From the IMG/VR virus record IMGVR_UViG_3300044843_001063: a stretch of DNA of 64,000 nucleotides, one strand, 5' to 3'. Of this stretch, positions 1 through 64,000 are shown piece by piece. The notes under the pieces were generated by a model. That model did not search any database. It saw nothing but the letters and a program-made list of their open reading frames with translations, and was not told the origin of the DNA. The stretch comes from an uncultured virus (IMG/VR IMGVR_UViG_3300044843_001063). Taxonomy: Duplodnaviria > Heunggongvirae > Uroviricota > Caudoviricetes. The first letter of the stretch is position 1. Every line of letters starts with the position of its first letter. The position numbers and the translations under genes are program-made.

Positions 1-1
1 G

Positions 2-466
2 GTCTTTTTAGCGGCCTTATCTATACCTTTAATTGGTCAAAGTACTATTAAAGCTATTATTAATGAAGGGTGTGATACTTTAGAGAAGTTTGGTCAACTG
101 GATGCGGAAGCTTTTGCTCAAGTTCCGGGAGTTGGCCCCACTAAAGCTAAGTCTTTAGCTGACGGATTAAAAATGAATCAATCATTAATTCTTGATTTAT
201 TAGCTGCTGGAATTAGTATTAAAGATAAAGTACAAGGAAAATTAACGGGATGCCGAATTGCTATTACTGGCTCTACCAAACATAAACGTGCCGACCTAGA
301 AAAGTTTATTATGGACCATGGAGGAGAAAATAAATCTTCTGTGGGTAAATCTTGCACTCATTTAGTCATTGCCGATACTAATAGCACTTCCGCTAAAGCT
401 GTTGCCGCTAGAAAGCTTGGCATTGTCTTAGTCAATGAAGATAGTTTACTTAATTTAACAATATAA
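2..466 (+). CDS. ligA: NAD-dependent DNA ligase, C-terminal part (HhH + BRCT), 5' truncated by window
   Basis: Frame open from base 2: FLAALSIPLIGQST and VPGVGPTKAKSL HhH motifs, then BRCT (IAITGS..KRADLE..GGENKSSVGKSCTHLV..KAVAARKLGI). Confidence 0.9.
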   Translation, partial: VFLAALSIPLIGQSTIKAIINEGCDTLEKFGQLDAEAFAQVPGVGPTKAKSLADGLKMNQSLILDLLAAGISIKDKVQGKLTGCRIAITGSTKHKRADLEKFIMDHGGENKSSVGKSCTHLVIADTNSTSAKAVAARKLGIVLVNEDSLLNLTI

Positions 467-480
467 TAGGCGAGGTAGTT

Positions 481-882
481 ATGGGTTGGACTGGACATGG
501 ACTATATGATGGTGATAACACTCAAACACAACACATTACATTTTGTCAATGGGCAAAATTACCTCTTTCTGAGGCAGAAATAAGTGATTTCCTCCAATAC
601 AGGAAAACAAAAATTCCAATTCAATTTATTCCTCTGTTTAAGAAAAACTTACCGTTAATCATTAAAAAAATGAATAAAAATAAATTTTGGGATTCAGAGA
701 AGGCCCTTGAATGGCAAATGCTAATGTGTCTATTATTAGACAATAATATGGTCTTGCCGCCAGTGATTAAGAAAAATGGAATCTTAGCGACAGAATATCT
801 GATGGAACAGCATGCTTATTATTTTAATAATCCACCAAATCGTCGGGCAGCTTTGCGTCGGCTGTTAAAGAAAATAAAATGA
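481..882 (+). CDS. hypothetical protein
   Basis: 133-aa ORF with SD (GAGGT) upstream. Confidence 0.6.
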   Translation: MGWTGHGLYDGDNTQTQHITFCQWAKLPLSEAEISDFLQYRKTKIPIQFIPLFKKNLPLIIKKMNKNKFWDSEKALEWQMLMCLLLDNNMVLPPVIKKNGILATEYLMEQHAYYFNNPPNRRAALRRLLKKIK

Positions 883-1139
883 CTCATAGACATAGAAAAA
901 TTATTAATAAAGAGCATTATCACTTCAAAAGTCGAAAGAAAAGATCTAAATCTGCTGACAAAGCCATTCTTAGACGTCTTCTTCAGAATGTTTCTAAGAG
1001 AAATGCTCATGCTTCCGATATACAAGCTGTTATCATGATTCGACATCAAGGCTGTTCTGTTTGGCTTGCTACTTTACATTGGCGGATGCCAACACAATTT
1101 TCATTGTGGCATTATGACCCTAATGATGACATCTACTAG
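879..1139 (+). CDS. hypothetical basic protein
   Basis: ATGA overlap with the upstream stop. Confidence 0.45.
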   Translation: MTHRHRKIINKEHYHFKSRKKRSKSADKAILRRLLQNVSKRNAHASDIQAVIMIRHQGCSVWLATLHWRMPTQFSLWHYDPNDDIY

Positions 1140-1164
1140 AATTTTTATAAAGGACTTTCATTTT

Positions 1165-1467
1165 ATGAATAAATATGTTCAACTTAAGTTAGTTGATAGT
1201 TGGGGCCATCAACATCTGCTTCTAAGAAATAAAAAGGTAGAGTTTGCTAATAAACAAAAAGTATCCATTAAATGGCCTAATGGAGTAATAGAAGACCAGA
1301 CTCTCTCTCTCATAGAGATACAGACTCCAGTTACTGACCAAGGCCAAACTTACCATGTCAAAAATGTTATACCTACTTTTTTTACTAAATTAAATGGTAA
1401 AAAGATTTCTTTTCCACTTTATCAGCTAAAAATATTAGAAACCGACATTACCAATCCTAGGTTTTAA
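1165..1467 (+). CDS. hypothetical protein
   Basis: ORF 1066-1467; likely start MNKYVQL after AAGGA. Confidence 0.5.
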   Translation: MNKYVQLKLVDSWGHQHLLLRNKKVEFANKQKVSIKWPNGVIEDQTLSLIEIQTPVTDQGQTYHVKNVIPTFFTKLNGKKISFPLYQLKILETDITNPRF

Positions 1468-1468
1468 G

Positions 1469-2263
1469 ATGTCTTTATTAAAATTTCTGTGGTATACTGA
1501 TACCCATTTAGATAAATTAGCGCCCTGGACCCTTATTTCTTTTATTAGAAATATTGTCAAAATCAAACCAGCCGGCGTCTTCCTAACCGGAGATATTTCT
1601 ACCGGACCATTATTGTCTACCCATTTAAAATTAATGGCCCATTTTATTCCCTGTCCCATCTATTTTGTCTTGGGTAACCACGATTACCATTTAACTAGCT
1701 TCGAAAAACAACATGATAAAATTAGAAGCTTATGCCAAAAATATCCCAACCTCATCTGGGTCACAGATACCGATCTCGTCCCTCTTAATGAGGAAGTAGC
1801 CCTGATTGGTGTCGAAGGTTGGTATGATGCCCAACTCGGTAATCCTAAATATATTCAATTTACTCCAGATTGGTTATTAATTGAGGATTTTAAACCCCTC
1901 ACCTCCCTAGATGATAAACTCAAAAAATTTAGAAAATTATCCCATAAAAGTTGCAAATTGCTAGAACACAAACTAGAGCAAGCCTTAGAGCAAGATTATA
2001 AGAAAATTTATATCCTGACCCACTTTCCTCCCTGGAAAGAAGCGACTCGAGATGAAGGTACGTTATTAGAGCCATTATATTTGCCCTATAATGTTAACTT
2101 AGCCTTGGGACAAACTATCGAAAATGTCATGGCCGCTCGTAAAAAACGTAGCGTAGATGTCTATTGTGGTCATACTCATCACGCTGAACATATCCATGTC
2201 TCTCGAAATATTAGGTGCCAAGTAGGTGAACCTAATCTAAAATGCCACATTTTATATGCCTAA
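1469..2263 (+). CDS. calcineurin-like metallophosphoesterase
   Basis: DTH, GDIS, GNHD, THFPP and GHTH motifs. Confidence 0.9.
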   Translation: MSLLKFLWYTDTHLDKLAPWTLISFIRNIVKIKPAGVFLTGDISTGPLLSTHLKLMAHFIPCPIYFVLGNHDYHLTSFEKQHDKIRSLCQKYPNLIWVTDTDLVPLNEEVALIGVEGWYDAQLGNPKYIQFTPDWLLIEDFKPLTSLDDKLKKFRKLSHKSCKLLEHKLEQALEQDYKKIYILTHFPPWKEATRDEGTLLEPLYLPYNVNLALGQTIENVMAARKKRSVDVYCGHTHHAEHIHVSRNIRCQVGEPNLKCHILYA

Positions 2264-2295
2264 ATCTGATATATAGAAAGTGGAAAGGACTTTTT

Positions 2296-2514
2296 ATGAT
2301 CAATATTTATGGTTTAGATATGTCAGTATGTCATGATGACGAAGAAGAACAACTCTGGCTAGAATTTGATGACCCAGATTTTGCTGTTCCCGTAGAATTT
2401 CCCAAAAGTGAAAATGGATTAACCTGTCACTCCTGTCAGGAATATTATCCGTATGCCGAACGGCCTAATCAACCCGATGGCACCTTTAAATGTTGGGGGT
2501 GCAGAAATTTTTAA
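2296..2514 (+). CDS. small zinc-finger protein
   Basis: CxxC..CxxC; start MINIY after AAGGA. Confidence 0.6.
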   Translation: MINIYGLDMSVCHDDEEEQLWLEFDDPDFAVPVEFPKSENGLTCHSCQEYYPYAERPNQPDGTFKCWGCRNF

Positions 2515-2754
2515 ATGTTAGTTATTTATACCGAAAACCATAGAAAGCCCATTTCTCATTCCTTTACTCTAGGACAAATATTCCCTACTATTCAAGGTAA
2601 ACTTCTAAAAGTAGAATTATCAGGCAAAGAATTACTGAAATATTCAGAAGCTATAGAGTTGCCCATTTGTTATTCTCCCATTATGACCTTAGTCTGGCAT
2701 CCGCCACATGTTGGTCGTTTAGTTAAATCATTACGTGAAATATTCAAAGGTTAA
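2515..2754 (+). CDS. hypothetical protein
   Basis: Tightly packed ORF. Confidence 0.55.
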   Translation: MLVIYTENHRKPISHSFTLGQIFPTIQGKLLKVELSGKELLKYSEAIELPICYSPIMTLVWHPPHVGRLVKSLREIFKG

Positions 2755-2756
2755 TT

Positions 2757-3053
2757 ATGTTAGAAGCTATTATTTTAATTTGTGCTATTTTTTCATTATC
2801 TTTTCTGCTTAAAGAATCTGCCGGCCCATGGGGCATGATGTCTTGGTTACGACACCAATTATTTAGCAGCCCATATGTCGGAGTCTTTTTCTATAAATTA
2901 TTTGATTGTTATTTTTGCTTAGGTTGCCATGCCGGCTGGATAATTTACCTATTATCTCAGCCCGTCTGGAGTCTCCCGATGCTGATCTGTTGGTCTTTAG
3001 CCGGCGGAACTATTTGCCTCTTATTTGACAAAATTTTGAAAGGTGCCCTGTGA
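2757..3053 (+). CDS. membrane protein, DUF1360-like
   Basis: Hydrophobic helices and LFDCYFCLGCH motif. Confidence 0.6.
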   Translation: MLEAIILICAIFSLSFLLKESAGPWGMMSWLRHQLFSSPYVGVFFYKLFDCYFCLGCHAGWIIYLLSQPVWSLPMLICWSLAGGTICLLFDKILKGAL

Positions 3054-4525
3054 GTAAAGTTATTAAAGAAAGCGATTTGCCCAATCTCAATATTCAAGAG
3101 TCCATTAAAAGATGGACTCTTAATTTTACCGATGTCATCAATAACAATAATAAATTCTATAATATGGAAATTATTAAAACCAATCAAGGTTTTTTTCTCT
3201 ATTCCCAATATGGTCGAGTCGGAGGTACTGCCGCTAAAGAATATCGCCCCTGTCAAGATCAACTGCAAGCCGAATCAGAAGGTCAAAAACTAATCAAAAG
3301 TAAACTAAAAAAAGGTTATGTCGAAGTTAAATTAGCTAAAGCTGATATTGGCTCCTCTGTCGGTCAAACTAAAATAGATACCTCGGTTTCAGTTGACACC
3401 CTCAAACGTTTAGGTACTACTGTTTCCTCTAGTAGCTCTCTGCATCCAGAAGTGCAAAACTTAGTTCGCACCTGGTTCGGAGTCACTCAAGAGTTCGTTA
3501 ATCTCAATCTAGATACGAAGAAATGTCCTTTGGGCCAATTATCAGCCGATCAATTAGATTTAGCTCGCCAAATCTTAGACCAAGCTCAACTCATTATCTC
3601 GACTCCCAAACCTGATGTATTAGAATTAAATAAATTAACTAACCAATATTATTCTAATATTCCTCATAACTTTGGTTACCGCCGTTTAGATGCGGATGCA
3701 TTAAGATTAGATTCCAATGATAAAGTAGTCAAAGCTTTTGATATGTTAGATGTCTTTGCCGATGCCAAGAATGTTCAAGCCGTCATGTCTAAAGAATCAG
3801 CTATTGATGCACAATATGCGACCTTAAAAGCAGATCTTAATTACGTAGATCCTAGTTCTCCTATCTTTAAATGGGTGGATGCTATGTTATTAGGTACTCG
3901 TGCGTCTAATCATAGCTCCTTAGGTAAACTAAAAACTAGAAAAGTCTTCCAAGTCCATAGACATGGTGAAGATAAATTCTGGCGAGAAACCGCCGAGAAA
4001 ATTGCTAAAGATAAATGCAAATTTAATCCGTCACCAGTTAATGCCGAATTTGTCAAAATGAGACCAGATGTGCCAACAGAATTGGTGAGTTTATATCAGC
4101 AAGCTAATATTTTGCCGGCTTGGCATGGGACTAGAAGAGCGAATATGATTGGTATTACTACGAAGGGGTTCTTGATTAGACCGTCGGGTGTGCCGTTGGC
4201 GGGGAGCATGTATGGTAATGCCGTCTATTTTGGATTTCACAGTTCCAAGAGCATAAATTATTGCGATGTGAAAGGCTCCCACTGGGCCCAAGGCAATAAT
4301 AATACTGCTTATCTCTTTCTAGTCGATGCTATTTGTGGCAATTCTAAAATTGCCACTGGGGCTTACTCATATACTCCACAAAATATTAAACCTTATCATA
4401 GTGTATGGGCTAAAGGCGGTAACAGTGGGGTTATTAACGATGAGTTAATGTTGTACTATCCTTCTGGGCCGAATCAACAACATAATATTCGTTATATTGT
4501 AGAATTTGAAGTTCAGGCGAGATAA
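3050..4525 (+). CDS. WGR-domain poly(ADP-ribose) polymerase-like ADP-ribosyltransferase
   Basis: WGR domain (NNKFYNME..QYGRVG); regulatory helical domain (PLGQLS..LTNQYYSNIPH); catalytic H-Y-E (WHGT, GSMYGNAVYF, KSINY, DELMLY). Confidence 0.9.
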   Translation: MSKVIKESDLPNLNIQESIKRWTLNFTDVINNNNKFYNMEIIKTNQGFFLYSQYGRVGGTAAKEYRPCQDQLQAESEGQKLIKSKLKKGYVEVKLAKADIGSSVGQTKIDTSVSVDTLKRLGTTVSSSSSLHPEVQNLVRTWFGVTQEFVNLNLDTKKCPLGQLSADQLDLARQILDQAQLIISTPKPDVLELNKLTNQYYSNIPHNFGYRRLDADALRLDSNDKVVKAFDMLDVFADAKNVQAVMSKESAIDAQYATLKADLNYVDPSSPIFKWVDAMLLGTRASNHSSLGKLKTRKVFQVHRHGEDKFWRETAEKIAKDKCKFNPSPVNAEFVKMRPDVPTELVSLYQQANILPAWHGTRRANMIGITTKGFLIRPSGVPLAGSMYGNAVYFGFHSSKSINYCDVKGSHWAQGNNNTAYLFLVDAICGNSKIATGAYSYTPQNIKPYHSVWAKGGNSGVINDELMLYYPSGPNQQHNIRYIVEFEVQAR

Positions 4526-4559
4526 TTTTAATATATTAACGAATAGTTATATTCGCCAT

Positions 4560-6608
4560 ATGACGAAAGATAGCATCTGGCAAAAAATACAAAACATAGT
4601 TCAAGACCAAGGCGGCAGGTGTCATTCTGTAGCATATCAGAATAATATTTCCAAATTATCTTTTGAATGTCGAGAGGGTCATACCTGGGAAACTTCTTGG
4701 AAAAGTTTGCGCCAAGGATCTTGGTGCCCACGATGTGCGATTATTAATTCTCGTGGAACAAACCATATTCGTTTTGATTCCTTGGCTAATATGCAACATA
4801 TTGCCGAATTGCGTGGAGGCAAATGTTTATCTGATTTATATCAGGGCTCTCATGTTAAACTTGATTGGCAATGTATGTTGGGCCATACCTGGGTAGCCAA
4901 ACCTAGCGCAATTAAATTGGGCACTTGGTGCCCATCATGTAGTGTCGGTATTGGTGAGAGGGTTTGTCGATTAATATTTGAGACGATTTTTCAGGAAACT
5001 TTCACTAAAATAAGGCCCGAGTGGTTAAAAAACCAGTTAACAGGTCGCAATCTAGAATTAGATGGTTATTGTGAAAAACTAAATATTGCTTTCGAATACA
5101 ATGGTAGTCAACATTATTCGGAAGTGAATATTTATTCAAGGTCTAAATATGACCAAGATAAAATTAACAAATGTCGACAGCACAATGTTAATCTCTTCAT
5201 AATTAAAGAAATACCTAATATTTCTAAATACACTAACATTATTGACCAAATTAACTGCCAAGCGCAAGGGTTTGGCATAAAGATTCCATCACATATAAAT
5301 ATACCTATTCATCAAGTGTATCAAACTTCTTCTGGTTTGTTACATTTAGAAGAAATCAGTAAAATTGCGAATCAACGTGGCGGGAAATGTTTATCTCAAA
5401 ATTATGTAGATAATTCTTTCAAATTAGATTTTCAATGTGGAGATTGTCATTATATTTGGAAATCTTCCCCCAATTCCATTAAAAATGGCACTTGGTGCCC
5501 GCAATGTGCTAATAAATGTGTTTCTTTATCTCATGCGCAGCAATTAGCGACAGATAAAGGCGGGCGGTGTATATCCGCAGAATATATTAATTCTGTCACT
5601 AAAATGATGTGGGAATGTCAATTTAAACATACTTGGATGGCTTCGTATAATCAGATCCAATCAGGAAATTGGTGCCCTGCTTGTTTTAAAGATAATAAAA
5701 ATAAAAGTAAAAAACTTCCTTTAGCAGCTTATCAACAAGCTGCGTATAATAAGGGAGGCGAATGTTTATCAACAATAATTAATTCTTGCTATGATAAATT
5801 GCTGTGGAAATGTAAAAATAATCATGAATGGCATGGAACCGCACATGCCATTAAAAATACCAAACAATGGTGCCCTATATGTGCGAAAGAAAAAAGGAAA
5901 AACATGAAAAATAAAGTTAAAAAATCAGTAGAGGAAGTGAAAACTTCACTCCATCAAGTAATGGATCGACTCGGTGTAATAGAATTATCTCGTTACGAAT
6001 GTTGTGACTGCGAATATAATAGATATTATGCCTGCCAAAATGGCAGTGATTGCTGTAACACCGATTATTGTCGGTGTGGACGAATTATCGACTTAAAAAT
6101 TAAGTCAATAGATTTAAATGCGTTAATAAAGAAAATTTCTGATAACATCACCTTATCGGTATTAGATCAATATGTATTAGATCGTTTATGCCGACTTTGT
6201 AAATTATATGATCCTATTCATTGGGATATCGAAATTGCTGGAGGCTATTACGGAGAAGAATTAGGTGATTGTAAATGTGATTTTTCTGAATTAATCAATC
6301 ATCTTAAGGAGATTAAAGATCTCTCTGAGATAGATAAAGTTAAATATTTATTAAAATTAGAATATGGTTATTTGACTGATAGAGTTCAAAAAATGCAACA
6401 GGCGTCAATAGAGACTGTTGATGCTAATCTAATTGTATTTCCAAATCAGCTTCATATGATTAAGATTAAAAGAGAAACATTTTATCAGGATTATAATCTT
6501 CCGAAAGCGATAGTTTCGCCAAATGATAATAAATATATGATTATCGATGGAAACCATCGAATGATAATGAATAATCAACAGACAGTTAAGGTAATTGTTT
6601 TAACTTGA
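4560..6608 (+). CDS. zinc-ribbon-repeat / Vsr-DUF559-like endonuclease fused in frame to a Cys-rich ParB-like protein
   Basis: Repeated C..GHTW....WCP.C units; ELDGY..AFEYNGSQHY nuclease motif; C-terminal IIDGNHR; internal SD+ATG at 5904. Confidence 0.7.
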   Translation: MTKDSIWQKIQNIVQDQGGRCHSVAYQNNISKLSFECREGHTWETSWKSLRQGSWCPRCAIINSRGTNHIRFDSLANMQHIAELRGGKCLSDLYQGSHVKLDWQCMLGHTWVAKPSAIKLGTWCPSCSVGIGERVCRLIFETIFQETFTKIRPEWLKNQLTGRNLELDGYCEKLNIAFEYNGSQHYSEVNIYSRSKYDQDKINKCRQHNVNLFIIKEIPNISKYTNIIDQINCQAQGFGIKIPSHINIPIHQVYQTSSGLLHLEEISKIANQRGGKCLSQNYVDNSFKLDFQCGDCHYIWKSSPNSIKNGTWCPQCANKCVSLSHAQQLATDKGGRCISAEYINSVTKMMWECQFKHTWMASYNQIQSGNWCPACFKDNKNKSKKLPLAAYQQAAYNKGGECLSTIINSCYDKLLWKCKNNHEWHGTAHAIKNTKQWCPICAKEKRKNMKNKVKKSVEEVKTSLHQVMDRLGVIELSRYECCDCEYNRYYACQNGSDCCNTDYCRCGRIIDLKIKSIDLNALIKKISDNITLSVLDQYVLDRLCRLCKLYDPIHWDIEIAGGYYGEELGDCKCDFSELINHLKEIKDLSEIDKVKYLLKLEYGYLTDRVQKMQQASIETVDANLIVFPNQLHMIKIKRETFYQDYNLPKAIVSPNDNKYMIIDGNHRMIMNNQQTVKVIVLT

Positions 6609-6623
6609 AAGAATTAAAATAAG

Positions 6624-7097
6624 ATGAATATATTTGTGTTAGATGAGAATATAGATTTATGTGCACAATATCATGTCGACAAACATTGTGTCAAGATGAT
6701 ATTGGAGACTACGCAATTATTAAATAATGCTGTTTTTGCGCATGATGCAAATTATATACCTATTTATAAACCTACACATCAAAAGCATCCGTGTTCAATT
6801 TGGGCCACGGCATCTCGGTCTAACTTTGAGTGGTTAAATCAATTAGGATTAGCTTTATGTCATGAATACACTTATCGATATCATAAGCGGCATAAGTGTC
6901 ATGATATTTTAGACTATTTTAGTCAATTAGCTAAAGAGCGGATGCCAGATTCTGGTTTAACTAAATTTGCGATATGCATGCCGGAGGAATATAAGGTAGA
7001 GGACCCGATTCTTTCGTATCGAAATTATTATCGAGGAGCTAAGGCAGGATTTGCGAAATGGACTAATCGAGAAGCACCGGAATGGTGGAAACCGTAA
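6624..7097 (+). CDS. pyrimidine-dimer DNA glycosylase/DenV-related protein
   Basis: MNIFVLD..CAQYHVDKHCVKMILE..HPCSIW..EYTYRY family pattern. Confidence 0.75.
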   Translation: MNIFVLDENIDLCAQYHVDKHCVKMILETTQLLNNAVFAHDANYIPIYKPTHQKHPCSIWATASRSNFEWLNQLGLALCHEYTYRYHKRHKCHDILDYFSQLAKERMPDSGLTKFAICMPEEYKVEDPILSYRNYYRGAKAGFAKWTNREAPEWWKP

Positions 7098-7602
7098 TGT
7101 TGAATATAGTTTCTTTAAAAAGAATTCTTTGGGTCAATTTCACTGTGAAGATGGTCCAGCCTTAGAATATTCTTCTGGTAATAAAGAATGGTATCTTCAT
7201 GGTCAACTACATCGAGAAGCTGGTCCAGCAGTAATAAATTTTCAAGGAAATAAATCTTGGTATCTTCATGGTCAGCTCCATCGAGAAGATGGTCCGGCCA
7301 TAGAATATACTGATGGAGAGAAACATTGGTATCTTCATGGCAAAAGACATCGAGAAGGTGGTCCAGCTGTAGAATATAGTGGAATTAAAGAGTGGTATCT
7401 TCATGGCCGATGCCATCGAGAAGATGGCCCAGCATTAGAATGGCCTGATGGATCTAAAGAATGGTATTTTAATGCCCGACTTCATCGAGAAGATGGCCCA
7501 GCGATAAACTGGGCTGATGGAACTAAAGAATATTATCTTCAAGGCAAAGAATATACAGAAGAAGAGTATTGGCGAGTAATTAAATTAAAAGTTTTGTGGT
7601 AG
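7051..7602 (+). CDS. HREDGPA-repeat protein (start uncertain)
   Basis: Tandem WYxxGxxHREDGPA repeats; ends KLKVLW. Confidence 0.8.
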   Translation: MRNGLIEKHRNGGNRNVEYSFFKKNSLGQFHCEDGPALEYSSGNKEWYLHGQLHREAGPAVINFQGNKSWYLHGQLHREDGPAIEYTDGEKHWYLHGKRHREGGPAVEYSGIKEWYLHGRCHREDGPALEWPDGSKEWYFNARLHREDGPAINWADGTKEYYLQGKEYTEEEYWRVIKLKVLW

Positions 7603-7606
7603 CAAT

Positions 7607-7855
7607 ATGCAAGAAATTAAAACATTTAAAGATGGCGCTAAATATTATTATTGGAATAATAAGTTACATCGAGAAGATGGACCAGCCTTAATAAATTTTG
7701 TTGGAGATAAATATTGGTTGCTTTATGGTCAAAAACATCGAGAAGATGGTCCGGCAGTAGTCCACGCTAATGGGTATAAAGAATATTGGCTTCAAGGCAA
7801 AGAATATTCAGAAGAAGAATATTGTCGCTTAGTTAAACTAAAGGCTTTATGGTAA
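7607..7855 (+). CDS. HREDGPA-repeat protein
   Basis: MQEIK start, 2 repeats, KLKALW end. Confidence 0.85.
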   Translation: MQEIKTFKDGAKYYYWNNKLHREDGPALINFVGDKYWLLYGQKHREDGPAVVHANGYKEYWLQGKEYSEEEYCRLVKLKALW

Positions 7856-7858
7856 AAT

Positions 7859-8515
7859 ATGAATGATTGGATTAATTTTATTAAAGAAGAGAGCCATCAG
7901 CCATATTATCGAAATATCTTAGAATTCTTGGAAGAAGATGGAAAACATCATCTTATTTATCCGGCCAGTCAAGATATTTTTAATGCATTTTTCTTATCTC
8001 CTTTAGAAACAACGAAAGTAGTGATCTTAGGACAAGATCCTTATCATAATCCTGGAGAAGCCCATGGCTTATCCTTTTCCGTCCAAGAAGGAGTCAGGAT
8101 TCCTCCCTCATTAAAGAATATTTTTAAAGAATTAGTTAGTGATTTAGGTATTTCTACTCCTATTTATGGAGATTTGACTAGTTGGGCACAGCAAGGAGTA
8201 TTATTATTAAATTCTTGTCTGACAGTCAAAAAAAACGAACCTAATTCGCATAAAAATATTGGTTGGCATTTATTTACGGATCGAGCGATACAGAAAGTAT
8301 CAGCTCAAGGTCGACCGATAGTATTTATATTGTGGGGTAATTTTGCCAGACAGAAAAAGTCATTAATTGTAGGTAATCATCTGATTTTAGAATCAGCTCA
8401 TCCATCTCCATTAAGTGCTCATCAAGGATTTTTTGGATCTCGACCCTTTTCTCAAGCCAATCAATTTTTAATTTCTCAAGGAGAAGAGCCCATTAAATGG
8501 GAGTCAATATGTTAG
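7859..8515 (+). CDS. ung: uracil-DNA glycosylase (family 1)
   Basis: GQDPYH, GLSFSV, LLLN, HPSPLSAHQGF motifs. Confidence 0.95.
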   Translation: MNDWINFIKEESHQPYYRNILEFLEEDGKHHLIYPASQDIFNAFFLSPLETTKVVILGQDPYHNPGEAHGLSFSVQEGVRIPPSLKNIFKELVSDLGISTPIYGDLTSWAQQGVLLLNSCLTVKKNEPNSHKNIGWHLFTDRAIQKVSAQGRPIVFILWGNFARQKKSLIVGNHLILESAHPSPLSAHQGFFGSRPFSQANQFLISQGEEPIKWESIC

Positions 8516-8565
8516 AAATAGTAGAGGGTAATCTGTTAGAGGCTACTGAACAATATATTGCTCAT
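8509..8565 (+). pseudogene. 5' remnant of a macro-domain gene
   Basis: MLEIVEGNLLEATEQYIAH is a typical macro-domain N-terminus; it is cut at TCAT by an IS left end. Confidence 0.6.
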
Positions 8566-8605
8566 GATCTTTAGGCAAGGACACCCTCAGCCTTGTGCTG
8601 AGGGA
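8566..8605 (+). mobile_element. isolated IS200/IS605-family left end (scar)
   Basis: 39/40 nt identical to 14024-14063, including hairpin CCCTCAGC-CTTGT-GCTGAGGG, and preceded by the same TCAT target. Confidence 0.9.
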
Positions 8606-9002
8606 CCAACGACATCGAGAAGATGGTCCAGCAGAAGAATTCTCCAATGGATACAAATATTGGTGGCTCAATGGACGATTACATCGAGAAAATGGCCCAG
8701 CAATCGAAGAAGGCCCAGATAAACACTGGTTTATTCAAGGCATTCGGCATCGAATAGGCGCCCCAGCCATTGAAGAAAATGGAGATAAAGAATGGTGTAT
8801 AGAAGGAAAGCGACACCGAGAAGATGGTCCGGCCATAGAGCGAGCTAATGGAGATAAAGAGTGGTATCTTCGTGGTCAACGACATCGAGAAGATGGTCCG
8901 GCAGTAGAATATGTTGATGGAAGAAAATATTGGTACCTTCAAGGCACAGCATATACAGAAAAAGACTATTGGAGAGTGGTTAAATTAAAAGCATTATGGT
9001 AA
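8606..9002 (+). pseudogene. 5'-truncated HREDGPA-repeat gene
   Basis: Begins mid-repeat right after the IS end; lacks the MQEIK start; ends KLKALW. Confidence 0.75.
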
Positions 9003-9006
9003 TAGT

Positions 9007-9324
9007 ATGAAAGAAATTAAAATAGATGAAGATGGAACTAAAAGATATTATTGGAACGGTCGATACCATCGAGAAGATGGACCGGCCATAGAATTTGTTA
9101 ATGGGGATAAACAATGGTATCTTCATGGTCAATGGCATCGAGAAGATGGCCCAGCGATAGAGCATTCTGATGGATATAAACATTGGTATCTTCATGGTGA
9201 ACGACATCGAGAAGATGGTCCGGCAGTAGAATATCCTTATGAAAGAAAATCTTGGTATCTTCAAGGTAAATCATATTCAGAAGAAGAATACTGGAGAGTG
9301 GTTAAATTAAAAGCATTATGGTGA
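9007..9324 (+). CDS. HREDGPA-repeat protein
   Basis: 3 repeats, KLKALW. Confidence 0.85.
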   Translation: MKEIKIDEDGTKRYYWNGRYHREDGPAIEFVNGDKQWYLHGQWHREDGPAIEHSDGYKHWYLHGERHREDGPAVEYPYERKSWYLQGKSYSEEEYWRVVKLKALW

Positions 9325-9327
9325 AGT

Positions 9328-9639
9328 ATGCAAGAAATTATAGCAGACGAATTTGGTAAATATTACTATTGGAATGGGGAATTTCATCGAGAAGATGGTC
9401 CAGCGATAGAATATATTGATGGTTCTAAAGAATATTGGATTCATGGCAAAATTCATAAAAATAATGGACCCGCGATAGAGCATCAGGCGGATAAATATTG
9501 GTATCAACATCATCATCGTCATCGAGAAGATGGTCCGGCGGTAGAATATGCTGATGGAAGTAAAAAGTGGTACCTTCAAGGTAAAGAATATTCAGAGGAC
9601 GAATACTGGAGAATCGTTAAGCTCAAAGCTTTATGGTAA
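9328..9639 (+). CDS. HREDGPA-repeat protein
   Basis: 3 repeats, KLKALW. Confidence 0.85.
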   Translation: MQEIIADEFGKYYYWNGEFHREDGPAIEYIDGSKEYWIHGKIHKNNGPAIEHQADKYWYQHHHRHREDGPAVEYADGSKKWYLQGKEYSEDEYWRIVKLKALW

Positions 9640-9643
9640 TAGT

Positions 9644-10030
9644 ATGCAAGAAATTAAAATAGATCAACGTGGAACTAAAGAATATTATTGGAATGACCAA
9701 CTCCATCGAGAAGATGGACCAGCTATCGAATGGTATGATGGAGATAAATTTTGGTATTTTCATAATCAACGACATCGAGAAGATGGTCCGGCTGTAGAGC
9801 ATGTTAATGGAGATAAAGAATGGTTTCTTCGTGGTAAATTACATCGAGAAGATGGTCCGGCCATAGATTGGGTTAATGGATTTAAACAGTGGTATCTTCA
9901 TGGTAATCTTCATCGAGAAGATGGTCCAGCAGTAGAAAATGCTCGTGGCGATAAATATTGGTACCTTCAAGGCAAACAATACACAGAAGGAGAATATTGG
10001 CGAATGCTTAAATTAAAAGCTTTGTGGTAA
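9644..10030 (+). CDS. HREDGPA-repeat protein
   Basis: Start reassigned to MQEIK at 9644; 4 repeats, KLKALW. Confidence 0.85.
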   Translation: MQEIKIDQRGTKEYYWNDQLHREDGPAIEWYDGDKFWYFHNQRHREDGPAVEHVNGDKEWFLRGKLHREDGPAIDWVNGFKQWYLHGNLHREDGPAVENARGDKYWYLQGKQYTEGEYWRMLKLKALW

Positions 10031-10034
10031 ACTT

Positions 10035-10490
10035 ATGCAAGAATTAAAAATAGATCAAGAGGGAAATAAGTTTTATTACTATAATGGCCAGTTCCATCGA
10101 GAAGATGGTCCAGCGATAGAACGGACTAATGGAGATAAAGAATATTATCGTTATGGGGTTCTTCATCGAGAAGATGACCCAGCCATAGAATATGTTGATG
10201 GAAGTAAAGAATATTGGGTTAATGGCCGATTACATCGAGACGCTGGCCCTGCTACAGATTATCCTAATGGACATAAATTCTGGTATCTTCATGGTCAACG
10301 TCATCGAGAAGATGGTCCAGCAGTAGAATATACTGATGGAAGCAAATGGTGGTATCTTAATGGTAAATTACATCGAGAAGATGGCCCTGCGAAAGAATTT
10401 TCTAATGGAGATAAATTCTGGTATCTTCAAGGCAAAAACTATTCAGAAGAAGAATATTGGCGTTTAGTTAAGTTGAAAGCTTTGTGGTAA
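10035..10490 (+). CDS. HREDGPA-repeat protein
   Basis: 5 repeats, KLKALW. Confidence 0.85.
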   Translation: MQELKIDQEGNKFYYYNGQFHREDGPAIERTNGDKEYYRYGVLHREDDPAIEYVDGSKEYWVNGRLHRDAGPATDYPNGHKFWYLHGQRHREDGPAVEYTDGSKWWYLNGKLHREDGPAKEFSNGDKFWYLQGKNYSEEEYWRLVKLKALW

Positions 10491-10511
10491 TTTTTAAAAA
10501 TACAGCTCCCC

Positions 10512-10539
10512 TTGCGTCCAATTTATTAAATATTACATT
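10512..10539 (+). promoter_or_regulatory. sigma70-like promoter
   Basis: TTGCGT-N16-TACATT. Confidence 0.45.
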
Positions 10540-10580
10540 GAGTCTTGGAGACCGGGAACCCAAATAAAAAGGAAAAAATT

Positions 10581-11042
10581 ATGAATTCATTAGACAATGA
10601 AGTGAGAAGTGTAATTACTGAATTTATGTCGCAGGACAAATTATTTACTGCTTTAGATGTCAGCAAAAAAGTTAAATTAACCTGTCCTTTTGCTCGACAT
10701 TCTGAAGTTAGAGAATTGGTTCGTCAAATGTTTAAGACTGACATTGTGCCATTACATTGGAATCGCACTTTAATTTCAGTGACCTTAGCTGATGGAACTG
10801 TAACTGATACTTTTTTGTATCATCCAGTGCCAGCTCCAGCTAATGTAGCGGATGTTTACCAACAAGCTTCAATAAACGTTACGCCATACGCCGATCCTTC
10901 TGGACAATTATCATTATTTGCTAATACCGTTGCCTCTTCTTCTACTCCGGTTGCACCGACTCCGGTTACACCGACTCCAGTCTCAGCAAAAGATAGATGG
11001 GCAGATTTATTTAATTCCGCATCTTTGTTTCCTGGAAAATAA
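10581..11042 (+). CDS. hypothetical protein with Pro/Thr-rich linker
   Basis: Start MNSLDNEV after AAGGA; TPVAPTPVTPTPVS. Confidence 0.65.
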   Translation: MNSLDNEVRSVITEFMSQDKLFTALDVSKKVKLTCPFARHSEVRELVRQMFKTDIVPLHWNRTLISVTLADGTVTDTFLYHPVPAPANVADVYQQASINVTPYADPSGQLSLFANTVASSSTPVAPTPVTPTPVSAKDRWADLFNSASLFPGK

Positions 11043-11428
11043 TGCAAGAAATTAAGATAGATTCATTTGGCTCTAAAAGATATTATTGGAATGGTCAGCT
11101 ACATCGAGAAGATGGTCCGGCAATAGAATATACTAATGGATATAAACAATGGTGTTTTCATGGAGACATCCATCGAGAAAATGGGCCAGCTATAGAGTGG
11201 GCTAATGGAGATAAAGAATGGTATTTTCATGGCAAATTACATCGAGAAGACGGTCCAGCAATAGAATATACTACTGGTGGTAAAATTTGGTATCTTCATG
11301 GTCAAAAACATAGAATAGCTGGTCCAGCCAGATTATTTCCTAATGGACATAAAGAATGGTGGCTTCAAAATAAACAATATTCAGAGAAAGAATATTGGAG
11401 AGTAGTTAAGTTGAAATACTTATGGTAA
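11042..11428 (+). CDS. HREDGPA-repeat protein
   Basis: 4 repeats, KLKYLW. Confidence 0.85.
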   Translation: MQEIKIDSFGSKRYYWNGQLHREDGPAIEYTNGYKQWCFHGDIHRENGPAIEWANGDKEWYFHGKLHREDGPAIEYTTGGKIWYLHGQKHRIAGPARLFPNGHKEWWLQNKQYSEKEYWRVVKLKYLW

Positions 11429-11432
11429 AGTT

Positions 11433-11843
11433 ATGCAAGAAATTAAAATAGATAACTGGGGTATTAAAAGATATTATTTAAATAATCAGCTTCATCGAAC
11501 AGATGGTCCAGCGGTAGAATATGATAAGTCTGGAGAAGGAGAATGGTATCTCAATGGAGAGCGCCATCGAGAAGATGGTCCGGCGGTAGAATATGCTACT
11601 GGATCTAAATATTGGTTTCGTCATGATAAATTACATCGAGAAGATGGTCCTGCCGTAGAATCTGCTTATGGAGATAAAGAATGGTATTATCATGGTAAAC
11701 TTCATCGAGAAGATGGTCCAGCGATAGAATATGGTGTTAATTCAATTAAAGGATCTGCTGGAACTAAAGAATATTATCTTAACGGTCTGAAATATTCAGA
11801 AGAAGAATATTGCCGTGTTTTTAAGTTAAAAGCTTTATGGTAA
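11433..11843 (+). CDS. HREDGPA-repeat protein
   Basis: 4 repeats, KLKALW. Confidence 0.85.
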   Translation: MQEIKIDNWGIKRYYLNNQLHRTDGPAVEYDKSGEGEWYLNGERHREDGPAVEYATGSKYWFRHDKLHREDGPAVESAYGDKEWYYHGKLHREDGPAIEYGVNSIKGSAGTKEYYLNGLKYSEEEYCRVFKLKALW

Positions 11844-11846
11844 AAT

Positions 11847-12158
11847 ATGCAAGAAATTAAAGAAGATATATATGGAAAATATTATTATTGGAATGGTCTG
11901 CTCCATCGAGAAGATGGGCCAGCAGTAGAATATACTAATGGATATAAACAATGGTATCTTCATGGTCAACGTCATCGAGAAGACGGTCCGGCCATAGAAT
12001 ATGATGATGTCAAATGGTGGTACTATCATGGTAACCTACATCGAGAAAATGGCCCGGCGGTAGAATATGCTGATGGAAGTAAACAATGGTTTCTTCAAGG
12101 TAAAAACTATTCAGAAGAAGAATATTGGAGAGTTGTTAAATTAAAAGCTTTATGGTAA
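11847..12158 (+). CDS. HREDGPA-repeat protein
   Basis: 3 repeats, KLKALW. Confidence 0.85.
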   Translation: MQEIKEDIYGKYYYWNGLLHREDGPAVEYTNGYKQWYLHGQRHREDGPAIEYDDVKWWYYHGNLHRENGPAVEYADGSKQWFLQGKNYSEEEYWRVVKLKALW

Positions 12159-12162
12159 AGTA

Positions 12163-12411
12163 ATGCAAGAAATTAAAATAGATGAACGTGGAACTAAAAG
12201 ATATTGTTGGAATGGTAAGTTGCATCGAGTAGGTAGTCCTGCGATAGAATGGTCTAATGGTAATGAAGAATGGTGGTTTAATGGTCAGCGACATCGAGCA
12301 GATGGACCAGCCATAGAATATGCTGGTGGAAGTAAAAAGTTTTATCTTCAAGATAAACACTATTTAGAGGAAGAATATTGGCGAATTGTTAAATTAAAAG
12401 CTTTATGGTAA
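12163..12411 (+). CDS. HREDGPA-repeat protein
   Basis: 2 repeats, KLKALW. Confidence 0.85.
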   Translation: MQEIKIDERGTKRYCWNGKLHRVGSPAIEWSNGNEEWWFNGQRHRADGPAIEYAGGSKKFYLQDKHYLEEEYWRIVKLKALW

Positions 12412-12846
12412 AAAATCTTGTCGACCTAATTTGCTTGGTAAATTAAGAAGCTTAGTCAAACTATTCACCGACACCTGAGATAATAATTTATGTTTTCCAA
12501 AATCAATTTGGTTTTCTTGCAGAAAATGATCAATTTCTGTTTGCATTCGATGTAAACGTTCTTGAGTATCAGGATGTAATATAAAATTAATAATGCGAAG
12601 AACACTTTCCGTCATATTATGCCCGGAAACTTCTTTGTTCAATCTCACTAATTGATAGAATATCTGTACCAATTCTTTCCATTGTGGTTCCGGATAATCT
12701 TTCATCCGCAAAGCTAAGAGATCCCCTTCCATCTCATTAACAATGCTCGTTAACTCTTTCGATAAATCTATCCCCATCTCCTCTTGTCCGAGAGAAGTTT
12801 TGAAATAAAATTGGTCTGCTAACTTAAGAATGTTTGATAATTCCAT
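12403..12846 (-). CDS. hypothetical helical protein
   Basis: Minus-strand ORF, likely start MELSNILKLA; converges on the array. Confidence 0.6.
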   Translation of the reverse strand: MELSNILKLADQFYFKTSLGQEEMGIDLSKELTSIVNEMEGDLLALRMKDYPEPQWKELVQIFYQLVRLNKEVSGHNMTESVLRIINFILHPDTQERLHRMQTEIDHFLQENQIDFGKHKLLSQVSVNSLTKLLNLPSKLGRQDFLP

Positions 12847-13471
12847 GCATAATAATGTAAAAATATTCAATAATTTACAAGAATTTTGGGATTATTTTGA
12901 ATTTTGCCCCATTTGTCAACAAAATAATCGCCACATCTATCAAATCGGGTTTTTACCACCTTATGTGGCTAAAGAAACATTCACTAAACAATCCGAAATA
13001 TTACATATTGCCGCAGTATTTAGTATTAATCAACATGCTTACTCAGGTACTTTACAATTAAATTGTCAAAATAATACCTTTAACTTTTCATTAAAAGAAT
13101 TTATCTTCTTAACGAATGCTAAATTTAAAAACATTTTATCTTGTTATTTAAAAGCGGATTGTTTTCATTGTAACTGTAGTTACATTCATGGCCTTATTCA
13201 GTTAAATCTATTAACTCAAACCATTTCCAATTTTGATATTGTGCGTGAAGTAGTTCATTTACTTGATTATGAAGATAAATTTAATATTCAATTAAAGTTT
13301 AAAGACAATGAAATGCAGATATCACAATATACTTCACTTAATATTGGTGAAAATAATCAACCATTGTTAGTTGATGATAATCAAGTGATGACTCTACCTC
13401 TGGTTCCTTTAGATTTTACCAATATTCCAAAAGTTATTTCTCGATTAAAAACTATGATGCTGTTATTTTAG
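12845..13471 (+). CDS. hypothetical protein with CxxC pairs
   Basis: CPIC..CFHC; layout resembles 47504-48070; start uncertain. Confidence 0.6.
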   Translation: MHNNVKIFNNLQEFWDYFEFCPICQQNNRHIYQIGFLPPYVAKETFTKQSEILHIAAVFSINQHAYSGTLQLNCQNNTFNFSLKEFIFLTNAKFKNILSCYLKADCFHCNCSYIHGLIQLNLLTQTISNFDIVREVVHLLDYEDKFNIQLKFKDNEMQISQYTSLNIGENNQPLLVDDNQVMTLPLVPLDFTNIPKVISRLKTMMLLF

Positions 13472-13533
13472 CCGCATGCAATAACCCTGCCAACCGCCCG
13501 CGCTCCCAGCGACTAAATTTTTTTACGCGGACC

Positions 13534-13562
13534 TTGACATACCGCTAAGGTGGGATTATATT
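13534..13562 (+). promoter_or_regulatory. sigma70-type promoter
   Basis: TTGACA-N17-TATATT with upstream T-tract. Confidence 0.7.
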
Positions 13563-13594
13563 TTAACCGTGTCAACAAGCAGAAGACAGAGCAG

Positions 13595-13806
13595 CAATGG
13601 AAGCTGGAATCCTTAAATATCCAGACTATGTCTCCATGGTCTAATGGAAGGGCAGCGGGCTTCTAATCCGCTTTATGTAGGTTCGAGTCCTACTGGAGAT
13701 GCCAAGTGATAATTATCCCTAACAATGGAAGCTAGAATCCTTAAATATCTAGACGAGCAACCCTCTGTGGGCTGCAATGGAAGCTGGAATCCTTAAATAT
13801 CCAGAC
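13595..13806 (+). repeat. 32-nt hairpin repeat, 3 copies (13595, 13723, 13775)
   Basis: CAATGGAAGCT(G/A)GAATCCTTAAATATC(C/T)AGAC. Confidence 0.95.
13630..13704 (+). tRNA. tRNA-Arg(TCT)
   Basis: Acceptor GTCTCCA/TGGAGAT; anticodon arm GCGGG-CTTCTAA-TCCGC; T-loop GTTCGAGTC; encoded CCA. Confidence 0.92.
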
Positions 13807-14023
13807 TACGTAGGAACTTTATGATTAAATTAATTTACGACCAGGCAGTTGCCAAACTAAGTAACCAAAAAGATAATTTAGATCAATTAATTAAAGAAAC
13901 TACAGGATCCGAAATTGGCAATTTTATCCAAAGGGTGTTGAGTTGGTATCATGATGAAACTAAGAAACAGTTCCTTTGGGAAATATTTAATAAAGTCTTT
14001 GATTTAAGTCCTGTTTTGTTCAT

Positions 14024-15295
14024 GATTTTTAGGCAAGGACACCCTCAGCCTTGTGCTGAGGGAGGAATTGCCTCTCCTTTCTGCTATCTAAATAATTTTT
14101 TCTTTTACACAAAACTTCCTATATTTATAGGATATATCACTACATATGAGGTTAAATAGAACGGTCAAATTAAAACTTGATGTCAAGGCAGAAGAAATTC
14201 TACCTTCACTTCAGGCGTATACTGCTGCTTTTAATCTTGTCTGTCAAGTAGGTTACAAGAACAAAATAACTAATTCTATTAAACTGCATAAATTAACCTA
14301 CCAAGATTGTCGAACTAACTTTAATTTACCGTCTCAATTAGCTATTTCTGCTAGAACTAAAGCCACTGAAGCTTTAAAAGCCATTAAGAGTAAAAATAAG
14401 TATAGTAAATGTCCACAGTCAAAGTTAGCTGCTATTCGACTAGATTGTAATAGCTACTCTATCGCTAAATCTGGAGTTGTATCTATTCTGACTCTTGCTG
14501 GCAGAAAGAAAATTAAACTAGATATTCCTAGATATTATCAGCATTACTTTACTGATTGGAAATATACTAGTGCTGACCTTCTGATTAAGAAGAATACTGT
14601 CTATTTGCATATCTCTTTTGAGAAAGAAAGAGAAGACGTAAAATCAAACGGTAAGTTTTTAGGAATAGATCGAGGTATCAAAAAGTTAGCCGTTACTTCA
14701 GATAATAAGTTTTATTGCGGAAGTAAATTAAAGTCAATATGTAATAAATATAAAGCATTAAGAAGAAAATTACAGCAAAGTGGTAGTCAATCTGCTAAAA
14801 GACATCTTAAATACCTTTCAGGTAAAGAAAAACGGTTTAAGGCAGACATTAACCATCAGATTAGCAAACAGATTATTAATAGTTTAAATCCAGGCGACAC
14901 TCTAGTATTAGAAAAATTAACTGGTATTAGAAGATTACGTATGAGAAAACCTCAGAGATCAGCCTTGAATAGTTGGAATTATTATCAACTAGAGCAGTTC
15001 CTAATTTATAAAGGTCAGGCAAAAGGCATACAAGTAGTCCATGTTAATCCTGCTTATACGAGTCAACAGTGCAGCAAATGCAATTATGTTGATAAGAAAA
15101 ACAGGAAGACTCAAACTAACTTTTGTTGTCAAGGATGTGAATTTAAACTAAATGCAGACTTAAATGCTAGTAGAAATATTAGCAGACGAGCATTAGATGA
15201 CTATATGTTGTTTAATGGGGCTGAAGTCAATCAGCCTATGGTAGGAGCAGCGAAGCTACTTACAAGCCACCAGCCTTGTGCTGGTGGTAATTGAC
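14024..15295 (+). mobile_element. non-autonomous IS200/IS605-family (IS1341-like) element
   Basis: Inserted 3' of TCAT; LE hairpin 14042-14062; RE hairpin CCACCAGC-CTTGT-GCTGGTGG then TTGAC; no target duplication; no tnpA. Confidence 0.9.
14146..15294 (+). CDS. tnpB: RNA-guided endonuclease TnpB
   Basis: RuvC GIDRG / VLEKL / NADLNA; zinc finger YTSQQCSKC..CQGC. Confidence 0.92.
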   Translation: MRLNRTVKLKLDVKAEEILPSLQAYTAAFNLVCQVGYKNKITNSIKLHKLTYQDCRTNFNLPSQLAISARTKATEALKAIKSKNKYSKCPQSKLAAIRLDCNSYSIAKSGVVSILTLAGRKKIKLDIPRYYQHYFTDWKYTSADLLIKKNTVYLHISFEKEREDVKSNGKFLGIDRGIKKLAVTSDNKFYCGSKLKSICNKYKALRRKLQQSGSQSAKRHLKYLSGKEKRFKADINHQISKQIINSLNPGDTLVLEKLTGIRRLRMRKPQRSALNSWNYYQLEQFLIYKGQAKGIQVVHVNPAYTSQQCSKCNYVDKKNRKTQTNFCCQGCEFKLNADLNASRNISRRALDDYMLFNGAEVNQPMVGAAKLLTSHQPCAGGN

Positions 15296-15591
15296 GGATA
15301 CTTTTCATGGTTTTGTGGTAAATTGTTTATTGGATGATTCTGCTTTTCGAGTAGAATATCGTAAGCTGTTTATAGACGAAAACTATGATTTGGTTTGGGA
15401 AAATAATGAACACAAAACGGTTCTTTCATCTAAAGATGACCCAGACTCAGATCCGGTTGTCATTTGGGATAATGATGGAACTCAAAAAGTATCTTTATTG
15501 ATGGAAGCGATGGATCATGCTGAATTGCGCCATCTGCGAAGGCAGCAACAGAACGAAAAAATAAAGGAAATGTTTAGCGAAATTCGCGGCA

Positions 15592-15850
15592 GCTCCTAGC
15601 AACTAAATTTTTTTTCTGCGCACTTAAGTACATCAATGGAAGCTGGAATCCTTAAATATTCAGACGTAGCGGCAGCAATGAAAGCTGGAATAGTTAAATA
15701 TCCAAACAATATCCAGATGCAAAATCCGTGCCAAGGGGTGCGTCGCTGCTCCCAGCGACTAAATTTTTTTCTGCGTACCTAAGCACAGACGATCGGTATC
15801 TCCGTGTGGCATAGGTAGCGATGGAAGCTAGAATCCTTAAATATCTAGAC
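15592..15850 (+). repeat. second cluster of the 32-nt repeat (15634, 15676 degenerate, 15819) plus GCTCC(C/T)AGC(G/A)ACTAAATTTTTTT repeat (15592, 15748; also 13502)
   Basis: Direct sequence comparison. Confidence 0.9.
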
Positions 15851-15882
15851 AATGTCTAGAAAAAACAATAGAAAGGGCCTAC

Positions 15883-16179
15883 ATGCCACGACCAACATCA
15901 ATTACCCCAGAGGATTTAGCGAGATGGGATAAATTAATAGAAGAAGAATTAGATACTAACTTATCTAGTAATTTACTGTTTCGAGAAGTTTGTTATGCCG
16001 GACAATGGTTAGCAGAACAATTGCATCAATTGAATTGTTCCGATGAAATGATTGTCAGAATTATTTTTACCGCCGGCCGACTCTCCTTTGGAAGAGATCC
16101 TTGGGAAATTTCAACAATGTTATTAACAGGTTATCAAAATAATGAACTTAAATACGAAGACCCTAAATTAATTAATTAA
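15883..16179 (+). CDS. hypothetical protein
   Basis: 98-aa ORF with SD-like AAGGG. Confidence 0.65.
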   Translation: MPRPTSITPEDLARWDKLIEEELDTNLSSNLLFREVCYAGQWLAEQLHQLNCSDEMIVRIIFTAGRLSFGRDPWEISTMLLTGYQNNELKYEDPKLIN

Positions 16180-16242
16180 TTAATTAGCAATTCTAAAAAT
16201 TATATTTTATAAGTAAATGGTTATTTATAAAATTTGTAAGTA

Positions 16243-16270
16243 TTGACACGACATTTTTAATGTTTACATT
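16243..16270 (+). promoter_or_regulatory. sigma70-type promoter
   Basis: TTGACA-N16-TACATT. Confidence 0.6.
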
Positions 16271-16304
16271 AAGTAAAATTCAAAATATTGGAGATTGACG
16301 CAAC

Positions 16305-17438
16305 ATGGCAAAGAAAAAGCAAGATGAACAGGTAATGGCTACTTCGGACTTCAACCTAGAGAAGTTGAGCACCAAAGATTTATCAACCCACATCGCTTCG
16401 ACTATTAAGGTTGGAGGAAATGTGGCGATCTTTGGCCGCAGAGGTACTGGTAAGACTGAAATCTCGAAACAAGAGATTAAGAAAGCCGAGGCTGCCGAGG
16501 TATACATTAACCTTTCCGTGATGGAACGAGTAGATTTGGGAGGATATCCCAATATCATGGGAGGTTCCTCGCAAAGGAAGTTTGTCGACTTCTTACTGCC
16601 GCAGTTCTATGAGCAGATGATTTCTGGTGATAAACCAGTGGTTGCTCTTCTAGACGAAGTGGATAAGGCAGACCCCAGTCTGTGGGCGCCGTTACTAGAG
16701 TTTACTCAGTTCCATTCGATCAATGGTCAGAAACTCAATAACCTACAAGCCGTTATCATGACTGGTAACTTAATTTCTGAAGGTGGTATGCGTCCCAGTC
16801 TACCTCTCTTAGATAGAGCAGAGAAGTATCTAGTAGAAGCGGATGCTAACTCTTGGTTAGAGTGGGCTGGTAAGTCGGGACGGATTCATCCATCTATTAC
16901 GGCCTATATTACGGATCATCCGAAGGACCTATTTGGCGCAGTTGATCCAGAGGATCGTTATGCAGATCCTTCACCCCGAGGTTGGGCAGGAGCTTCTGAA
17001 ATGCTCTTCAAGGGCGAAGAATTAGGTTGGGGAACAGACCTTCTGAATAAGAAGGTGTGTGGGCGTGTAGGTAAAGATGCTGGTATTAAGTACAGCAATT
17101 ATTATGAGCACTACCAGCAGTTATTGCCGATGGTCGATAAGATCTATCGCAACGAAGATGTGAGTCATGAGTATCGTGGTTTGGAGCCCACCAAGAAGCT
17201 GGTCATTTGTATGATTGTGTGTGCACGACTGGCATCTCTCCTTGACCAAGGTGCAAATAAGGCGAGTAAGGCAGCGATTACTCACGTAGGTAATTTTTTG
17301 AATAACGTGAGTCCAGAGTTATTATTGATTTCGGTGAGAAGTCAGATTCAATTGGAGCGGGTGATGAAACATAAGATGGATGACCACCCTGCTTGGGAAC
17401 CATTCTTGGCCAAGTTGAATGCTTCGTTGAAGTCCTGA
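16305..17438 (+). CDS. MoxR-like AAA+ ATPase
   Basis: Walker A GRRGTGKT; Walker B LLDEVDKA; MTGN; PSPRGW. Confidence 0.88.
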   Translation: MAKKKQDEQVMATSDFNLEKLSTKDLSTHIASTIKVGGNVAIFGRRGTGKTEISKQEIKKAEAAEVYINLSVMERVDLGGYPNIMGGSSQRKFVDFLLPQFYEQMISGDKPVVALLDEVDKADPSLWAPLLEFTQFHSINGQKLNNLQAVIMTGNLISEGGMRPSLPLLDRAEKYLVEADANSWLEWAGKSGRIHPSITAYITDHPKDLFGAVDPEDRYADPSPRGWAGASEMLFKGEELGWGTDLLNKKVCGRVGKDAGIKYSNYYEHYQQLLPMVDKIYRNEDVSHEYRGLEPTKKLVICMIVCARLASLLDQGANKASKAAITHVGNFLNNVSPELLLISVRSQIQLERVMKHKMDDHPAWEPFLAKLNASLKS

Positions 17439-17475
17439 GATAAGTAGTAGGCATATTAAGTATGGGAGTTAAATA

Positions 17476-19128
17476 ATGCAGTTTTCTAAAGTGATTGGAA
17501 AAATTGATCCAAAATTAGTGGAACAAGCCGAAGAGAAGCTATCTCAAATTTTCATTGATTTAGGTACTCAATATAAGAACGTGTATGTGGGTAGCGGTTT
17601 GGGAGGAGATCCATTAATTTTCGGATTAATGTATCCTGTCGAGCACATCTGCACTATGAATATGCCTACTGCTGCTACCGATGGTAAGAGATATTATTGG
17701 AATCCTAAGTTTGTGTTAAAGCAAACTAAGATTGGATTACGTATTATCTGTAGCCATGAAGCGTGGCATGCTATTTACATGCACCCTCAACGAAGAGGTT
17801 CGAGACTTCCTAAGTTGTGGAATATTGCCGTTGACTATATCGTTAATAATATGGTGATGGAAGACCTGAAGGCACGAGGTTTTGATCCGAAAGAAAAGTT
17901 TACTACTCATTTAGGCAAGTATATGCTGTTAGAAGAGTATGCTGAACTGCTTAAAAATCCTTTTAAGCCACCGGCTGGTTTTGAGGATCTTCTTAAGAAG
18001 AAAGAAGCTTCTTCATCGGTAGCTTTACCGGCTCCCGATGAGGATCGCGAATTAACTCCAGAGGAAATTGAAGAGTTAGAGCGTCAAGAAAAGCGTGAAA
18101 CTTTTTATTTTGCCGATCCTGATTTATCGGAGGAGATGAAGCGACCAGAAAAGATTTACGACTATTTGTATGGTTTATTGCCCAAATGTCCAAAATGTGG
18201 TTCTGTTGGCTTATATAAGCCTCCTCCCAAAAATAAGGATAAGGGGCAAGACTCTTCTGGTCAAGACGACAAGAATGACCAAGCGCAATCTAAGTCGAAG
18301 GGCAAAGGAAAAGGTAAGAAAAACGATCAGCATGACCATGGTGATGGTAATTCTTGCGGTTGCCCTGATGGCCAATCAGGAGACCAACCTGGTGAAGGCC
18401 AAGGTTGTTGTGATGGCGGTTTAGATATTTTCGGATTAGGTGGAACTGTAGATGACCACATGGATACTTCTGAGTCTGAGGAAAAACTCGCTAAGCGTAT
18501 TGCGGATGCGATGACTGTGGCTCAAAAGATGGCTGGTCATGTACCATCTGCCTTAGAAGATGAATTGGGACTGTTAACTGCTCCTAAAGTAAGTGCCAAA
18601 GATTTTATTAGGACTCGCCTATTAAAAGCTAGGGCTGGTAATGGTCGTAATGATTGGACTCGTTTTAGAACTCGACCCATGTTTAGTGGTTTACTCGTTC
18701 CTAAACGAAGAAATTATTATGCCCATTTTGGTTGTCTACTTGATACCAGCGGCTCGATGAGCCCGGATGATATGGCTTTCGGTCTTTCGCAATTAGCTGC
18801 ACTTGATGAGAGATCAGAAGGTACGGTAGTCCCGGCAGATGCAGAGATTTATTGGGAGCAAGCTACTAAGCTTAAGAAAGCTAATTTTGAAGAGCTATCT
18901 AAAGTCAAAGTAGTGGGTCGAGGAGGAACCAAATACGCTGAATTCTTTGATGACTATCTAGATAAAATTGGAGAGTGCGACTTTTTAATTGTTATTACTG
19001 ATGGTTATCTGTTAGATACAGATGTGGCCGAAATGAAAAATCCCGGCAAAGATGTTATTTGGCTATTAACTGCTAATAGTTCATTTAACGCGCCATTTGG
19101 TCGAGTCTTTGATTTACATAGCATGTGA
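17476..19128 (+). CDS. DUF2201-type metallopeptidase + VWA-like protein
   Basis: TAATDG, HEAWH, WNIAVDYIVN; MIDAS LDTSGSM; GRGGT; ITDGY. Confidence 0.88.
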   Translation: MQFSKVIGKIDPKLVEQAEEKLSQIFIDLGTQYKNVYVGSGLGGDPLIFGLMYPVEHICTMNMPTAATDGKRYYWNPKFVLKQTKIGLRIICSHEAWHAIYMHPQRRGSRLPKLWNIAVDYIVNNMVMEDLKARGFDPKEKFTTHLGKYMLLEEYAELLKNPFKPPAGFEDLLKKKEASSSVALPAPDEDRELTPEEIEELERQEKRETFYFADPDLSEEMKRPEKIYDYLYGLLPKCPKCGSVGLYKPPPKNKDKGQDSSGQDDKNDQAQSKSKGKGKGKKNDQHDHGDGNSCGCPDGQSGDQPGEGQGCCDGGLDIFGLGGTVDDHMDTSESEEKLAKRIADAMTVAQKMAGHVPSALEDELGLLTAPKVSAKDFIRTRLLKARAGNGRNDWTRFRTRPMFSGLLVPKRRNYYAHFGCLLDTSGSMSPDDMAFGLSQLAALDERSEGTVVPADAEIYWEQATKLKKANFEELSKVKVVGRGGTKYAEFFDDYLDKIGECDFLIVITDGYLLDTDVAEMKNPGKDVIWLLTANSSFNAPFGRVFDLHSM

Positions 19129-19147
19129 GCTATATCTCTTTTTGATG

Positions 19148-19184
19148 TGTTATAGGGGTGGTGTTATTAGTCACCCCTATAACA
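19148..19184 (+). terminator. strong stem-loop after the AAA/VWA operon
   Basis: TGTTATAGGGGTG / CACCCCTATAACA 13-bp inverted repeat; no U-tract on + strand. Confidence 0.55.
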
Positions 19185-19197
19185 TCGCGAGACTAAA

Positions 19198-19272
19198 ATG
19201 AGTTATTTTGAAATAGTTTTCATAGCCGCCCTATTAATTATAGGGTTATTTATTAACTTAAATAAAGAGTAA
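19198..19272 (+). CDS. small membrane peptide
   Basis: MSYFEIVFIAALLIIGLFINLNKE fills the gap before the next gene. Confidence 0.4.
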   Translation: MSYFEIVFIAALLIIGLFINLNKE

Positions 19273-19274
19273 TT

Positions 19275-19757
19275 ATGGTATCTCAATTAGCGATGGCAGG
19301 AGGCTTATTTGCATTACTGTCATTTATTCATTTTGTAGTTGATTGGGTGTTTCAAACTCATCAAGAAGCGATGATTAAACATAATCATCCATGGGTAAGA
19401 GCCAAACATTGTTTTATTTATACTATTGGTTTTATGCCAATTCTATTTGCCTTGGATTTCCCGTTTTGGAAATGGCTGATTTCTGTTGGCGTCTTATTTA
19501 TTTCCCATTTTTATTTAGATACTTATCATTTAGTGTATCTGTGGGCTAAATATATAAGAAAACCACCAGAAATGGTTACTCCTGAAACTAAAACCCATGT
19601 AGACGGTTACATTGAGGTTTTACCTCCTAGCTCTAAACGTGGATTTATTAAGTTTGTTGACACTACATTAGGAAAAATTTTAATGATTTCTATTGACCAA
19701 ATAAGCCATTTAATGTTCTTATGGGTCATAGTTTTACTGGCGATAATCAAATTATGA
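19275..19757 (+). CDS. DUF3307-like membrane protein
   Basis: HFVVDWVFQT, SHFYLD, DQISH. Confidence 0.75.
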   Translation: MVSQLAMAGGLFALLSFIHFVVDWVFQTHQEAMIKHNHPWVRAKHCFIYTIGFMPILFALDFPFWKWLISVGVLFISHFYLDTYHLVYLWAKYIRKPPEMVTPETKTHVDGYIEVLPPSSKRGFIKFVDTTLGKILMISIDQISHLMFLWVIVLLAIIKL

Positions 19758-21865
19758 AATTAACAGCAACCAAACCTTATTTAGAGACTTCAGGTCAAGA
19801 AGAAGAGAGATTCTTTTCTATCCAAGACACGGGAATGTTATTTGACATCTTGAGAAATAAGATGTATTCTAATCCCATCTTAGCTATTGCTCGAGAAATC
19901 TCGTGTAATGCACGAGATGCTCATCGAGAAGTAGGGAAAGATGATGAGCCAATTCATATTCAGCTGCCTAATCGTCTACAACCAGAATATAGAATTAAAG
20001 ATTTTGGACCTGGTATTAGTCCAGATCGTATGTATAATATCTTTATTAAGTATACGGCGAGTACTAAAAGACACGACAATGTTCAAACGGGAGGTTTTGG
20101 ATTAGGTGCTAAAACTCCATTTTCTTATAGTGATTCTTTTTCTATTGTCACAGTTCATGATCACATTAAATACGTTTATAATTGTTTGATTGATGAAACG
20201 AAAGTAGGTAAAATTCTTTTAGTTCATCAAGAGGCCACTACGCAGCCTAGTGGTACGGAAATTATTATTCCGGTGTTAGCTAAACATTTCACTGAATTTA
20301 TGACTTGGACCGAGCAAGCCTGTCGGTATTGGAAGGTTCGCCCCATTATTTTTGGCAATAAATTAGAGTGGGAATCCGAAGAATATGTGTTACAACAGCC
20401 TCAGTGGGCGTTACTAGATAATAAAAGTGAGAGACATCATCTCAAAATTATTGTAGATGGCGTACCTTATTCGGTAGATAGCTCAGTGTTAAGCAAGTAT
20501 GGAAATATTGAGATAGTCGATGCTTGTTATCGGCAGTTTATTTTATATTTTGAAGTTGGAGAATTAAGTCTTTCTTCTAATCGAGAACAAATTTATTTAG
20601 ATGAGCCAACTCAAAAGAAAATTTTAGATAGACTCAAGCAAATTAAAAAAGAAATAAATAATATTCTTCAAGAAGAATTAAATAAATCTAATAATTTGTG
20701 GGAAGCTAATTCTTACTATCATCAAATTATTAGCAAAAAATTTAATCTTAAATTCTTTTCCAATTTTTCTTGGAAAGATGTTCCATTGCAACCATCTAAC
20801 TACGTAACCCTCCCATGTAATGTTTTCCATTTTGGAAAAGGCTCTTATTCTGGTAGGTACCGAGCGGCTGCCGATAAAATTTATCGACAAGTAAGAACAC
20901 ATGTTTCGTTTGAAAAACAATCAGCCTTATACATTAATGATGTGGAATTGAATGAAGTATCATCACGACATGTCAAAAAAGCATTTGAAAATGATCCTAG
21001 CTTAATGCATATTCAGGTTATTTCACCAGATTCTCCTGAAACTTTGCAGAAAATACAAGATAATTTCAATTTAGACCAAATGGAGCCACGATTACTCTCC
21101 AGTATTACTACAGCTACGGGAAAGAAAAAATCTACTACTACTCAGAAATTCATTATTTATAAATTTGACCCGCAAACAGAAAGCTTTCAAAAAGTACCTT
21201 TTGCTTCGGTTAAAAAAGATACTAATGAAAAAGTGCTCTGTAATATTTATAAACCGTCTCGCAGAAATGCCAAATATTCTTTAGATTCCAACTCTTATAG
21301 TTATTGGGTAGATCCTGAACTATTGAATGCGATTTATTACGATAAATCGGGTCGCGTTAGTAATATTTCTTTTTATGGAGTAGTTAGCCACACCCCACAA
21401 GCTAAAATTATAGAAAATTTATCACAGTTTATTCCATTAAACCAGTTTATTTCAGATCGGATAGCTAATCCCTCTATTTTTGAGATGAAAAGAATTAAAT
21501 TCTTCATGGAAAATGATTATTCTGATTGGCGATACCATTGCAATCGACAGATTTTATCTGATTTAATTTCAAATAAAGATAGTTTTGCTCTTACTTGGTG
21601 TAAATCTTTTATAGATTTTAAAGCAGCTTCTAAGTTGGAAAAAATAGCCGTGTCATTGTATGAAAAAATACATGGGCCAATTCCAAATTATGATGTACAG
21701 CAATTTGCTCAACAACACCCAGAATTAAATCTATCTTCTTTAGATGAGAAGTTTAAAGAAAAATATCCCTTATTAGCTCACTTACGTGATACTTCCAATT
21801 TAGAAGATCATATGGCAAATTATATCAATTTAATTGACAATCAACAAGGACAAAATTATGAATAA
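19754..21865 (+). CDS. rIIA: rIIA-like protein (N-terminal GHKL ATPase)
   Basis: MYSNPILAIAREISCNARDAH, DFGPGIS, STK, GGFGLGAKTPFSY; followed by rIIB. Confidence 0.85.
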   Translation: MKLTATKPYLETSGQEEERFFSIQDTGMLFDILRNKMYSNPILAIAREISCNARDAHREVGKDDEPIHIQLPNRLQPEYRIKDFGPGISPDRMYNIFIKYTASTKRHDNVQTGGFGLGAKTPFSYSDSFSIVTVHDHIKYVYNCLIDETKVGKILLVHQEATTQPSGTEIIIPVLAKHFTEFMTWTEQACRYWKVRPIIFGNKLEWESEEYVLQQPQWALLDNKSERHHLKIIVDGVPYSVDSSVLSKYGNIEIVDACYRQFILYFEVGELSLSSNREQIYLDEPTQKKILDRLKQIKKEINNILQEELNKSNNLWEANSYYHQIISKKFNLKFFSNFSWKDVPLQPSNYVTLPCNVFHFGKGSYSGRYRAAADKIYRQVRTHVSFEKQSALYINDVELNEVSSRHVKKAFENDPSLMHIQVISPDSPETLQKIQDNFNLDQMEPRLLSSITTATGKKKSTTTQKFIIYKFDPQTESFQKVPFASVKKDTNEKVLCNIYKPSRRNAKYSLDSNSYSYWVDPELLNAIYYDKSGRVSNISFYGVVSHTPQAKIIENLSQFIPLNQFISDRIANPSIFEMKRIKFFMENDYSDWRYHCNRQILSDLISNKDSFALTWCKSFIDFKAASKLEKIAVSLYEKIHGPIPNYDVQQFAQQHPELNLSSLDEKFKEKYPLLAHLRDTSNLEDHMANYINLIDNQQGQNYE

Positions 21866-22724
21866 AAAACTATCTTATGCTATTACTGACAAAAATATTA
21901 CCGTTAACTATGATGGTCAGACACATATTGTCTCTCGATCAGAAGATCCAACCTTAGCAGAACAGCTATTACAAGCTTTACGAGAAAATCGACAGGATGA
22001 GATTCCAGATCTAATCAGTGCCGCTACTCGCATTGAATCTTATGGGCAAGGAGACTTTAAAGTAGTAAATGGTGAAGTCCATATCAATGGTCAACCTGTT
22101 CATAGTTCGTTAGCTAAGAAAATTCTAGATTTTCATAGCGACAAACTACCTCATTTACCTTTAGTTAATTTTGCTAAAAATTTACAAAGAAATCCTTCTT
22201 TTCGTGCAGTTAATGAATTGTTTAATTTTCTAGATAAAAATGACCATCCCATTACTGAAGATGGCAAATTTATTGCTTATAAAAAGGTTCGACCCGATTT
22301 TAAAGATATCCACTCTGGAACCTTTGACAACTCTCCTGGGCAAGTTGTCTCCATGCCTCGTAACCAAGTAGATGAGGACCCTACTCGCACTTGTAGTGCT
22401 GGCTTGCATGTAGCTAACTGGACTTATGCTCATGATCATTTTGGGTCTCCTTCTGATGTCATGTTAGAAGTAGAAGTGGATCCGGCCGATGTCGTCTCCG
22501 TCCCGGTTGACTATGATAGCTCTAAAATGAGAGTCTGCCAGTATACAGTGTTAGGTGTGGTAGATCGCCAGCATTCATCCAACGATCGTCTTCGTTCTAA
22601 TAGTTCAACATTTTCTTCTAGTCATGAAGAAGATGACTTCAAAGATGAAGAAGATGATTTTGAAGATGAATATGGAGATTATGACGATGATGATTATAAC
22701 GACTTTTATTATACGCAAGGCTGA
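21858..22724 (+). CDS. rIIB: rIIB-like protein
   Basis: NPSFRAVNELFNFL, ITEDGKFIAYKKV, MPRNQVD..TCSAGLH, VDPADVVSVP; acidic tail. Confidence 0.88.
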   Translation: MNKKLSYAITDKNITVNYDGQTHIVSRSEDPTLAEQLLQALRENRQDEIPDLISAATRIESYGQGDFKVVNGEVHINGQPVHSSLAKKILDFHSDKLPHLPLVNFAKNLQRNPSFRAVNELFNFLDKNDHPITEDGKFIAYKKVRPDFKDIHSGTFDNSPGQVVSMPRNQVDEDPTRTCSAGLHVANWTYAHDHFGSPSDVMLEVEVDPADVVSVPVDYDSSKMRVCQYTVLGVVDRQHSSNDRLRSNSSTFSSSHEEDDFKDEEDDFEDEYGDYDDDDYNDFYYTQG

Positions 22725-22728
22725 TTAA

Positions 22729-23337
22729 TTATTGCCACTGTTTGTTCTTCACAATTCGGTGTATTTGCGTGCTCGATACACCGAATTGCCGGGATAACTG
22801 ACTTAAACTATAATTACCTGTAGCATATAATTGGCGTATTTGATCTATTTGTTGGTCAGTTAATTTTCGACGGCAACTTAATAATGCCGCCTTCACATGA
22901 GCTTTCATCTTATTGCCAAAATTGCCATTAGCAGCCCCATATAAGCGCTTTCCATACATTGGATTACCTGGACCTGCATGTAAGTGAGATAGTTTTAATT
23001 TTTGTGCAGTGGAACAGGGCCGGCCTATTTGGCCTTCTCCTCCGGCCGTTTGATTATACAATTGATAGCGATTCAAGATTAATTCGGCAATCCAGTTTAT
23101 TTCGGCTTGACAGGCATCTTCCCAAGAATTAAATTCTTCAACCACCTTAAAAGTAAAGTTATTAACTCCATATTTAGCAAGAGCTTGATGGATAGGATAT
23201 TTTTTATTTTTTAGAGATTGTGATTGATGACGCTTCCATCGTTTAGCCGGATGACGAGTAATGCCGACATACATTTTATGAGTAATGTGATTAAAGATTA
23301 AATATAGAAAGCAAGCGACAGGCAAAGATGGTGGCAT
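22729..23337 (-). CDS. GIY-YIG homing endonuclease (NUMOD3-like region + HTH)
   Basis: FLYLIFN..MYVGIT..RWKRH..YNQTAGGEG, NPMYGK; start ATG 23337. Confidence 0.85.
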   Translation of the reverse strand: MPPSLPVACFLYLIFNHITHKMYVGITRHPAKRWKRHQSQSLKNKKYPIHQALAKYGVNNFTFKVVEEFNSWEDACQAEINWIAELILNRYQLYNQTAGGEGQIGRPCSTAQKLKLSHLHAGPGNPMYGKRLYGAANGNFGNKMKAHVKAALLSCRRKLTDQQIDQIRQLYATGNYSLSQLSRQFGVSSTQIHRIVKNKQWQ

Positions 23338-23376
23338 GGCGCAGATATATATCGTCAAGAATAAAGGGACATAACA

Positions 23377-24519
23377 ATGAACAATAATATTGCAGTGTTG
23401 GGGGCTCAGAGCGGAGATGAAGGTAAGGGCCATATCGTGCACTACCTCGCCCCCAACTACTCCTGGATCATTCGCTACAACGGTGGAGCCAACGCTGGTC
23501 ATACCATCTACCGAGATGGTAAAAAATATGTACATAACTTATTGCCTTCTATTGATTTTCGAGCTGCTCGCTCTAAAGCTTATTTAGGGTCGGGTATGGT
23601 AATTGATTTAGAGAAGCTACTAGAAGAAGTAGTTATTGCTGAGCAAGATTTTCCGGGTGCTGCTAGTAAAATTTATGTAGATAAGAACGCTTTTATTGTT
23701 ACTAATCAGCACAAATTAGAGGATAAAGCCAATAATGCTCATATTGGATCTACTAATCGTGGAATTGGTCCGGCATATACTGATAAAATTGGTAGAAAAG
23801 GTACTAGAATAACTGATTTGCTCTCTGTCAAAGAGAATGAATACTCCGCTTTATTAGATAAGCTCAAATCGTTAGGAGTAAAATTTACTTCTTTGTTAGA
23901 AGTAAAATCAGAAATGTTAGATGTCTCGCTTCTATTTGAAGGCGCCCAGGGTGTGTTATTAGATATTAACCAAGGAATTTATCCTTATGTTAGCTCTAGT
24001 GATTGTACTCTGGGGGGCATTTATGCAAATGGTTTTGCATTTGCTGCGCCTAAAACTATTTATGGGGTAGCTAAATGCTATGCCACCAAAGTGGGTGAAG
24101 GGCCCTTTCCTTCCGAAATTTTTGGCCAAGAAGCCGCCAGACTGCGGGAATTAGGCAAAGAATATGGAGCGACGACCGGCAGACCTCGTAGAATTGGCTG
24201 GTTAGATATTCCTGCGTTACAATATGCATGTCAAGTGAGCGGAATTACTCATCTAGTCTTAACTAAATTAGATATTTTAGCCGGAATGGAGCAAGTACCA
24301 GTTGCTATTAAATATCAAACTCCTGTCACGGAAGCCAAAGATTTCTTTTCTGCTTCTCCTATTTACCAGAATTTTCCTGGATGGAATCATTGTAAATTTG
24401 CCAATGATTTTTCTGAAGAGAATTTAAATAAATTTATCAACATGATTAGTACGGCGACAGGGTGTCAGATCTCTTTAGTGTCTTGTGGAACATCTCCTAA
24501 TGATATTTATTGGTTATGA
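23377..24519 (+). CDS. purA: adenylosuccinate synthetase
   Basis: GAQSGDEGKG, GGANAGHT, GIGPAY, EGAQG, EYGATTGRPRRIGWLD, TKLD. Confidence 0.93.
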   Translation: MNNNIAVLGAQSGDEGKGHIVHYLAPNYSWIIRYNGGANAGHTIYRDGKKYVHNLLPSIDFRAARSKAYLGSGMVIDLEKLLEEVVIAEQDFPGAASKIYVDKNAFIVTNQHKLEDKANNAHIGSTNRGIGPAYTDKIGRKGTRITDLLSVKENEYSALLDKLKSLGVKFTSLLEVKSEMLDVSLLFEGAQGVLLDINQGIYPYVSSSDCTLGGIYANGFAFAAPKTIYGVAKCYATKVGEGPFPSEIFGQEAARLRELGKEYGATTGRPRRIGWLDIPALQYACQVSGITHLVLTKLDILAGMEQVPVAIKYQTPVTEAKDFFSASPIYQNFPGWNHCKFANDFSEENLNKFINMISTATGCQISLVSCGTSPNDIYWL

Positions 24520-24520
24520 T

Positions 24521-24715
24521 ATGTTATGGAGCGAATTAAATTATACCGATCAATTAAAAATAATTAATAGAATTCTTGATCTCTGTGATCAAGAAAATAA
24601 TTTAGCCAATAAAATTGGATTATTGGCTGCCGTCAATGAATTAGAAATATGGAGCAATTCTCCATGTTATTCATTTGATGAAATGTGTGTAGTATCGGCC
24701 ACCGATCCAGAATAG
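24521..24715 (+). CDS. hypothetical protein
   Basis: Likely start MLWSELN. Confidence 0.5.
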   Translation: MLWSELNYTDQLKIINRILDLCDQENNLANKIGLLAAVNELEIWSNSPCYSFDEMCVVSATDPE

Positions 24716-24722
24716 GAAAGTT

Positions 24723-25832
24723 ATGAGTCATTCAGTTATTGACACTATAGTTAAGCAAAGTCCTCATTTAAATTGGATAGATAATGGAACTTGTTTATTA
24801 GTTCGACATGGCTCTCATGCGTATGGAACTAATACTGAATCTTCGGATGAAGATTTCAAAGGGATTACTATTCCTCCTTCGAGATATTTTCTAGGATACT
24901 TACAACGTTTTGAGCAGGCAGAATTAAAAGATCCAGATGCGGTTATTTATGATATTAGGAAGTTTTTCCACTTAGCAGCGGATTGTAATCCCAATATTAT
25001 TGAAGTTTTACATACGGATCCGGCCGACCATTGTATTGTCTCTCCGATTGGAGAGATAATTTTGGATCATAAAAATGATTTTTTATCTAAAAAGGCTAAA
25101 CATACATTTAGTGGTTATGCTATTAGTCAATTACACCGAATCCAATCTCATAAAAGATGGATTATGAATCCGCCTCAGGCACCTCCAACCAGAAAAGAGT
25201 TAGGTTTACCGGAGCAAACTTTGATTCCGGCGGATCAATTAGCGGCGGCCGAAGCGGCAGTAAAAAAAGAATTAGATGCTATGTCTTTTGATTTTATGGA
25301 TTCCTTGCAAGATTCTACTAAAATTGAAATTAAAAATGCTATGGCTAAATATTTATCGGAGCTGAAAATAACGGCTGATGAGCAATTTGCAGCTATGGCT
25401 CGAAAAATAGGATTTAATGATAATTTTATTGAAGTTATGGTGCAAGAGAGAAAATATTCTCAATTAAAGAGAGAGTTTGATCAATATCAAAGTTGGAAGC
25501 AAAATCGTAATCGTAAACGATTCGAATTAGAAGAAAAATTTGGTTATGATTGCAAACATGCGTATCATTTGGTAAGATTGCTGCGTATGTGTAAAGAAAT
25601 GCTCTTAACAGGAAAAGTAATTGTTAAGCGACCAGATCGAGAAGAGCTATTAGCCATTCGCAATGGAGCATGGACTTATGATCAATTAATTGAGTATGCT
25701 AAAACAGAAGAAAAATCACTAGATGAGTTGTATTTACCTACGCAGGTTTTGCCTAAAACTCCTAATCAAATAAAATTAGACGAATTATGTGTCGATTTAG
25801 TTGAAAAACATTTCTTTTATGCAAGAAATTAA
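24723..25832 (+). CDS. Pol-beta superfamily nucleotidyltransferase (RlaP/YcgL-like)
   Basis: GSHAYGTNTESSDEDFKG, NPNIIEVL, GYA, YDCKHAYHLVRL. Confidence 0.85.
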   Translation: MSHSVIDTIVKQSPHLNWIDNGTCLLVRHGSHAYGTNTESSDEDFKGITIPPSRYFLGYLQRFEQAELKDPDAVIYDIRKFFHLAADCNPNIIEVLHTDPADHCIVSPIGEIILDHKNDFLSKKAKHTFSGYAISQLHRIQSHKRWIMNPPQAPPTRKELGLPEQTLIPADQLAAAEAAVKKELDAMSFDFMDSLQDSTKIEIKNAMAKYLSELKITADEQFAAMARKIGFNDNFIEVMVQERKYSQLKREFDQYQSWKQNRNRKRFELEEKFGYDCKHAYHLVRLLRMCKEMLLTGKVIVKRPDREELLAIRNGAWTYDQLIEYAKTEEKSLDELYLPTQVLPKTPNQIKLDELCVDLVEKHFFYARN

Positions 25833-26205
25833 GATAGATGAATTTGGTAATAAAGAATATTATTTGAATGGCCAACTGCATAGAGAAGATGGGCCAGCGA
25901 TAGAATTTGTTAATGGAGATAAAGAGTGGTATCTTCACGGTCTTCTCCATCGAGAAGATGGACCAGCAATAGAATATCCTAATGGATATAAAGCATGGTA
26001 TCGTCATGATCAACGGCATCGAGAAGGTGGTTGCGCAGTAGAATATGCTAATGGAGATAAAGAGTGGTGGCTTTATAATCAACTACATCGAGAAGATGGA
26101 CCTGCCGTAGAATGGGCTAACGGCTATAAAGTGTGGTGTCTTCAAGACAAAGAATATACCGAAGAAGAGTATTGGCGAGTAGTTAAGCTAAAAGCTTTAT
26201 GGTAA
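25819..26205 (+). CDS. HREDGPA-repeat protein
   Basis: MQEIK start, 4 repeats, KLKALW. Confidence 0.85.
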   Translation: MQEIKIDEFGNKEYYLNGQLHREDGPAIEFVNGDKEWYLHGLLHREDGPAIEYPNGYKAWYRHDQRHREGGCAVEYANGDKEWWLYNQLHREDGPAVEWANGYKVWCLQDKEYTEEEYWRVVKLKALW

Positions 26206-26209
26206 AGTT

Positions 26210-26665
26210 ATGCAGGAAATTATCATAGATAAATATGACAATAAAGAATATTTTTGGAATGGTCGTTTACATCGAGAAAGCGGACCTGCCGTAGAGCGGT
26301 TTGATGGAACTAAATATTGGTACTTTCATGGTCAACGACATCGAGAAGATGGCCCGGCAGTAGAAGATGCTAGTGGCACTAATGCATGGTGGATTTATGG
26401 TCAACTCCATCGAGAAGATGGACCAGCTATAGAATATGATAGCGGATCTAAAGAATGGTGGCTTCATGGTCAACAACATCGAGTTGATGGTCCGGCCATA
26501 GAATTTGCTGATGGAACTAAATATTGGTATTGTCATCAACAATTACATCGAGCGGATGGTCCAGCCATAGAATGGTCTAATGGACATAAAGAGTGGTATC
26601 TTCAAGGCAAACAATATACAGAAGAAGAATATTATCGAATGCTTAAATTACAGGCTTTATGGTGA
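26210..26665 (+). CDS. HREDGPA-repeat protein
   Basis: 5 repeats, KLQALW. Confidence 0.85.
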   Translation: MQEIIIDKYDNKEYFWNGRLHRESGPAVERFDGTKYWYFHGQRHREDGPAVEDASGTNAWWIYGQLHREDGPAIEYDSGSKEWWLHGQQHRVDGPAIEFADGTKYWYCHQQLHRADGPAIEWSNGHKEWYLQGKQYTEEEYYRMLKLQALW

Positions 26666-27339
26666 ATAAATCTATTCAAATCAAGACCACTAAAAATGGA
26701 GATGTAAAATATTATTTTCATAGCCAGCTCCATCGGGAAGATGGTCCGGCAGTTGAGTGGTCTAATGGTGATAAATCCTGGTACCGTTATGGCAAAAAAC
26801 ACCGACTAGATGGGCCTGCTGTCCAGACTATTTATGGAGATAATGAGTGGTGGTTTCGCGGCATACTTCATCGTGTTGATGGGCCCGCTATAAAGTACAG
26901 TAATGGATTTAAAGAGTGGTACCTTCATGGTCAGCGACATCGAGAAGATGGTCCCGCGGTAGAATATGTTGATGGAAGTAAATCATGGTGGATTCATGGC
27001 CTTCGACACCGAGAAGATGGTCCGGCAATAGAGTATACTAATGGCAGTCAATTATGGTATTATAATAATAATTTACATCGAGAAGATGGTCCAGCCCTAA
27101 AAAATACTAATGGAGATAAAAAGTGGTATCTTCATGGAAGTTTGCATCGAGAAAACGGTCCCGCCATAGAATGGTTTGATGGAGCTAAAGAATGGTGGAT
27201 TAACGATCAGAGACATAGAGAAGATGGTCCGGCCATTGAATCATTAAATTTTAATAAATGGTATCTTTATAATCAAAAAATAAACGTCTCTTCTCAACAA
27301 GAATTTGACAGGTTTTTTAAATTAAAAGCTTTATGGTAA
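26659..27339 (+). CDS. HREDGPA-repeat protein
   Basis: 8 repeats, KLKALW. Confidence 0.85.
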   Translation: MVNKSIQIKTTKNGDVKYYFHSQLHREDGPAVEWSNGDKSWYRYGKKHRLDGPAVQTIYGDNEWWFRGILHRVDGPAIKYSNGFKEWYLHGQRHREDGPAVEYVDGSKSWWIHGLRHREDGPAIEYTNGSQLWYYNNNLHREDGPALKNTNGDKKWYLHGSLHRENGPAIEWFDGAKEWWINDQRHREDGPAIESLNFNKWYLYNQKINVSSQQEFDRFFKLKALW

Positions 27340-27343
27340 AGAT

Positions 27344-27727
27344 ATGCAAGAAATTAAGATAGATGAATATGGCACTAAAAGATATTATTGGAATGGTCAA
27401 CTACATCGAGAAGATGGCCCAGCAGTAGAATTTATTAATGGCGATGAAGAGTGGTACCTTCATGGTCAGCGACATCGAGAAGATGGTCCGGCCTTAGAAT
27501 ATATTGATGGAAGTAAATCATGGTGGTTTCATGGCCAACGACATCGAGAAGGTGGTCCGGCCATAGAATATCGTAATGGAGAGAAATCGTGGTTTTTTCA
27601 TGGCCACAGACATCGAGAAGATGGCCCGGCCGTAGAATGGACCTATATTAATCACTATTATTTGCAAAGTAAAAAATATGCAGAAGAAGAGTATTGGCGC
27701 TTAGTTAAATTAAAAGCTTTATGGTAA
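27344..27727 (+). CDS. HREDGPA-repeat protein
   Basis: 4 repeats, KLKALW. Confidence 0.85.
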   Translation: MQEIKIDEYGTKRYYWNGQLHREDGPAVEFINGDEEWYLHGQRHREDGPALEYIDGSKSWWFHGQRHREGGPAIEYRNGEKSWFFHGHRHREDGPAVEWTYINHYYLQSKKYAEEEYWRLVKLKALW

Positions 27728-27731
27728 AGTA

Positions 27732-28118
27732 ATGCAAGAAATTAAGACAGATCAGCATAGAACTAAATACTACTATTGGAATAGTCTATTACACCGAGAA
27801 GATGGTCCAGCTATAGAAAGAGTAAATGGTAATAACGAATGGTATCTTCATGGATACCGGCATCGAAAAGACGGTCCAGCCTTTATTTCTGGAAAAATAC
27901 AAAAATATTGGCTCAATGGCAAATTACATCGAGAAGATGGCCCCGCAGTTATTTATTATGAAGAATTTACGGAGTGGTATTATCAAGGGCTTAAGCATCG
28001 TATTAATGGTCCGGCGGTAGAATATAGTGATGGATTTAAGAGATTTTATTTGAATGGTAAAATAATAGAATCGGAAGAAGAATATTGGCGGTTAGTTAAG
28101 TTAAAAGCTTTCTGGTAA
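27732..28118 (+). CDS. HREDGPA-repeat protein
   Basis: 4 repeats, KLKAFW. Confidence 0.85.
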   Translation: MQEIKTDQHRTKYYYWNSLLHREDGPAIERVNGNNEWYLHGYRHRKDGPAFISGKIQKYWLNGKLHREDGPAVIYYEEFTEWYYQGLKHRINGPAVEYSDGFKRFYLNGKIIESEEEYWRLVKLKAFW

Positions 28119-28122
28119 AGTA

Positions 28123-28440
28123 ATGCAAGAAATTAAAAAAAATCAAATGGGCGCCACAGTATCTTACTATAATAATCTTCTCCATCGAGAAGATGGTCCA
28201 GCAGTAGAATATCCTTCTGGCCATAAAGAATGGTGGAATCATGATCGATTGCATCGGGAAGATGGACCTGCCATAGAATTTGCTCATGGAACTAAAGTGT
28301 GGTATTTTCATGGAAAATTACATCGAGAAGATGGTCCGGCTTTAGAAAGTGAAAATGGTACTAAAAAATGGTATCTTTATAATAAAGAATATACAGAAGA
28401 AGAATATTGGAGAGTAGTTAAATTGAAAGCTTTGTGGTAA
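28123..28440 (+). CDS. HREDGPA-repeat protein
   Basis: 3 repeats, KLKALW. Confidence 0.85.
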   Translation: MQEIKKNQMGATVSYYNNLLHREDGPAVEYPSGHKEWWNHDRLHREDGPAIEFAHGTKVWYFHGKLHREDGPALESENGTKKWYLYNKEYTEEEYWRVVKLKALW

Positions 28441-28443
28441 AGT

Positions 28444-28584
28444 ATGCAAAAGATCATACTGATTACATCGAGAAGATGGCCCGGCTTTATCAAGAAATGA
28501 TGGCCACAAAGAATGGTACTTTCAAGGTAAAAAATATTCAAAACAAGAATATCAGAGAGCAATCAAACTTCAAATTTTGTTATA
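28444..28584 (+). pseudogene. collapsed, frameshifted HREDGPA gene
   Basis: ATGCAAAAG start, then out-of-frame LHREDGPA..KEWYFQGKKYSKQEYQRAIKLQILL. Confidence 0.65.
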
Positions 28585-28588
28585 AACA

Positions 28589-29104
28589 CTAATAATATTT
28601 ATGTTTAGACTTGACTTTAGCTTTATCGGTATTTTCTACATATTGTTTATTTTTTCCTTCTTGTTTTTTCTTTTTATCTGTCGCCTCTCTTTCTGCAGGC
28701 GTTAAAGATTCCCATTTTTCTTCTGGTAAATATCTTCCAACATAATTAGTATCATCTACTTTAGCCTTATCTTTCTTTTTAAAATCAGATAAATACATCC
28801 ACTTTTGTTTGGTCCATTTTTTCATTTTATTATTTTTAGCTGTTGGTTTTTTACCTTTAAATCCGCCACCTCGTTGTTTGTATAATTTAAGAGCCAGTTG
28901 CATAGCTCTAGCGGAATGCTTACCTCCCATACGAGACTTAGCTTCACTTTTACACCGACTCCACAGTTCTGGATTTGTTTTTACTGCTATACCAGCAGGT
29001 TTTTTAGCTTTAGAGGCTTCTTTAACTAAAGTTAAGTATTTTTCTTCTAAATATTCTGCAACAACATATAAATAGTTAAGCGGATCAATTAAATCATTTA
29101 TCAT
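28589..29104 (-). CDS. basic phage protein, DUF5872-like
   Basis: NPELW..K..GGKHSARAMQLA..YKQRGGGF..KWTKQKW..RYLP..W..LT. Confidence 0.65.
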   Translation of the reverse strand: MINDLIDPLNYLYVVAEYLEEKYLTLVKEASKAKKPAGIAVKTNPELWSRCKSEAKSRMGGKHSARAMQLALKLYKQRGGGFKGKKPTAKNNKMKKWTKQKWMYLSDFKKKDKAKVDDTNYVGRYLPEEKWESLTPAEREATDKKKKQEGKNKQYVENTDKAKVKSKHKYY

Positions 29105-29127
29105 ATCTATAATAGCAAAATATTATT

Positions 29128-29373
29128 ATGCATTACGTTTTGAATGTGCCAGGATTGATACAGCATATGTTTGATGGAAAAATCCATCGAGAAGATGGCC
29201 CGGCTCTTATCCTAGATATGGGTATTGATATTTGGTATCAAAATGGAAAAATACATCGAGAAAATGGTCCTGCGATAGAATTTAAGAATGGAGATAAAAA
29301 GTGGTTTCTCCAAGATCGAGAATATACAGAAAAAGATTATTGGCGAATGGTTAAATTAAAAGCCTTATGGTGA
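29128..29373 (+). CDS. HREDGPA-repeat protein
   Basis: 2 repeats, KLKALW. Confidence 0.8.
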   Translation: MHYVLNVPGLIQHMFDGKIHREDGPALILDMGIDIWYQNGKIHRENGPAIEFKNGDKKWFLQDREYTEKDYWRMVKLKALW

Positions 29374-29377
29374 AATT

Positions 29378-29836
29378 ATGGATAAAATAGAAATTGAGAA
29401 GGGTAAATATGGAGATTACCATTATTGTAATGGAAAACTACATCGACACGATGGCCCGGCGATAGATTCTATTCTTGGAGTTAAAGAATGGTATCTTCAT
29501 GGCAAACTTCATCGGGAAGATGGTCCTGCCTTCATAAATTTGGCTGGAGATAAATATTGGTTTCGTCATGGAAAATGTCATCGGGAAGATGGCCCCGCCA
29601 AAGAATATACTAATGGTAATAAATTCTGGCTTATTAATGATCAACTTCATCGAGAAGATGGTCCGGCTGCAGAATATGCTGATGGTTCTAAAGAATGGTT
29701 TATTCATGGGCAACGTCATCGAGAAGATGGTCCTGCCGTAGAAGAAGTTGATGGAAGAAAATATTGGTACCTTCAAGGCAAAAAATATACCGAAGAAGAA
29801 TATTTAAGAATAGTTAAATTAAAAGCTTTATGGTAA
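29378..29836 (+). CDS. HREDGPA-repeat protein
   Basis: 5 repeats, KLKALW. Confidence 0.85.
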   Translation: MDKIEIEKGKYGDYHYCNGKLHRHDGPAIDSILGVKEWYLHGKLHREDGPAFINLAGDKYWFRHGKCHREDGPAKEYTNGNKFWLINDQLHREDGPAAEYADGSKEWFIHGQRHREDGPAVEEVDGRKYWYLQGKKYTEEEYLRIVKLKALW

Positions 29837-29839
29837 AGT

Positions 29840-30160
29840 ATGCAAAAAATAAAGATAGATAAAGTAGGTAATAAAAAATATTATTGGAATGGTCAGCTTC
29901 TTCATCGAGAAGATGGTCCAGCGGTAGAATATACTAATGGCGGTGAAGAGTGGTATCTTCATGGCAAAAGACATCGAGAAGATGGTCCAGCGGCAGAATA
30001 TGCTAATGGAGATAAACATTGGTATCTTCATGGTCAACGCCATCGAGAAGACGGACCAGCGATAGAATGGGCTGATGGAACTAAAGAATGGTATCTTCAA
30101 GGTAAAGAATATTCAAAAAAAGAATATTACAGAAGAGTTAAGCTCAAAGCTTTATGGTAA
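29840..30160 (+). CDS. HREDGPA-repeat protein
   Basis: 3 repeats, KLKALW. Confidence 0.85.
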   Translation: MQKIKIDKVGNKKYYWNGQLLHREDGPAVEYTNGGEEWYLHGKRHREDGPAAEYANGDKHWYLHGQRHREDGPAIEWADGTKEWYLQGKEYSKKEYYRRVKLKALW

Positions 30161-30219
30161 AATAATAGCAAAATTTTATTTTAAATTTTTCGCGAAACAG
30201 TTCAGATATATAACTATAT

Positions 30220-31326
30220 ATGAATAGTTTTGAGAACTTAGTCCATATTAATCAAGAACAAGCTTTATTTTTAACTAAATTTTTTATTCGTTCTAATAAA
30301 AATATTTTCCTATTTGGCCAAAAAGGAGTCGGTAAAACACAAATTGCCATGCAAGCGGCACAAGAGTGTGATTTGAAAGTTAAATATATTAATTTAAGCG
30401 TTATTGAGCGGCCAGATTTAGCAGGATATCCTAATATCTTGTCTTCAGATGACATTGTTACTTTTAAATCTCCTTCTTTTTTACCTAGATTATTAGATAA
30501 TGTTAAGCCAGATAATGTTTTATTATTTGATGAAGTAGATAAAGCCGCTCCCGAAATAACGGCTCCTCTACTAGAAATTTTACAATCTAAATCTATTAAT
30601 GGTACGCCCATCAATGCCGCTGCGTGTATTTTAACTGGAAACTTAATTAATGAAGGAACCTATTCTAATTTAATTAGTACCGCTATCCTTGATCGAGGCG
30701 CGAAATATATCCTCTCCTTCTCTATGGAGAAATGGGTAGATTGGGCCAAAGCGAATGATGTTCATGATTTAATTTTAGGCTTTTTAAAAAGCAATCCGCA
30801 ATTTGCCTGCTCTAAAGTAGAAGATACGTGTTATGCTTCCCCATCTCCTAGAAGCTGGACTTTAGCATCAGAAGCACTATTTAAAGCACAACTATCTAAA
30901 ATAGTGGATATTGAAAGTGTTACCCAGATTGTATCTGGGTTTGTGGGCAATGAAGCGGGTCTAAGATTTAGAATCTGGTACGAACATTATCGTAAATTTG
31001 AGCCAGCTATTCATTCTTTGATAGAAGAAGGCGGTATGACTTATGATTTCAATAGTTTATTGCCGACAGAAAAAATAGTTTTTGTTATTTCTGCCTGTTA
31101 TCATGCTAAACAAAAAGTATTAAACCCCACTATTAAGAATAGATTTCTATATTTAGAAAATTTATGTAATTTCTTTTCTACTTATCAAGTAGATTCAGAA
31201 GTCCAAATGATGGGGTTATATAATTCATTTGATTTTGAAATGATTACTAAACATAAATTATATGAATGTAAGAAGTTTTTTGATGTCTTTAGTAGTCTAA
31301 ATGCCAATATTAACATTAAAAAATGA
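30220..31326 (+). CDS. MoxR-like AAA+ ATPase, paralog of 16305-17438
   Basis: GQKGVGKT, YINLSVIERPDLAGYPNI, LFDEVDKA, PSPRSW. Confidence 0.88.
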   Translation: MNSFENLVHINQEQALFLTKFFIRSNKNIFLFGQKGVGKTQIAMQAAQECDLKVKYINLSVIERPDLAGYPNILSSDDIVTFKSPSFLPRLLDNVKPDNVLLFDEVDKAAPEITAPLLEILQSKSINGTPINAAACILTGNLINEGTYSNLISTAILDRGAKYILSFSMEKWVDWAKANDVHDLILGFLKSNPQFACSKVEDTCYASPSPRSWTLASEALFKAQLSKIVDIESVTQIVSGFVGNEAGLRFRIWYEHYRKFEPAIHSLIEEGGMTYDFNSLLPTEKIVFVISACYHAKQKVLNPTIKNRFLYLENLCNFFSTYQVDSEVQMMGLYNSFDFEMITKHKLYECKKFFDVFSSLNANINIKK

Positions 31327-31336
31327 AAGTTAAAAT

Positions 31337-32308
31337 ATGTTAACAGTAACTTTAACCTGTGGAATTCCGGGTAGCGGAAAATCAACCTGGGCCAAAGAAG
31401 AAGTCAGTAAAGATCTAGATAACGTGACTAGAGTTAGTCGTGATGATTTGCGTGTCATGATGCATAATTATCATTTTTCATCTAGTAATGAAAAACTAGT
31501 TGTAGCGACGAAACTACATATAGTTCGTCAAGCTTTGCTAGCTAATAAACATGTTATTATCGATGAAACCAATTTAAATCCACGTAATTTCCAAGAAATT
31601 TGTAATTTAGTTAAATCTTTAAAGATAGATTGTCAAGTACAAGAAAAAGTATTCTTTCTCGAATTGGAAGAAGCTATTGCTAGAGATGCTCAACGTACTG
31701 GTCACTCTCATGTAGGCGAAAAAGTAATTCGCCAGTTTTGGTCCAAGTCAGGTAAAGATAATTTTAAAAATTACCAACCAAAAGTAGAAATATTCTCTCG
31801 ACAGGTAGAGCCGGTTATGCCTCCTATAGTACCTATAAATGTAAATTTGCCGCCCGCTGTGATTTGTGATTTGGATGGAACATTATCTTTATTTAATGTT
31901 AAGAAATTTGATGGCACTTCTGAGATGAGACATCCGGGAGCCCATTACCGATCACCTTATGATGCTTCTAACTGTGATGAAGATGCTGTTAATCTGCCTG
32001 TATTAACAGTCCTTAATTCGTTACATCAATTAGGAAACAAAATTATCTTTTGTTCAGGTCGAGAAGATAAATATCAGGATCCCACTGAGCGCTTTTTGAA
32101 AAAACATGTTACTTTTCCATATCAGTTGCATATGAGACAAACTGGCGATAATCGTAAAGATGCTCTTATTAAAGAAGAAATTTACCACCAGTATATTGCT
32201 CCTAATTATCGGGCCTTCTTAGTTATGGATGATCGTTCCCAAGTCATTGCTTTATGGAGAAATAAATTAGGATTGCCGACCTTTCAGGTTAATGACGGTG
32301 ATTTTTAA
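31337..32308 (+). CDS. pseT: T4 PseT-like polynucleotide 5'-kinase/3'-phosphatase
   Basis: GIPGSGKSTW, RDDLR; HAD DLDGTL, SGRE, DDR. Confidence 0.9.
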   Translation: MLTVTLTCGIPGSGKSTWAKEEVSKDLDNVTRVSRDDLRVMMHNYHFSSSNEKLVVATKLHIVRQALLANKHVIIDETNLNPRNFQEICNLVKSLKIDCQVQEKVFFLELEEAIARDAQRTGHSHVGEKVIRQFWSKSGKDNFKNYQPKVEIFSRQVEPVMPPIVPINVNLPPAVICDLDGTLSLFNVKKFDGTSEMRHPGAHYRSPYDASNCDEDAVNLPVLTVLNSLHQLGNKIIFCSGREDKYQDPTERFLKKHVTFPYQLHMRQTGDNRKDALIKEEIYHQYIAPNYRAFLVMDDRSQVIALWRNKLGLPTFQVNDGDF

Positions 32309-32333
32309 AAATACTTCGGGTTAAATTTCTAAT

Positions 32334-32361
32334 TTGACAGCCAATTTAGAAAAATTACGTT
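32334..32361 (+). promoter_or_regulatory. sigma70-type promoter followed by a GC-rich leader hairpin
   Basis: TTGACA-N16-TACGTT; GCCGGG..CCCGGC stem at about 32412-32440. Confidence 0.5.
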
Positions 32362-32467
32362 AATTTAACAGTTGGCAGACTACCACGTCCATGGCGGGCA
32401 TGGCACTTGGCGCCGGGCGAATGTTATAAGTTCTCCCGGCGTGTTTCTAACATTAGGAAGCGAAGAG

Positions 32468-32707
32468 ATGGACACGACATCAGCGATTATTTTATTGGTA
32501 GTTATTTATATTTTATATGTTCTGTTGGTTAAAGGATTATTGTGGAAAATAATTTTAGGAGTATTTGGCTGGTTAGGAATGTATTGGTATTTATCAGGTT
32601 TTCCAGCCCTTCAGAGTTATCCATTGGATAATAATACTTTTACCTGGGCCACTACTATTCCCAGTCTAATAATTTTATTAGCCATGCTTTACACGAAAGA
32701 AAACTAA
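32468..32707 (+). CDS. small membrane protein
   Basis: Likely start MDTTSAII; hydrophobic helices. Confidence 0.6.
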   Translation: MDTTSAIILLVVIYILYVLLVKGLLWKIILGVFGWLGMYWYLSGFPALQSYPLDNNTFTWATTIPSLIILLAMLYTKEN

Positions 32708-32708
32708 C

Positions 32709-33953
32709 ATGTTATTAGTTCAGCAATTTTTACGCAATAAGTCCTTTAAGCAATTACAAGAGCAACATGGAGTGTATGCTTCTTTTTCTAAAAGCGGCCA
32801 TAAATGGTCCCTCAATTATGACCAAATTGAAGCGCAAGAATCAGACTTGTTGGCTCAACAATGTCGAGGTCTGATTTTATCAGCTCACGGCAAGTCACTT
32901 GCCTCACAAGCGATAGTGACTAATAAGAAATTATCTTATGACCATCTTATTCCTGGAGAGACGCAAATTCTAGCTTATCCTATGAATAGATTTTTTAATT
33001 ATGGTCAAGGTTCTGCTGCTAATATTAATTGGAATGACCCGAATTTAGCGATTCTAGAAAAATTAGACGGCACTTTATGTATTGTCTATTGGGATCCATT
33101 TACCACACAATGGTGTGTGGCTACTCGTTCTGTTCCAGAAGCAGATTTATTAATGGATAATGGTACTTTTACTTTTCGGTCGTTATTTGAAAAAGCGATT
33201 CAAGAGACGTTAAAAGTCTCATTTGAGACTTTTACGCTATCTCTTAACAAAGATTATACTTATTGTTTTGAATTAACTACACCGTATAATAGAATTGTGG
33301 TAGCTTATCAAACTTGCCAAATAACTTTATTAGCCGTACGTAATACTATTACTTTACAAGAAGTAAATTTACACCAACTAGATGTGGGTAATTTGCCCAT
33401 AGTCAATAGTTATCAATTCTCCTCAATTAATGATTTGGTGAGCTGGGTTCATTCTAGAAATCCAATGCAACATGAAGGAATTGTCGTTAGAGATTCTCTG
33501 TTTCAGAGAATTAAAATTAAAAATGCTGATTATGTGGCTTATTCTAAGGCCAGAGATCATTTATCTGTTTCTTCTAGAAATTGTTTGCAAATCATCTTAA
33601 ATGAAAAAGATGATGATGTTATTCCTTTCTTACCCGAAGAAATAGTTAATAATCTTCAAAAGATTAAACATAATGTTAAACTTCTTATTAAAGAGTATGA
33701 TGATTGCTTTAAAAGATCAAAAGAGCAGGCGGATTTAATTAATCCAGGAGATAAGAAAACATTTGCGTTAATTGTTACTAAAAATAAACACTATTGGTCT
33801 GCTCCCTTATTTGCTATGTTTGACGGTAAAGCTTCTAATATGAGAGATTTTATCCATCAAAACAGCAAAGAAGGAACTTGGTCTGCTTCATTTTTAGATA
33901 ATTTATTAAAATTAATGGATATCTCACCTCAAGTTAGTGTATCAACTAATTAA
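32709..33953 (+). CDS. T4 Rnl1-like RNA ligase
   Basis: CRGLIL, RFFNYG, motif I EKLDGT, FEL, EGIVV, RIKIKN..Y; adjacent to Pnkp. Confidence 0.85.
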   Translation: MLLVQQFLRNKSFKQLQEQHGVYASFSKSGHKWSLNYDQIEAQESDLLAQQCRGLILSAHGKSLASQAIVTNKKLSYDHLIPGETQILAYPMNRFFNYGQGSAANINWNDPNLAILEKLDGTLCIVYWDPFTTQWCVATRSVPEADLLMDNGTFTFRSLFEKAIQETLKVSFETFTLSLNKDYTYCFELTTPYNRIVVAYQTCQITLLAVRNTITLQEVNLHQLDVGNLPIVNSYQFSSINDLVSWVHSRNPMQHEGIVVRDSLFQRIKIKNADYVAYSKARDHLSVSSRNCLQIILNEKDDDVIPFLPEEIVNNLQKIKHNVKLLIKEYDDCFKRSKEQADLINPGDKKTFALIVTKNKHYWSAPLFAMFDGKASNMRDFIHQNSKEGTWSASFLDNLLKLMDISPQVSVSTN

Positions 33954-33976
33954 ATTAAAAGATATATTAATTAGGC

Positions 33977-34711
33977 ATGCAACGATACCTATTTGAAACG
34001 GATTATAGTGAAGATTGCTTAAAGTGGTTAAAAATACGAGATGTTTTCTTTCAGAAGGTGCGGTTTAAGAAACATTCTGCACCTTCTATGGAGGATTTAG
34101 ACCAGTTACAAACTGAAATTATTCAAGATAAAAATCCCGCCTTAGCTTATTTCTTTTCCACTGAATTTAGCTATAAACCGCATTTAATGCAACAAATTGT
34201 GTTAGAAGCCAAAAACCCCAAATATTGTTTTTTATTTGCTCAAAATATTAAAAATTGCGATATAAAAGCTCTGCAAAAAATAGTTGTCGAATCTAATAAT
34301 ACTAAATATATTTGTAAATTTGCGTGTTTTGTACTAGAAGCAGAGATAAAGCCATTAGAGCAAATTATTTTGACCTCGAAAAATGTTAGATATGCTCATA
34401 TGCTACTGAAACATGTAAAAGGCACCAATATTTTAGACATTAAAAATATTATTTTGACTTCTGAAAAACCTAGATATTTATTTGAATTAGCTAAACACAC
34501 TAAAGATCCAAAAGATCTGGCTCAAATTGAAGATTTGATTATCAAAGCCAATTCTTTTACCTATATGAGGTTAATGGCGGAAAAAATTAAAGGAGCCAAT
34601 ATAGATAAATTAGAACAGGCCATTTTAGATACCCACAATATTCCAGAGATTAAAAAATTTGCTAGATATGTAAAACGGTCTAAAATGAAAAATTTTCTGA
34701 TAGTTTTATGA
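33977..34711 (+). CDS. helical-repeat hypothetical protein
   Basis: Internal ~30-aa repeats (FA..IK..DI..L...I); stop codon straddles the IS junction. Confidence 0.7.
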   Translation: MQRYLFETDYSEDCLKWLKIRDVFFQKVRFKKHSAPSMEDLDQLQTEIIQDKNPALAYFFSTEFSYKPHLMQQIVLEAKNPKYCFLFAQNIKNCDIKALQKIVVESNNTKYICKFACFVLEAEIKPLEQIILTSKNVRYAHMLLKHVKGTNILDIKNIILTSEKPRYLFELAKHTKDPKDLAQIEDLIIKANSFTYMRLMAEKIKGANIDKLEQAILDTHNIPEIKKFARYVKRSKMKNFLIVL

Positions 34712-36046
34712 TCTCCTCGCCAGAATACCCATAGCCTTGTGCTATGGGATGAATGGCGCACCTCCCTGTAACTTTCGATAAGTTTAATAGATAGTAAATT
34801 TTTACATCTTTTACTTTTTTGTGTAAAAATATGCATACTATGAAATATAGTTATGCAGAAAGTGCTTAAAGGTTATAAATATCGTATCTACCCCACTGAG
34901 GAACAAAAGAAATTTTTGTCTCAACAGTTTGGATCTGTAAGATGGATCTATAATCATTTTCTTGCAAAACGTAAAGATGATTACCTTAACAATAAAAAAA
35001 CATTAAACTATCATGATGATGCAAAAGCTCTTACTGAATTAAAATCTCAAGATGGTTATGAATGGTTATATAATATTAATTCTCAAACGCTTCAATCGGC
35101 TTTAAGAAATTTAGATTCCGCATATTTAAGATTCTTTAAAAAGCAAGCTAGATTTCCTAACTTTCATAAAAAATCTAATCGGCAGTCTATTAAAATTCCA
35201 CAGCATTTTAAAGTTGTTAGCAATTATTTGCATATTCCAAAACTTAAAACTACTATAAAAATTAAACTTCATCAAAAACTACCAGAAAATAAAGAGTGTC
35301 TTTTTATTTCTAGAAATCCTTCTGGTGAATATTATGCTGTTTTTCTTTGCGAAGTAGAAGTACAAGAACTACCAAAAAATAATATTTCTATAGGAATAGA
35401 CTTAGGTCTAAAAGATTTAGTAATTACCTCTGAAGGAGCAGTTTTTCAAAATCATAAATTCTATAGAGCTTCAGAAAAGCAGCTAAAGTTTCAACAAATA
35501 AAATTATCTCGTAAGAAAAAAGGTTCTAAAAATAGAAATAAACAACGAATCAAAATAGCTAAATTATATCAAAAAGTTTCTAATAAAAGATCAGATGAGT
35601 TACATAAGATAACTCATCAGCTAGTTAGCGAAAACCAAGTTATCATAGCCGAGAGTTTATCAGTTAAAAATATGATTAAAAATCATAAATTAGCAAAAAA
35701 CATTCAAGATGCGTCTTGGGGAGAATTGATAAGACAGATAGAATATAAATCTAAATGGTACGGTAGAACTTTTCATCAGATAGATAAATTTTTTCCAAGT
35801 AGTAAAACTTGTAATTCTTGTCAATTTGTGATTGATGTGTTACCTCTAAATATTAGAGAGTGGGATTGCCCAAAATGCAATCGGCATCATGACAGAGATT
35901 TAAATGCTGCTTTGAATATCAAAGATAAAGGTTTAAAAGACTTGGGGTTATGGAACGTAACCCCGCATCAAAAACTTAGTGAGGCGTCAGCAATAGCTGA
36001 GTCTATGACCTAAGAAGCCACTACCTTTATGGTAGTGGTAGTTCAC
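34710..36046 (+). mobile_element. non-autonomous IS200/IS605-family element
   Basis: Inserted 3' of TTAT; LE hairpin CCCATAGC-CTTGT-GCTATGGG; RE hairpin CCACTACC-TTTAT-GGTAGTGG then TTCAC. Confidence 0.88.
34853..36013 (+). CDS. tnpB: RNA-guided endonuclease TnpB
   Basis: HTH YKYRIYPT; RuvC GIDLG / AESL / DRDLNAA; zinc finger. Confidence 0.93.
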   Translation: MQKVLKGYKYRIYPTEEQKKFLSQQFGSVRWIYNHFLAKRKDDYLNNKKTLNYHDDAKALTELKSQDGYEWLYNINSQTLQSALRNLDSAYLRFFKKQARFPNFHKKSNRQSIKIPQHFKVVSNYLHIPKLKTTIKIKLHQKLPENKECLFISRNPSGEYYAVFLCEVEVQELPKNNISIGIDLGLKDLVITSEGAVFQNHKFYRASEKQLKFQQIKLSRKKKGSKNRNKQRIKIAKLYQKVSNKRSDELHKITHQLVSENQVIIAESLSVKNMIKNHKLAKNIQDASWGELIRQIEYKSKWYGRTFHQIDKFFPSSKTCNSCQFVIDVLPLNIREWDCPKCNRHHDRDLNAALNIKDKGLKDLGLWNVTPHQKLSEASAIAESMT

Positions 36047-36098
36047 AAAAATACTGTTAATATGGCATATATGTTATGCTATAACCAAAGTAGGCCGT

Positions 36099-36725
36099 AT
36101 GAAATTTGGTGGTGAGTTAGTATCTTTAGGTTTAACTATTTGTGCTATTTTCTTTCTCTTCGTCTTAACCGAACAGCCACCACACACATTCCAAGCAGAT
36201 ACTCCTACCTACCCTCAACAAGTAAATTCTCATTTCTATATTGACCGCAATTTCTCATTAGAAGAGAAACATATTATTTTAGAATCAATCCAAGATTGGA
36301 AACGGGCGACTAAAGAAATTGTTAATTACCAGCCTATTATCTTGCCAAACAATAACCCTATTAATTTTAATGACGCTCTATTCATTATAAAAATATCTCC
36401 AGATAATCCTGAAGTCTTACGTTCAGCTGATGAAAGCGATTTATTAGCCTTTTATACTAACAAGAATGGTATTCCCACTATTAATATTGTGGATGGTCGA
36501 ATACCAGCCACCGTCTTTAAAAGTGTTATCATGCATGAAATTGGTCATGCGTTAGGATTAGACCATCAATCTTCAGAACAAGACATGTACACGCTCATGT
36601 ATCCATACGCGTTCATATCTTTTGATGATATTATGATAGTTACCAGTTCTGATGTTATCACGAAAACTGATTTAACGCAATTTTGCCTTCTTTATTTGTG
36701 CGACGTTAACAATTTGTTGCCTTAA
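36099..36725 (+). CDS. matrixin-like zinc metalloprotease with N-terminal TM/signal
   Basis: HEIGHALGLDH plus Met-turn LMYP. Confidence 0.85.
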   Translation: MKFGGELVSLGLTICAIFFLFVLTEQPPHTFQADTPTYPQQVNSHFYIDRNFSLEEKHIILESIQDWKRATKEIVNYQPIILPNNNPINFNDALFIIKISPDNPEVLRSADESDLLAFYTNKNGIPTINIVDGRIPATVFKSVIMHEIGHALGLDHQSSEQDMYTLMYPYAFISFDDIMIVTSSDVITKTDLTQFCLLYLCDVNNLLP

Positions 36726-36830
36726 CAATCAGTTTCTAGTCGATATAGAAGTAGTTGCTAATATCTTAGCATTAACTTTAGATACCAAATCTAATTGGTC
36801 CAGTAGTGGAGACTAAAGAGTGTGTATTAA

Positions 36831-37175
36831 ATGATTTATACTGATAATCAGCTGGTTCATTTAGCTCAAAATAATCCTAAAGAATTAGTTAGATTATTAA
36901 ATAATCCTCATACCACGACCAAAATGTTAGTGGTAGGAATAGAAATTTTAAGTTTAGAAGTATTAGACGAATCATTAGTTTTACCCATATTGCGTTTGTT
37001 TACTAAACATATCAACGCCTCCGTTCGCGAATCTGCTTGCATAGGTATTGCTACTTTTTATGAGCGTAAAACTCTGCCCACTGATTTAGTGGATCGGTTA
37101 AAAATTATGTCTACTACTGATCCTTCTCCTAGTATTAAAGAAATTACTAAAGAAATATTAAACAATTTAGCTTGA
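36831..37175 (+). CDS. HEAT-repeat protein
   Basis: HINASVRESACIGI, DPSPSIKE. Confidence 0.6.
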   Translation: MIYTDNQLVHLAQNNPKELVRLLNNPHTTTKMLVVGIEILSLEVLDESLVLPILRLFTKHINASVRESACIGIATFYERKTLPTDLVDRLKIMSTTDPSPSIKEITKEILNNLA

Positions 37176-37181
37176 AAAATT

Positions 37182-37706
37182 ATGAAAGACCAACAACAAG
37201 ATTTATTTAACAGTATTTTTGATCCTACTGTCGATGCTATTTGTATTACTACCAATGGTCAATACACCGAAGATGGTGTAGCTGCCATGTTTGGGGGTTG
37301 TGCTGGTGTATGTGCTCGAAAATGGCCTGCAACAGCCAAAAGATTAGGCAAGTTATTACGCACGGTGCACCAAAACATTCCTTTTATTATTGGAGCTCTT
37401 AATAAAGAAGGAGAATATATTACTCCTACCAATTATTCTTTACATAATAAAGCGTTTAAGTGTCTAATTATTAGTTTTCCGACTCTCAATTTTTTAGGAG
37501 AGCTAGCAGACTTGGAATTAATTCAAACCTCAGCTGCGCAATTAAAAGAAATTGCGGATCGTTGGCAACTAAAAAATATATTAATACCACGCCCCGGATG
37601 TGGTATAGGTGGATTAGACTATTATCAACAAGTACAGCCAGTACTTTCTCAATATTTAGATGATAGATTTACAATTGTTTGCCAACCCAACGATCAATTA
37701 CTATGA
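37182..37706 (+). CDS. macro-domain-like (ADP-ribose-binding) protein
   Basis: AICITTNG, MFGGCA, SFPT, PRPGCGIGGL. Confidence 0.75.
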   Translation: MKDQQQDLFNSIFDPTVDAICITTNGQYTEDGVAAMFGGCAGVCARKWPATAKRLGKLLRTVHQNIPFIIGALNKEGEYITPTNYSLHNKAFKCLIISFPTLNFLGELADLELIQTSAAQLKEIADRWQLKNILIPRPGCGIGGLDYYQQVQPVLSQYLDDRFTIVCQPNDQLL

Positions 37707-38182
37707 TAATCAATGAATCCATTAAAAAAACACAACATAATTTAGCTAAATTACAGGCAGTAGCGGCTATTTTTCCTAATGCCAGTATCGGTAGTACTGG
37801 TCTTTTTAGCGATGCTCAAGTTAATAAGAATTATACGAATTTTAAATTCGAGAGTTACTATAATTCTTTATATGTCTTGCCATATTATGAAGTCCCCTAT
37901 ACTTTTGACGGTATCGAATATACTATAAATGTATATAGCCGTCCCCGTAGAAATCGATTAGCTAAATCAAATATTATTTTTAATAAAAACGGCGTTCTCA
38001 CCCGAGAACGAGAAATATCTTTTTGTAAGTTTAGTGTTAATTTGAAAAATAATAATTTTAAATTAGACTTATTAGAATCTTGCAAGTTAGAGGTCATGAA
38101 GTTTATTAGATCTTATCCTAATGCCAAGATAGATATGAAGCATCTAGATCCTAGATTACAGAAACTCTTAATCCTCCTATAA
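37703..38182 (+). CDS. hypothetical protein
   Basis: ATGA overlap; start MIINES. Confidence 0.6.
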   Translation: MIINESIKKTQHNLAKLQAVAAIFPNASIGSTGLFSDAQVNKNYTNFKFESYYNSLYVLPYYEVPYTFDGIEYTINVYSRPRRNRLAKSNIIFNKNGVLTREREISFCKFSVNLKNNNFKLDLLESCKLEVMKFIRSYPNAKIDMKHLDPRLQKLLILL

Positions 38183-38191
38183 GGAAAAAAA

Positions 38192-38353
38192 ATGAAAATT
38201 CTACGATGTAAACTATGTCGAGGAGAAGTTGATATTATCTCCGGAGAACTAGCTATTAACAAAAAAATTAAATGCCGAAACTGTGAATATTCCAACGAAC
38301 CAGATCCCATTAAACAAACAGAAGTTATTGTTATTCGTAAGAAATCTCAGTGA
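38192..38353 (+). CDS. small zinc-ribbon protein (not in ORF track)
   Basis: AAGGA SD; MKILRCKLCRGEVDII..KCRNCEY..RKKSQ, 53 aa. Confidence 0.7.
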   Translation: MKILRCKLCRGEVDIISGELAINKKIKCRNCEYSNEPDPIKQTEVIVIRKKSQ

Positions 38354-38357
38354 AATT

Positions 38358-38561
38358 ATGTCAAATATTGAAAATTTCAATCCATTTGAATTAATATATT
38401 CTGACACAGAAAAGATGTGGCTAGTTTTGTTAGCAGATCCTGTCAATCCAGATAATTGTGTGGTGGTTTATCGAAGTTCAAAAGTCGAAGACTGTAATCC
38501 AGTATGGGATGCACTTAATAATTTAATGCAAAAACAAGTTAATCACTTAATAAGTGATTAA
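38358..38561 (+). CDS. hypothetical protein
   Basis: Start MSNIENF. Confidence 0.5.
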   Translation: MSNIENFNPFELIYSDTEKMWLVLLADPVNPDNCVVVYRSSKVEDCNPVWDALNNLMQKQVNHLISD

Positions 38562-39348
38562 CCAAGTTTTTCTTTCTTTCTAAGAAAATACTACAATCTT
38601 TGTACAAATAACGCGCTATCTTTTTTACATTTTGATTGCCACCATATTTCAACACATAGATGGGCCGTTCAGTTTTGTTAGAAACAAATATCTTGTTTTT
38701 AGATAATCCTAACTGATTAACCAAAATAGTTTGAATCTGTGTGACAAAATCAAGATTGCCAATAATCTTGAAATGTACAAATTTGTGACCCTTACGATCT
38801 TGATCTTGAACCCAGGAACCATCACCATCAAAAAAGCCCAAGATAAAAGAATTGACAAATTTGTCATCTATCTCAGGAATACTTTCCAAGAAAGTTTTCT
38901 TGTTAATTATTCCATATTTGTTTAGAATCGGGATAATCTGGGTTACTGACATTTGCAGCTGACTATATTCGATTGGAAACTGCTTCTGGCCAATCTTGCA
39001 AATTCTGTGATATGTATTAATGGGATGATTGGCCCCCATAAATGTTCTAAATTTTTCGATATGTTCTTTATCTGAACTTTTCAAGGCTAGAGATAATGTT
39101 CTATTAGTGTGCAAACAGCCATCTGCCATTAAGAACCCTAGCCAATAAGCCTTGTCAGGAGAATCTATCTGATCAAAAACATTAACATTATAACTATATT
39201 TAGCATATTTCCTTTTAGGAAGATGAGATAAATGTCGTTGAATAGAAGAACAAGAAATATTAGTTAATTGACTAATATTTTTAATGGTTAAGCCGCTCTG
39301 ATAAAGAGAAATTAACTTTGATAAAAATTGTTGATTAATTTGAGTCAC
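38539..39348 (-). CDS. LAGLIDADG homing endonuclease with N-terminal HTH
   Basis: AYWLGFLMADGC and FILGFFDGDGS. Confidence 0.88.
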   Translation of the reverse strand: MTQINQQFLSKLISLYQSGLTIKNISQLTNISCSSIQRHLSHLPKRKYAKYSYNVNVFDQIDSPDKAYWLGFLMADGCLHTNRTLSLALKSSDKEHIEKFRTFMGANHPINTYHRICKIGQKQFPIEYSQLQMSVTQIIPILNKYGIINKKTFLESIPEIDDKFVNSFILGFFDGDGSWVQDQDRKGHKFVHFKIIGNLDFVTQIQTILVNQLGLSKNKIFVSNKTERPIYVLKYGGNQNVKKIARYLYKDCSIFLERKKNLVNHLLSD

Positions 39349-39378
39349 AACTTCAATATATCCGTATATATAAAGGAC

Positions 39379-48537: not shown

Positions 48538-48866
48538 GTTATTAGATCCGACCGACCGATAAATTGTATATTATTATTCGCACTGATTTGACTCCAGGTC
48601 AAAAATTAGCTCAAGCTTGTCATGTAGCTTTTTCTTTCTGTCAAGAAAATCAGGAAGTTACTCATCATTGGATAAATATTTCTAATTATATCTGCCTCTT
48701 AGAATCTAATAATATCGAACATTTATTTGATCAAGCTAAAATGTGGAACATTAAATGTTCCTCTTTTAGAGAGCCAGATTTAGATTATATGATGACGGCA
48801 TTAGCCTTAGAACCTGGACCACTAACTAAAAAATTGTGTAATAAACTACCATTAGCTCTCAAATAG
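48534..48866 (+). CDS. peptidyl-tRNA hydrolase 2 (Pth2)-like protein with in-frame TAG at codon 4
   Basis: KLYIIIRTDLTPGQKLAQACH..FREPDL..TALALEP..LPL; GGAGG SD and ATGA overlap at 48534. Confidence 0.8.
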
Positions 48867-48876
48867 AAAGAAAAAT

Positions 48877-49410
48877 ATGGAAAATACTGCTCCTGCTCGT
48901 GAATTTAGAATCCGAACTAATTTCCACATTCGTGTCCCTCAAGTAAGATTGGTGGATAGTGATGGAACTAATTTAGGAATTATTGCTACTAAAGACGCCA
49001 TTAAAATGGCACAAGATAAAGCTTTAGATTTAGTAGAGATAAATCCGAGATCTGTTCCACCAGTGTGCAAAATTATGGATTATGGTAAATTTAAATATGA
49101 AGAAAAGAAAAAAGCTCAGGCAGCCAAGAAAAATCAACAAGTTCAAGAGTTAAAAGAACTTACTTTTCGACCTAATACGGATGTAAATGATTTAGCTCAT
49201 AAAGTTGCCCAAGCTAAAGGTTTCTTATCTGAAGGAAATAAAGTTAAATTTACTATTAAATTCCGAGGCCGAGAAATTACCCATTTAGACATTGGGCGTG
49301 AAAAAATAACTTGGATTGCTCAACAATTACAAGGCTTAGTGGTAGCTGGAGCGCAACCATTTTTAGAAGGTAAATTTATGACTATTACCTTTTTGCCTGT
49401 TAAAAAATAA
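48877..49410 (+). CDS. infC: translation initiation factor IF-3
   Basis: IRVPQVRLV, LDLVEINP..PPVCKIMDYGKFKYE, KVKFTIKFRGRE. Confidence 0.95.
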   Translation: MENTAPAREFRIRTNFHIRVPQVRLVDSDGTNLGIIATKDAIKMAQDKALDLVEINPRSVPPVCKIMDYGKFKYEEKKKAQAAKKNQQVQELKELTFRPNTDVNDLAHKVAQAKGFLSEGNKVKFTIKFRGREITHLDIGREKITWIAQQLQGLVVAGAQPFLEGKFMTITFLPVKK

Positions 49411-49442
49411 TAACTTAAGTTATATTAATTCCATAGGAATCT

Positions 49443-50159
49443 ATGGTTCAAGGAATTATTTTAACTGGTGGTACGGGTAGTCGATTATTACCACAAACTA
49501 AATTGTTTAATAAGCACATGTTAAGTCTCAATGAGAGGTTTATCATTGACTACCCGTTAGCTTCGCTCAAACATCTTGGAGTAACAGACCTTATTGTCGT
49601 TTTAGGTGGCAACCATTTTAGTCAAGTAGTTGATTATATCAAAAATGGCGAAGAATTTGGCTTTAATAGTACCAATTACGTTTACCAAGAAAAACCTTCT
49701 GGAATTGCTCAAGCTATTAATTTATGCCAACCCTTTATTAAAGGAAATTTTTCGGTAATTTTAGGAGATAATATTTATGAATGTCCGTTGACTTGGTCAT
49801 CTGCGGATGATAGCCATGCACAAATTATGTTAGCAAATCATTCAGATTTGACTAGATTTGGTGTGGCTTCTATTAAGAACAATAAAATTGTTAATATTGT
49901 CGAAAAGCCAAAAACTCTCAATCAAAACTGGCTAAATTTAGCCATTTCTGGATGTTATTTTTTTACTCCTCAATTCTTTGATTATTTTAAAAATTTGCAG
50001 CCTAGTGCTCGTGGTGAATATGAAATCACAGATATTATCTCTAAATATCTGGAACATGGAAAGCTAACTTATAGTATGGTCCATGGGCTATGGAGTGATG
50101 CTGGAACTCACGAATCAATTAATTTTATTAACAATTACTTTTATCAGAAAAAATTATGA
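49443..50159 (+). CDS. glucose-1-phosphate thymidylyltransferase-like (RmlA/SpsI)
   Basis: GIILTGGTGSRL, QEKPSGIAQA, LGDN, EKP, SARGEYEITD, WSDAGT. Confidence 0.88.
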   Translation: MVQGIILTGGTGSRLLPQTKLFNKHMLSLNERFIIDYPLASLKHLGVTDLIVVLGGNHFSQVVDYIKNGEEFGFNSTNYVYQEKPSGIAQAINLCQPFIKGNFSVILGDNIYECPLTWSSADDSHAQIMLANHSDLTRFGVASIKNNKIVNIVEKPKTLNQNWLNLAISGCYFFTPQFFDYFKNLQPSARGEYEITDIISKYLEHGKLTYSMVHGLWSDAGTHESINFINNYFYQKKL

Positions 50160-50980
50160 AAGTTTTTACTTTAGGCAAGGGATTTATTAGCGATCATTTA
50201 GAGTATCCCAATATTGCTGATAGAATGGATACTAGCTCAAAAGCTATTAAATTATGGATAGATAAATATAAGCCCGAGGTCTTAATTAATTGTATTGGTA
50301 AGACTGGCCGGCCTAACGTGGATTGGTGTGAATCCAATCAAGAAGAAACTGCTAAAATGAATACAGCGTTTCCTATTCTATTAGCCGATGTCTGTCAAGA
50401 AAAATCTATCCATTTAATCCAAATGGGCTCTGGTTGTATATTTTTTGGCCCTTCACCTCATGCCTTATCTACTTTAGATTCTGGCTGGACAGAAACAGAT
50501 TTCGCTAATCCTCAGTCTTTTTATTCTAAAAGTAAATATGCTTGTGACCTGATGATAGGTCACATGAAACATGTTACTACTTTAAGAATTAGAATGCCTA
50601 TTTCTGATAAAAATCACCCTCGAAATTTAATTAATAAAATTAAGGGTTATCAACAAATTATTGATATTCCTAACTCGATGACCTTTATGTCTGACTTAGT
50701 AGAATGTATTAAATGGGTAATAAAAGGCTCTCAGACGGGAATCTTTCATGTAGCTAATCCTGAGCCAGTCACGGCAGCTCAAATTATGCAAGAATATCAA
50801 AAATATTTTCCATCTCATTCATTTTCTATTATTGATGAGTCCAAATTAGACCAGCTCACCATAGCAAAAAGGTCTAATTGTATCTTAAATACTGACAAAT
50901 TAAAACATGCCGGATTTCAGATGACTCCCTCAATAGAAGCGTTAAATAAATGTATGGAACAATATGTTAAATCTCTATAA
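50156..50980 (+). CDS. NDP-4-keto-6-deoxysugar epimerase/reductase (RmlD/NRS-ER-like)
   Basis: GKTGRPNVDWCE, SGCIF, FYSKSK, LRIRMP, RSNCILN. Confidence 0.85.
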   Translation: MKVFTLGKGFISDHLEYPNIADRMDTSSKAIKLWIDKYKPEVLINCIGKTGRPNVDWCESNQEETAKMNTAFPILLADVCQEKSIHLIQMGSGCIFFGPSPHALSTLDSGWTETDFANPQSFYSKSKYACDLMIGHMKHVTTLRIRMPISDKNHPRNLINKIKGYQQIIDIPNSMTFMSDLVECIKWVIKGSQTGIFHVANPEPVTAAQIMQEYQKYFPSHSFSIIDESKLDQLTIAKRSNCILNTDKLKHAGFQMTPSIEALNKCMEQYVKSL

Positions 50981-50982
50981 TT

Positions 50983-51888
50983 ATGGGTAAATTATTAGAT
51001 AATAATTATGTAGATCAAAAGTTATTATCTAGATCAATTAAAAGAATTGATAATTATGTTAATATGCTGACTCCAATTAGGTTCACCTGCCTAACTTGTG
51101 ATTATGTGTGGAAAAGTGCGCCTAATAACATTATTAACAATAAATCTAATTGCCCTCAATGCTCCAATCGAATAACCGCCTCCAATGAAGAGATAGACCA
51201 AGCTTTACTGGGCCGGACATTCAAAAGAATAAGCAATTACCTTAACAACCATACGAAAATTAAATTTCAGTGTTTATTAGATAATTTTATTTGGGAAACC
51301 ACTAGCAAATCTATTCTGTTACTTCACAGTGGTTGTCCCAAATGTGCTAAAGTTAATAAGTTAACTAACGAGGATGTAGACCTTAAATTAAAAAATAAAA
51401 ATATTCTTCGCTTACAAGATGTTATCAATTCGGCTACTAAAATATCCGTCCAATGCCTGACCTGTAGTTTTATATGGAATAGTTCTCCACATAATCTATT
51501 AACTAAAAATAGAGGTTGCCCCAAATGTAACTTGCCGGGATCTAATGAAAAATCAATACTTACTATGTTGGATAGTTATTGTGTTTCTTATATGTCACAA
51601 TATAATATAAGACATATAGATTCGGGAGCGCCAAATTATCGAATAGATATTTTTATTCCGGGCAAAAATTTAGCCATTGAGTATCATGGGCGGCAGCATT
51701 ATCAACCCACTGGATTTGGCTCTAATAATCCTCAGTTATGTTTTACTAAACAAGTTCAGCGAGATTCATATTTACGCCAATTCTGTCAAAAAAATAATAT
51801 TTCTCTTCTAGAAATAGATGGTAGAAAATATTATGGTGTCAAATTAAAATCATACGTGATTAATCAAATCATTCCATTATTAAATTAA
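50983..51888 (+). CDS. zinc-ribbon-repeat / DUF559-like endonuclease
   Basis: Repeated C..C..W....CP.C; IDIFIP..AIEYHGRQHY..RD. Confidence 0.75.
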   Translation: MGKLLDNNYVDQKLLSRSIKRIDNYVNMLTPIRFTCLTCDYVWKSAPNNIINNKSNCPQCSNRITASNEEIDQALLGRTFKRISNYLNNHTKIKFQCLLDNFIWETTSKSILLLHSGCPKCAKVNKLTNEDVDLKLKNKNILRLQDVINSATKISVQCLTCSFIWNSSPHNLLTKNRGCPKCNLPGSNEKSILTMLDSYCVSYMSQYNIRHIDSGAPNYRIDIFIPGKNLAIEYHGRQHYQPTGFGSNNPQLCFTKQVQRDSYLRQFCQKNNISLLEIDGRKYYGVKLKSYVINQIIPLLN

Positions 51889-51899
51889 AAGGAAATAAT

Positions 51900-52094
51900 A
51901 TGTCAAATAAAAATGTTACTATTGCTTTAAATGCGAGAAAAGATCGAGATGGGCAGGCGTTTTATGTAGGTAAGATCAAGGCACCGGTTCTGATCGACTG
52001 TACTCAAGGCGCGGTTTTTCTTATCTTCGTCTCTGATAAAGGTCAAGAAGAAATGCAAATTGCGTTAATGGATAATAAAGAGTTGGAGGATTGA
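51900..52094 (+). CDS. hypothetical protein
   Basis: AAGGA SD, 64 aa. Confidence 0.6.
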   Translation: MSNKNVTIALNARKDRDGQAFYVGKIKAPVLIDCTQGAVFLIFVSDKGQEEMQIALMDNKELED

Positions 52095-52095
52095 G

Positions 52096-52416
52096 ATGGC
52101 TCTTCATTTTGAAGATGTATGGGAAGAGGGCGAAAAATTACATACTGCTGATAATTCCTCGACTGAAGCGATTTTGGAAGAACTGTTATTGAAAATAAAT
52201 TTGTATAAGGTTATTTCTTCAAAATCTGAAATTCCATTAGAAGAATCTAAAAAGATAAAATCTCGCACTATGGGCGAGATCTTATTAACAATGGCGCATC
52301 TATCTTTAAAAGAAGATATTAATGTCTTTCAAGCACTGAAAACAGCCAATCAATACCGGGCAGCGGAGAATCTTTCTAAGATACCTAAAGAACTAAAACT
52401 GCCCGGTCGAAAATAA
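52096..52416 (+). CDS. MazG-like helical protein
   Basis: MGEILLTMAHLSLKEDINVFQAL resembles the MazG C-terminal helix. Confidence 0.45.
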   Translation: MALHFEDVWEEGEKLHTADNSSTEAILEELLLKINLYKVISSKSEIPLEESKKIKSRTMGEILLTMAHLSLKEDINVFQALKTANQYRAAENLSKIPKELKLPGRK

Positions 52417-52752
52417 TCAGCCTAATACTTCGAAAGTATAAGCTTGTTGCACTTTATTTTCATCTGTTAGCTTTTGTAAAGTAGCTTGAATAATGTTAGC
52501 TGCGGCTTGAGATTGTTGACCTTCTTTAAATCTAATGTACATCGTACCTCCACGAGCAAAACATTGTGCTAATGTTTTTTGTACATTAAGGGGTAAAGCA
52601 TCATACAACACTTTGCCTGCATTTTTTTGAGTAGGCACTGGCTTTAAACTATTAGGTGGGGGTAATTGTTGAGCCAATTTATTAATTATTTTTTGTTGGT
52701 TATCAGCAATAGTAACTAACTTCTCAATCATTTTCTTGGTATCCATTATCAT
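52417..52752 (-). CDS. hypothetical protein (KLAQ N-terminal motif)
   Basis: SD AAGGAG on minus strand. Confidence 0.65.
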   Translation of the reverse strand: MIMDTKKMIEKLVTIADNQQKIINKLAQQLPPPNSLKPVPTQKNAGKVLYDALPLNVQKTLAQCFARGGTMYIRFKEGQQSQAAANIIQATLQKLTDENKVQQAYTFEVLG

Positions 52753-52777
52753 TCTCCTTATTAGTAATAACTAAATA

Positions 52778-53179
52778 TTAATATTTTTTACCTGCTGTTT
52801 TGGGAGCCGGATCTTTAAAAATCATTCCAACTCGACCATCCAGCTCTGGTTTCTGAGCAGCAATTTGTTTTTCAAAATTAGTTTTAAATAGCATTCTAGC
52901 ATTTTCTGGAATAACTCCAGTCACAATATAAGTGCTACTGATGACAATGTTGCTATTATCTGGGCTCGTTCCACCCGGAATATATTCTATTGACTCTGGA
53001 GTCATACCTGGCACGCCAGAATTAACTGCTGCTGTCATCCAAGTTTTGGATAAATATTTTTTATTACCTTCAATATCCTCTTTATCTTCTGATAATTGAG
53101 CTAATTTTGTCAGCAACATTTGTTGTTTTTCTGCCAATTTAAATAACTTGGTCAAGATTAATTTATCTTTAGCACTCAT
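52778..53179 (-). CDS. hypothetical protein (KLAQ N-terminal motif)
   Basis: SD AAGGA on minus strand. Confidence 0.65.
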   Translation of the reverse strand: MSAKDKLILTKLFKLAEKQQMLLTKLAQLSEDKEDIEGNKKYLSKTWMTAAVNSGVPGMTPESIEYIPGGTSPDNSNIVISSTYIVTGVIPENARMLFKTNFEKQIAAQKPELDGRVGMIFKDPAPKTAGKKY

Positions 53180-53193
53180 AATAGTCCTTATGG

Positions 53194-53640
53194 TTATTTT
53201 CCATTCAATGCTTGTTTTAATAAGTAAACCGACTCTTCTCTTTTAGAGGCAATAGCCATGATCATATCATCTAGCCCGAGAGTCATCTTGCCTTCTTTTT
53301 TTAAACATTCATAGGCTGACGCAGAGAAAGTTATAAAATCTTTCTCGACCTCCATAGACATTTCCTTAGGAGAGCCTTCTAAATTACTATACTTTGATAG
53401 TATTTTATTAACTAATTCCGTTTGGAAATCGTAATTCATGATTTCTTCGCCTAAAACTCCAATAAATTTTTCGGCGGCCAAATCTAAATCTTCAGAAGCT
53501 GATTCATATAATCTTTTAAATAGTAAATGGTCTCCATAAAAATTGGAACCTTTGGTAGTCCAATGATTATGCTGATGAATTAACGCCATACATTTTAAAG
53601 TGGCGACATATAGCGCGGCAATTTTATTACATTTATCCAT
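53194..53640 (-). CDS. Dps/ferritin-like protein
   Basis: HQHNHWTTKGSNFYGDHLLFKRLY..DLAAEK..YLL. Confidence 0.8.
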   Translation of the reverse strand: MDKCNKIAALYVATLKCMALIHQHNHWTTKGSNFYGDHLLFKRLYESASEDLDLAAEKFIGVLGEEIMNYDFQTELVNKILSKYSNLEGSPKEMSMEVEKDFITFSASAYECLKKEGKMTLGLDDMIMAIASKREESVYLLKQALNGK

Positions 53641-53854
53641 AAATCCCTATTTTTCTTAATGCCATTTAATATAATTTTATTAGTATGTCAGCTTATCTAT
53701 CCTATTATGTCAGATAGGTGCCGCTGTTTATCTTATAAAAACAAACCCTGGATTAAAAACAAATTTGGGAACTGACTCTCGACAAATGAACGGGGGATAT
53801 TATAGGGGGACTTATGTTATATTTGATCTTAGGAGAAGCCCATCGGAGTATAAT

Positions 53855-54199
53855 GTGAAAAAACCTAAAGTAGTAAGTTTCTTTCAATTTAAAGATCTTA
53901 CTTATCAACAAGTAGTAACTGAAATTAATAAAGAGTTACCTATTAATCTTAAACATAATGAAGAGTTAGTGGATAGGATCCATAAAAAATATCCCATATT
54001 AACTAAAACAGAAATCAGCATTATTGTCAAAGCTGTGTTTCAATCTTTACGCGATTTATTGTTATTAGGAAAGGTATTAAATTTTAATACCTTATTTTTT
54101 GATACTAAATTGTATTTTTTTACCCATCTTAGGGACGGCAATATATTACCTGCACTGAAAGTACAGATGTCGACTCCCCCACCATTGAGGAAAATATGA
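53855..54199 (+). CDS. HU/IHF-like DNA-binding protein (divergent; start uncertain)
   Basis: ELVDRIHKKYPILTKTEISIIVKAVFQSLRDLLLLG. Confidence 0.45.
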   Translation: MKKPKVVSFFQFKDLTYQQVVTEINKELPINLKHNEELVDRIHKKYPILTKTEISIIVKAVFQSLRDLLLLGKVLNFNTLFFDTKLYFFTHLRDGNILPALKVQMSTPPPLRKI

Positions 54200-54513
54200 G
54201 TGCTAAATTAGAAGAATTTGATGTAGAAATTGATGAAAGTTTAAATATTAATCTTAATGATATTAAGGATAAAATTCCTACCTTCACCTCCGCTAAATTA
54301 TGTGAAATCATTGTCTGTGATAGATATTTTGGGTCTTATCCAGAATTAGCGGTATTAAGTATGCAAGAATTATCTACTCGCCGTATTAATGGCGATACTT
54401 TTGATTTTGAAGCCTATATAGATAATTCGTTTAAAGAATTACCCAAATTAGATTTTTCTTTACCTGACATTGGTAATGTTATGAGGCAATTTGCCGGAAA
54501 ATTCAAACCATGA
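54196..54513 (+). CDS. hypothetical protein
   Basis: GAGG SD, ATGA overlap. Confidence 0.65.
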   Translation: MSAKLEEFDVEIDESLNINLNDIKDKIPTFTSAKLCEIIVCDRYFGSYPELAVLSMQELSTRRINGDTFDFEAYIDNSFKELPKLDFSLPDIGNVMRQFAGKFKP

Positions 54514-55034
54514 ACCTGGAATTAAGAGAACAAATTGTTAAACATATATTAGCTAATTTAGCTATTATTCCTTCTACTTATGTTGCTTTGGATAAAAGTA
54601 AATCCTTGAAAGGTCAAGAATTTCTGTTACCTGAAAAGATCAATTTTCAAGATGAACATGGCCATGTATTATCTAATAAATTGTGGGGATGTCAATTTGC
54701 TGCGGAACAGCAAGAATTAAAAATATTATTGGTAGATTGCTCTACTTCTACAGATATCCCAGAGTATGCGGTCCTAGTATCATTAAAAAACCAGCCCATG
54801 TATGGAGTTTATTTAGTTGATAACTCCGAGGTAGAGTCGGAGGCTTTAATTGCCGTATCTTTAAATGGTAAAGATTGGTTAGAAGCTAATACTTATATTC
54901 AATCTACTTTTTTATCTGCAATGGAAAATATTAAATCTATGGGGTTAGCTTGGTCAAAATGTCAAGAGTACCAAGACAATTTATCTCATTTATTACAGTT
55001 TATTAAATTTCATTCTTATGTCTACGGTGAATAA
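54510..55034 (+). CDS. hypothetical protein
   Basis: ATGA overlap. Confidence 0.65.
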   Translation: MNLELREQIVKHILANLAIIPSTYVALDKSKSLKGQEFLLPEKINFQDEHGHVLSNKLWGCQFAAEQQELKILLVDCSTSTDIPEYAVLVSLKNQPMYGVYLVDNSEVESEALIAVSLNGKDWLEANTYIQSTFLSAMENIKSMGLAWSKCQEYQDNLSHLLQFIKFHSYVYGE

Positions 55035-55483
55035 TGCGAGGGAAAAAGAAAGATACCCAATTCATTACACAATTTATAACGCAGTGCGTTAGCCAAGGAT
55101 ATTCTCAACAAGAGGAGATGCTAACTATAGCAAAACATAAAATTGAAGAAATAGATTCTATAATTAAAGAAGCGGAAATAAAAAAAATAGAAAGATCCAA
55201 ATTATTGGATGTAATTGAGTCTTTAATGTCAGAACAGGTTAAGTGTGAAGACGATCAAATATTACCACTATATAATATTCAGTATCCTGAAATTAGTCGA
55301 CAAGTCTGTCATTTAATTAAAACTAAACCTATTAGCATTTCTGACATCCAAAATGTTTCTAAAGAGAATATGTTATTTTGTCTTAAACAACTAGTAGAGA
55401 ATAAAGTTATTTATAAATCAGGAAATTTTTTATTACGAGGGGACAACTTTGATAAGTATTTAACTCGGGTTCTTAAAGAGTAA
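55034..55483 (+). CDS. hypothetical protein (possible C-terminal winged helix)
   Basis: TAATG overlap. Confidence 0.6.
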   Translation: MRGKKKDTQFITQFITQCVSQGYSQQEEMLTIAKHKIEEIDSIIKEAEIKKIERSKLLDVIESLMSEQVKCEDDQILPLYNIQYPEISRQVCHLIKTKPISISDIQNVSKENMLFCLKQLVENKVIYKSGNFLLRGDNFDKYLTRVLKE

Positions 55484-55486
55484 ATT

Positions 55487-55813
55487 ATGTTTAGCGAATC
55501 AATAAGTAAAAAGAAACTATGGCAGTATGTTAACATTAAGATTAACAGAACTATTCATCATTACCATGTATTTAGCGTTATCTCTCTTTTATTTGAAGAG
55601 ATTTTATCTGAATTAAAAGATAAGGGTGAAATTAAAATTCATAATTTTGGTGTACTTTCCTTAAAACACTTGAAGCCTCGTCATTATTTTGATATTACTC
55701 GACAACAAGTCATGAGATCTAATGGATATCGAATTTTAAGATTTACGCTGGCGCCTCGGCTAAAGAAAAAAATTATTTCGTACCTTGACACCTCTACTAA
55801 GGAAATTACATGA
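55487..55813 (+). CDS. HU/IHF-family DNA-binding protein
   Basis: GEIKIHNFGVLSLK..KPR..RFTLAPRLK. Confidence 0.75.
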   Translation: MFSESISKKKLWQYVNIKINRTIHHYHVFSVISLLFEEILSELKDKGEIKIHNFGVLSLKHLKPRHYFDITRQQVMRSNGYRILRFTLAPRLKKKIISYLDTSTKEIT

Positions 55814-56184
55814 GAAAAGGCCATCGACCCACGGTTTACGTGTGCATACATTATTCTCAAAAAATCCACTCCGTAGTGGAAGCTGGTACCCCAGCCGACG
55901 CTTCGGATAATTTTATAAAAGAATTTACGGTGAAGCCCGACGAAATTTTGGGGCCGTTCTTTAAGAAGAAACCGCCGCTAGTTGAGTCGACTGCTAATTT
56001 GATATTTACCAATCAAACTAAAAATGCAGTATATAACGATTGGTTAGTCACTGCTTTCTTATTGAAAGAACCTGCAGAGACAGCATTTTTAGTCTTCTTA
56101 AAAAGACTTGATGGTAAAAAAGTTCCACTGCCTACGGGCACTATTACTGTTCCTATTCACGATTTGAGGTTTATTGAATGTTAA
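55810..56184 (+). CDS. hypothetical protein
   Basis: ATGA overlap, AAGGA SD. Confidence 0.6.
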   Translation: MRKGHRPTVYVCIHYSQKIHSVVEAGTPADASDNFIKEFTVKPDEILGPFFKKKPPLVESTANLIFTNQTKNAVYNDWLVTAFLLKEPAETAFLVFLKRLDGKKVPLPTGTITVPIHDLRFIEC

Positions 56185-56531
56185 CTAAATTATTTACAGA
56201 ACAAATTAAAAAGAAACTTCTCTCTGACCAAGAAGAGATCTTACAGAGAGTTTCCCATCGAGCAGATGTTGATACCGATGGCGATGAAGGTGATGAAATA
56301 CAAGGTAATATGATTATTGAAATGCAAAATCAATTAAATTCTCGAGATCGAGACAAATTATCCAAAATTACTGAAGCCTTATCTCGAATTGATACTCAAG
56401 AATATGGAATCTGTGAAGATTGTGGAGAAGAAATTTCAGAAAAAAGATTAAATATCAACCCACATTTCATTACATGTATTCTTTGTGCAGAAACTAGAGA
56501 GATCGAACAAAAACAGAAACGGAGAGTGTGA
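56178..56531 (+). CDS. dksA: DksA/TraR C4 zinc-finger transcription factor
   Basis: Coiled-coil tip DEGDE; ALSRI..YGICEDCGEEI..RL..P..CILC. Confidence 0.88.
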   Translation: MLTKLFTEQIKKKLLSDQEEILQRVSHRADVDTDGDEGDEIQGNMIIEMQNQLNSRDRDKLSKITEALSRIDTQEYGICEDCGEEISEKRLNINPHFITCILCAETREIEQKQKRRV

Positions 56532-56532
56532 A

Positions 56533-57117
56533 TTGAATACTATTGTATTAGAAGCTACTGAGCATGGCGATATGCCAATTGATGTGTATCAAAAACTTTC
56601 TAATGATAGAATTCTCTTTATCTCTGATGAGATTCATGATTCATTAGCGGCAGATATTGCAGCTACTCTTTTGCTAAAGGATGCTGAAGATTCAGATAAG
56701 AAAATTACTTTATTTATCAATTCACATGGCGGAGATATTCGTAATGTTTTGATGATTTGTGATATGATGAATATGATTTCCGCGCCTATTGAGACTGTCT
56801 GTGTTGGATCGGCGATGGATGAAGCGGCTATTATTTTATCTTCTGGAACTCCTGGCATGAGATTCGCCACAAAAAATGCAGTTATTTCTGCTGGTCAATT
56901 AGTTAATACTTGGATGGTCAGATCTAATTTAACAGATGCCAAAAAGAATTTGGAGCTTATTACTACTGATAATAAAAGAATGATGGAAATTCTAGCCAAA
57001 ACTTCTAATAAAACTCTTAAACAGGTTATGTCTCATTTTGAGAGGCGAGTGTTTATGAATTCGCATCAAGCGATGAAATTTGGTTTAATTGACAAGGTAG
57101 TAGCTCTCAAAAAATGA
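56533..57117 (+). CDS. ClpP-family subunit lacking catalytic Ser/His (ClpR-like)
   Basis: DVYQKL..RILF, INSHGG, FGLID; CVGSAMDEAA in place of S-A-A; no MIHQ. Confidence 0.8.
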   Translation: MNTIVLEATEHGDMPIDVYQKLSNDRILFISDEIHDSLAADIAATLLLKDAEDSDKKITLFINSHGGDIRNVLMICDMMNMISAPIETVCVGSAMDEAAIILSSGTPGMRFATKNAVISAGQLVNTWMVRSNLTDAKKNLELITTDNKRMMEILAKTSNKTLKQVMSHFERRVFMNSHQAMKFGLIDKVVALKK

Positions 57118-57707
57118 GGAAAAATATGAAAAACCATTCTGAACATTTAGCTATGCCCCATTTTTCAAGGTATTCTGACACTTATATTAAATTATCTAAA
57201 CATAGAGTGATCTTTGTGGCTGAAGATTTTACCGCTAAAATGGGAGCCGATTTGTCGGCGGTGTTATTATATTTAGACCATGAAGATCATGCCGCTCCTA
57301 TTGAAATTTATATTCATTCTCAAGGGGGTGAAATTTCTGGATTATTTAATATTTATGATGTTATTCAGATGATTTCCGCTCCAGTTAAAACTATCTGTGT
57401 TGGTAAATGTTATTCTGCTGGAGCAATGTTATTGGCCGCCGGAACCAAAGGGCAACGTTTTGCCATGAAAAATTCTAGCATTATGATTCATGGAATTCAA
57501 ATGGGATTTCCTATTCCAGGAGAAGATACGACCAATTCTAAGAATTTATTTAAATATTTAGAAGAGCATAATGATAGTTTTATTAAAATATTAGCTAATC
57601 ATACTGGACATTCTTTCGAAAAAGTCAAACAAGATTGTTTGCAAGATTTATGGATGACGCCAAAACAAGCCTTAGAGTATGGGATTATTGATGGAATAAT
57701 CCAGTAA
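57114..57707 (+). CDS. clpP: ATP-dependent Clp protease proteolytic subunit
   Basis: CYSAGA (Ser), IMIHG (His), DLWMTPKQALEYGIID (Asp). Confidence 0.9.
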   Translation: MRKNMKNHSEHLAMPHFSRYSDTYIKLSKHRVIFVAEDFTAKMGADLSAVLLYLDHEDHAAPIEIYIHSQGGEISGLFNIYDVIQMISAPVKTICVGKCYSAGAMLLAAGTKGQRFAMKNSSIMIHGIQMGFPIPGEDTTNSKNLFKYLEEHNDSFIKILANHTGHSFEKVKQDCLQDLWMTPKQALEYGIIDGIIQ

Positions 57708-57734
57708 TATGGATTTTTTAGATAGTTCAATAAA

Positions 57735-64000: not shown

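Follow-up and report, generated by a model that had tools for sequence, protein, structure and literature searches.

MORN-like repeat arrays of an uncultured phage as a possible branch of a clade-wide C-terminal tagging system with a candidate MoxR/vWA receptor

Poxviral ankyrin-PRANC/F-box proteins and other viral F-box adaptors carry a C-terminal helix that is thought to plug into one machine, and in bacteria SspB acts as an AAA+ adaptor. We analysed a 64,000-nucleotide stretch of a huge lake phage, an uncultured virus of the Caudoviricetes (the window; IMG/VR IMGVR_UViG_3300044843_001063), in which two arrays of repeat genes likewise combine a variable repeat head, a constant C-terminal helix and expanded paralogues. 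Unlike the poxviral adaptors, these proteins belong to a bacterial virus, where there is no ubiquitin system; the two groups have no sequence relation, the phage tag is about 12 residues long, and its candidate receptor is encoded by the phage itself. F-box and PRANC Pfam families were absent from all 20 repeat genes and from 102 other tagged proteins. SspB, and likewise the SPO1 protein Gp53, an adaptor for ClpC (PMC6873191), also join a substrate-binding body to a short AAA+-engaging element. Each of them is a lone adaptor that serves a host Clp ATPase, whereas in the phages one tag is common to tens to more than 100 unrelated proteins in each genome. Known MoxR/vWA pairs, as in this phage, place a MoxR-type ATPase beside a vWA protein whose N-terminal part is a metallopeptidase (PMC7824862; PMC7159879); the mechanism described as common to such pairs is that the vWA protein captures a peptide and MoxR remodels (PMC7159879), and for a jumbo-phage MoxR/vWA-peptidase pair virion assembly was proposed (PMC7824862). 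The portions of both papers on which we draw speak of virion assembly or effector switching, with no mention of a tagged client library. The phage locus differs from these pairs in having two MoxR paralogues, and its Walker, HExxH and MIDAS residues are intact.

The arrays consist of 20 genes and one collapsed remnant, all on the + strand; the first array (7051-12411) holds 11 copies and the second (25819-30160) holds 10. In gene context, the - strand of the window gave no match to the repeat motif or the tail. Each gene ends in a KLKALW-type tail (K-L-[KQ]-[AVY]-[LF]-W-stop in 20 ORFs, exactly KLKALW in 16) and carries 2-8 predicted MORN-like hairpin units spaced by 23 residues. The first array opens with a six-unit gene (7051-7602, one unit reading HCEDGPA, tail KLKVLW), whose likely ATG at 7097 is out of frame by one base, and a two-unit KLKALW gene (7607-7855). 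The copy at 8595-9002 has lost its 5' end behind an IS605-like end sequence (8566-8604), a 39-nt string that occurs a second time at 14024, upstream of tnpB (0 expected). It is followed by genes of three (9007-9324), three (9328-9639), four (9644-10030), five (10035-10490), four (11042-11428, KLKYLW), four (11433-11843), three (11847-12158) and two units (12163-12411). The second array comprises genes of four (25819-26205, one unit a GGCA variant), five (26210-26665, KLQALW), eight (26659-27339, with an older-style SSQQEFDR helix), four (27344-27727), four (27732-28118, KLKAFW, the sole window copy with Phe at -2) and three units (28123-28440), then the frameshifted one-unit remnant (28444-28592), in which the tail has decayed to IKLQILL, and genes of two (29128-29373), five (29378-29836) and three units (29840-30160).

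Starts read exactly MQEIK in 10 of the 20 genes and M[QK][EK][IL][KI] in 15. Neighbouring copies are separated by 3-4 nt at 15 of 20 junctions and overlap by 7 nt at one; three further junctions are occupied by genes of another kind, and the last spans the interval from one array to the next. SD-like words precede 0 of 21 repeat copies; for the remaining + strand ORFs, whose starts were assigned automatically, the figure is 14 of 61. Thus the preliminary description, which counted about 21 genes with 2-8 units of about 23 residues, mostly MQEIK starts, a near-invariant KLKALW tail, 3-4 nt spacing, no SD sequence, one truncated and one collapsed copy, was borne out. Pieces of the first array were found in contigs of four out of four lake runs (four studies), and one contig of run X4 has an extra A after 7116, a poly-A length variant in the first copy. 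No contig covers the whole stretch, so the gene order depends on the assembly of the window.

The product of the gene at 10035-10490 was predicted as a beta-hairpin meander with a helix at residues 138-150 (pLDDT 95.6). MORN proteins ranked first in Foldseek (E 7e-6 to 1e-3, with TM-scores of only 0.3-0.46) and were the top matches in VIA (Z 8.0-8.2, a level common for repeats; rmsd 5-7 over 132-138 aligned residues). In the window and genome G005 together, 176 units lie at exactly 23-residue spacing, in tandem as MORN repeats do. MORN1 (6t68, 6t69, 6t4d), MORN4 in its complex with the partner Myo3a (6jle), junctophilins and radial-spoke heads are meanders of 23-residue beta-hairpin repeats, as the phage proteins are predicted to be; the phage proteins differ from them by another consensus with an HREDGPA insert, tandem gene arrays and the docking tail. 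None of the 20 copies matched the MORN Pfam profile (PF02493) at E up to 0.1. DUF6745 (PF20530), a family without known function, matched 17 of 20 at the same threshold (best 5e-10), over about 20 of its 206 profile positions. HREDGPA arrays also occur in other phages, each with its own constant tail; an [ST]EEE[FY] helix start is widespread across the family, and many of its members end without any helix.

To assess selection on the tail, 58 sequences of last unit plus tail were compared. K(-6), L(-5), L(-2) and Y(-11) had pN of 0-0.03 and pS of 0.26-1.0, and W(-1) was invariant. These tail codons are under purifying selection. A tail that merely caps the repeat fold and owes its uniformity to recent amplification would suit the constant tails of other phages' arrays and the common helix start. 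Yet the synonymous sites of the tail have diverged while its residues have not, many repeat proteins finish without a helix, and the tail occurs on non-repeat heads and switches together with unrelated orthologues, so this explanation is extremely improbable. For the last 6-9 residues it is largely refuted; a capping role may still belong to the opening turns of the helix.

The switch concerns position -2. Repeat proteins have Leu there in 19 of 20 window genes and in 53 of 55 from G005, and Phe in 14 of 15 from G001-G003. All five non-repeat ORFs with an F-tagged orthologue also have Leu, encoded by CTC as well as TTA, and one non-repeat ORF of G005 retains Phe. Such a gene-by-gene change in the repeats and in five unrelated orthologues points to one shared receptor, and probably a single receptor does read the tag.

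The F-tag, a basic C-terminal helix with Phe at -2, is found on many small proteins of related 0.36-0.45 Mb phages. In the set of ORFs at least 55 aa long, and with expectation taken from internal positions (about 0.7-2.5), it was carried by 121/739 in G001, 84/597 in G003, 55/667 in G002, 10/480 in G004 and 9/203 in G007; G015 had 37/630, and the control Atu_ph07 2/625. With tails masked, 279 tagged proteins fell into 208 BLAST families, a number that overstates the folds because an N-terminal CxxC recurs in 92 of 205 tagged heads. Only 1 of 102 sampled tagged proteins has a Pfam family. The consensus is [LI]-x-[KR]-hydrophobic-x-K-L-K-A-F-x-COOH; in the window lineage Leu replaces the Phe. 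When ORF ends were searched for KLKA[LF]W-stop, 130 distinct ones matched, 65 of them without the repeat motif; by eye about 20-25 of these resemble genes with unrelated heads, the others being fragments, degenerate repeats or chance. In the window, three non-repeat ORFs on the + strand bear the tag: 12830-13471 (CxxC head, end RLKTMMLLF; orthologue ends TLILFS and TYILFS), 37703-38182 (RLQKLLILL; Phe at -2 in three orthologues) and 47504-48070 (CxxC head, KIDTVLTLL), for which an orthologue search found none. That the tag is clade-wide, with most instances on non-repeat proteins, and that the window has three such ORFs of its own had been overlooked in the first reading.

The tag is thus portable, selected and switches jointly across unrelated genes, as expected of the variable head with a constant docking tail proposed earlier, and its alternative there, a purely structural cap, fails on the same evidence. 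The beta-clamp binding motif QL[SD]LF was tried and rejected, for the tag has Lys at the Gln place in 163 of 279 proteins and at the Ser/Asp place in 131. Basic-then-hydrophobic C-termini also mark substrates of ClpX, FtsH and Tsp, and known degrons need less than a fixed helical register of 12 residues. The tag resembles such termini and always sits at a free C-terminus, so tagged early proteins could be substrates that a phage or host protease clears on schedule; we give this little credence, since a tag on a recognisable enzyme or core protein is very rare (a Pfam family in 1 of 102 sampled) and the register (K/R at -9 in 233 of 279) exceeds what a degron requires.

Membrane-targeting amphipathic helices are known from MinD and FtsA, and the tail is basic, amphipathic and aromatic-ended. 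Gathering of binders at the inner membrane is nevertheless quite improbable: the small residue at -3, the strictness of -2 and the F-to-L change, made across the lineage by independent codon changes, imply a shaped protein pocket, and the final residue is often S, T or K. T4 internal proteins have the same design of variable head and constant tag, with a cleaved N-terminal signal; the phage tag is C-terminal, and the T4 capsid-targeting leader was rejected as a match. Dispatch of tagged proteins into the capsid for injection would accord with that design and with the virion-assembly role proposed for a MoxR/vWA pair (PMC7824862), but it is very improbable, as the tagged genes lie among repair and early-type genes, are nearly missing where the structural genes lie (220-300 kb of G001, with 0-2 per 20 kb) and number as many as 121 kinds per genome. 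Membrane links are described for MORN proteins in the part of PMC5753266 drawn on here, which would favour the membrane helix.

The best receptor candidate, at close to an even chance, is the phage's own MoxR-A/MoxR-B/vWA-metallopeptidase machine. MoxR-A (16305-17438) and its paralogue MoxR-B (30220-31326, 59 nt downstream of the last repeat gene), both phrog_1297 and on the + strand, conserve the AAA+ Walker A/B motifs GRRGTGKT/LLDEVD and GQKGVGKT/LFDEVD. A small conserved gene (15883-16179, +) lies immediately upstream of MoxR-A. The HExxH-fused vWA protein (17476-19128, +; DUF2201_N and DUF2201), a candidate MoxR partner, adjoins MoxR-A as in MoxR/vWA pairs. Its peptidase residues H94-E95-H98 are invariant in 8 sequences; among 117, the MIDAS residues D423, S425 and S427 are invariant and T485 and D509 at least 90% conserved.

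By presence of a tagged gene within two positions, MoxR-A, vWA and MoxR-B rank in the top 6 of 153 core genes, and the nearest tagged gene to ClpP is 4-73 genes off. Across 72 MoxR-A loci, tagged genes occupy -1 in 19/59 and +2 in 12/42, against 35/439 at 6-14 genes distance. The -1 neighbour is often one same orthologous gene, so these counts are not independent, and the MoxR-A region may tolerate insertions, nothing more. Window MoxR-A deviates at 21 of 62 conserved columns of its C-terminal domain (residues 275-377) and at 3 of 190 ATPase columns (medians 1 and 2), the most altered C-domain of 128 sequences. G003 MoxR-A, though F-type, differs at 18/62 C-domain columns and 23/190 elsewhere; none of five other L-type contigs has MoxR-A, so the receptor covariation is one event in one lineage. 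The C-terminal half of window rIIA is a stronger hotspot (18/30 against 10/30), and F-type relatives vary there to an equal degree.

Docking on the phage ClpP/ClpR, in the manner of an IGF loop or ADEP, or on another phage machine such as a 453-aa AAA protein, trigger factor, DnaJ or rIIA, is improbable. The ClpR-like and ClpP genes (56485-57707, +) form a pair with one active subunit: S101 and H126 of ClpP (57114) are invariant in 8 sequences, and the ClpR-like protein (56485), without catalytic Ser/His, has GSAMDEAA and SAGQL at what we take to be the catalytic motif positions. This pair occurs in all four large tagged genomes, G007 and G015, and certain clade tails read LIGFL or LMGFL. Against it, tagged genes never adjoin ClpP, window ClpP and ClpR are nearly unaltered despite the tag change (2/54 and 3/54 columns), and columns presumably lining the hydrophobic pocket, assigned by E. 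coli ClpP positions, vary among relatives. In its favour, no Clp ATPase family was detected among 124 of 155 core proteins scanned, so ClpP/ClpR would need an activator. The HbYX tail docks on the 20S proteasome by a penultimate Tyr; the tag has Phe or Leu there (again with 124/155 core proteins scanned). For the preliminary proposal of an AAA+ or Clp dock, linkage and sequence change favour the MoxR-A/vWA locus and not ClpP/ClpR.

A host protein (AAA+ unfoldase or protease, chaperone, clamp or RNA polymerase surface), with F-to-L following a host change, is unlikely, though less so than ClpP/ClpR. Portability, selection and the joint switch suit any single receptor, and a phage protein that serves as adaptor to the host's ClpC has been described (PMC6873191). 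Relatives also retain the machine without tags in the parts sampled (about 200 kb each): G022 has MoxR-A, MoxR-B, vWA and ClpP with 0/345 tagged ORFs, and G023 has MoxR-A and vWA with 0/341. Atu_ph07 lacks the tag and carries a distant vWA-peptidase. The machine does not, then, imply the tag. A host receptor leaves unexplained why tagged genes cluster at the MoxR/vWA locus and why the MoxR-A C-domain changed specifically in the window. One F-ending ORF was seen near MoxR-A in G022.

The tag helix probably plugs into one machine shared by all these proteins, which may be the MoxR/vWA ATPase complex. The arrays may, on a tentative view a little short of even, be one branch, amplified locally, of a tagging system that spans the clade and docks there. 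Small, apparently non-enzymatic proteins would present a fast-changing head (MORN-like meander here, CxxC or helical elsewhere) and a free basic amphipathic C-terminal helix, read most likely by the C-terminal helical domain of MoxR-A. By analogy, the heads would bind host proteins and carry them to an ATP-driven remodelling or cutting machine. It is rather doubtful, but conceivable, that the widespread 0.35-0.48 Mb clade encodes its own adaptor-programmed protein remodelling or degradation system, which a MORN-like sub-library would retarget to host defence proteins. A two-paralogue MoxR ring with the vWA-metallopeptidase would then be supplied by up to about 120 small tagged adaptors per genome, the MORN-like arrays being a recombining, antibody-like sub-library. 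If true, the SCF/F-box design would have its counterpart in a prokaryotic virus, where the tag and its receptor co-evolve.

The binding repertoire would, again by analogy, be renewed through repeat gain, loss and exchange. Diversifying selection at variable repeat positions, which the preliminary description expected, was not established: uncorrected pN/pS was 1.2-1.4, a weak indication. Its proposal of diversification by repeat recombination finds some support, as the window gene at 11433 and the G005 gene at 5451 share a block of 52 nt that includes a private insert.

The two arrays of HREDGPA-repeat genes recognised in the preliminary description, 11 copies at 7051-12411 and 10 at 25819-30160, are present as described there. 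Twenty ORFs end in K-L-[KQ]-[AVY]-[LF]-W-stop, 16/20 of them exactly in KLKALW, each gene carries two to eight units of 23 residues, and a frameshifted remnant lies beside these intact-ended ORFs at 28444-28592. The reported lack of an SD was likewise borne out (SD-like word at 0/21 array starts vs 14/61 other ORFs), and the reported junctions of 3-4 nt were found at 15 of the 20 consecutive positions, the rest being different. Pieces of array 1 occur on contigs from four lake-water runs (four studies), and no contig covers the whole array. Contig joints were rejected as array rearrangements, because two placements were possible for 69-95 contigs in three runs, and further copies elsewhere in the genome could account for them. 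The frame of repeat gene 1 is broken at a poly-A run (7097-7130) where an additional A is present in a single contig of run X4, possibly reflecting on/off slippage within the population. At 8510-8604, the start of a short ORF (MLEIVEGNLLEATEQYIAH), which we take to be macro-domain-like, is interrupted by a 39-nt string, after which repeat gene 3 resumes; the same string recurs at 14024-14062, upstream of tnpB, and the site looks like an IS605-end scar plus a deletion. A conserved protein within array 1 (10545-11042) ends in SASLFP in the window and in QPSLFP in its orthologues, the latter presumably beta-clamp-motif-like.

The AlphaFold model of array gene 10035 (pLDDT 95.6) consists of a beta-hairpin meander and then a helix at 138-150, and its closest solved folds are MORN proteins, with modest scores. 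The MORN profile matched none of the array copies, and the modelled repeat appears MORN-like in fold while lying outside MORN profile matches. The HREDGPA family has a very large membership (7473 of 8000 candidates scored), found in cultured phages and in giant eukaryotic viruses, which hoard MORN and other repeat genes according to PMC5753266. By eye, the repeat protein P0048 has HREDGPA units behind an F-box-like start, and P0056 and P0108 have box-like ends; these may be giant-virus adaptors. The constant tail of arrays in other phages differs from phage to phage: unrelated phages combine HREDGPA repeats with other constant tails (L025, L027, L045, L052, L017) or with a constant head (L051), showing reuse of the repeat alongside different modules. 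In G005, a genome of the window's lineage, 72 repeat ORFs lie within 122 kb, and 54 bear the window-type tail. The units had been described as a diversified surface. Variability is found at positions 10, 11, 14, 16 and 23 (2.3-3.1 bits, 176 units), whose pN/pS of 1.2-1.4, taken from a minimum-spanning tree of the units, uncorrected and blind to recombination, indicates neutral to mildly diversifying change and leaves positive selection unproven. Window gene 11433 and G005 gene 5451 have in common a 52-nt block that carries a private insert, consistent with segment exchange.

As a tag, the tail is portable. When viral contigs were scanned at the DNA level for KLKA[LF]W-stop, 130 distinct ORF ends emerged, 65 of them without the repeat motif, and about 20-25 of these 65 look, by eye, like genes with unrelated heads. 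In related huge phages, ORFs ending in the basic helix with Phe at position -2 from the end (F-type; Leu at -2 is L-type) numbered 121/739 in G001, 84/597 in G003, 55/667 in G002, 10/480 in G004 and 9/203 in G007, vs 0.7-2.5 expected per genome from how often internal positions match the pattern. This pattern was defined after viewing these five genomes, so the fairer test is given by the MoxR-A loci below and by a further relative, G015, in which 37/630 ORFs were F-tagged (387 of 447 kb covered); the control phage Atu_ph07 had 2/625 (390 of 490 kb covered). The consensus of the 279 tagged proteins is K/R at -9 (233), K at -6 (163), L at -5 (181), K at -4 (131) and A at -3 (132), with a variable last residue, and only 14/279 contain the HREDGPA repeat. 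With the tail masked, they form 208 BLAST families, 177 of them singletons, a number that overstates fold diversity since an N-terminal CxxC occurs in 92/205. No Pfam family was found in 101/102 proteins sampled (every second of 205 tagged proteins, minus those crossing a locus edge). The tag offers one testable function for many 'hypothetical' genes, up to about one in six proteins in some genomes of this clade (121/739). The clade's sequence clusters number in the hundreds, with 808 MoxR-A-like proteins at E <=1e-30 among 7999 scored.

The tag is retained beside a MoxR-A only 49% identical to the window's, in the distant relatives L423 and L424. Their tagged genes are directly interleaved with MoxR-A, vWA and rIIA and end in FK, FT, FS and FW; those of L424 are short and resemble the HREDGPA repeat family. 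Gene 33977-34711, found in all ten relatives checked, encodes a helical-looking repeat protein with a basic-hydrophobic helix end (NFLIVL) and matched no Pfam or PHROG family; it was rejected as a tagged protein, since the gene belongs to the conserved core and most of its orthologues have Val at -2.

Among 58 last-unit-plus-tail sequences, key tail residues showed pN of 0-0.03 although synonymous sites had diverged (pS 0.26-1.0), and the tail has decayed in the frameshifted remnant, so recent duplication alone is insufficient; judged by these codon comparisons, the tail is under selection. Leu stands at -2 in 19/20 repeat proteins of the window and 53/55 of G005, and Phe in 14/15 of G001-G003. 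All five non-repeat ORFs with an F-tagged orthologue also have Leu (window 12830 and 37703; G005 102148, 103125 and 104488), and because their codons are CTC (three) and TTA (two), separate genes changed separately. The G005 cluster at 102148-104850 has Leu at -2 in 6/6 ORFs, and one G005 ORF elsewhere keeps Phe. The simplest reading of this coordinated switch, which we infer from sequence comparison, would be a single receptor with an altered pocket. That the tail only caps the repeat fold is hardly credible, as the tag also occurs on non-repeat proteins, is selected and switches across separate genes. The conserved basic helix might otherwise be a degron, which we regard as improbable, a membrane anchor, which is still less probable, or a capsid address, for which we see very little chance. 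L371 was rejected as a second F-to-L switch: it has a divergent MoxR-A C-domain and then paired ORFs ending in IL (2759-3683, sharing KKCLIYSIL/KKYLIFSIL), but the helix is different. On L378 (750-1333), a divergent MoxR-A C-domain precedes paired ORFs sharing EFCRMFL/EFCRMFI.

The receptor that we tentatively favour, with somewhat less than even confidence, is the putative machine formed by MoxR-A (16305-17438), the vWA-metallopeptidase (17476-19128) and MoxR-B (30220-31326). Tagged genes are linked to it: all three of its genes are in the top six of 153 core genes ranked by having a tagged gene at most two genes away, and array 2 ends 59 nt upstream of MoxR-B. At 72 distinct MoxR-A loci, a tagged gene lies just upstream in 19/59 and just after vWA in 12/42, vs 35/439 at 6-14 genes, although these counts are not independent because one orthologue often occupies the upstream position. 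Docking on the ClpP/ClpR pair (56485-57707) or another phage machine is unlikely. The nearest tagged gene is 4-73 genes from ClpP, and ClpP and ClpR of the window have hardly changed. Window MoxR-A shows receptor-like divergence: residues 275-377 differ at 21/62 conserved columns (kept in 90% or more of 120 homologues) vs 3/190 before 275, and no other of 128 sequences reaches 21. Loci with the usual MoxR-A C-domain have F-type tags wherever any are seen.

Against the MoxR/vWA machine as receptor, the MoxR-A change is known from one lineage, with no other L-type contig having MoxR-A, and the F-type G003 is likewise divergent in the MoxR-A C-domain. Window MoxR-B deviates at 17/160 N-terminal columns, which places the lineage on a long branch. 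The relatives G022 and G023 have the machine and no tags in ~200 kb each, and gene presence or absence among relatives did not separate MoxR from ClpP as receptor. Docking of the tag on a host receptor would be a lesser possibility, rather unlikely in our judgement. rIIA was set aside as receptor, its C-terminal half varying equally in F-type relatives. A complex prediction with MoxR-A, MoxR-B, the vWA domain and the last 52 residues of 10035 gave a score of 0.06 and a mark of 0.32 in a four-chain design outside the tool's calibration, which counts neither for nor against the machine, and the AlphaFold model of the vWA-peptidase (pLDDT 46) was too low for use. Profiles of MoxR-A and vWA found no usable match among PDB sequences, nor did the MoxR-A C-domain and gene 12830 in the ESM Atlas. 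PMC7824862 proposes virion assembly for the jumbo-phage MoxR/vWA-peptidase gene pair. The 98-102-aa gene at 15883-16179 lies directly upstream of MoxR-A in most relatives, distant ones included, and its product is possibly a fourth subunit of the machine. In G002 (C1:34201-36357), MoxR-B has 718 aa vs ~368 elsewhere, probably owing to an insertion such as an intein.

We infer the receptor, an adaptor role and targets in the following scheme. Translationally coupled early genes would yield small binders, with coupling suggested by spacing; a promoter scan of the window was at chance level (64 vs 60.9), so timing is read from neighbours only. The head would bind a target, and the tail helix would insert into the C-domain of MoxR-A within a MoxR-A/B ring. 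The client or complex would be engaged by the MIDAS site of the vWA protein and remodelled by ATP hydrolysis, on a principle given in PMC7159879. The HExxH domain of the vWA protein could also cut the client. If the adaptor reading is true, bacteria would harbour here a modular system of targeted degradation or remodelling, which would also be a new counter-defence class. The natural F and L tags with matching MoxR-A variants would provide a clean specificity-swap pair, with no cultured phage needed. F-box/PRANC and SspB are adaptor designs of this kind, and eukaryotic viruses are known to use this working principle; the proposed system would work like them, but the tagged proteins belong to neither family. 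Its working also resembles that of SPO1 Gp53 (PMC6873191), but the tagged proteins are outside the Gp53 family. A literature search, with most subscription papers and all supplements outside it (those of PMC7824862 could list these genes), found no description of the tag or of the HREDGPA family.

The window comes from a huge phage and encodes rIIA/rIIB, PNKP, RNA ligase, IF3, a DksA-type finger, two MoxR-like ATPases, the metallopeptidase-vWA protein, the ClpP pair and three TnpB genes, and a protein of a window gene is recorded on a contig of up to 259 kb. Relatives of 359-448 kb have most window genes at ~30-80% identity, and a scan of 124 of the 155 core proteins found a Pol III alpha subunit, a TubZ-like tubulin, bS21, trigger factor and DnaJ in them. 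Window IF3 gave matches of 41-53% over many phyla, uninformative on the host. Three ~32-nt repeat copies at 13590-13810 surround tRNA-Arg(TCT) (13630-13704), with an 11/12 sigma-70-like site upstream at 13534. Glycosyltransferase, methyltransferase, HAD/nucleotidyltransferase, RmlD-like and Thg1 genes cluster at 39328-45754 and 49443-50980, and a WGR-PARP_reg-PARP protein (3050-4525) is 62-65% conserved in four relatives.

Follow-up and report, generated by a model that had tools for sequence, protein, structure and literature searches.

Each of the six repeat copies in the 64,000-nt stretch of viral DNA analyzed here (the window) is almost certainly a type V-M (Cas12m) CRISPR repeat, 36 nt long and folded into a two-helix pseudoknot. 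The copies form no array in the window, and the locus is non-canonical for CRISPR–Cas12m; the repeat family is known, its arrangement here undescribed. We consider the chances evenly balanced that the copies derive from the phage lineage's own cas12m locus and were distributed among its transcription units to serve as cis-acting handles, by which Cas12m would cut, cap, or gate the tRNA and mRNA transcripts of the phage.

Repeat copies around a tRNA gene of a large phage

The window belongs to the genome of a large phage. It encodes rIIA/rIIB, PARP, polynucleotide kinase, RNA ligase, Thg1, FtsK, and tmRNA, as well as a MoxR-type ATPase with a vWA partner, and 31 of its 121 naive ORFs are common to a related phage record (G006; 406 kb, 95% complete) at a median identity of 39%. 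Part of the stretch is present in 24 lake or freshwater DNA runs, and at least half of its words are present in 10; there was no RNA run among the sequencing runs listed as containing the stretch. When four lake runs were compared with the window, seven loose contig ends at repeat sites proved to be flanks found in a 128-kb contig, G001 (rated 28% complete by CheckV), which is therefore either the window phage itself or a sibling that co-occurs with it. A repeat copy absent from every contig is carried by one more loose end.

A 21-nt core pattern, allowing up to three mismatches, matched the window six times, compared with a mean of 0.03 and a maximum of 1 in shuffled sequence. The sequence-only reading had placed 32-nt copies at 13595, 13723, 13775, 15634, 15676 (degenerate), and 15819, and all six were confirmed, together with the two-sided stem change in copies 2 and 6 and the G-U pair in copy 4. 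The unit itself is longer than was proposed (36 nt, with an unconserved 5-nt head), and the 11-nt loop, although common to five copies, is not unpaired: the 5′ leader forms base pairs with five of its positions. Spacing is as irregular as claimed, with 96, 20, 1827, 10, and 111 nt between the 32-mers, or gaps of 92, 16, 1823, 6, and 107 nt between the 36-mers.

All features described here lie on the plus strand. Repeat 1 (13591..13626) has an intact pseudoknot, matches the array repeat of a sister phage (L403) at 27 of 31 nt, and, as previously noted, ends 3 nt before a tRNA-Arg(TCT) gene with an encoded CCA (13630..13704), which occupies the place of spacer 1. Repeat 2 (13719..13754), which agrees with the same L403 repeat at 29 of 31 nt, lies 14 nt past the tRNA 3′ end. 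Repeat 3 (13771..13806) is followed 14 nt downstream by the ATG of the next gene, whose ribosome-binding site and ATG occupy the guide position. Farther along, repeat 4 (15630..15665) contains one G-U pair, repeat 5 (15672..15707) is degenerate, with damage in both helices, and repeat 6 (15815..15850) has the next ATG 32 nt downstream. A covariance model scored repeat 5, which was outside its training set, at 25 bits and the others at 53 to 58 bits. Five of the six copies have a neighbor copy within about 100 bp and are clustered rather than strictly solitary. No regular unique spacers of about 30 to 40 nt separate the window copies; what stands in their place is the tRNA-Arg, short linkers, and a ribosome-binding site.

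A sigma70-like promoter is predicted at 13534..13562, about 29 nt 5′ of repeat 1, solely by an 11/12 consensus match; it is the best of 16 such sites in 13300–16400 (shuffles, 11.4). The earlier claim that the copies lie just downstream of a sigma70 promoter thus holds for the first cluster but not for the second, since this site precedes the first only. The two clusters flank a 168-aa gene (13821..15599) split by an insertion sequence, and excision of the latter in silico restores a single frame between the clusters, as had been proposed. Neither half of this gene has a Pfam or PHROG match, and we found no longer homolog for the C-terminal half. The insertion is an IS200/IS605 element with tnpB (14146–15294), extending from about 14024 to 15295, with ends placed by loose contig ends and by comparison with a related contig, where a copy is 92% identical. 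It is a passenger and not the cognate effector; the IS-free form was absent from the contigs of the four lake runs. The three TnpB genes of the window were considered as Cas12m candidates and are ordinary IS proteins. A 98-aa gene lies 3′ of repeat 6 (15883..16179).

We additionally observed a second dispersed repeat (D2), unrelated to the Cas12m-type repeat and absent from the sequence-only reading, which precedes each cluster. Its copies lie at 13502..13534, at 15592..15624 (a variant that overlaps a stop codon), and at 15748..15780, where it scores as a terminator-like hairpin followed by a T run.

A pseudoknot shared with Cas12m arrays

The hairpin on its own gained no stability over shuffled sequences (z −0.25, −0.26, and +0.60 for three intact copies), which suggested that the structure extends beyond it. 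A fuzzy search of the viral loci exposed a second helix through a variant copy with concerted changes in the 5′ leader and in the front half of the loop. The element is therefore an H-type pseudoknot, with a leader helix (helix 1; columns 7–11 with 20–24) and the stem noted earlier (helix 2; columns 14–18 with 30–34). Our covariation alignment (A2) contains 19 distinct rows, 15 from lone copies and 4 from array repeats. Left out of it and of the counts were the L368 group (six near-identical viral loci, which the metagenome scan recovered as well) and L469 (Crocosphaera), with one pattern match each. Copy 5, being degenerate, was excluded too, as were 10 isolated matches from metagenomes whose helices are imperfect. 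Across the 19 rows 91.1% of cells are paired, and four pairs show two-sided change. Helix 1 is 82% paired, with one constant mismatch (17 of 19 rows) and two both-sided pairs, and helix 2 is 100% paired, also with two; pair 11:20 is A-U in 15 rows, C-G in 3, and U-A in 1. None of 500 shuffles reached the observed pairing or covariation score, and slid controls paired at 14 to 46%. Related sequences may outscore shuffles even when they are unstructured; independent support comes from the published structure.

Among the 15 non-array copies, columns 1–5 drift (4–11 of 15) while columns 6–36 are kept (10–15 of 15), a pattern that matches the disordered 5′ end and bound scaffold of Cas12m RNA. Unpaired columns 12, 13, 35, and 36 are kept in 14, 15, 15, and 12 of the 15 copies. 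Both helices covary, which bears out the earlier proposal of a selected, structured RNA element, and the copies of related phages and the array repeats, examined as that reading suggested, show compensatory changes as well. We agree with it that the element probably serves in processing or in protein binding. A covariance model run over 651 kb, a further check it had proposed, recovered no further credible copy (next best 17.6 bits, E 0.018). A search of Rfam 15, both at the gathering score and with E values allowed up to 10, matched no family to the repeat, known self-cleaving ribozymes and riboswitches included; it returned the tRNA and three chance matches elsewhere in the stretch, and the window's tmRNA was recognized as well.

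What the sequence-only reading took for a hairpin it did not recognize is a pseudoknotted CRISPR repeat of the Cas12m type, found also in arrays behind cas12m. A viral contig scan gave 17 stretches, comprising 11 true copies in four contigs and 6 that are one coding chance match, and a metagenome scan gave 18 stretches, two of which are CRISPR arrays (L399 and L403). The L403 array has five intact repeats and spacers of 37, 5, 38, 36, and 31 nt, and the ORF directly 5′ of it matches Cas12m structures (23vw, E 2.9e-39; 8hio, E 1.8e-14). The L399 array has 18 repeats, and the gene in view there is a zinc-finger end only. A third array accompanies a 598-aa Cas12m (E 1.1e-47) in G006. Intact window copies share 26 to 29 of 31 nt with the array repeats of L403, 22 to 25 with those of L399, and 20 to 22 with those of G006. 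L403 is a sister phage in which two genes 3′ of the array match G001 at 61 to 63%, and L391, which shares its contig name prefix, is syntenic with the window at 64 to 73% identity; L403, L391, L386, and L399 are known as 2–3 kb loci only.

A single-protein Cas12m scan of viral contigs found nothing, and an alignment-based scan found nine viral and two bacterial-bin loci. Behind cas12m at these 11 loci we observed an array of like architecture (8 loci), a single repeat (1), or none (2), and cas1 was absent in five of the five cas12m records tested. We had collected 13 Cas12m homologs, and the alignment used in that scan, of ten of them together with L403, retains the D-E-D triad. Among GenBank phages there was no match to a Cas12m homolog at 1e-20 or to the vWA protein at 1e-30, and the best 30 of 321 matches to the repeat cluster were of tRNA length only. 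Looser patterns were less informative: a loop-fixed pattern gave 78 stretches in bacterial genomes, none with 5/5 stem pairs and five with 4/5, which we attribute to chance; two loose viral patterns (99 and 37 stretches) gave mostly chance coding matches; and a further one gave at least 122 stretches, of which the best 80 were examined. We had also considered preQ1-type and gene-32-type pseudoknots, type III antitoxin RNA, and theta and pistol ribozymes, all of which were dropped given the cas12m arrays.

The repeats, at 36 nt, lie within the 36–37 nt of type V-M units and end in two conserved bases after the pseudoknot helix, and their register is identical to that of the GoCas12m crRNA (sequence in PMC11013384, Table S5): a 5-nt strand, a 2-nt link, a 5-nt strand, 1 nt, a 5-nt strand, a 5-nt loop, a 5-nt strand, and a 2-nt end whose bases match those of the window repeat. 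The Cas12m scaffold is described as 36 nt with a pseudoknot and a stem, in which the protein reads a flipped-out A, a G-A closing pair, and the terminal C; its 5′ end is disordered, and the guide is 17 bp (PMC10442227). The protein-read positions agree with the window repeat, onto which we mapped them by register and not by a model. Cas12m is reported to use no tracrRNA and to cut within the repeat in a protein- and Mg-dependent reaction, pre-crRNA processing by MsCas12m requiring the protein; it does not cleave DNA, even with D-E-D, and silences by DNA binding (PMC11013384). According to both PMC11013384 and PMC10442227, the active site for processing was not found. By analogy with these orthologs, the window repeats would be bound and processed by Cas12m.

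Placement of dispersed copies and competing explanations

Ten more lone copies occur in related phage contigs, three of them between tRNAs; G001 carries 7 (in 128 kb), and G003 and G004 are among the contigs with 1 each. All 16 copies in the clade are intergenic and co-oriented, and for 14 of the 16 the next long ORF is on the same strand, the other two sharing the strand of the tRNA cluster. In G001 three copies interleave six tRNAs, and the remaining 6 of its 12 tRNAs have no adjoining repeat. An ORF start lies 9 to 15 nt downstream of 6 of 17 non-array copies (the clade and one from G006), compared with 1.8 to 3.5% of intergenic positions; the 9–15 nt interval was a post hoc choice and both strands enter the null, and with the null set at 8% p is 0.0015. 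In those six leaders, the genes of which include EF-Ts, the ribosome-binding site lies in the guide position. A sigma70-like site lies within 30 nt 5′ of 4 of the 17 copies.

Dispersed copies also occur in other elements with cas12m, and by sequence they follow each element's own array repeat type. G009 is an unrelated element (193 kb, 93% complete, classed as a provirus), whose Cas12m, compared by eye, is the characterized ApCas12m of PMC11013384. A pattern for the G009 repeat matched it 44 times, with 18 of the matches inside the array and 26 dispersed, and a control pattern gave none. The GC-rich G011 has 7 copies outside its array, several within long ORFs, and G007 and G006 have 1 each. 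G012 has one doubtful dispersed match, G013 and G014 have none outside the array, and G010 is without an array. Because the G009 and G011 copies were selected by pattern, their intact helices are partly built in. An ORF start lies 9 to 15 nt downstream of 3 of 26 copies in G009 (null 3.7%) and 1 of 7 in G011 (null 5.1%), and we found no tRNAs in either. With a leader preference that is weak or absent and with no tRNAs there, the attachment of the handle therefore differs by lineage.

We found no cas12m or remnant of it in the window, in G001, G003, or G004, or in the unique part of G005, which together amount to about 240 kb, roughly half of a genome that we estimate at near 450 kb from the CheckV value of G001, provided that the contigs represent one genome. 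At the G001 site syntenic with the cas12m and array of L403, a single variant repeat lies behind GroES and a 93-aa ORF, without cas12m. The cas12m of the window phage may have moved, may sit in unseen DNA, or may have been lost. Because of the missing gene we hold the cis-acting reading at no better than an even chance, and decoy and Cas-independent readings retain weight.

A decoy would be an RNA anti-CRISPR or sponge, in which repeat RNAs load a host, competitor, or phage Cas12m with useless guides and processing is a by-product. Racrs have a comparable layout (PMC10651486), in that solitary repeats follow promoters while cas genes in the vicinity and targets are both missing; bacterial bins contain Cas12m with repeats alike at 22 to 23 of 31 nt (L418), and the G001 site just described has no cas12m. 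Set against this, the closest repeat that we found is phage-borne (L403), with none closer in a genome scan of 185,579 species (2 stretches), in elements that encode a cas12m the dispersed copies are of the element's own repeat type, and a decoy has no need of tRNA operons or gene leaders. We regard the sponge as unlikely. The repeats could alternatively serve as trans-acting guides of the crlRNA or Cracr type, with the repeat and the next 17 to 20 nt directing Cas12m, through partial pairing, to host or phage promoters. The ability of Cas12m to silence DNA by binding without cutting would suit such a role (PMC11013384), and 10 matched nucleotides are enough for CracrVA1 (10.1101/2024.10.29.618823). 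However, in the phage DNA at hand the best 17-nt guide matches equaled shuffled controls, 5′-anchored matches averaged 9.5 nt (13 copies; control median 10) and 9.9 in G009 (26 copies; control 10.1), and the bases that follow the repeats are visibly tRNA ends, ribosome-binding sites, and linkers. We therefore consider trans-acting guides very unlikely.

A Cas-independent role or a relic, in which repeats of a decayed array now shield 5′ ends through their pseudoknot, are cut by a host nuclease or by themselves, or are recent neutral copies, is in our judgment distinctly unlikely. It would fit the absence of any cas12m seen in the window phage, the decay of copy 5, and the processing site that PMC11013384 and PMC10442227 did not find, and copy positions differ between sister phages, with a lone repeat after the vWA gene in L391 and none at that place in the window. 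The retention of the unpaired bases that Cas12m reads (columns 12, 13, 35, and 36) argues against a relic, as does the protein dependence of MsCas12m processing, and the compensatory changes speak against neutral copies. The remaining proposals, a CsrA sponge, a nut/put antiterminator, or an unrelated new ribozyme, are hardly credible. Five copies contain a CsrA-like word, and both a promoter and a tRNA lie close to the copies. A CsrA site would be expected to present an invariant GGA in a loop. In this repeat the word instead forms the 5′ side of a helix, and relatives replace it through compensatory changes (pair 11:20), so the CsrA-type sponge of the sequence-only reading is not supported. 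None of the three gained an Rfam family match, and the sequence is explained by the arrays beside cas12m.

Proposed mechanism and relation to known systems

The evidence that we count in favor of cis-acting handles comprises the arrays behind cas12m, the covariation, the GoCas12m register, the placement of the copies, the lack of guide targets, and the copies in G009, G011, G007, and G006; counted against it are the failure to see a cas12m, a leader preference that is not general, the 6 of 12 G001 tRNAs without a repeat, and the lack of clear dispersed copies in G012, G013, and G014. On this handle model the copies would be transcribed, as suggested by their being intergenic, co-oriented, and often promoter-proximal. 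The last 30 to 31 nt fold into the pseudoknot that Cas12m grips, as the covariation and the homology to solved Cas12m RNAs show, and Cas12m would bind and cut within the repeat, 5′ of the scaffold, as it does in orthologs. Long phage RNA would thereby be split into units that start with a protein-bound pseudoknot. For tRNA-Arg, a cut in repeat 2 would release the 3′ end, leaving a short trailer on it, while on the 5′ side repeat 1 would remain as a leader for host trimming; Cas12m on repeat 1 would hold the first bases of the tRNA in the guide channel and could hinder maturation. At repeat 3, the ribosome-binding site and start codon would enter the 17-nt guide channel, with gating of translation or changed stability as the outcome. 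Cas12m would thus double as a phage RNA-processing and regulatory protein.

More tentatively, and at somewhat less than an even chance, several phage lineages may have independently turned Cas12m inward to build a genome-wide regulon of RNA processing and translation control, with handles that perhaps outlived the phage cas12m. In the jumbo phage studied here the repeats would then punctuate tRNA operons and gate genes such as EF-Ts, and handles that outlived their enzyme would be served by that of another element or by the RNA fold alone. Repeats outside arrays have so far been known as decoys or as trans-acting guides. If the handle model is true, it would give them a third use, in which they mark the tRNAs and mRNAs of a phage in cis for reading by that phage's Cas12, and would add RNA processing and gene control to the natural roles of type V effectors. 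It could also account for the retention by phages of a Cas12m that does not cut and for whose arrays targets are often not known. The dispersed copies provide natural substrates with compensatory variants for the question of RNA processing by Cas12m, and G009, with its 26 dispersed copies, encodes an enzyme that has already been cloned (ApCas12m; PMC11013384).

Our literature search turned up neither dispersed Cas12m repeats nor phage tRNA operons that contain Cas12 repeats, although bioRxiv supplements could list some; a landfill megaphage paper has Cas12m only as a reference. Type V-M is listed on plasmids and some prophages (review PMC11656645). The 36-nt stem and pseudoknot are common to the window repeats and the type V-M (V-U1) systems GoCas12m (8pm4), MmCas12m2 (8hhl), TfCas12m (23vw), and ApCas12m, and the sister phages resemble type V-M in the cas12m-array layout, the D-E-D triad, and the lack of cas1. 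Unlike type V-M loci, the window has no adjoining cas12m and no regular spacers, and its repeats flank a tRNA and leaders and recur genome-wide. The copies resemble Racrs, or solitary repeat units, in being intergenic phage repeats near promoters and away from cas genes; the Racrs reported as tested are of types I-C, I-E, I-F, and V-A and mimic host repeats, and the available parts of the supplementary files gave no V-M or V-U1 entry (PMC10651486). They differ from Racrs in their many copies per genome, their match to a phage-borne system, and their setting in tRNA operons and leaders. They lie outside arrays, as do the repeats of CreA, CreR, mini-arrays, and Cracr, which serve regulation by a Cas effector (10.1101/2023.03.03.530964 and 10.1101/2024.10.29.618823), but these are described as acting in trans through a spacer with a partial promoter match and a PAM, and the phage DNA at hand gave no such match above controls. 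Another parallel is myxophage MV-1 (10.64898/2026.09.14.751636), for which the accessible account gives a phage-encoded Cas12m with the D-E-D triad and an accompanying array, without adaptation genes and without targets found. What is described for MV-1 is an array, whereas the clade of the sister phages also has dispersed repeats.

A second dispersed repeat and a divergent repeat pair

Upstream of each cluster of Cas12m repeats (the 36-nt type V-M CRISPR repeats) in the window lies a second dispersed repeat, D2, with copies at 13502-13534, 15592-15624 and 15748-15780. D2 consists of an invariant 12-nt core followed by a T-rich run and, about 10 nt farther on, a short conserved word. In G001, a 128-kb contig from the same phage or a co-occurring sibling, we found 24 copies, all on the plus strand; 17 are packed into one 5-kb, mostly non-coding stretch (22093-27108), with seven further sites elsewhere, and one copy directly follows the CCA end of a tRNA-Leu. 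No copy was found in G006, a related 406-kb phage with Cas12m, and the G001 stretches scanned against Rfam gave no match to D2. Possible roles for D2 are transcription termination, promoter activity for the phage, or service as a protein site.

G001 also carries a divergent promoter region (123024-123223, equivalent to L430:3024-3223) with one Cas12m repeat on each strand. The guide position, directly 3' of the repeat, is occupied in one case by the ribosome-binding site of EF-Ts and in the other by that of a Kelch-repeat gene.

IS derivatives, RNA genes, and protein families

Partial copies of the IS200/IS605 tnpB element include a lone 48-bp copy of its left end (window 8558-8605) and a MITE-like derivative that retains both ends without tnpB (G001 33211-32941). 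The window encodes an RNA repair and translation kit of RlaP, Pnkp, a T4-like RNA ligase, Thg1, and tmRNA (24723-45754 and 45848-46203). At another G001 locus, a tRNA with a CTA anticodon, labeled Pyl by ARAGORN (L426:15943-16018), is a possible amber suppressor; it adjoins a tRNA labeled Cys with anticodon ACA.

Short paralogous proteins constructed from a repeated motif form a large family, encoded in tandem at 8595-12411 and 25801-30160 of the window, and G001 holds dozens more members; for the one member scanned, the sole match was a sub-threshold one to DUF6745. A 421-aa ORF (59063-60328) had no matches in Pfam, NCBIfam, or PHROG. It has a 24% homologue in G006, and its score against the Cas12m profile, at the zinc-finger end, was non-significant (E 3.6).

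Array spacers in related and known Cas12m systems

Array spacers at the cas12m-bearing sister-phage locus (L403:1505-1795) are 46-71% GC compared to 37% for the locus, a hint that the host or a competitor is rich in GC. G009 is an unrelated 193-kb element whose Cas12m appears identical by eye to ApCas12m. Two of its array spacers (at 27024 and 28057) match the G009 record itself at 20 of the 20 nt tested each (at 37669, minus strand, and 166983), which suggests that ApCas12m silencing is directed at its own element.
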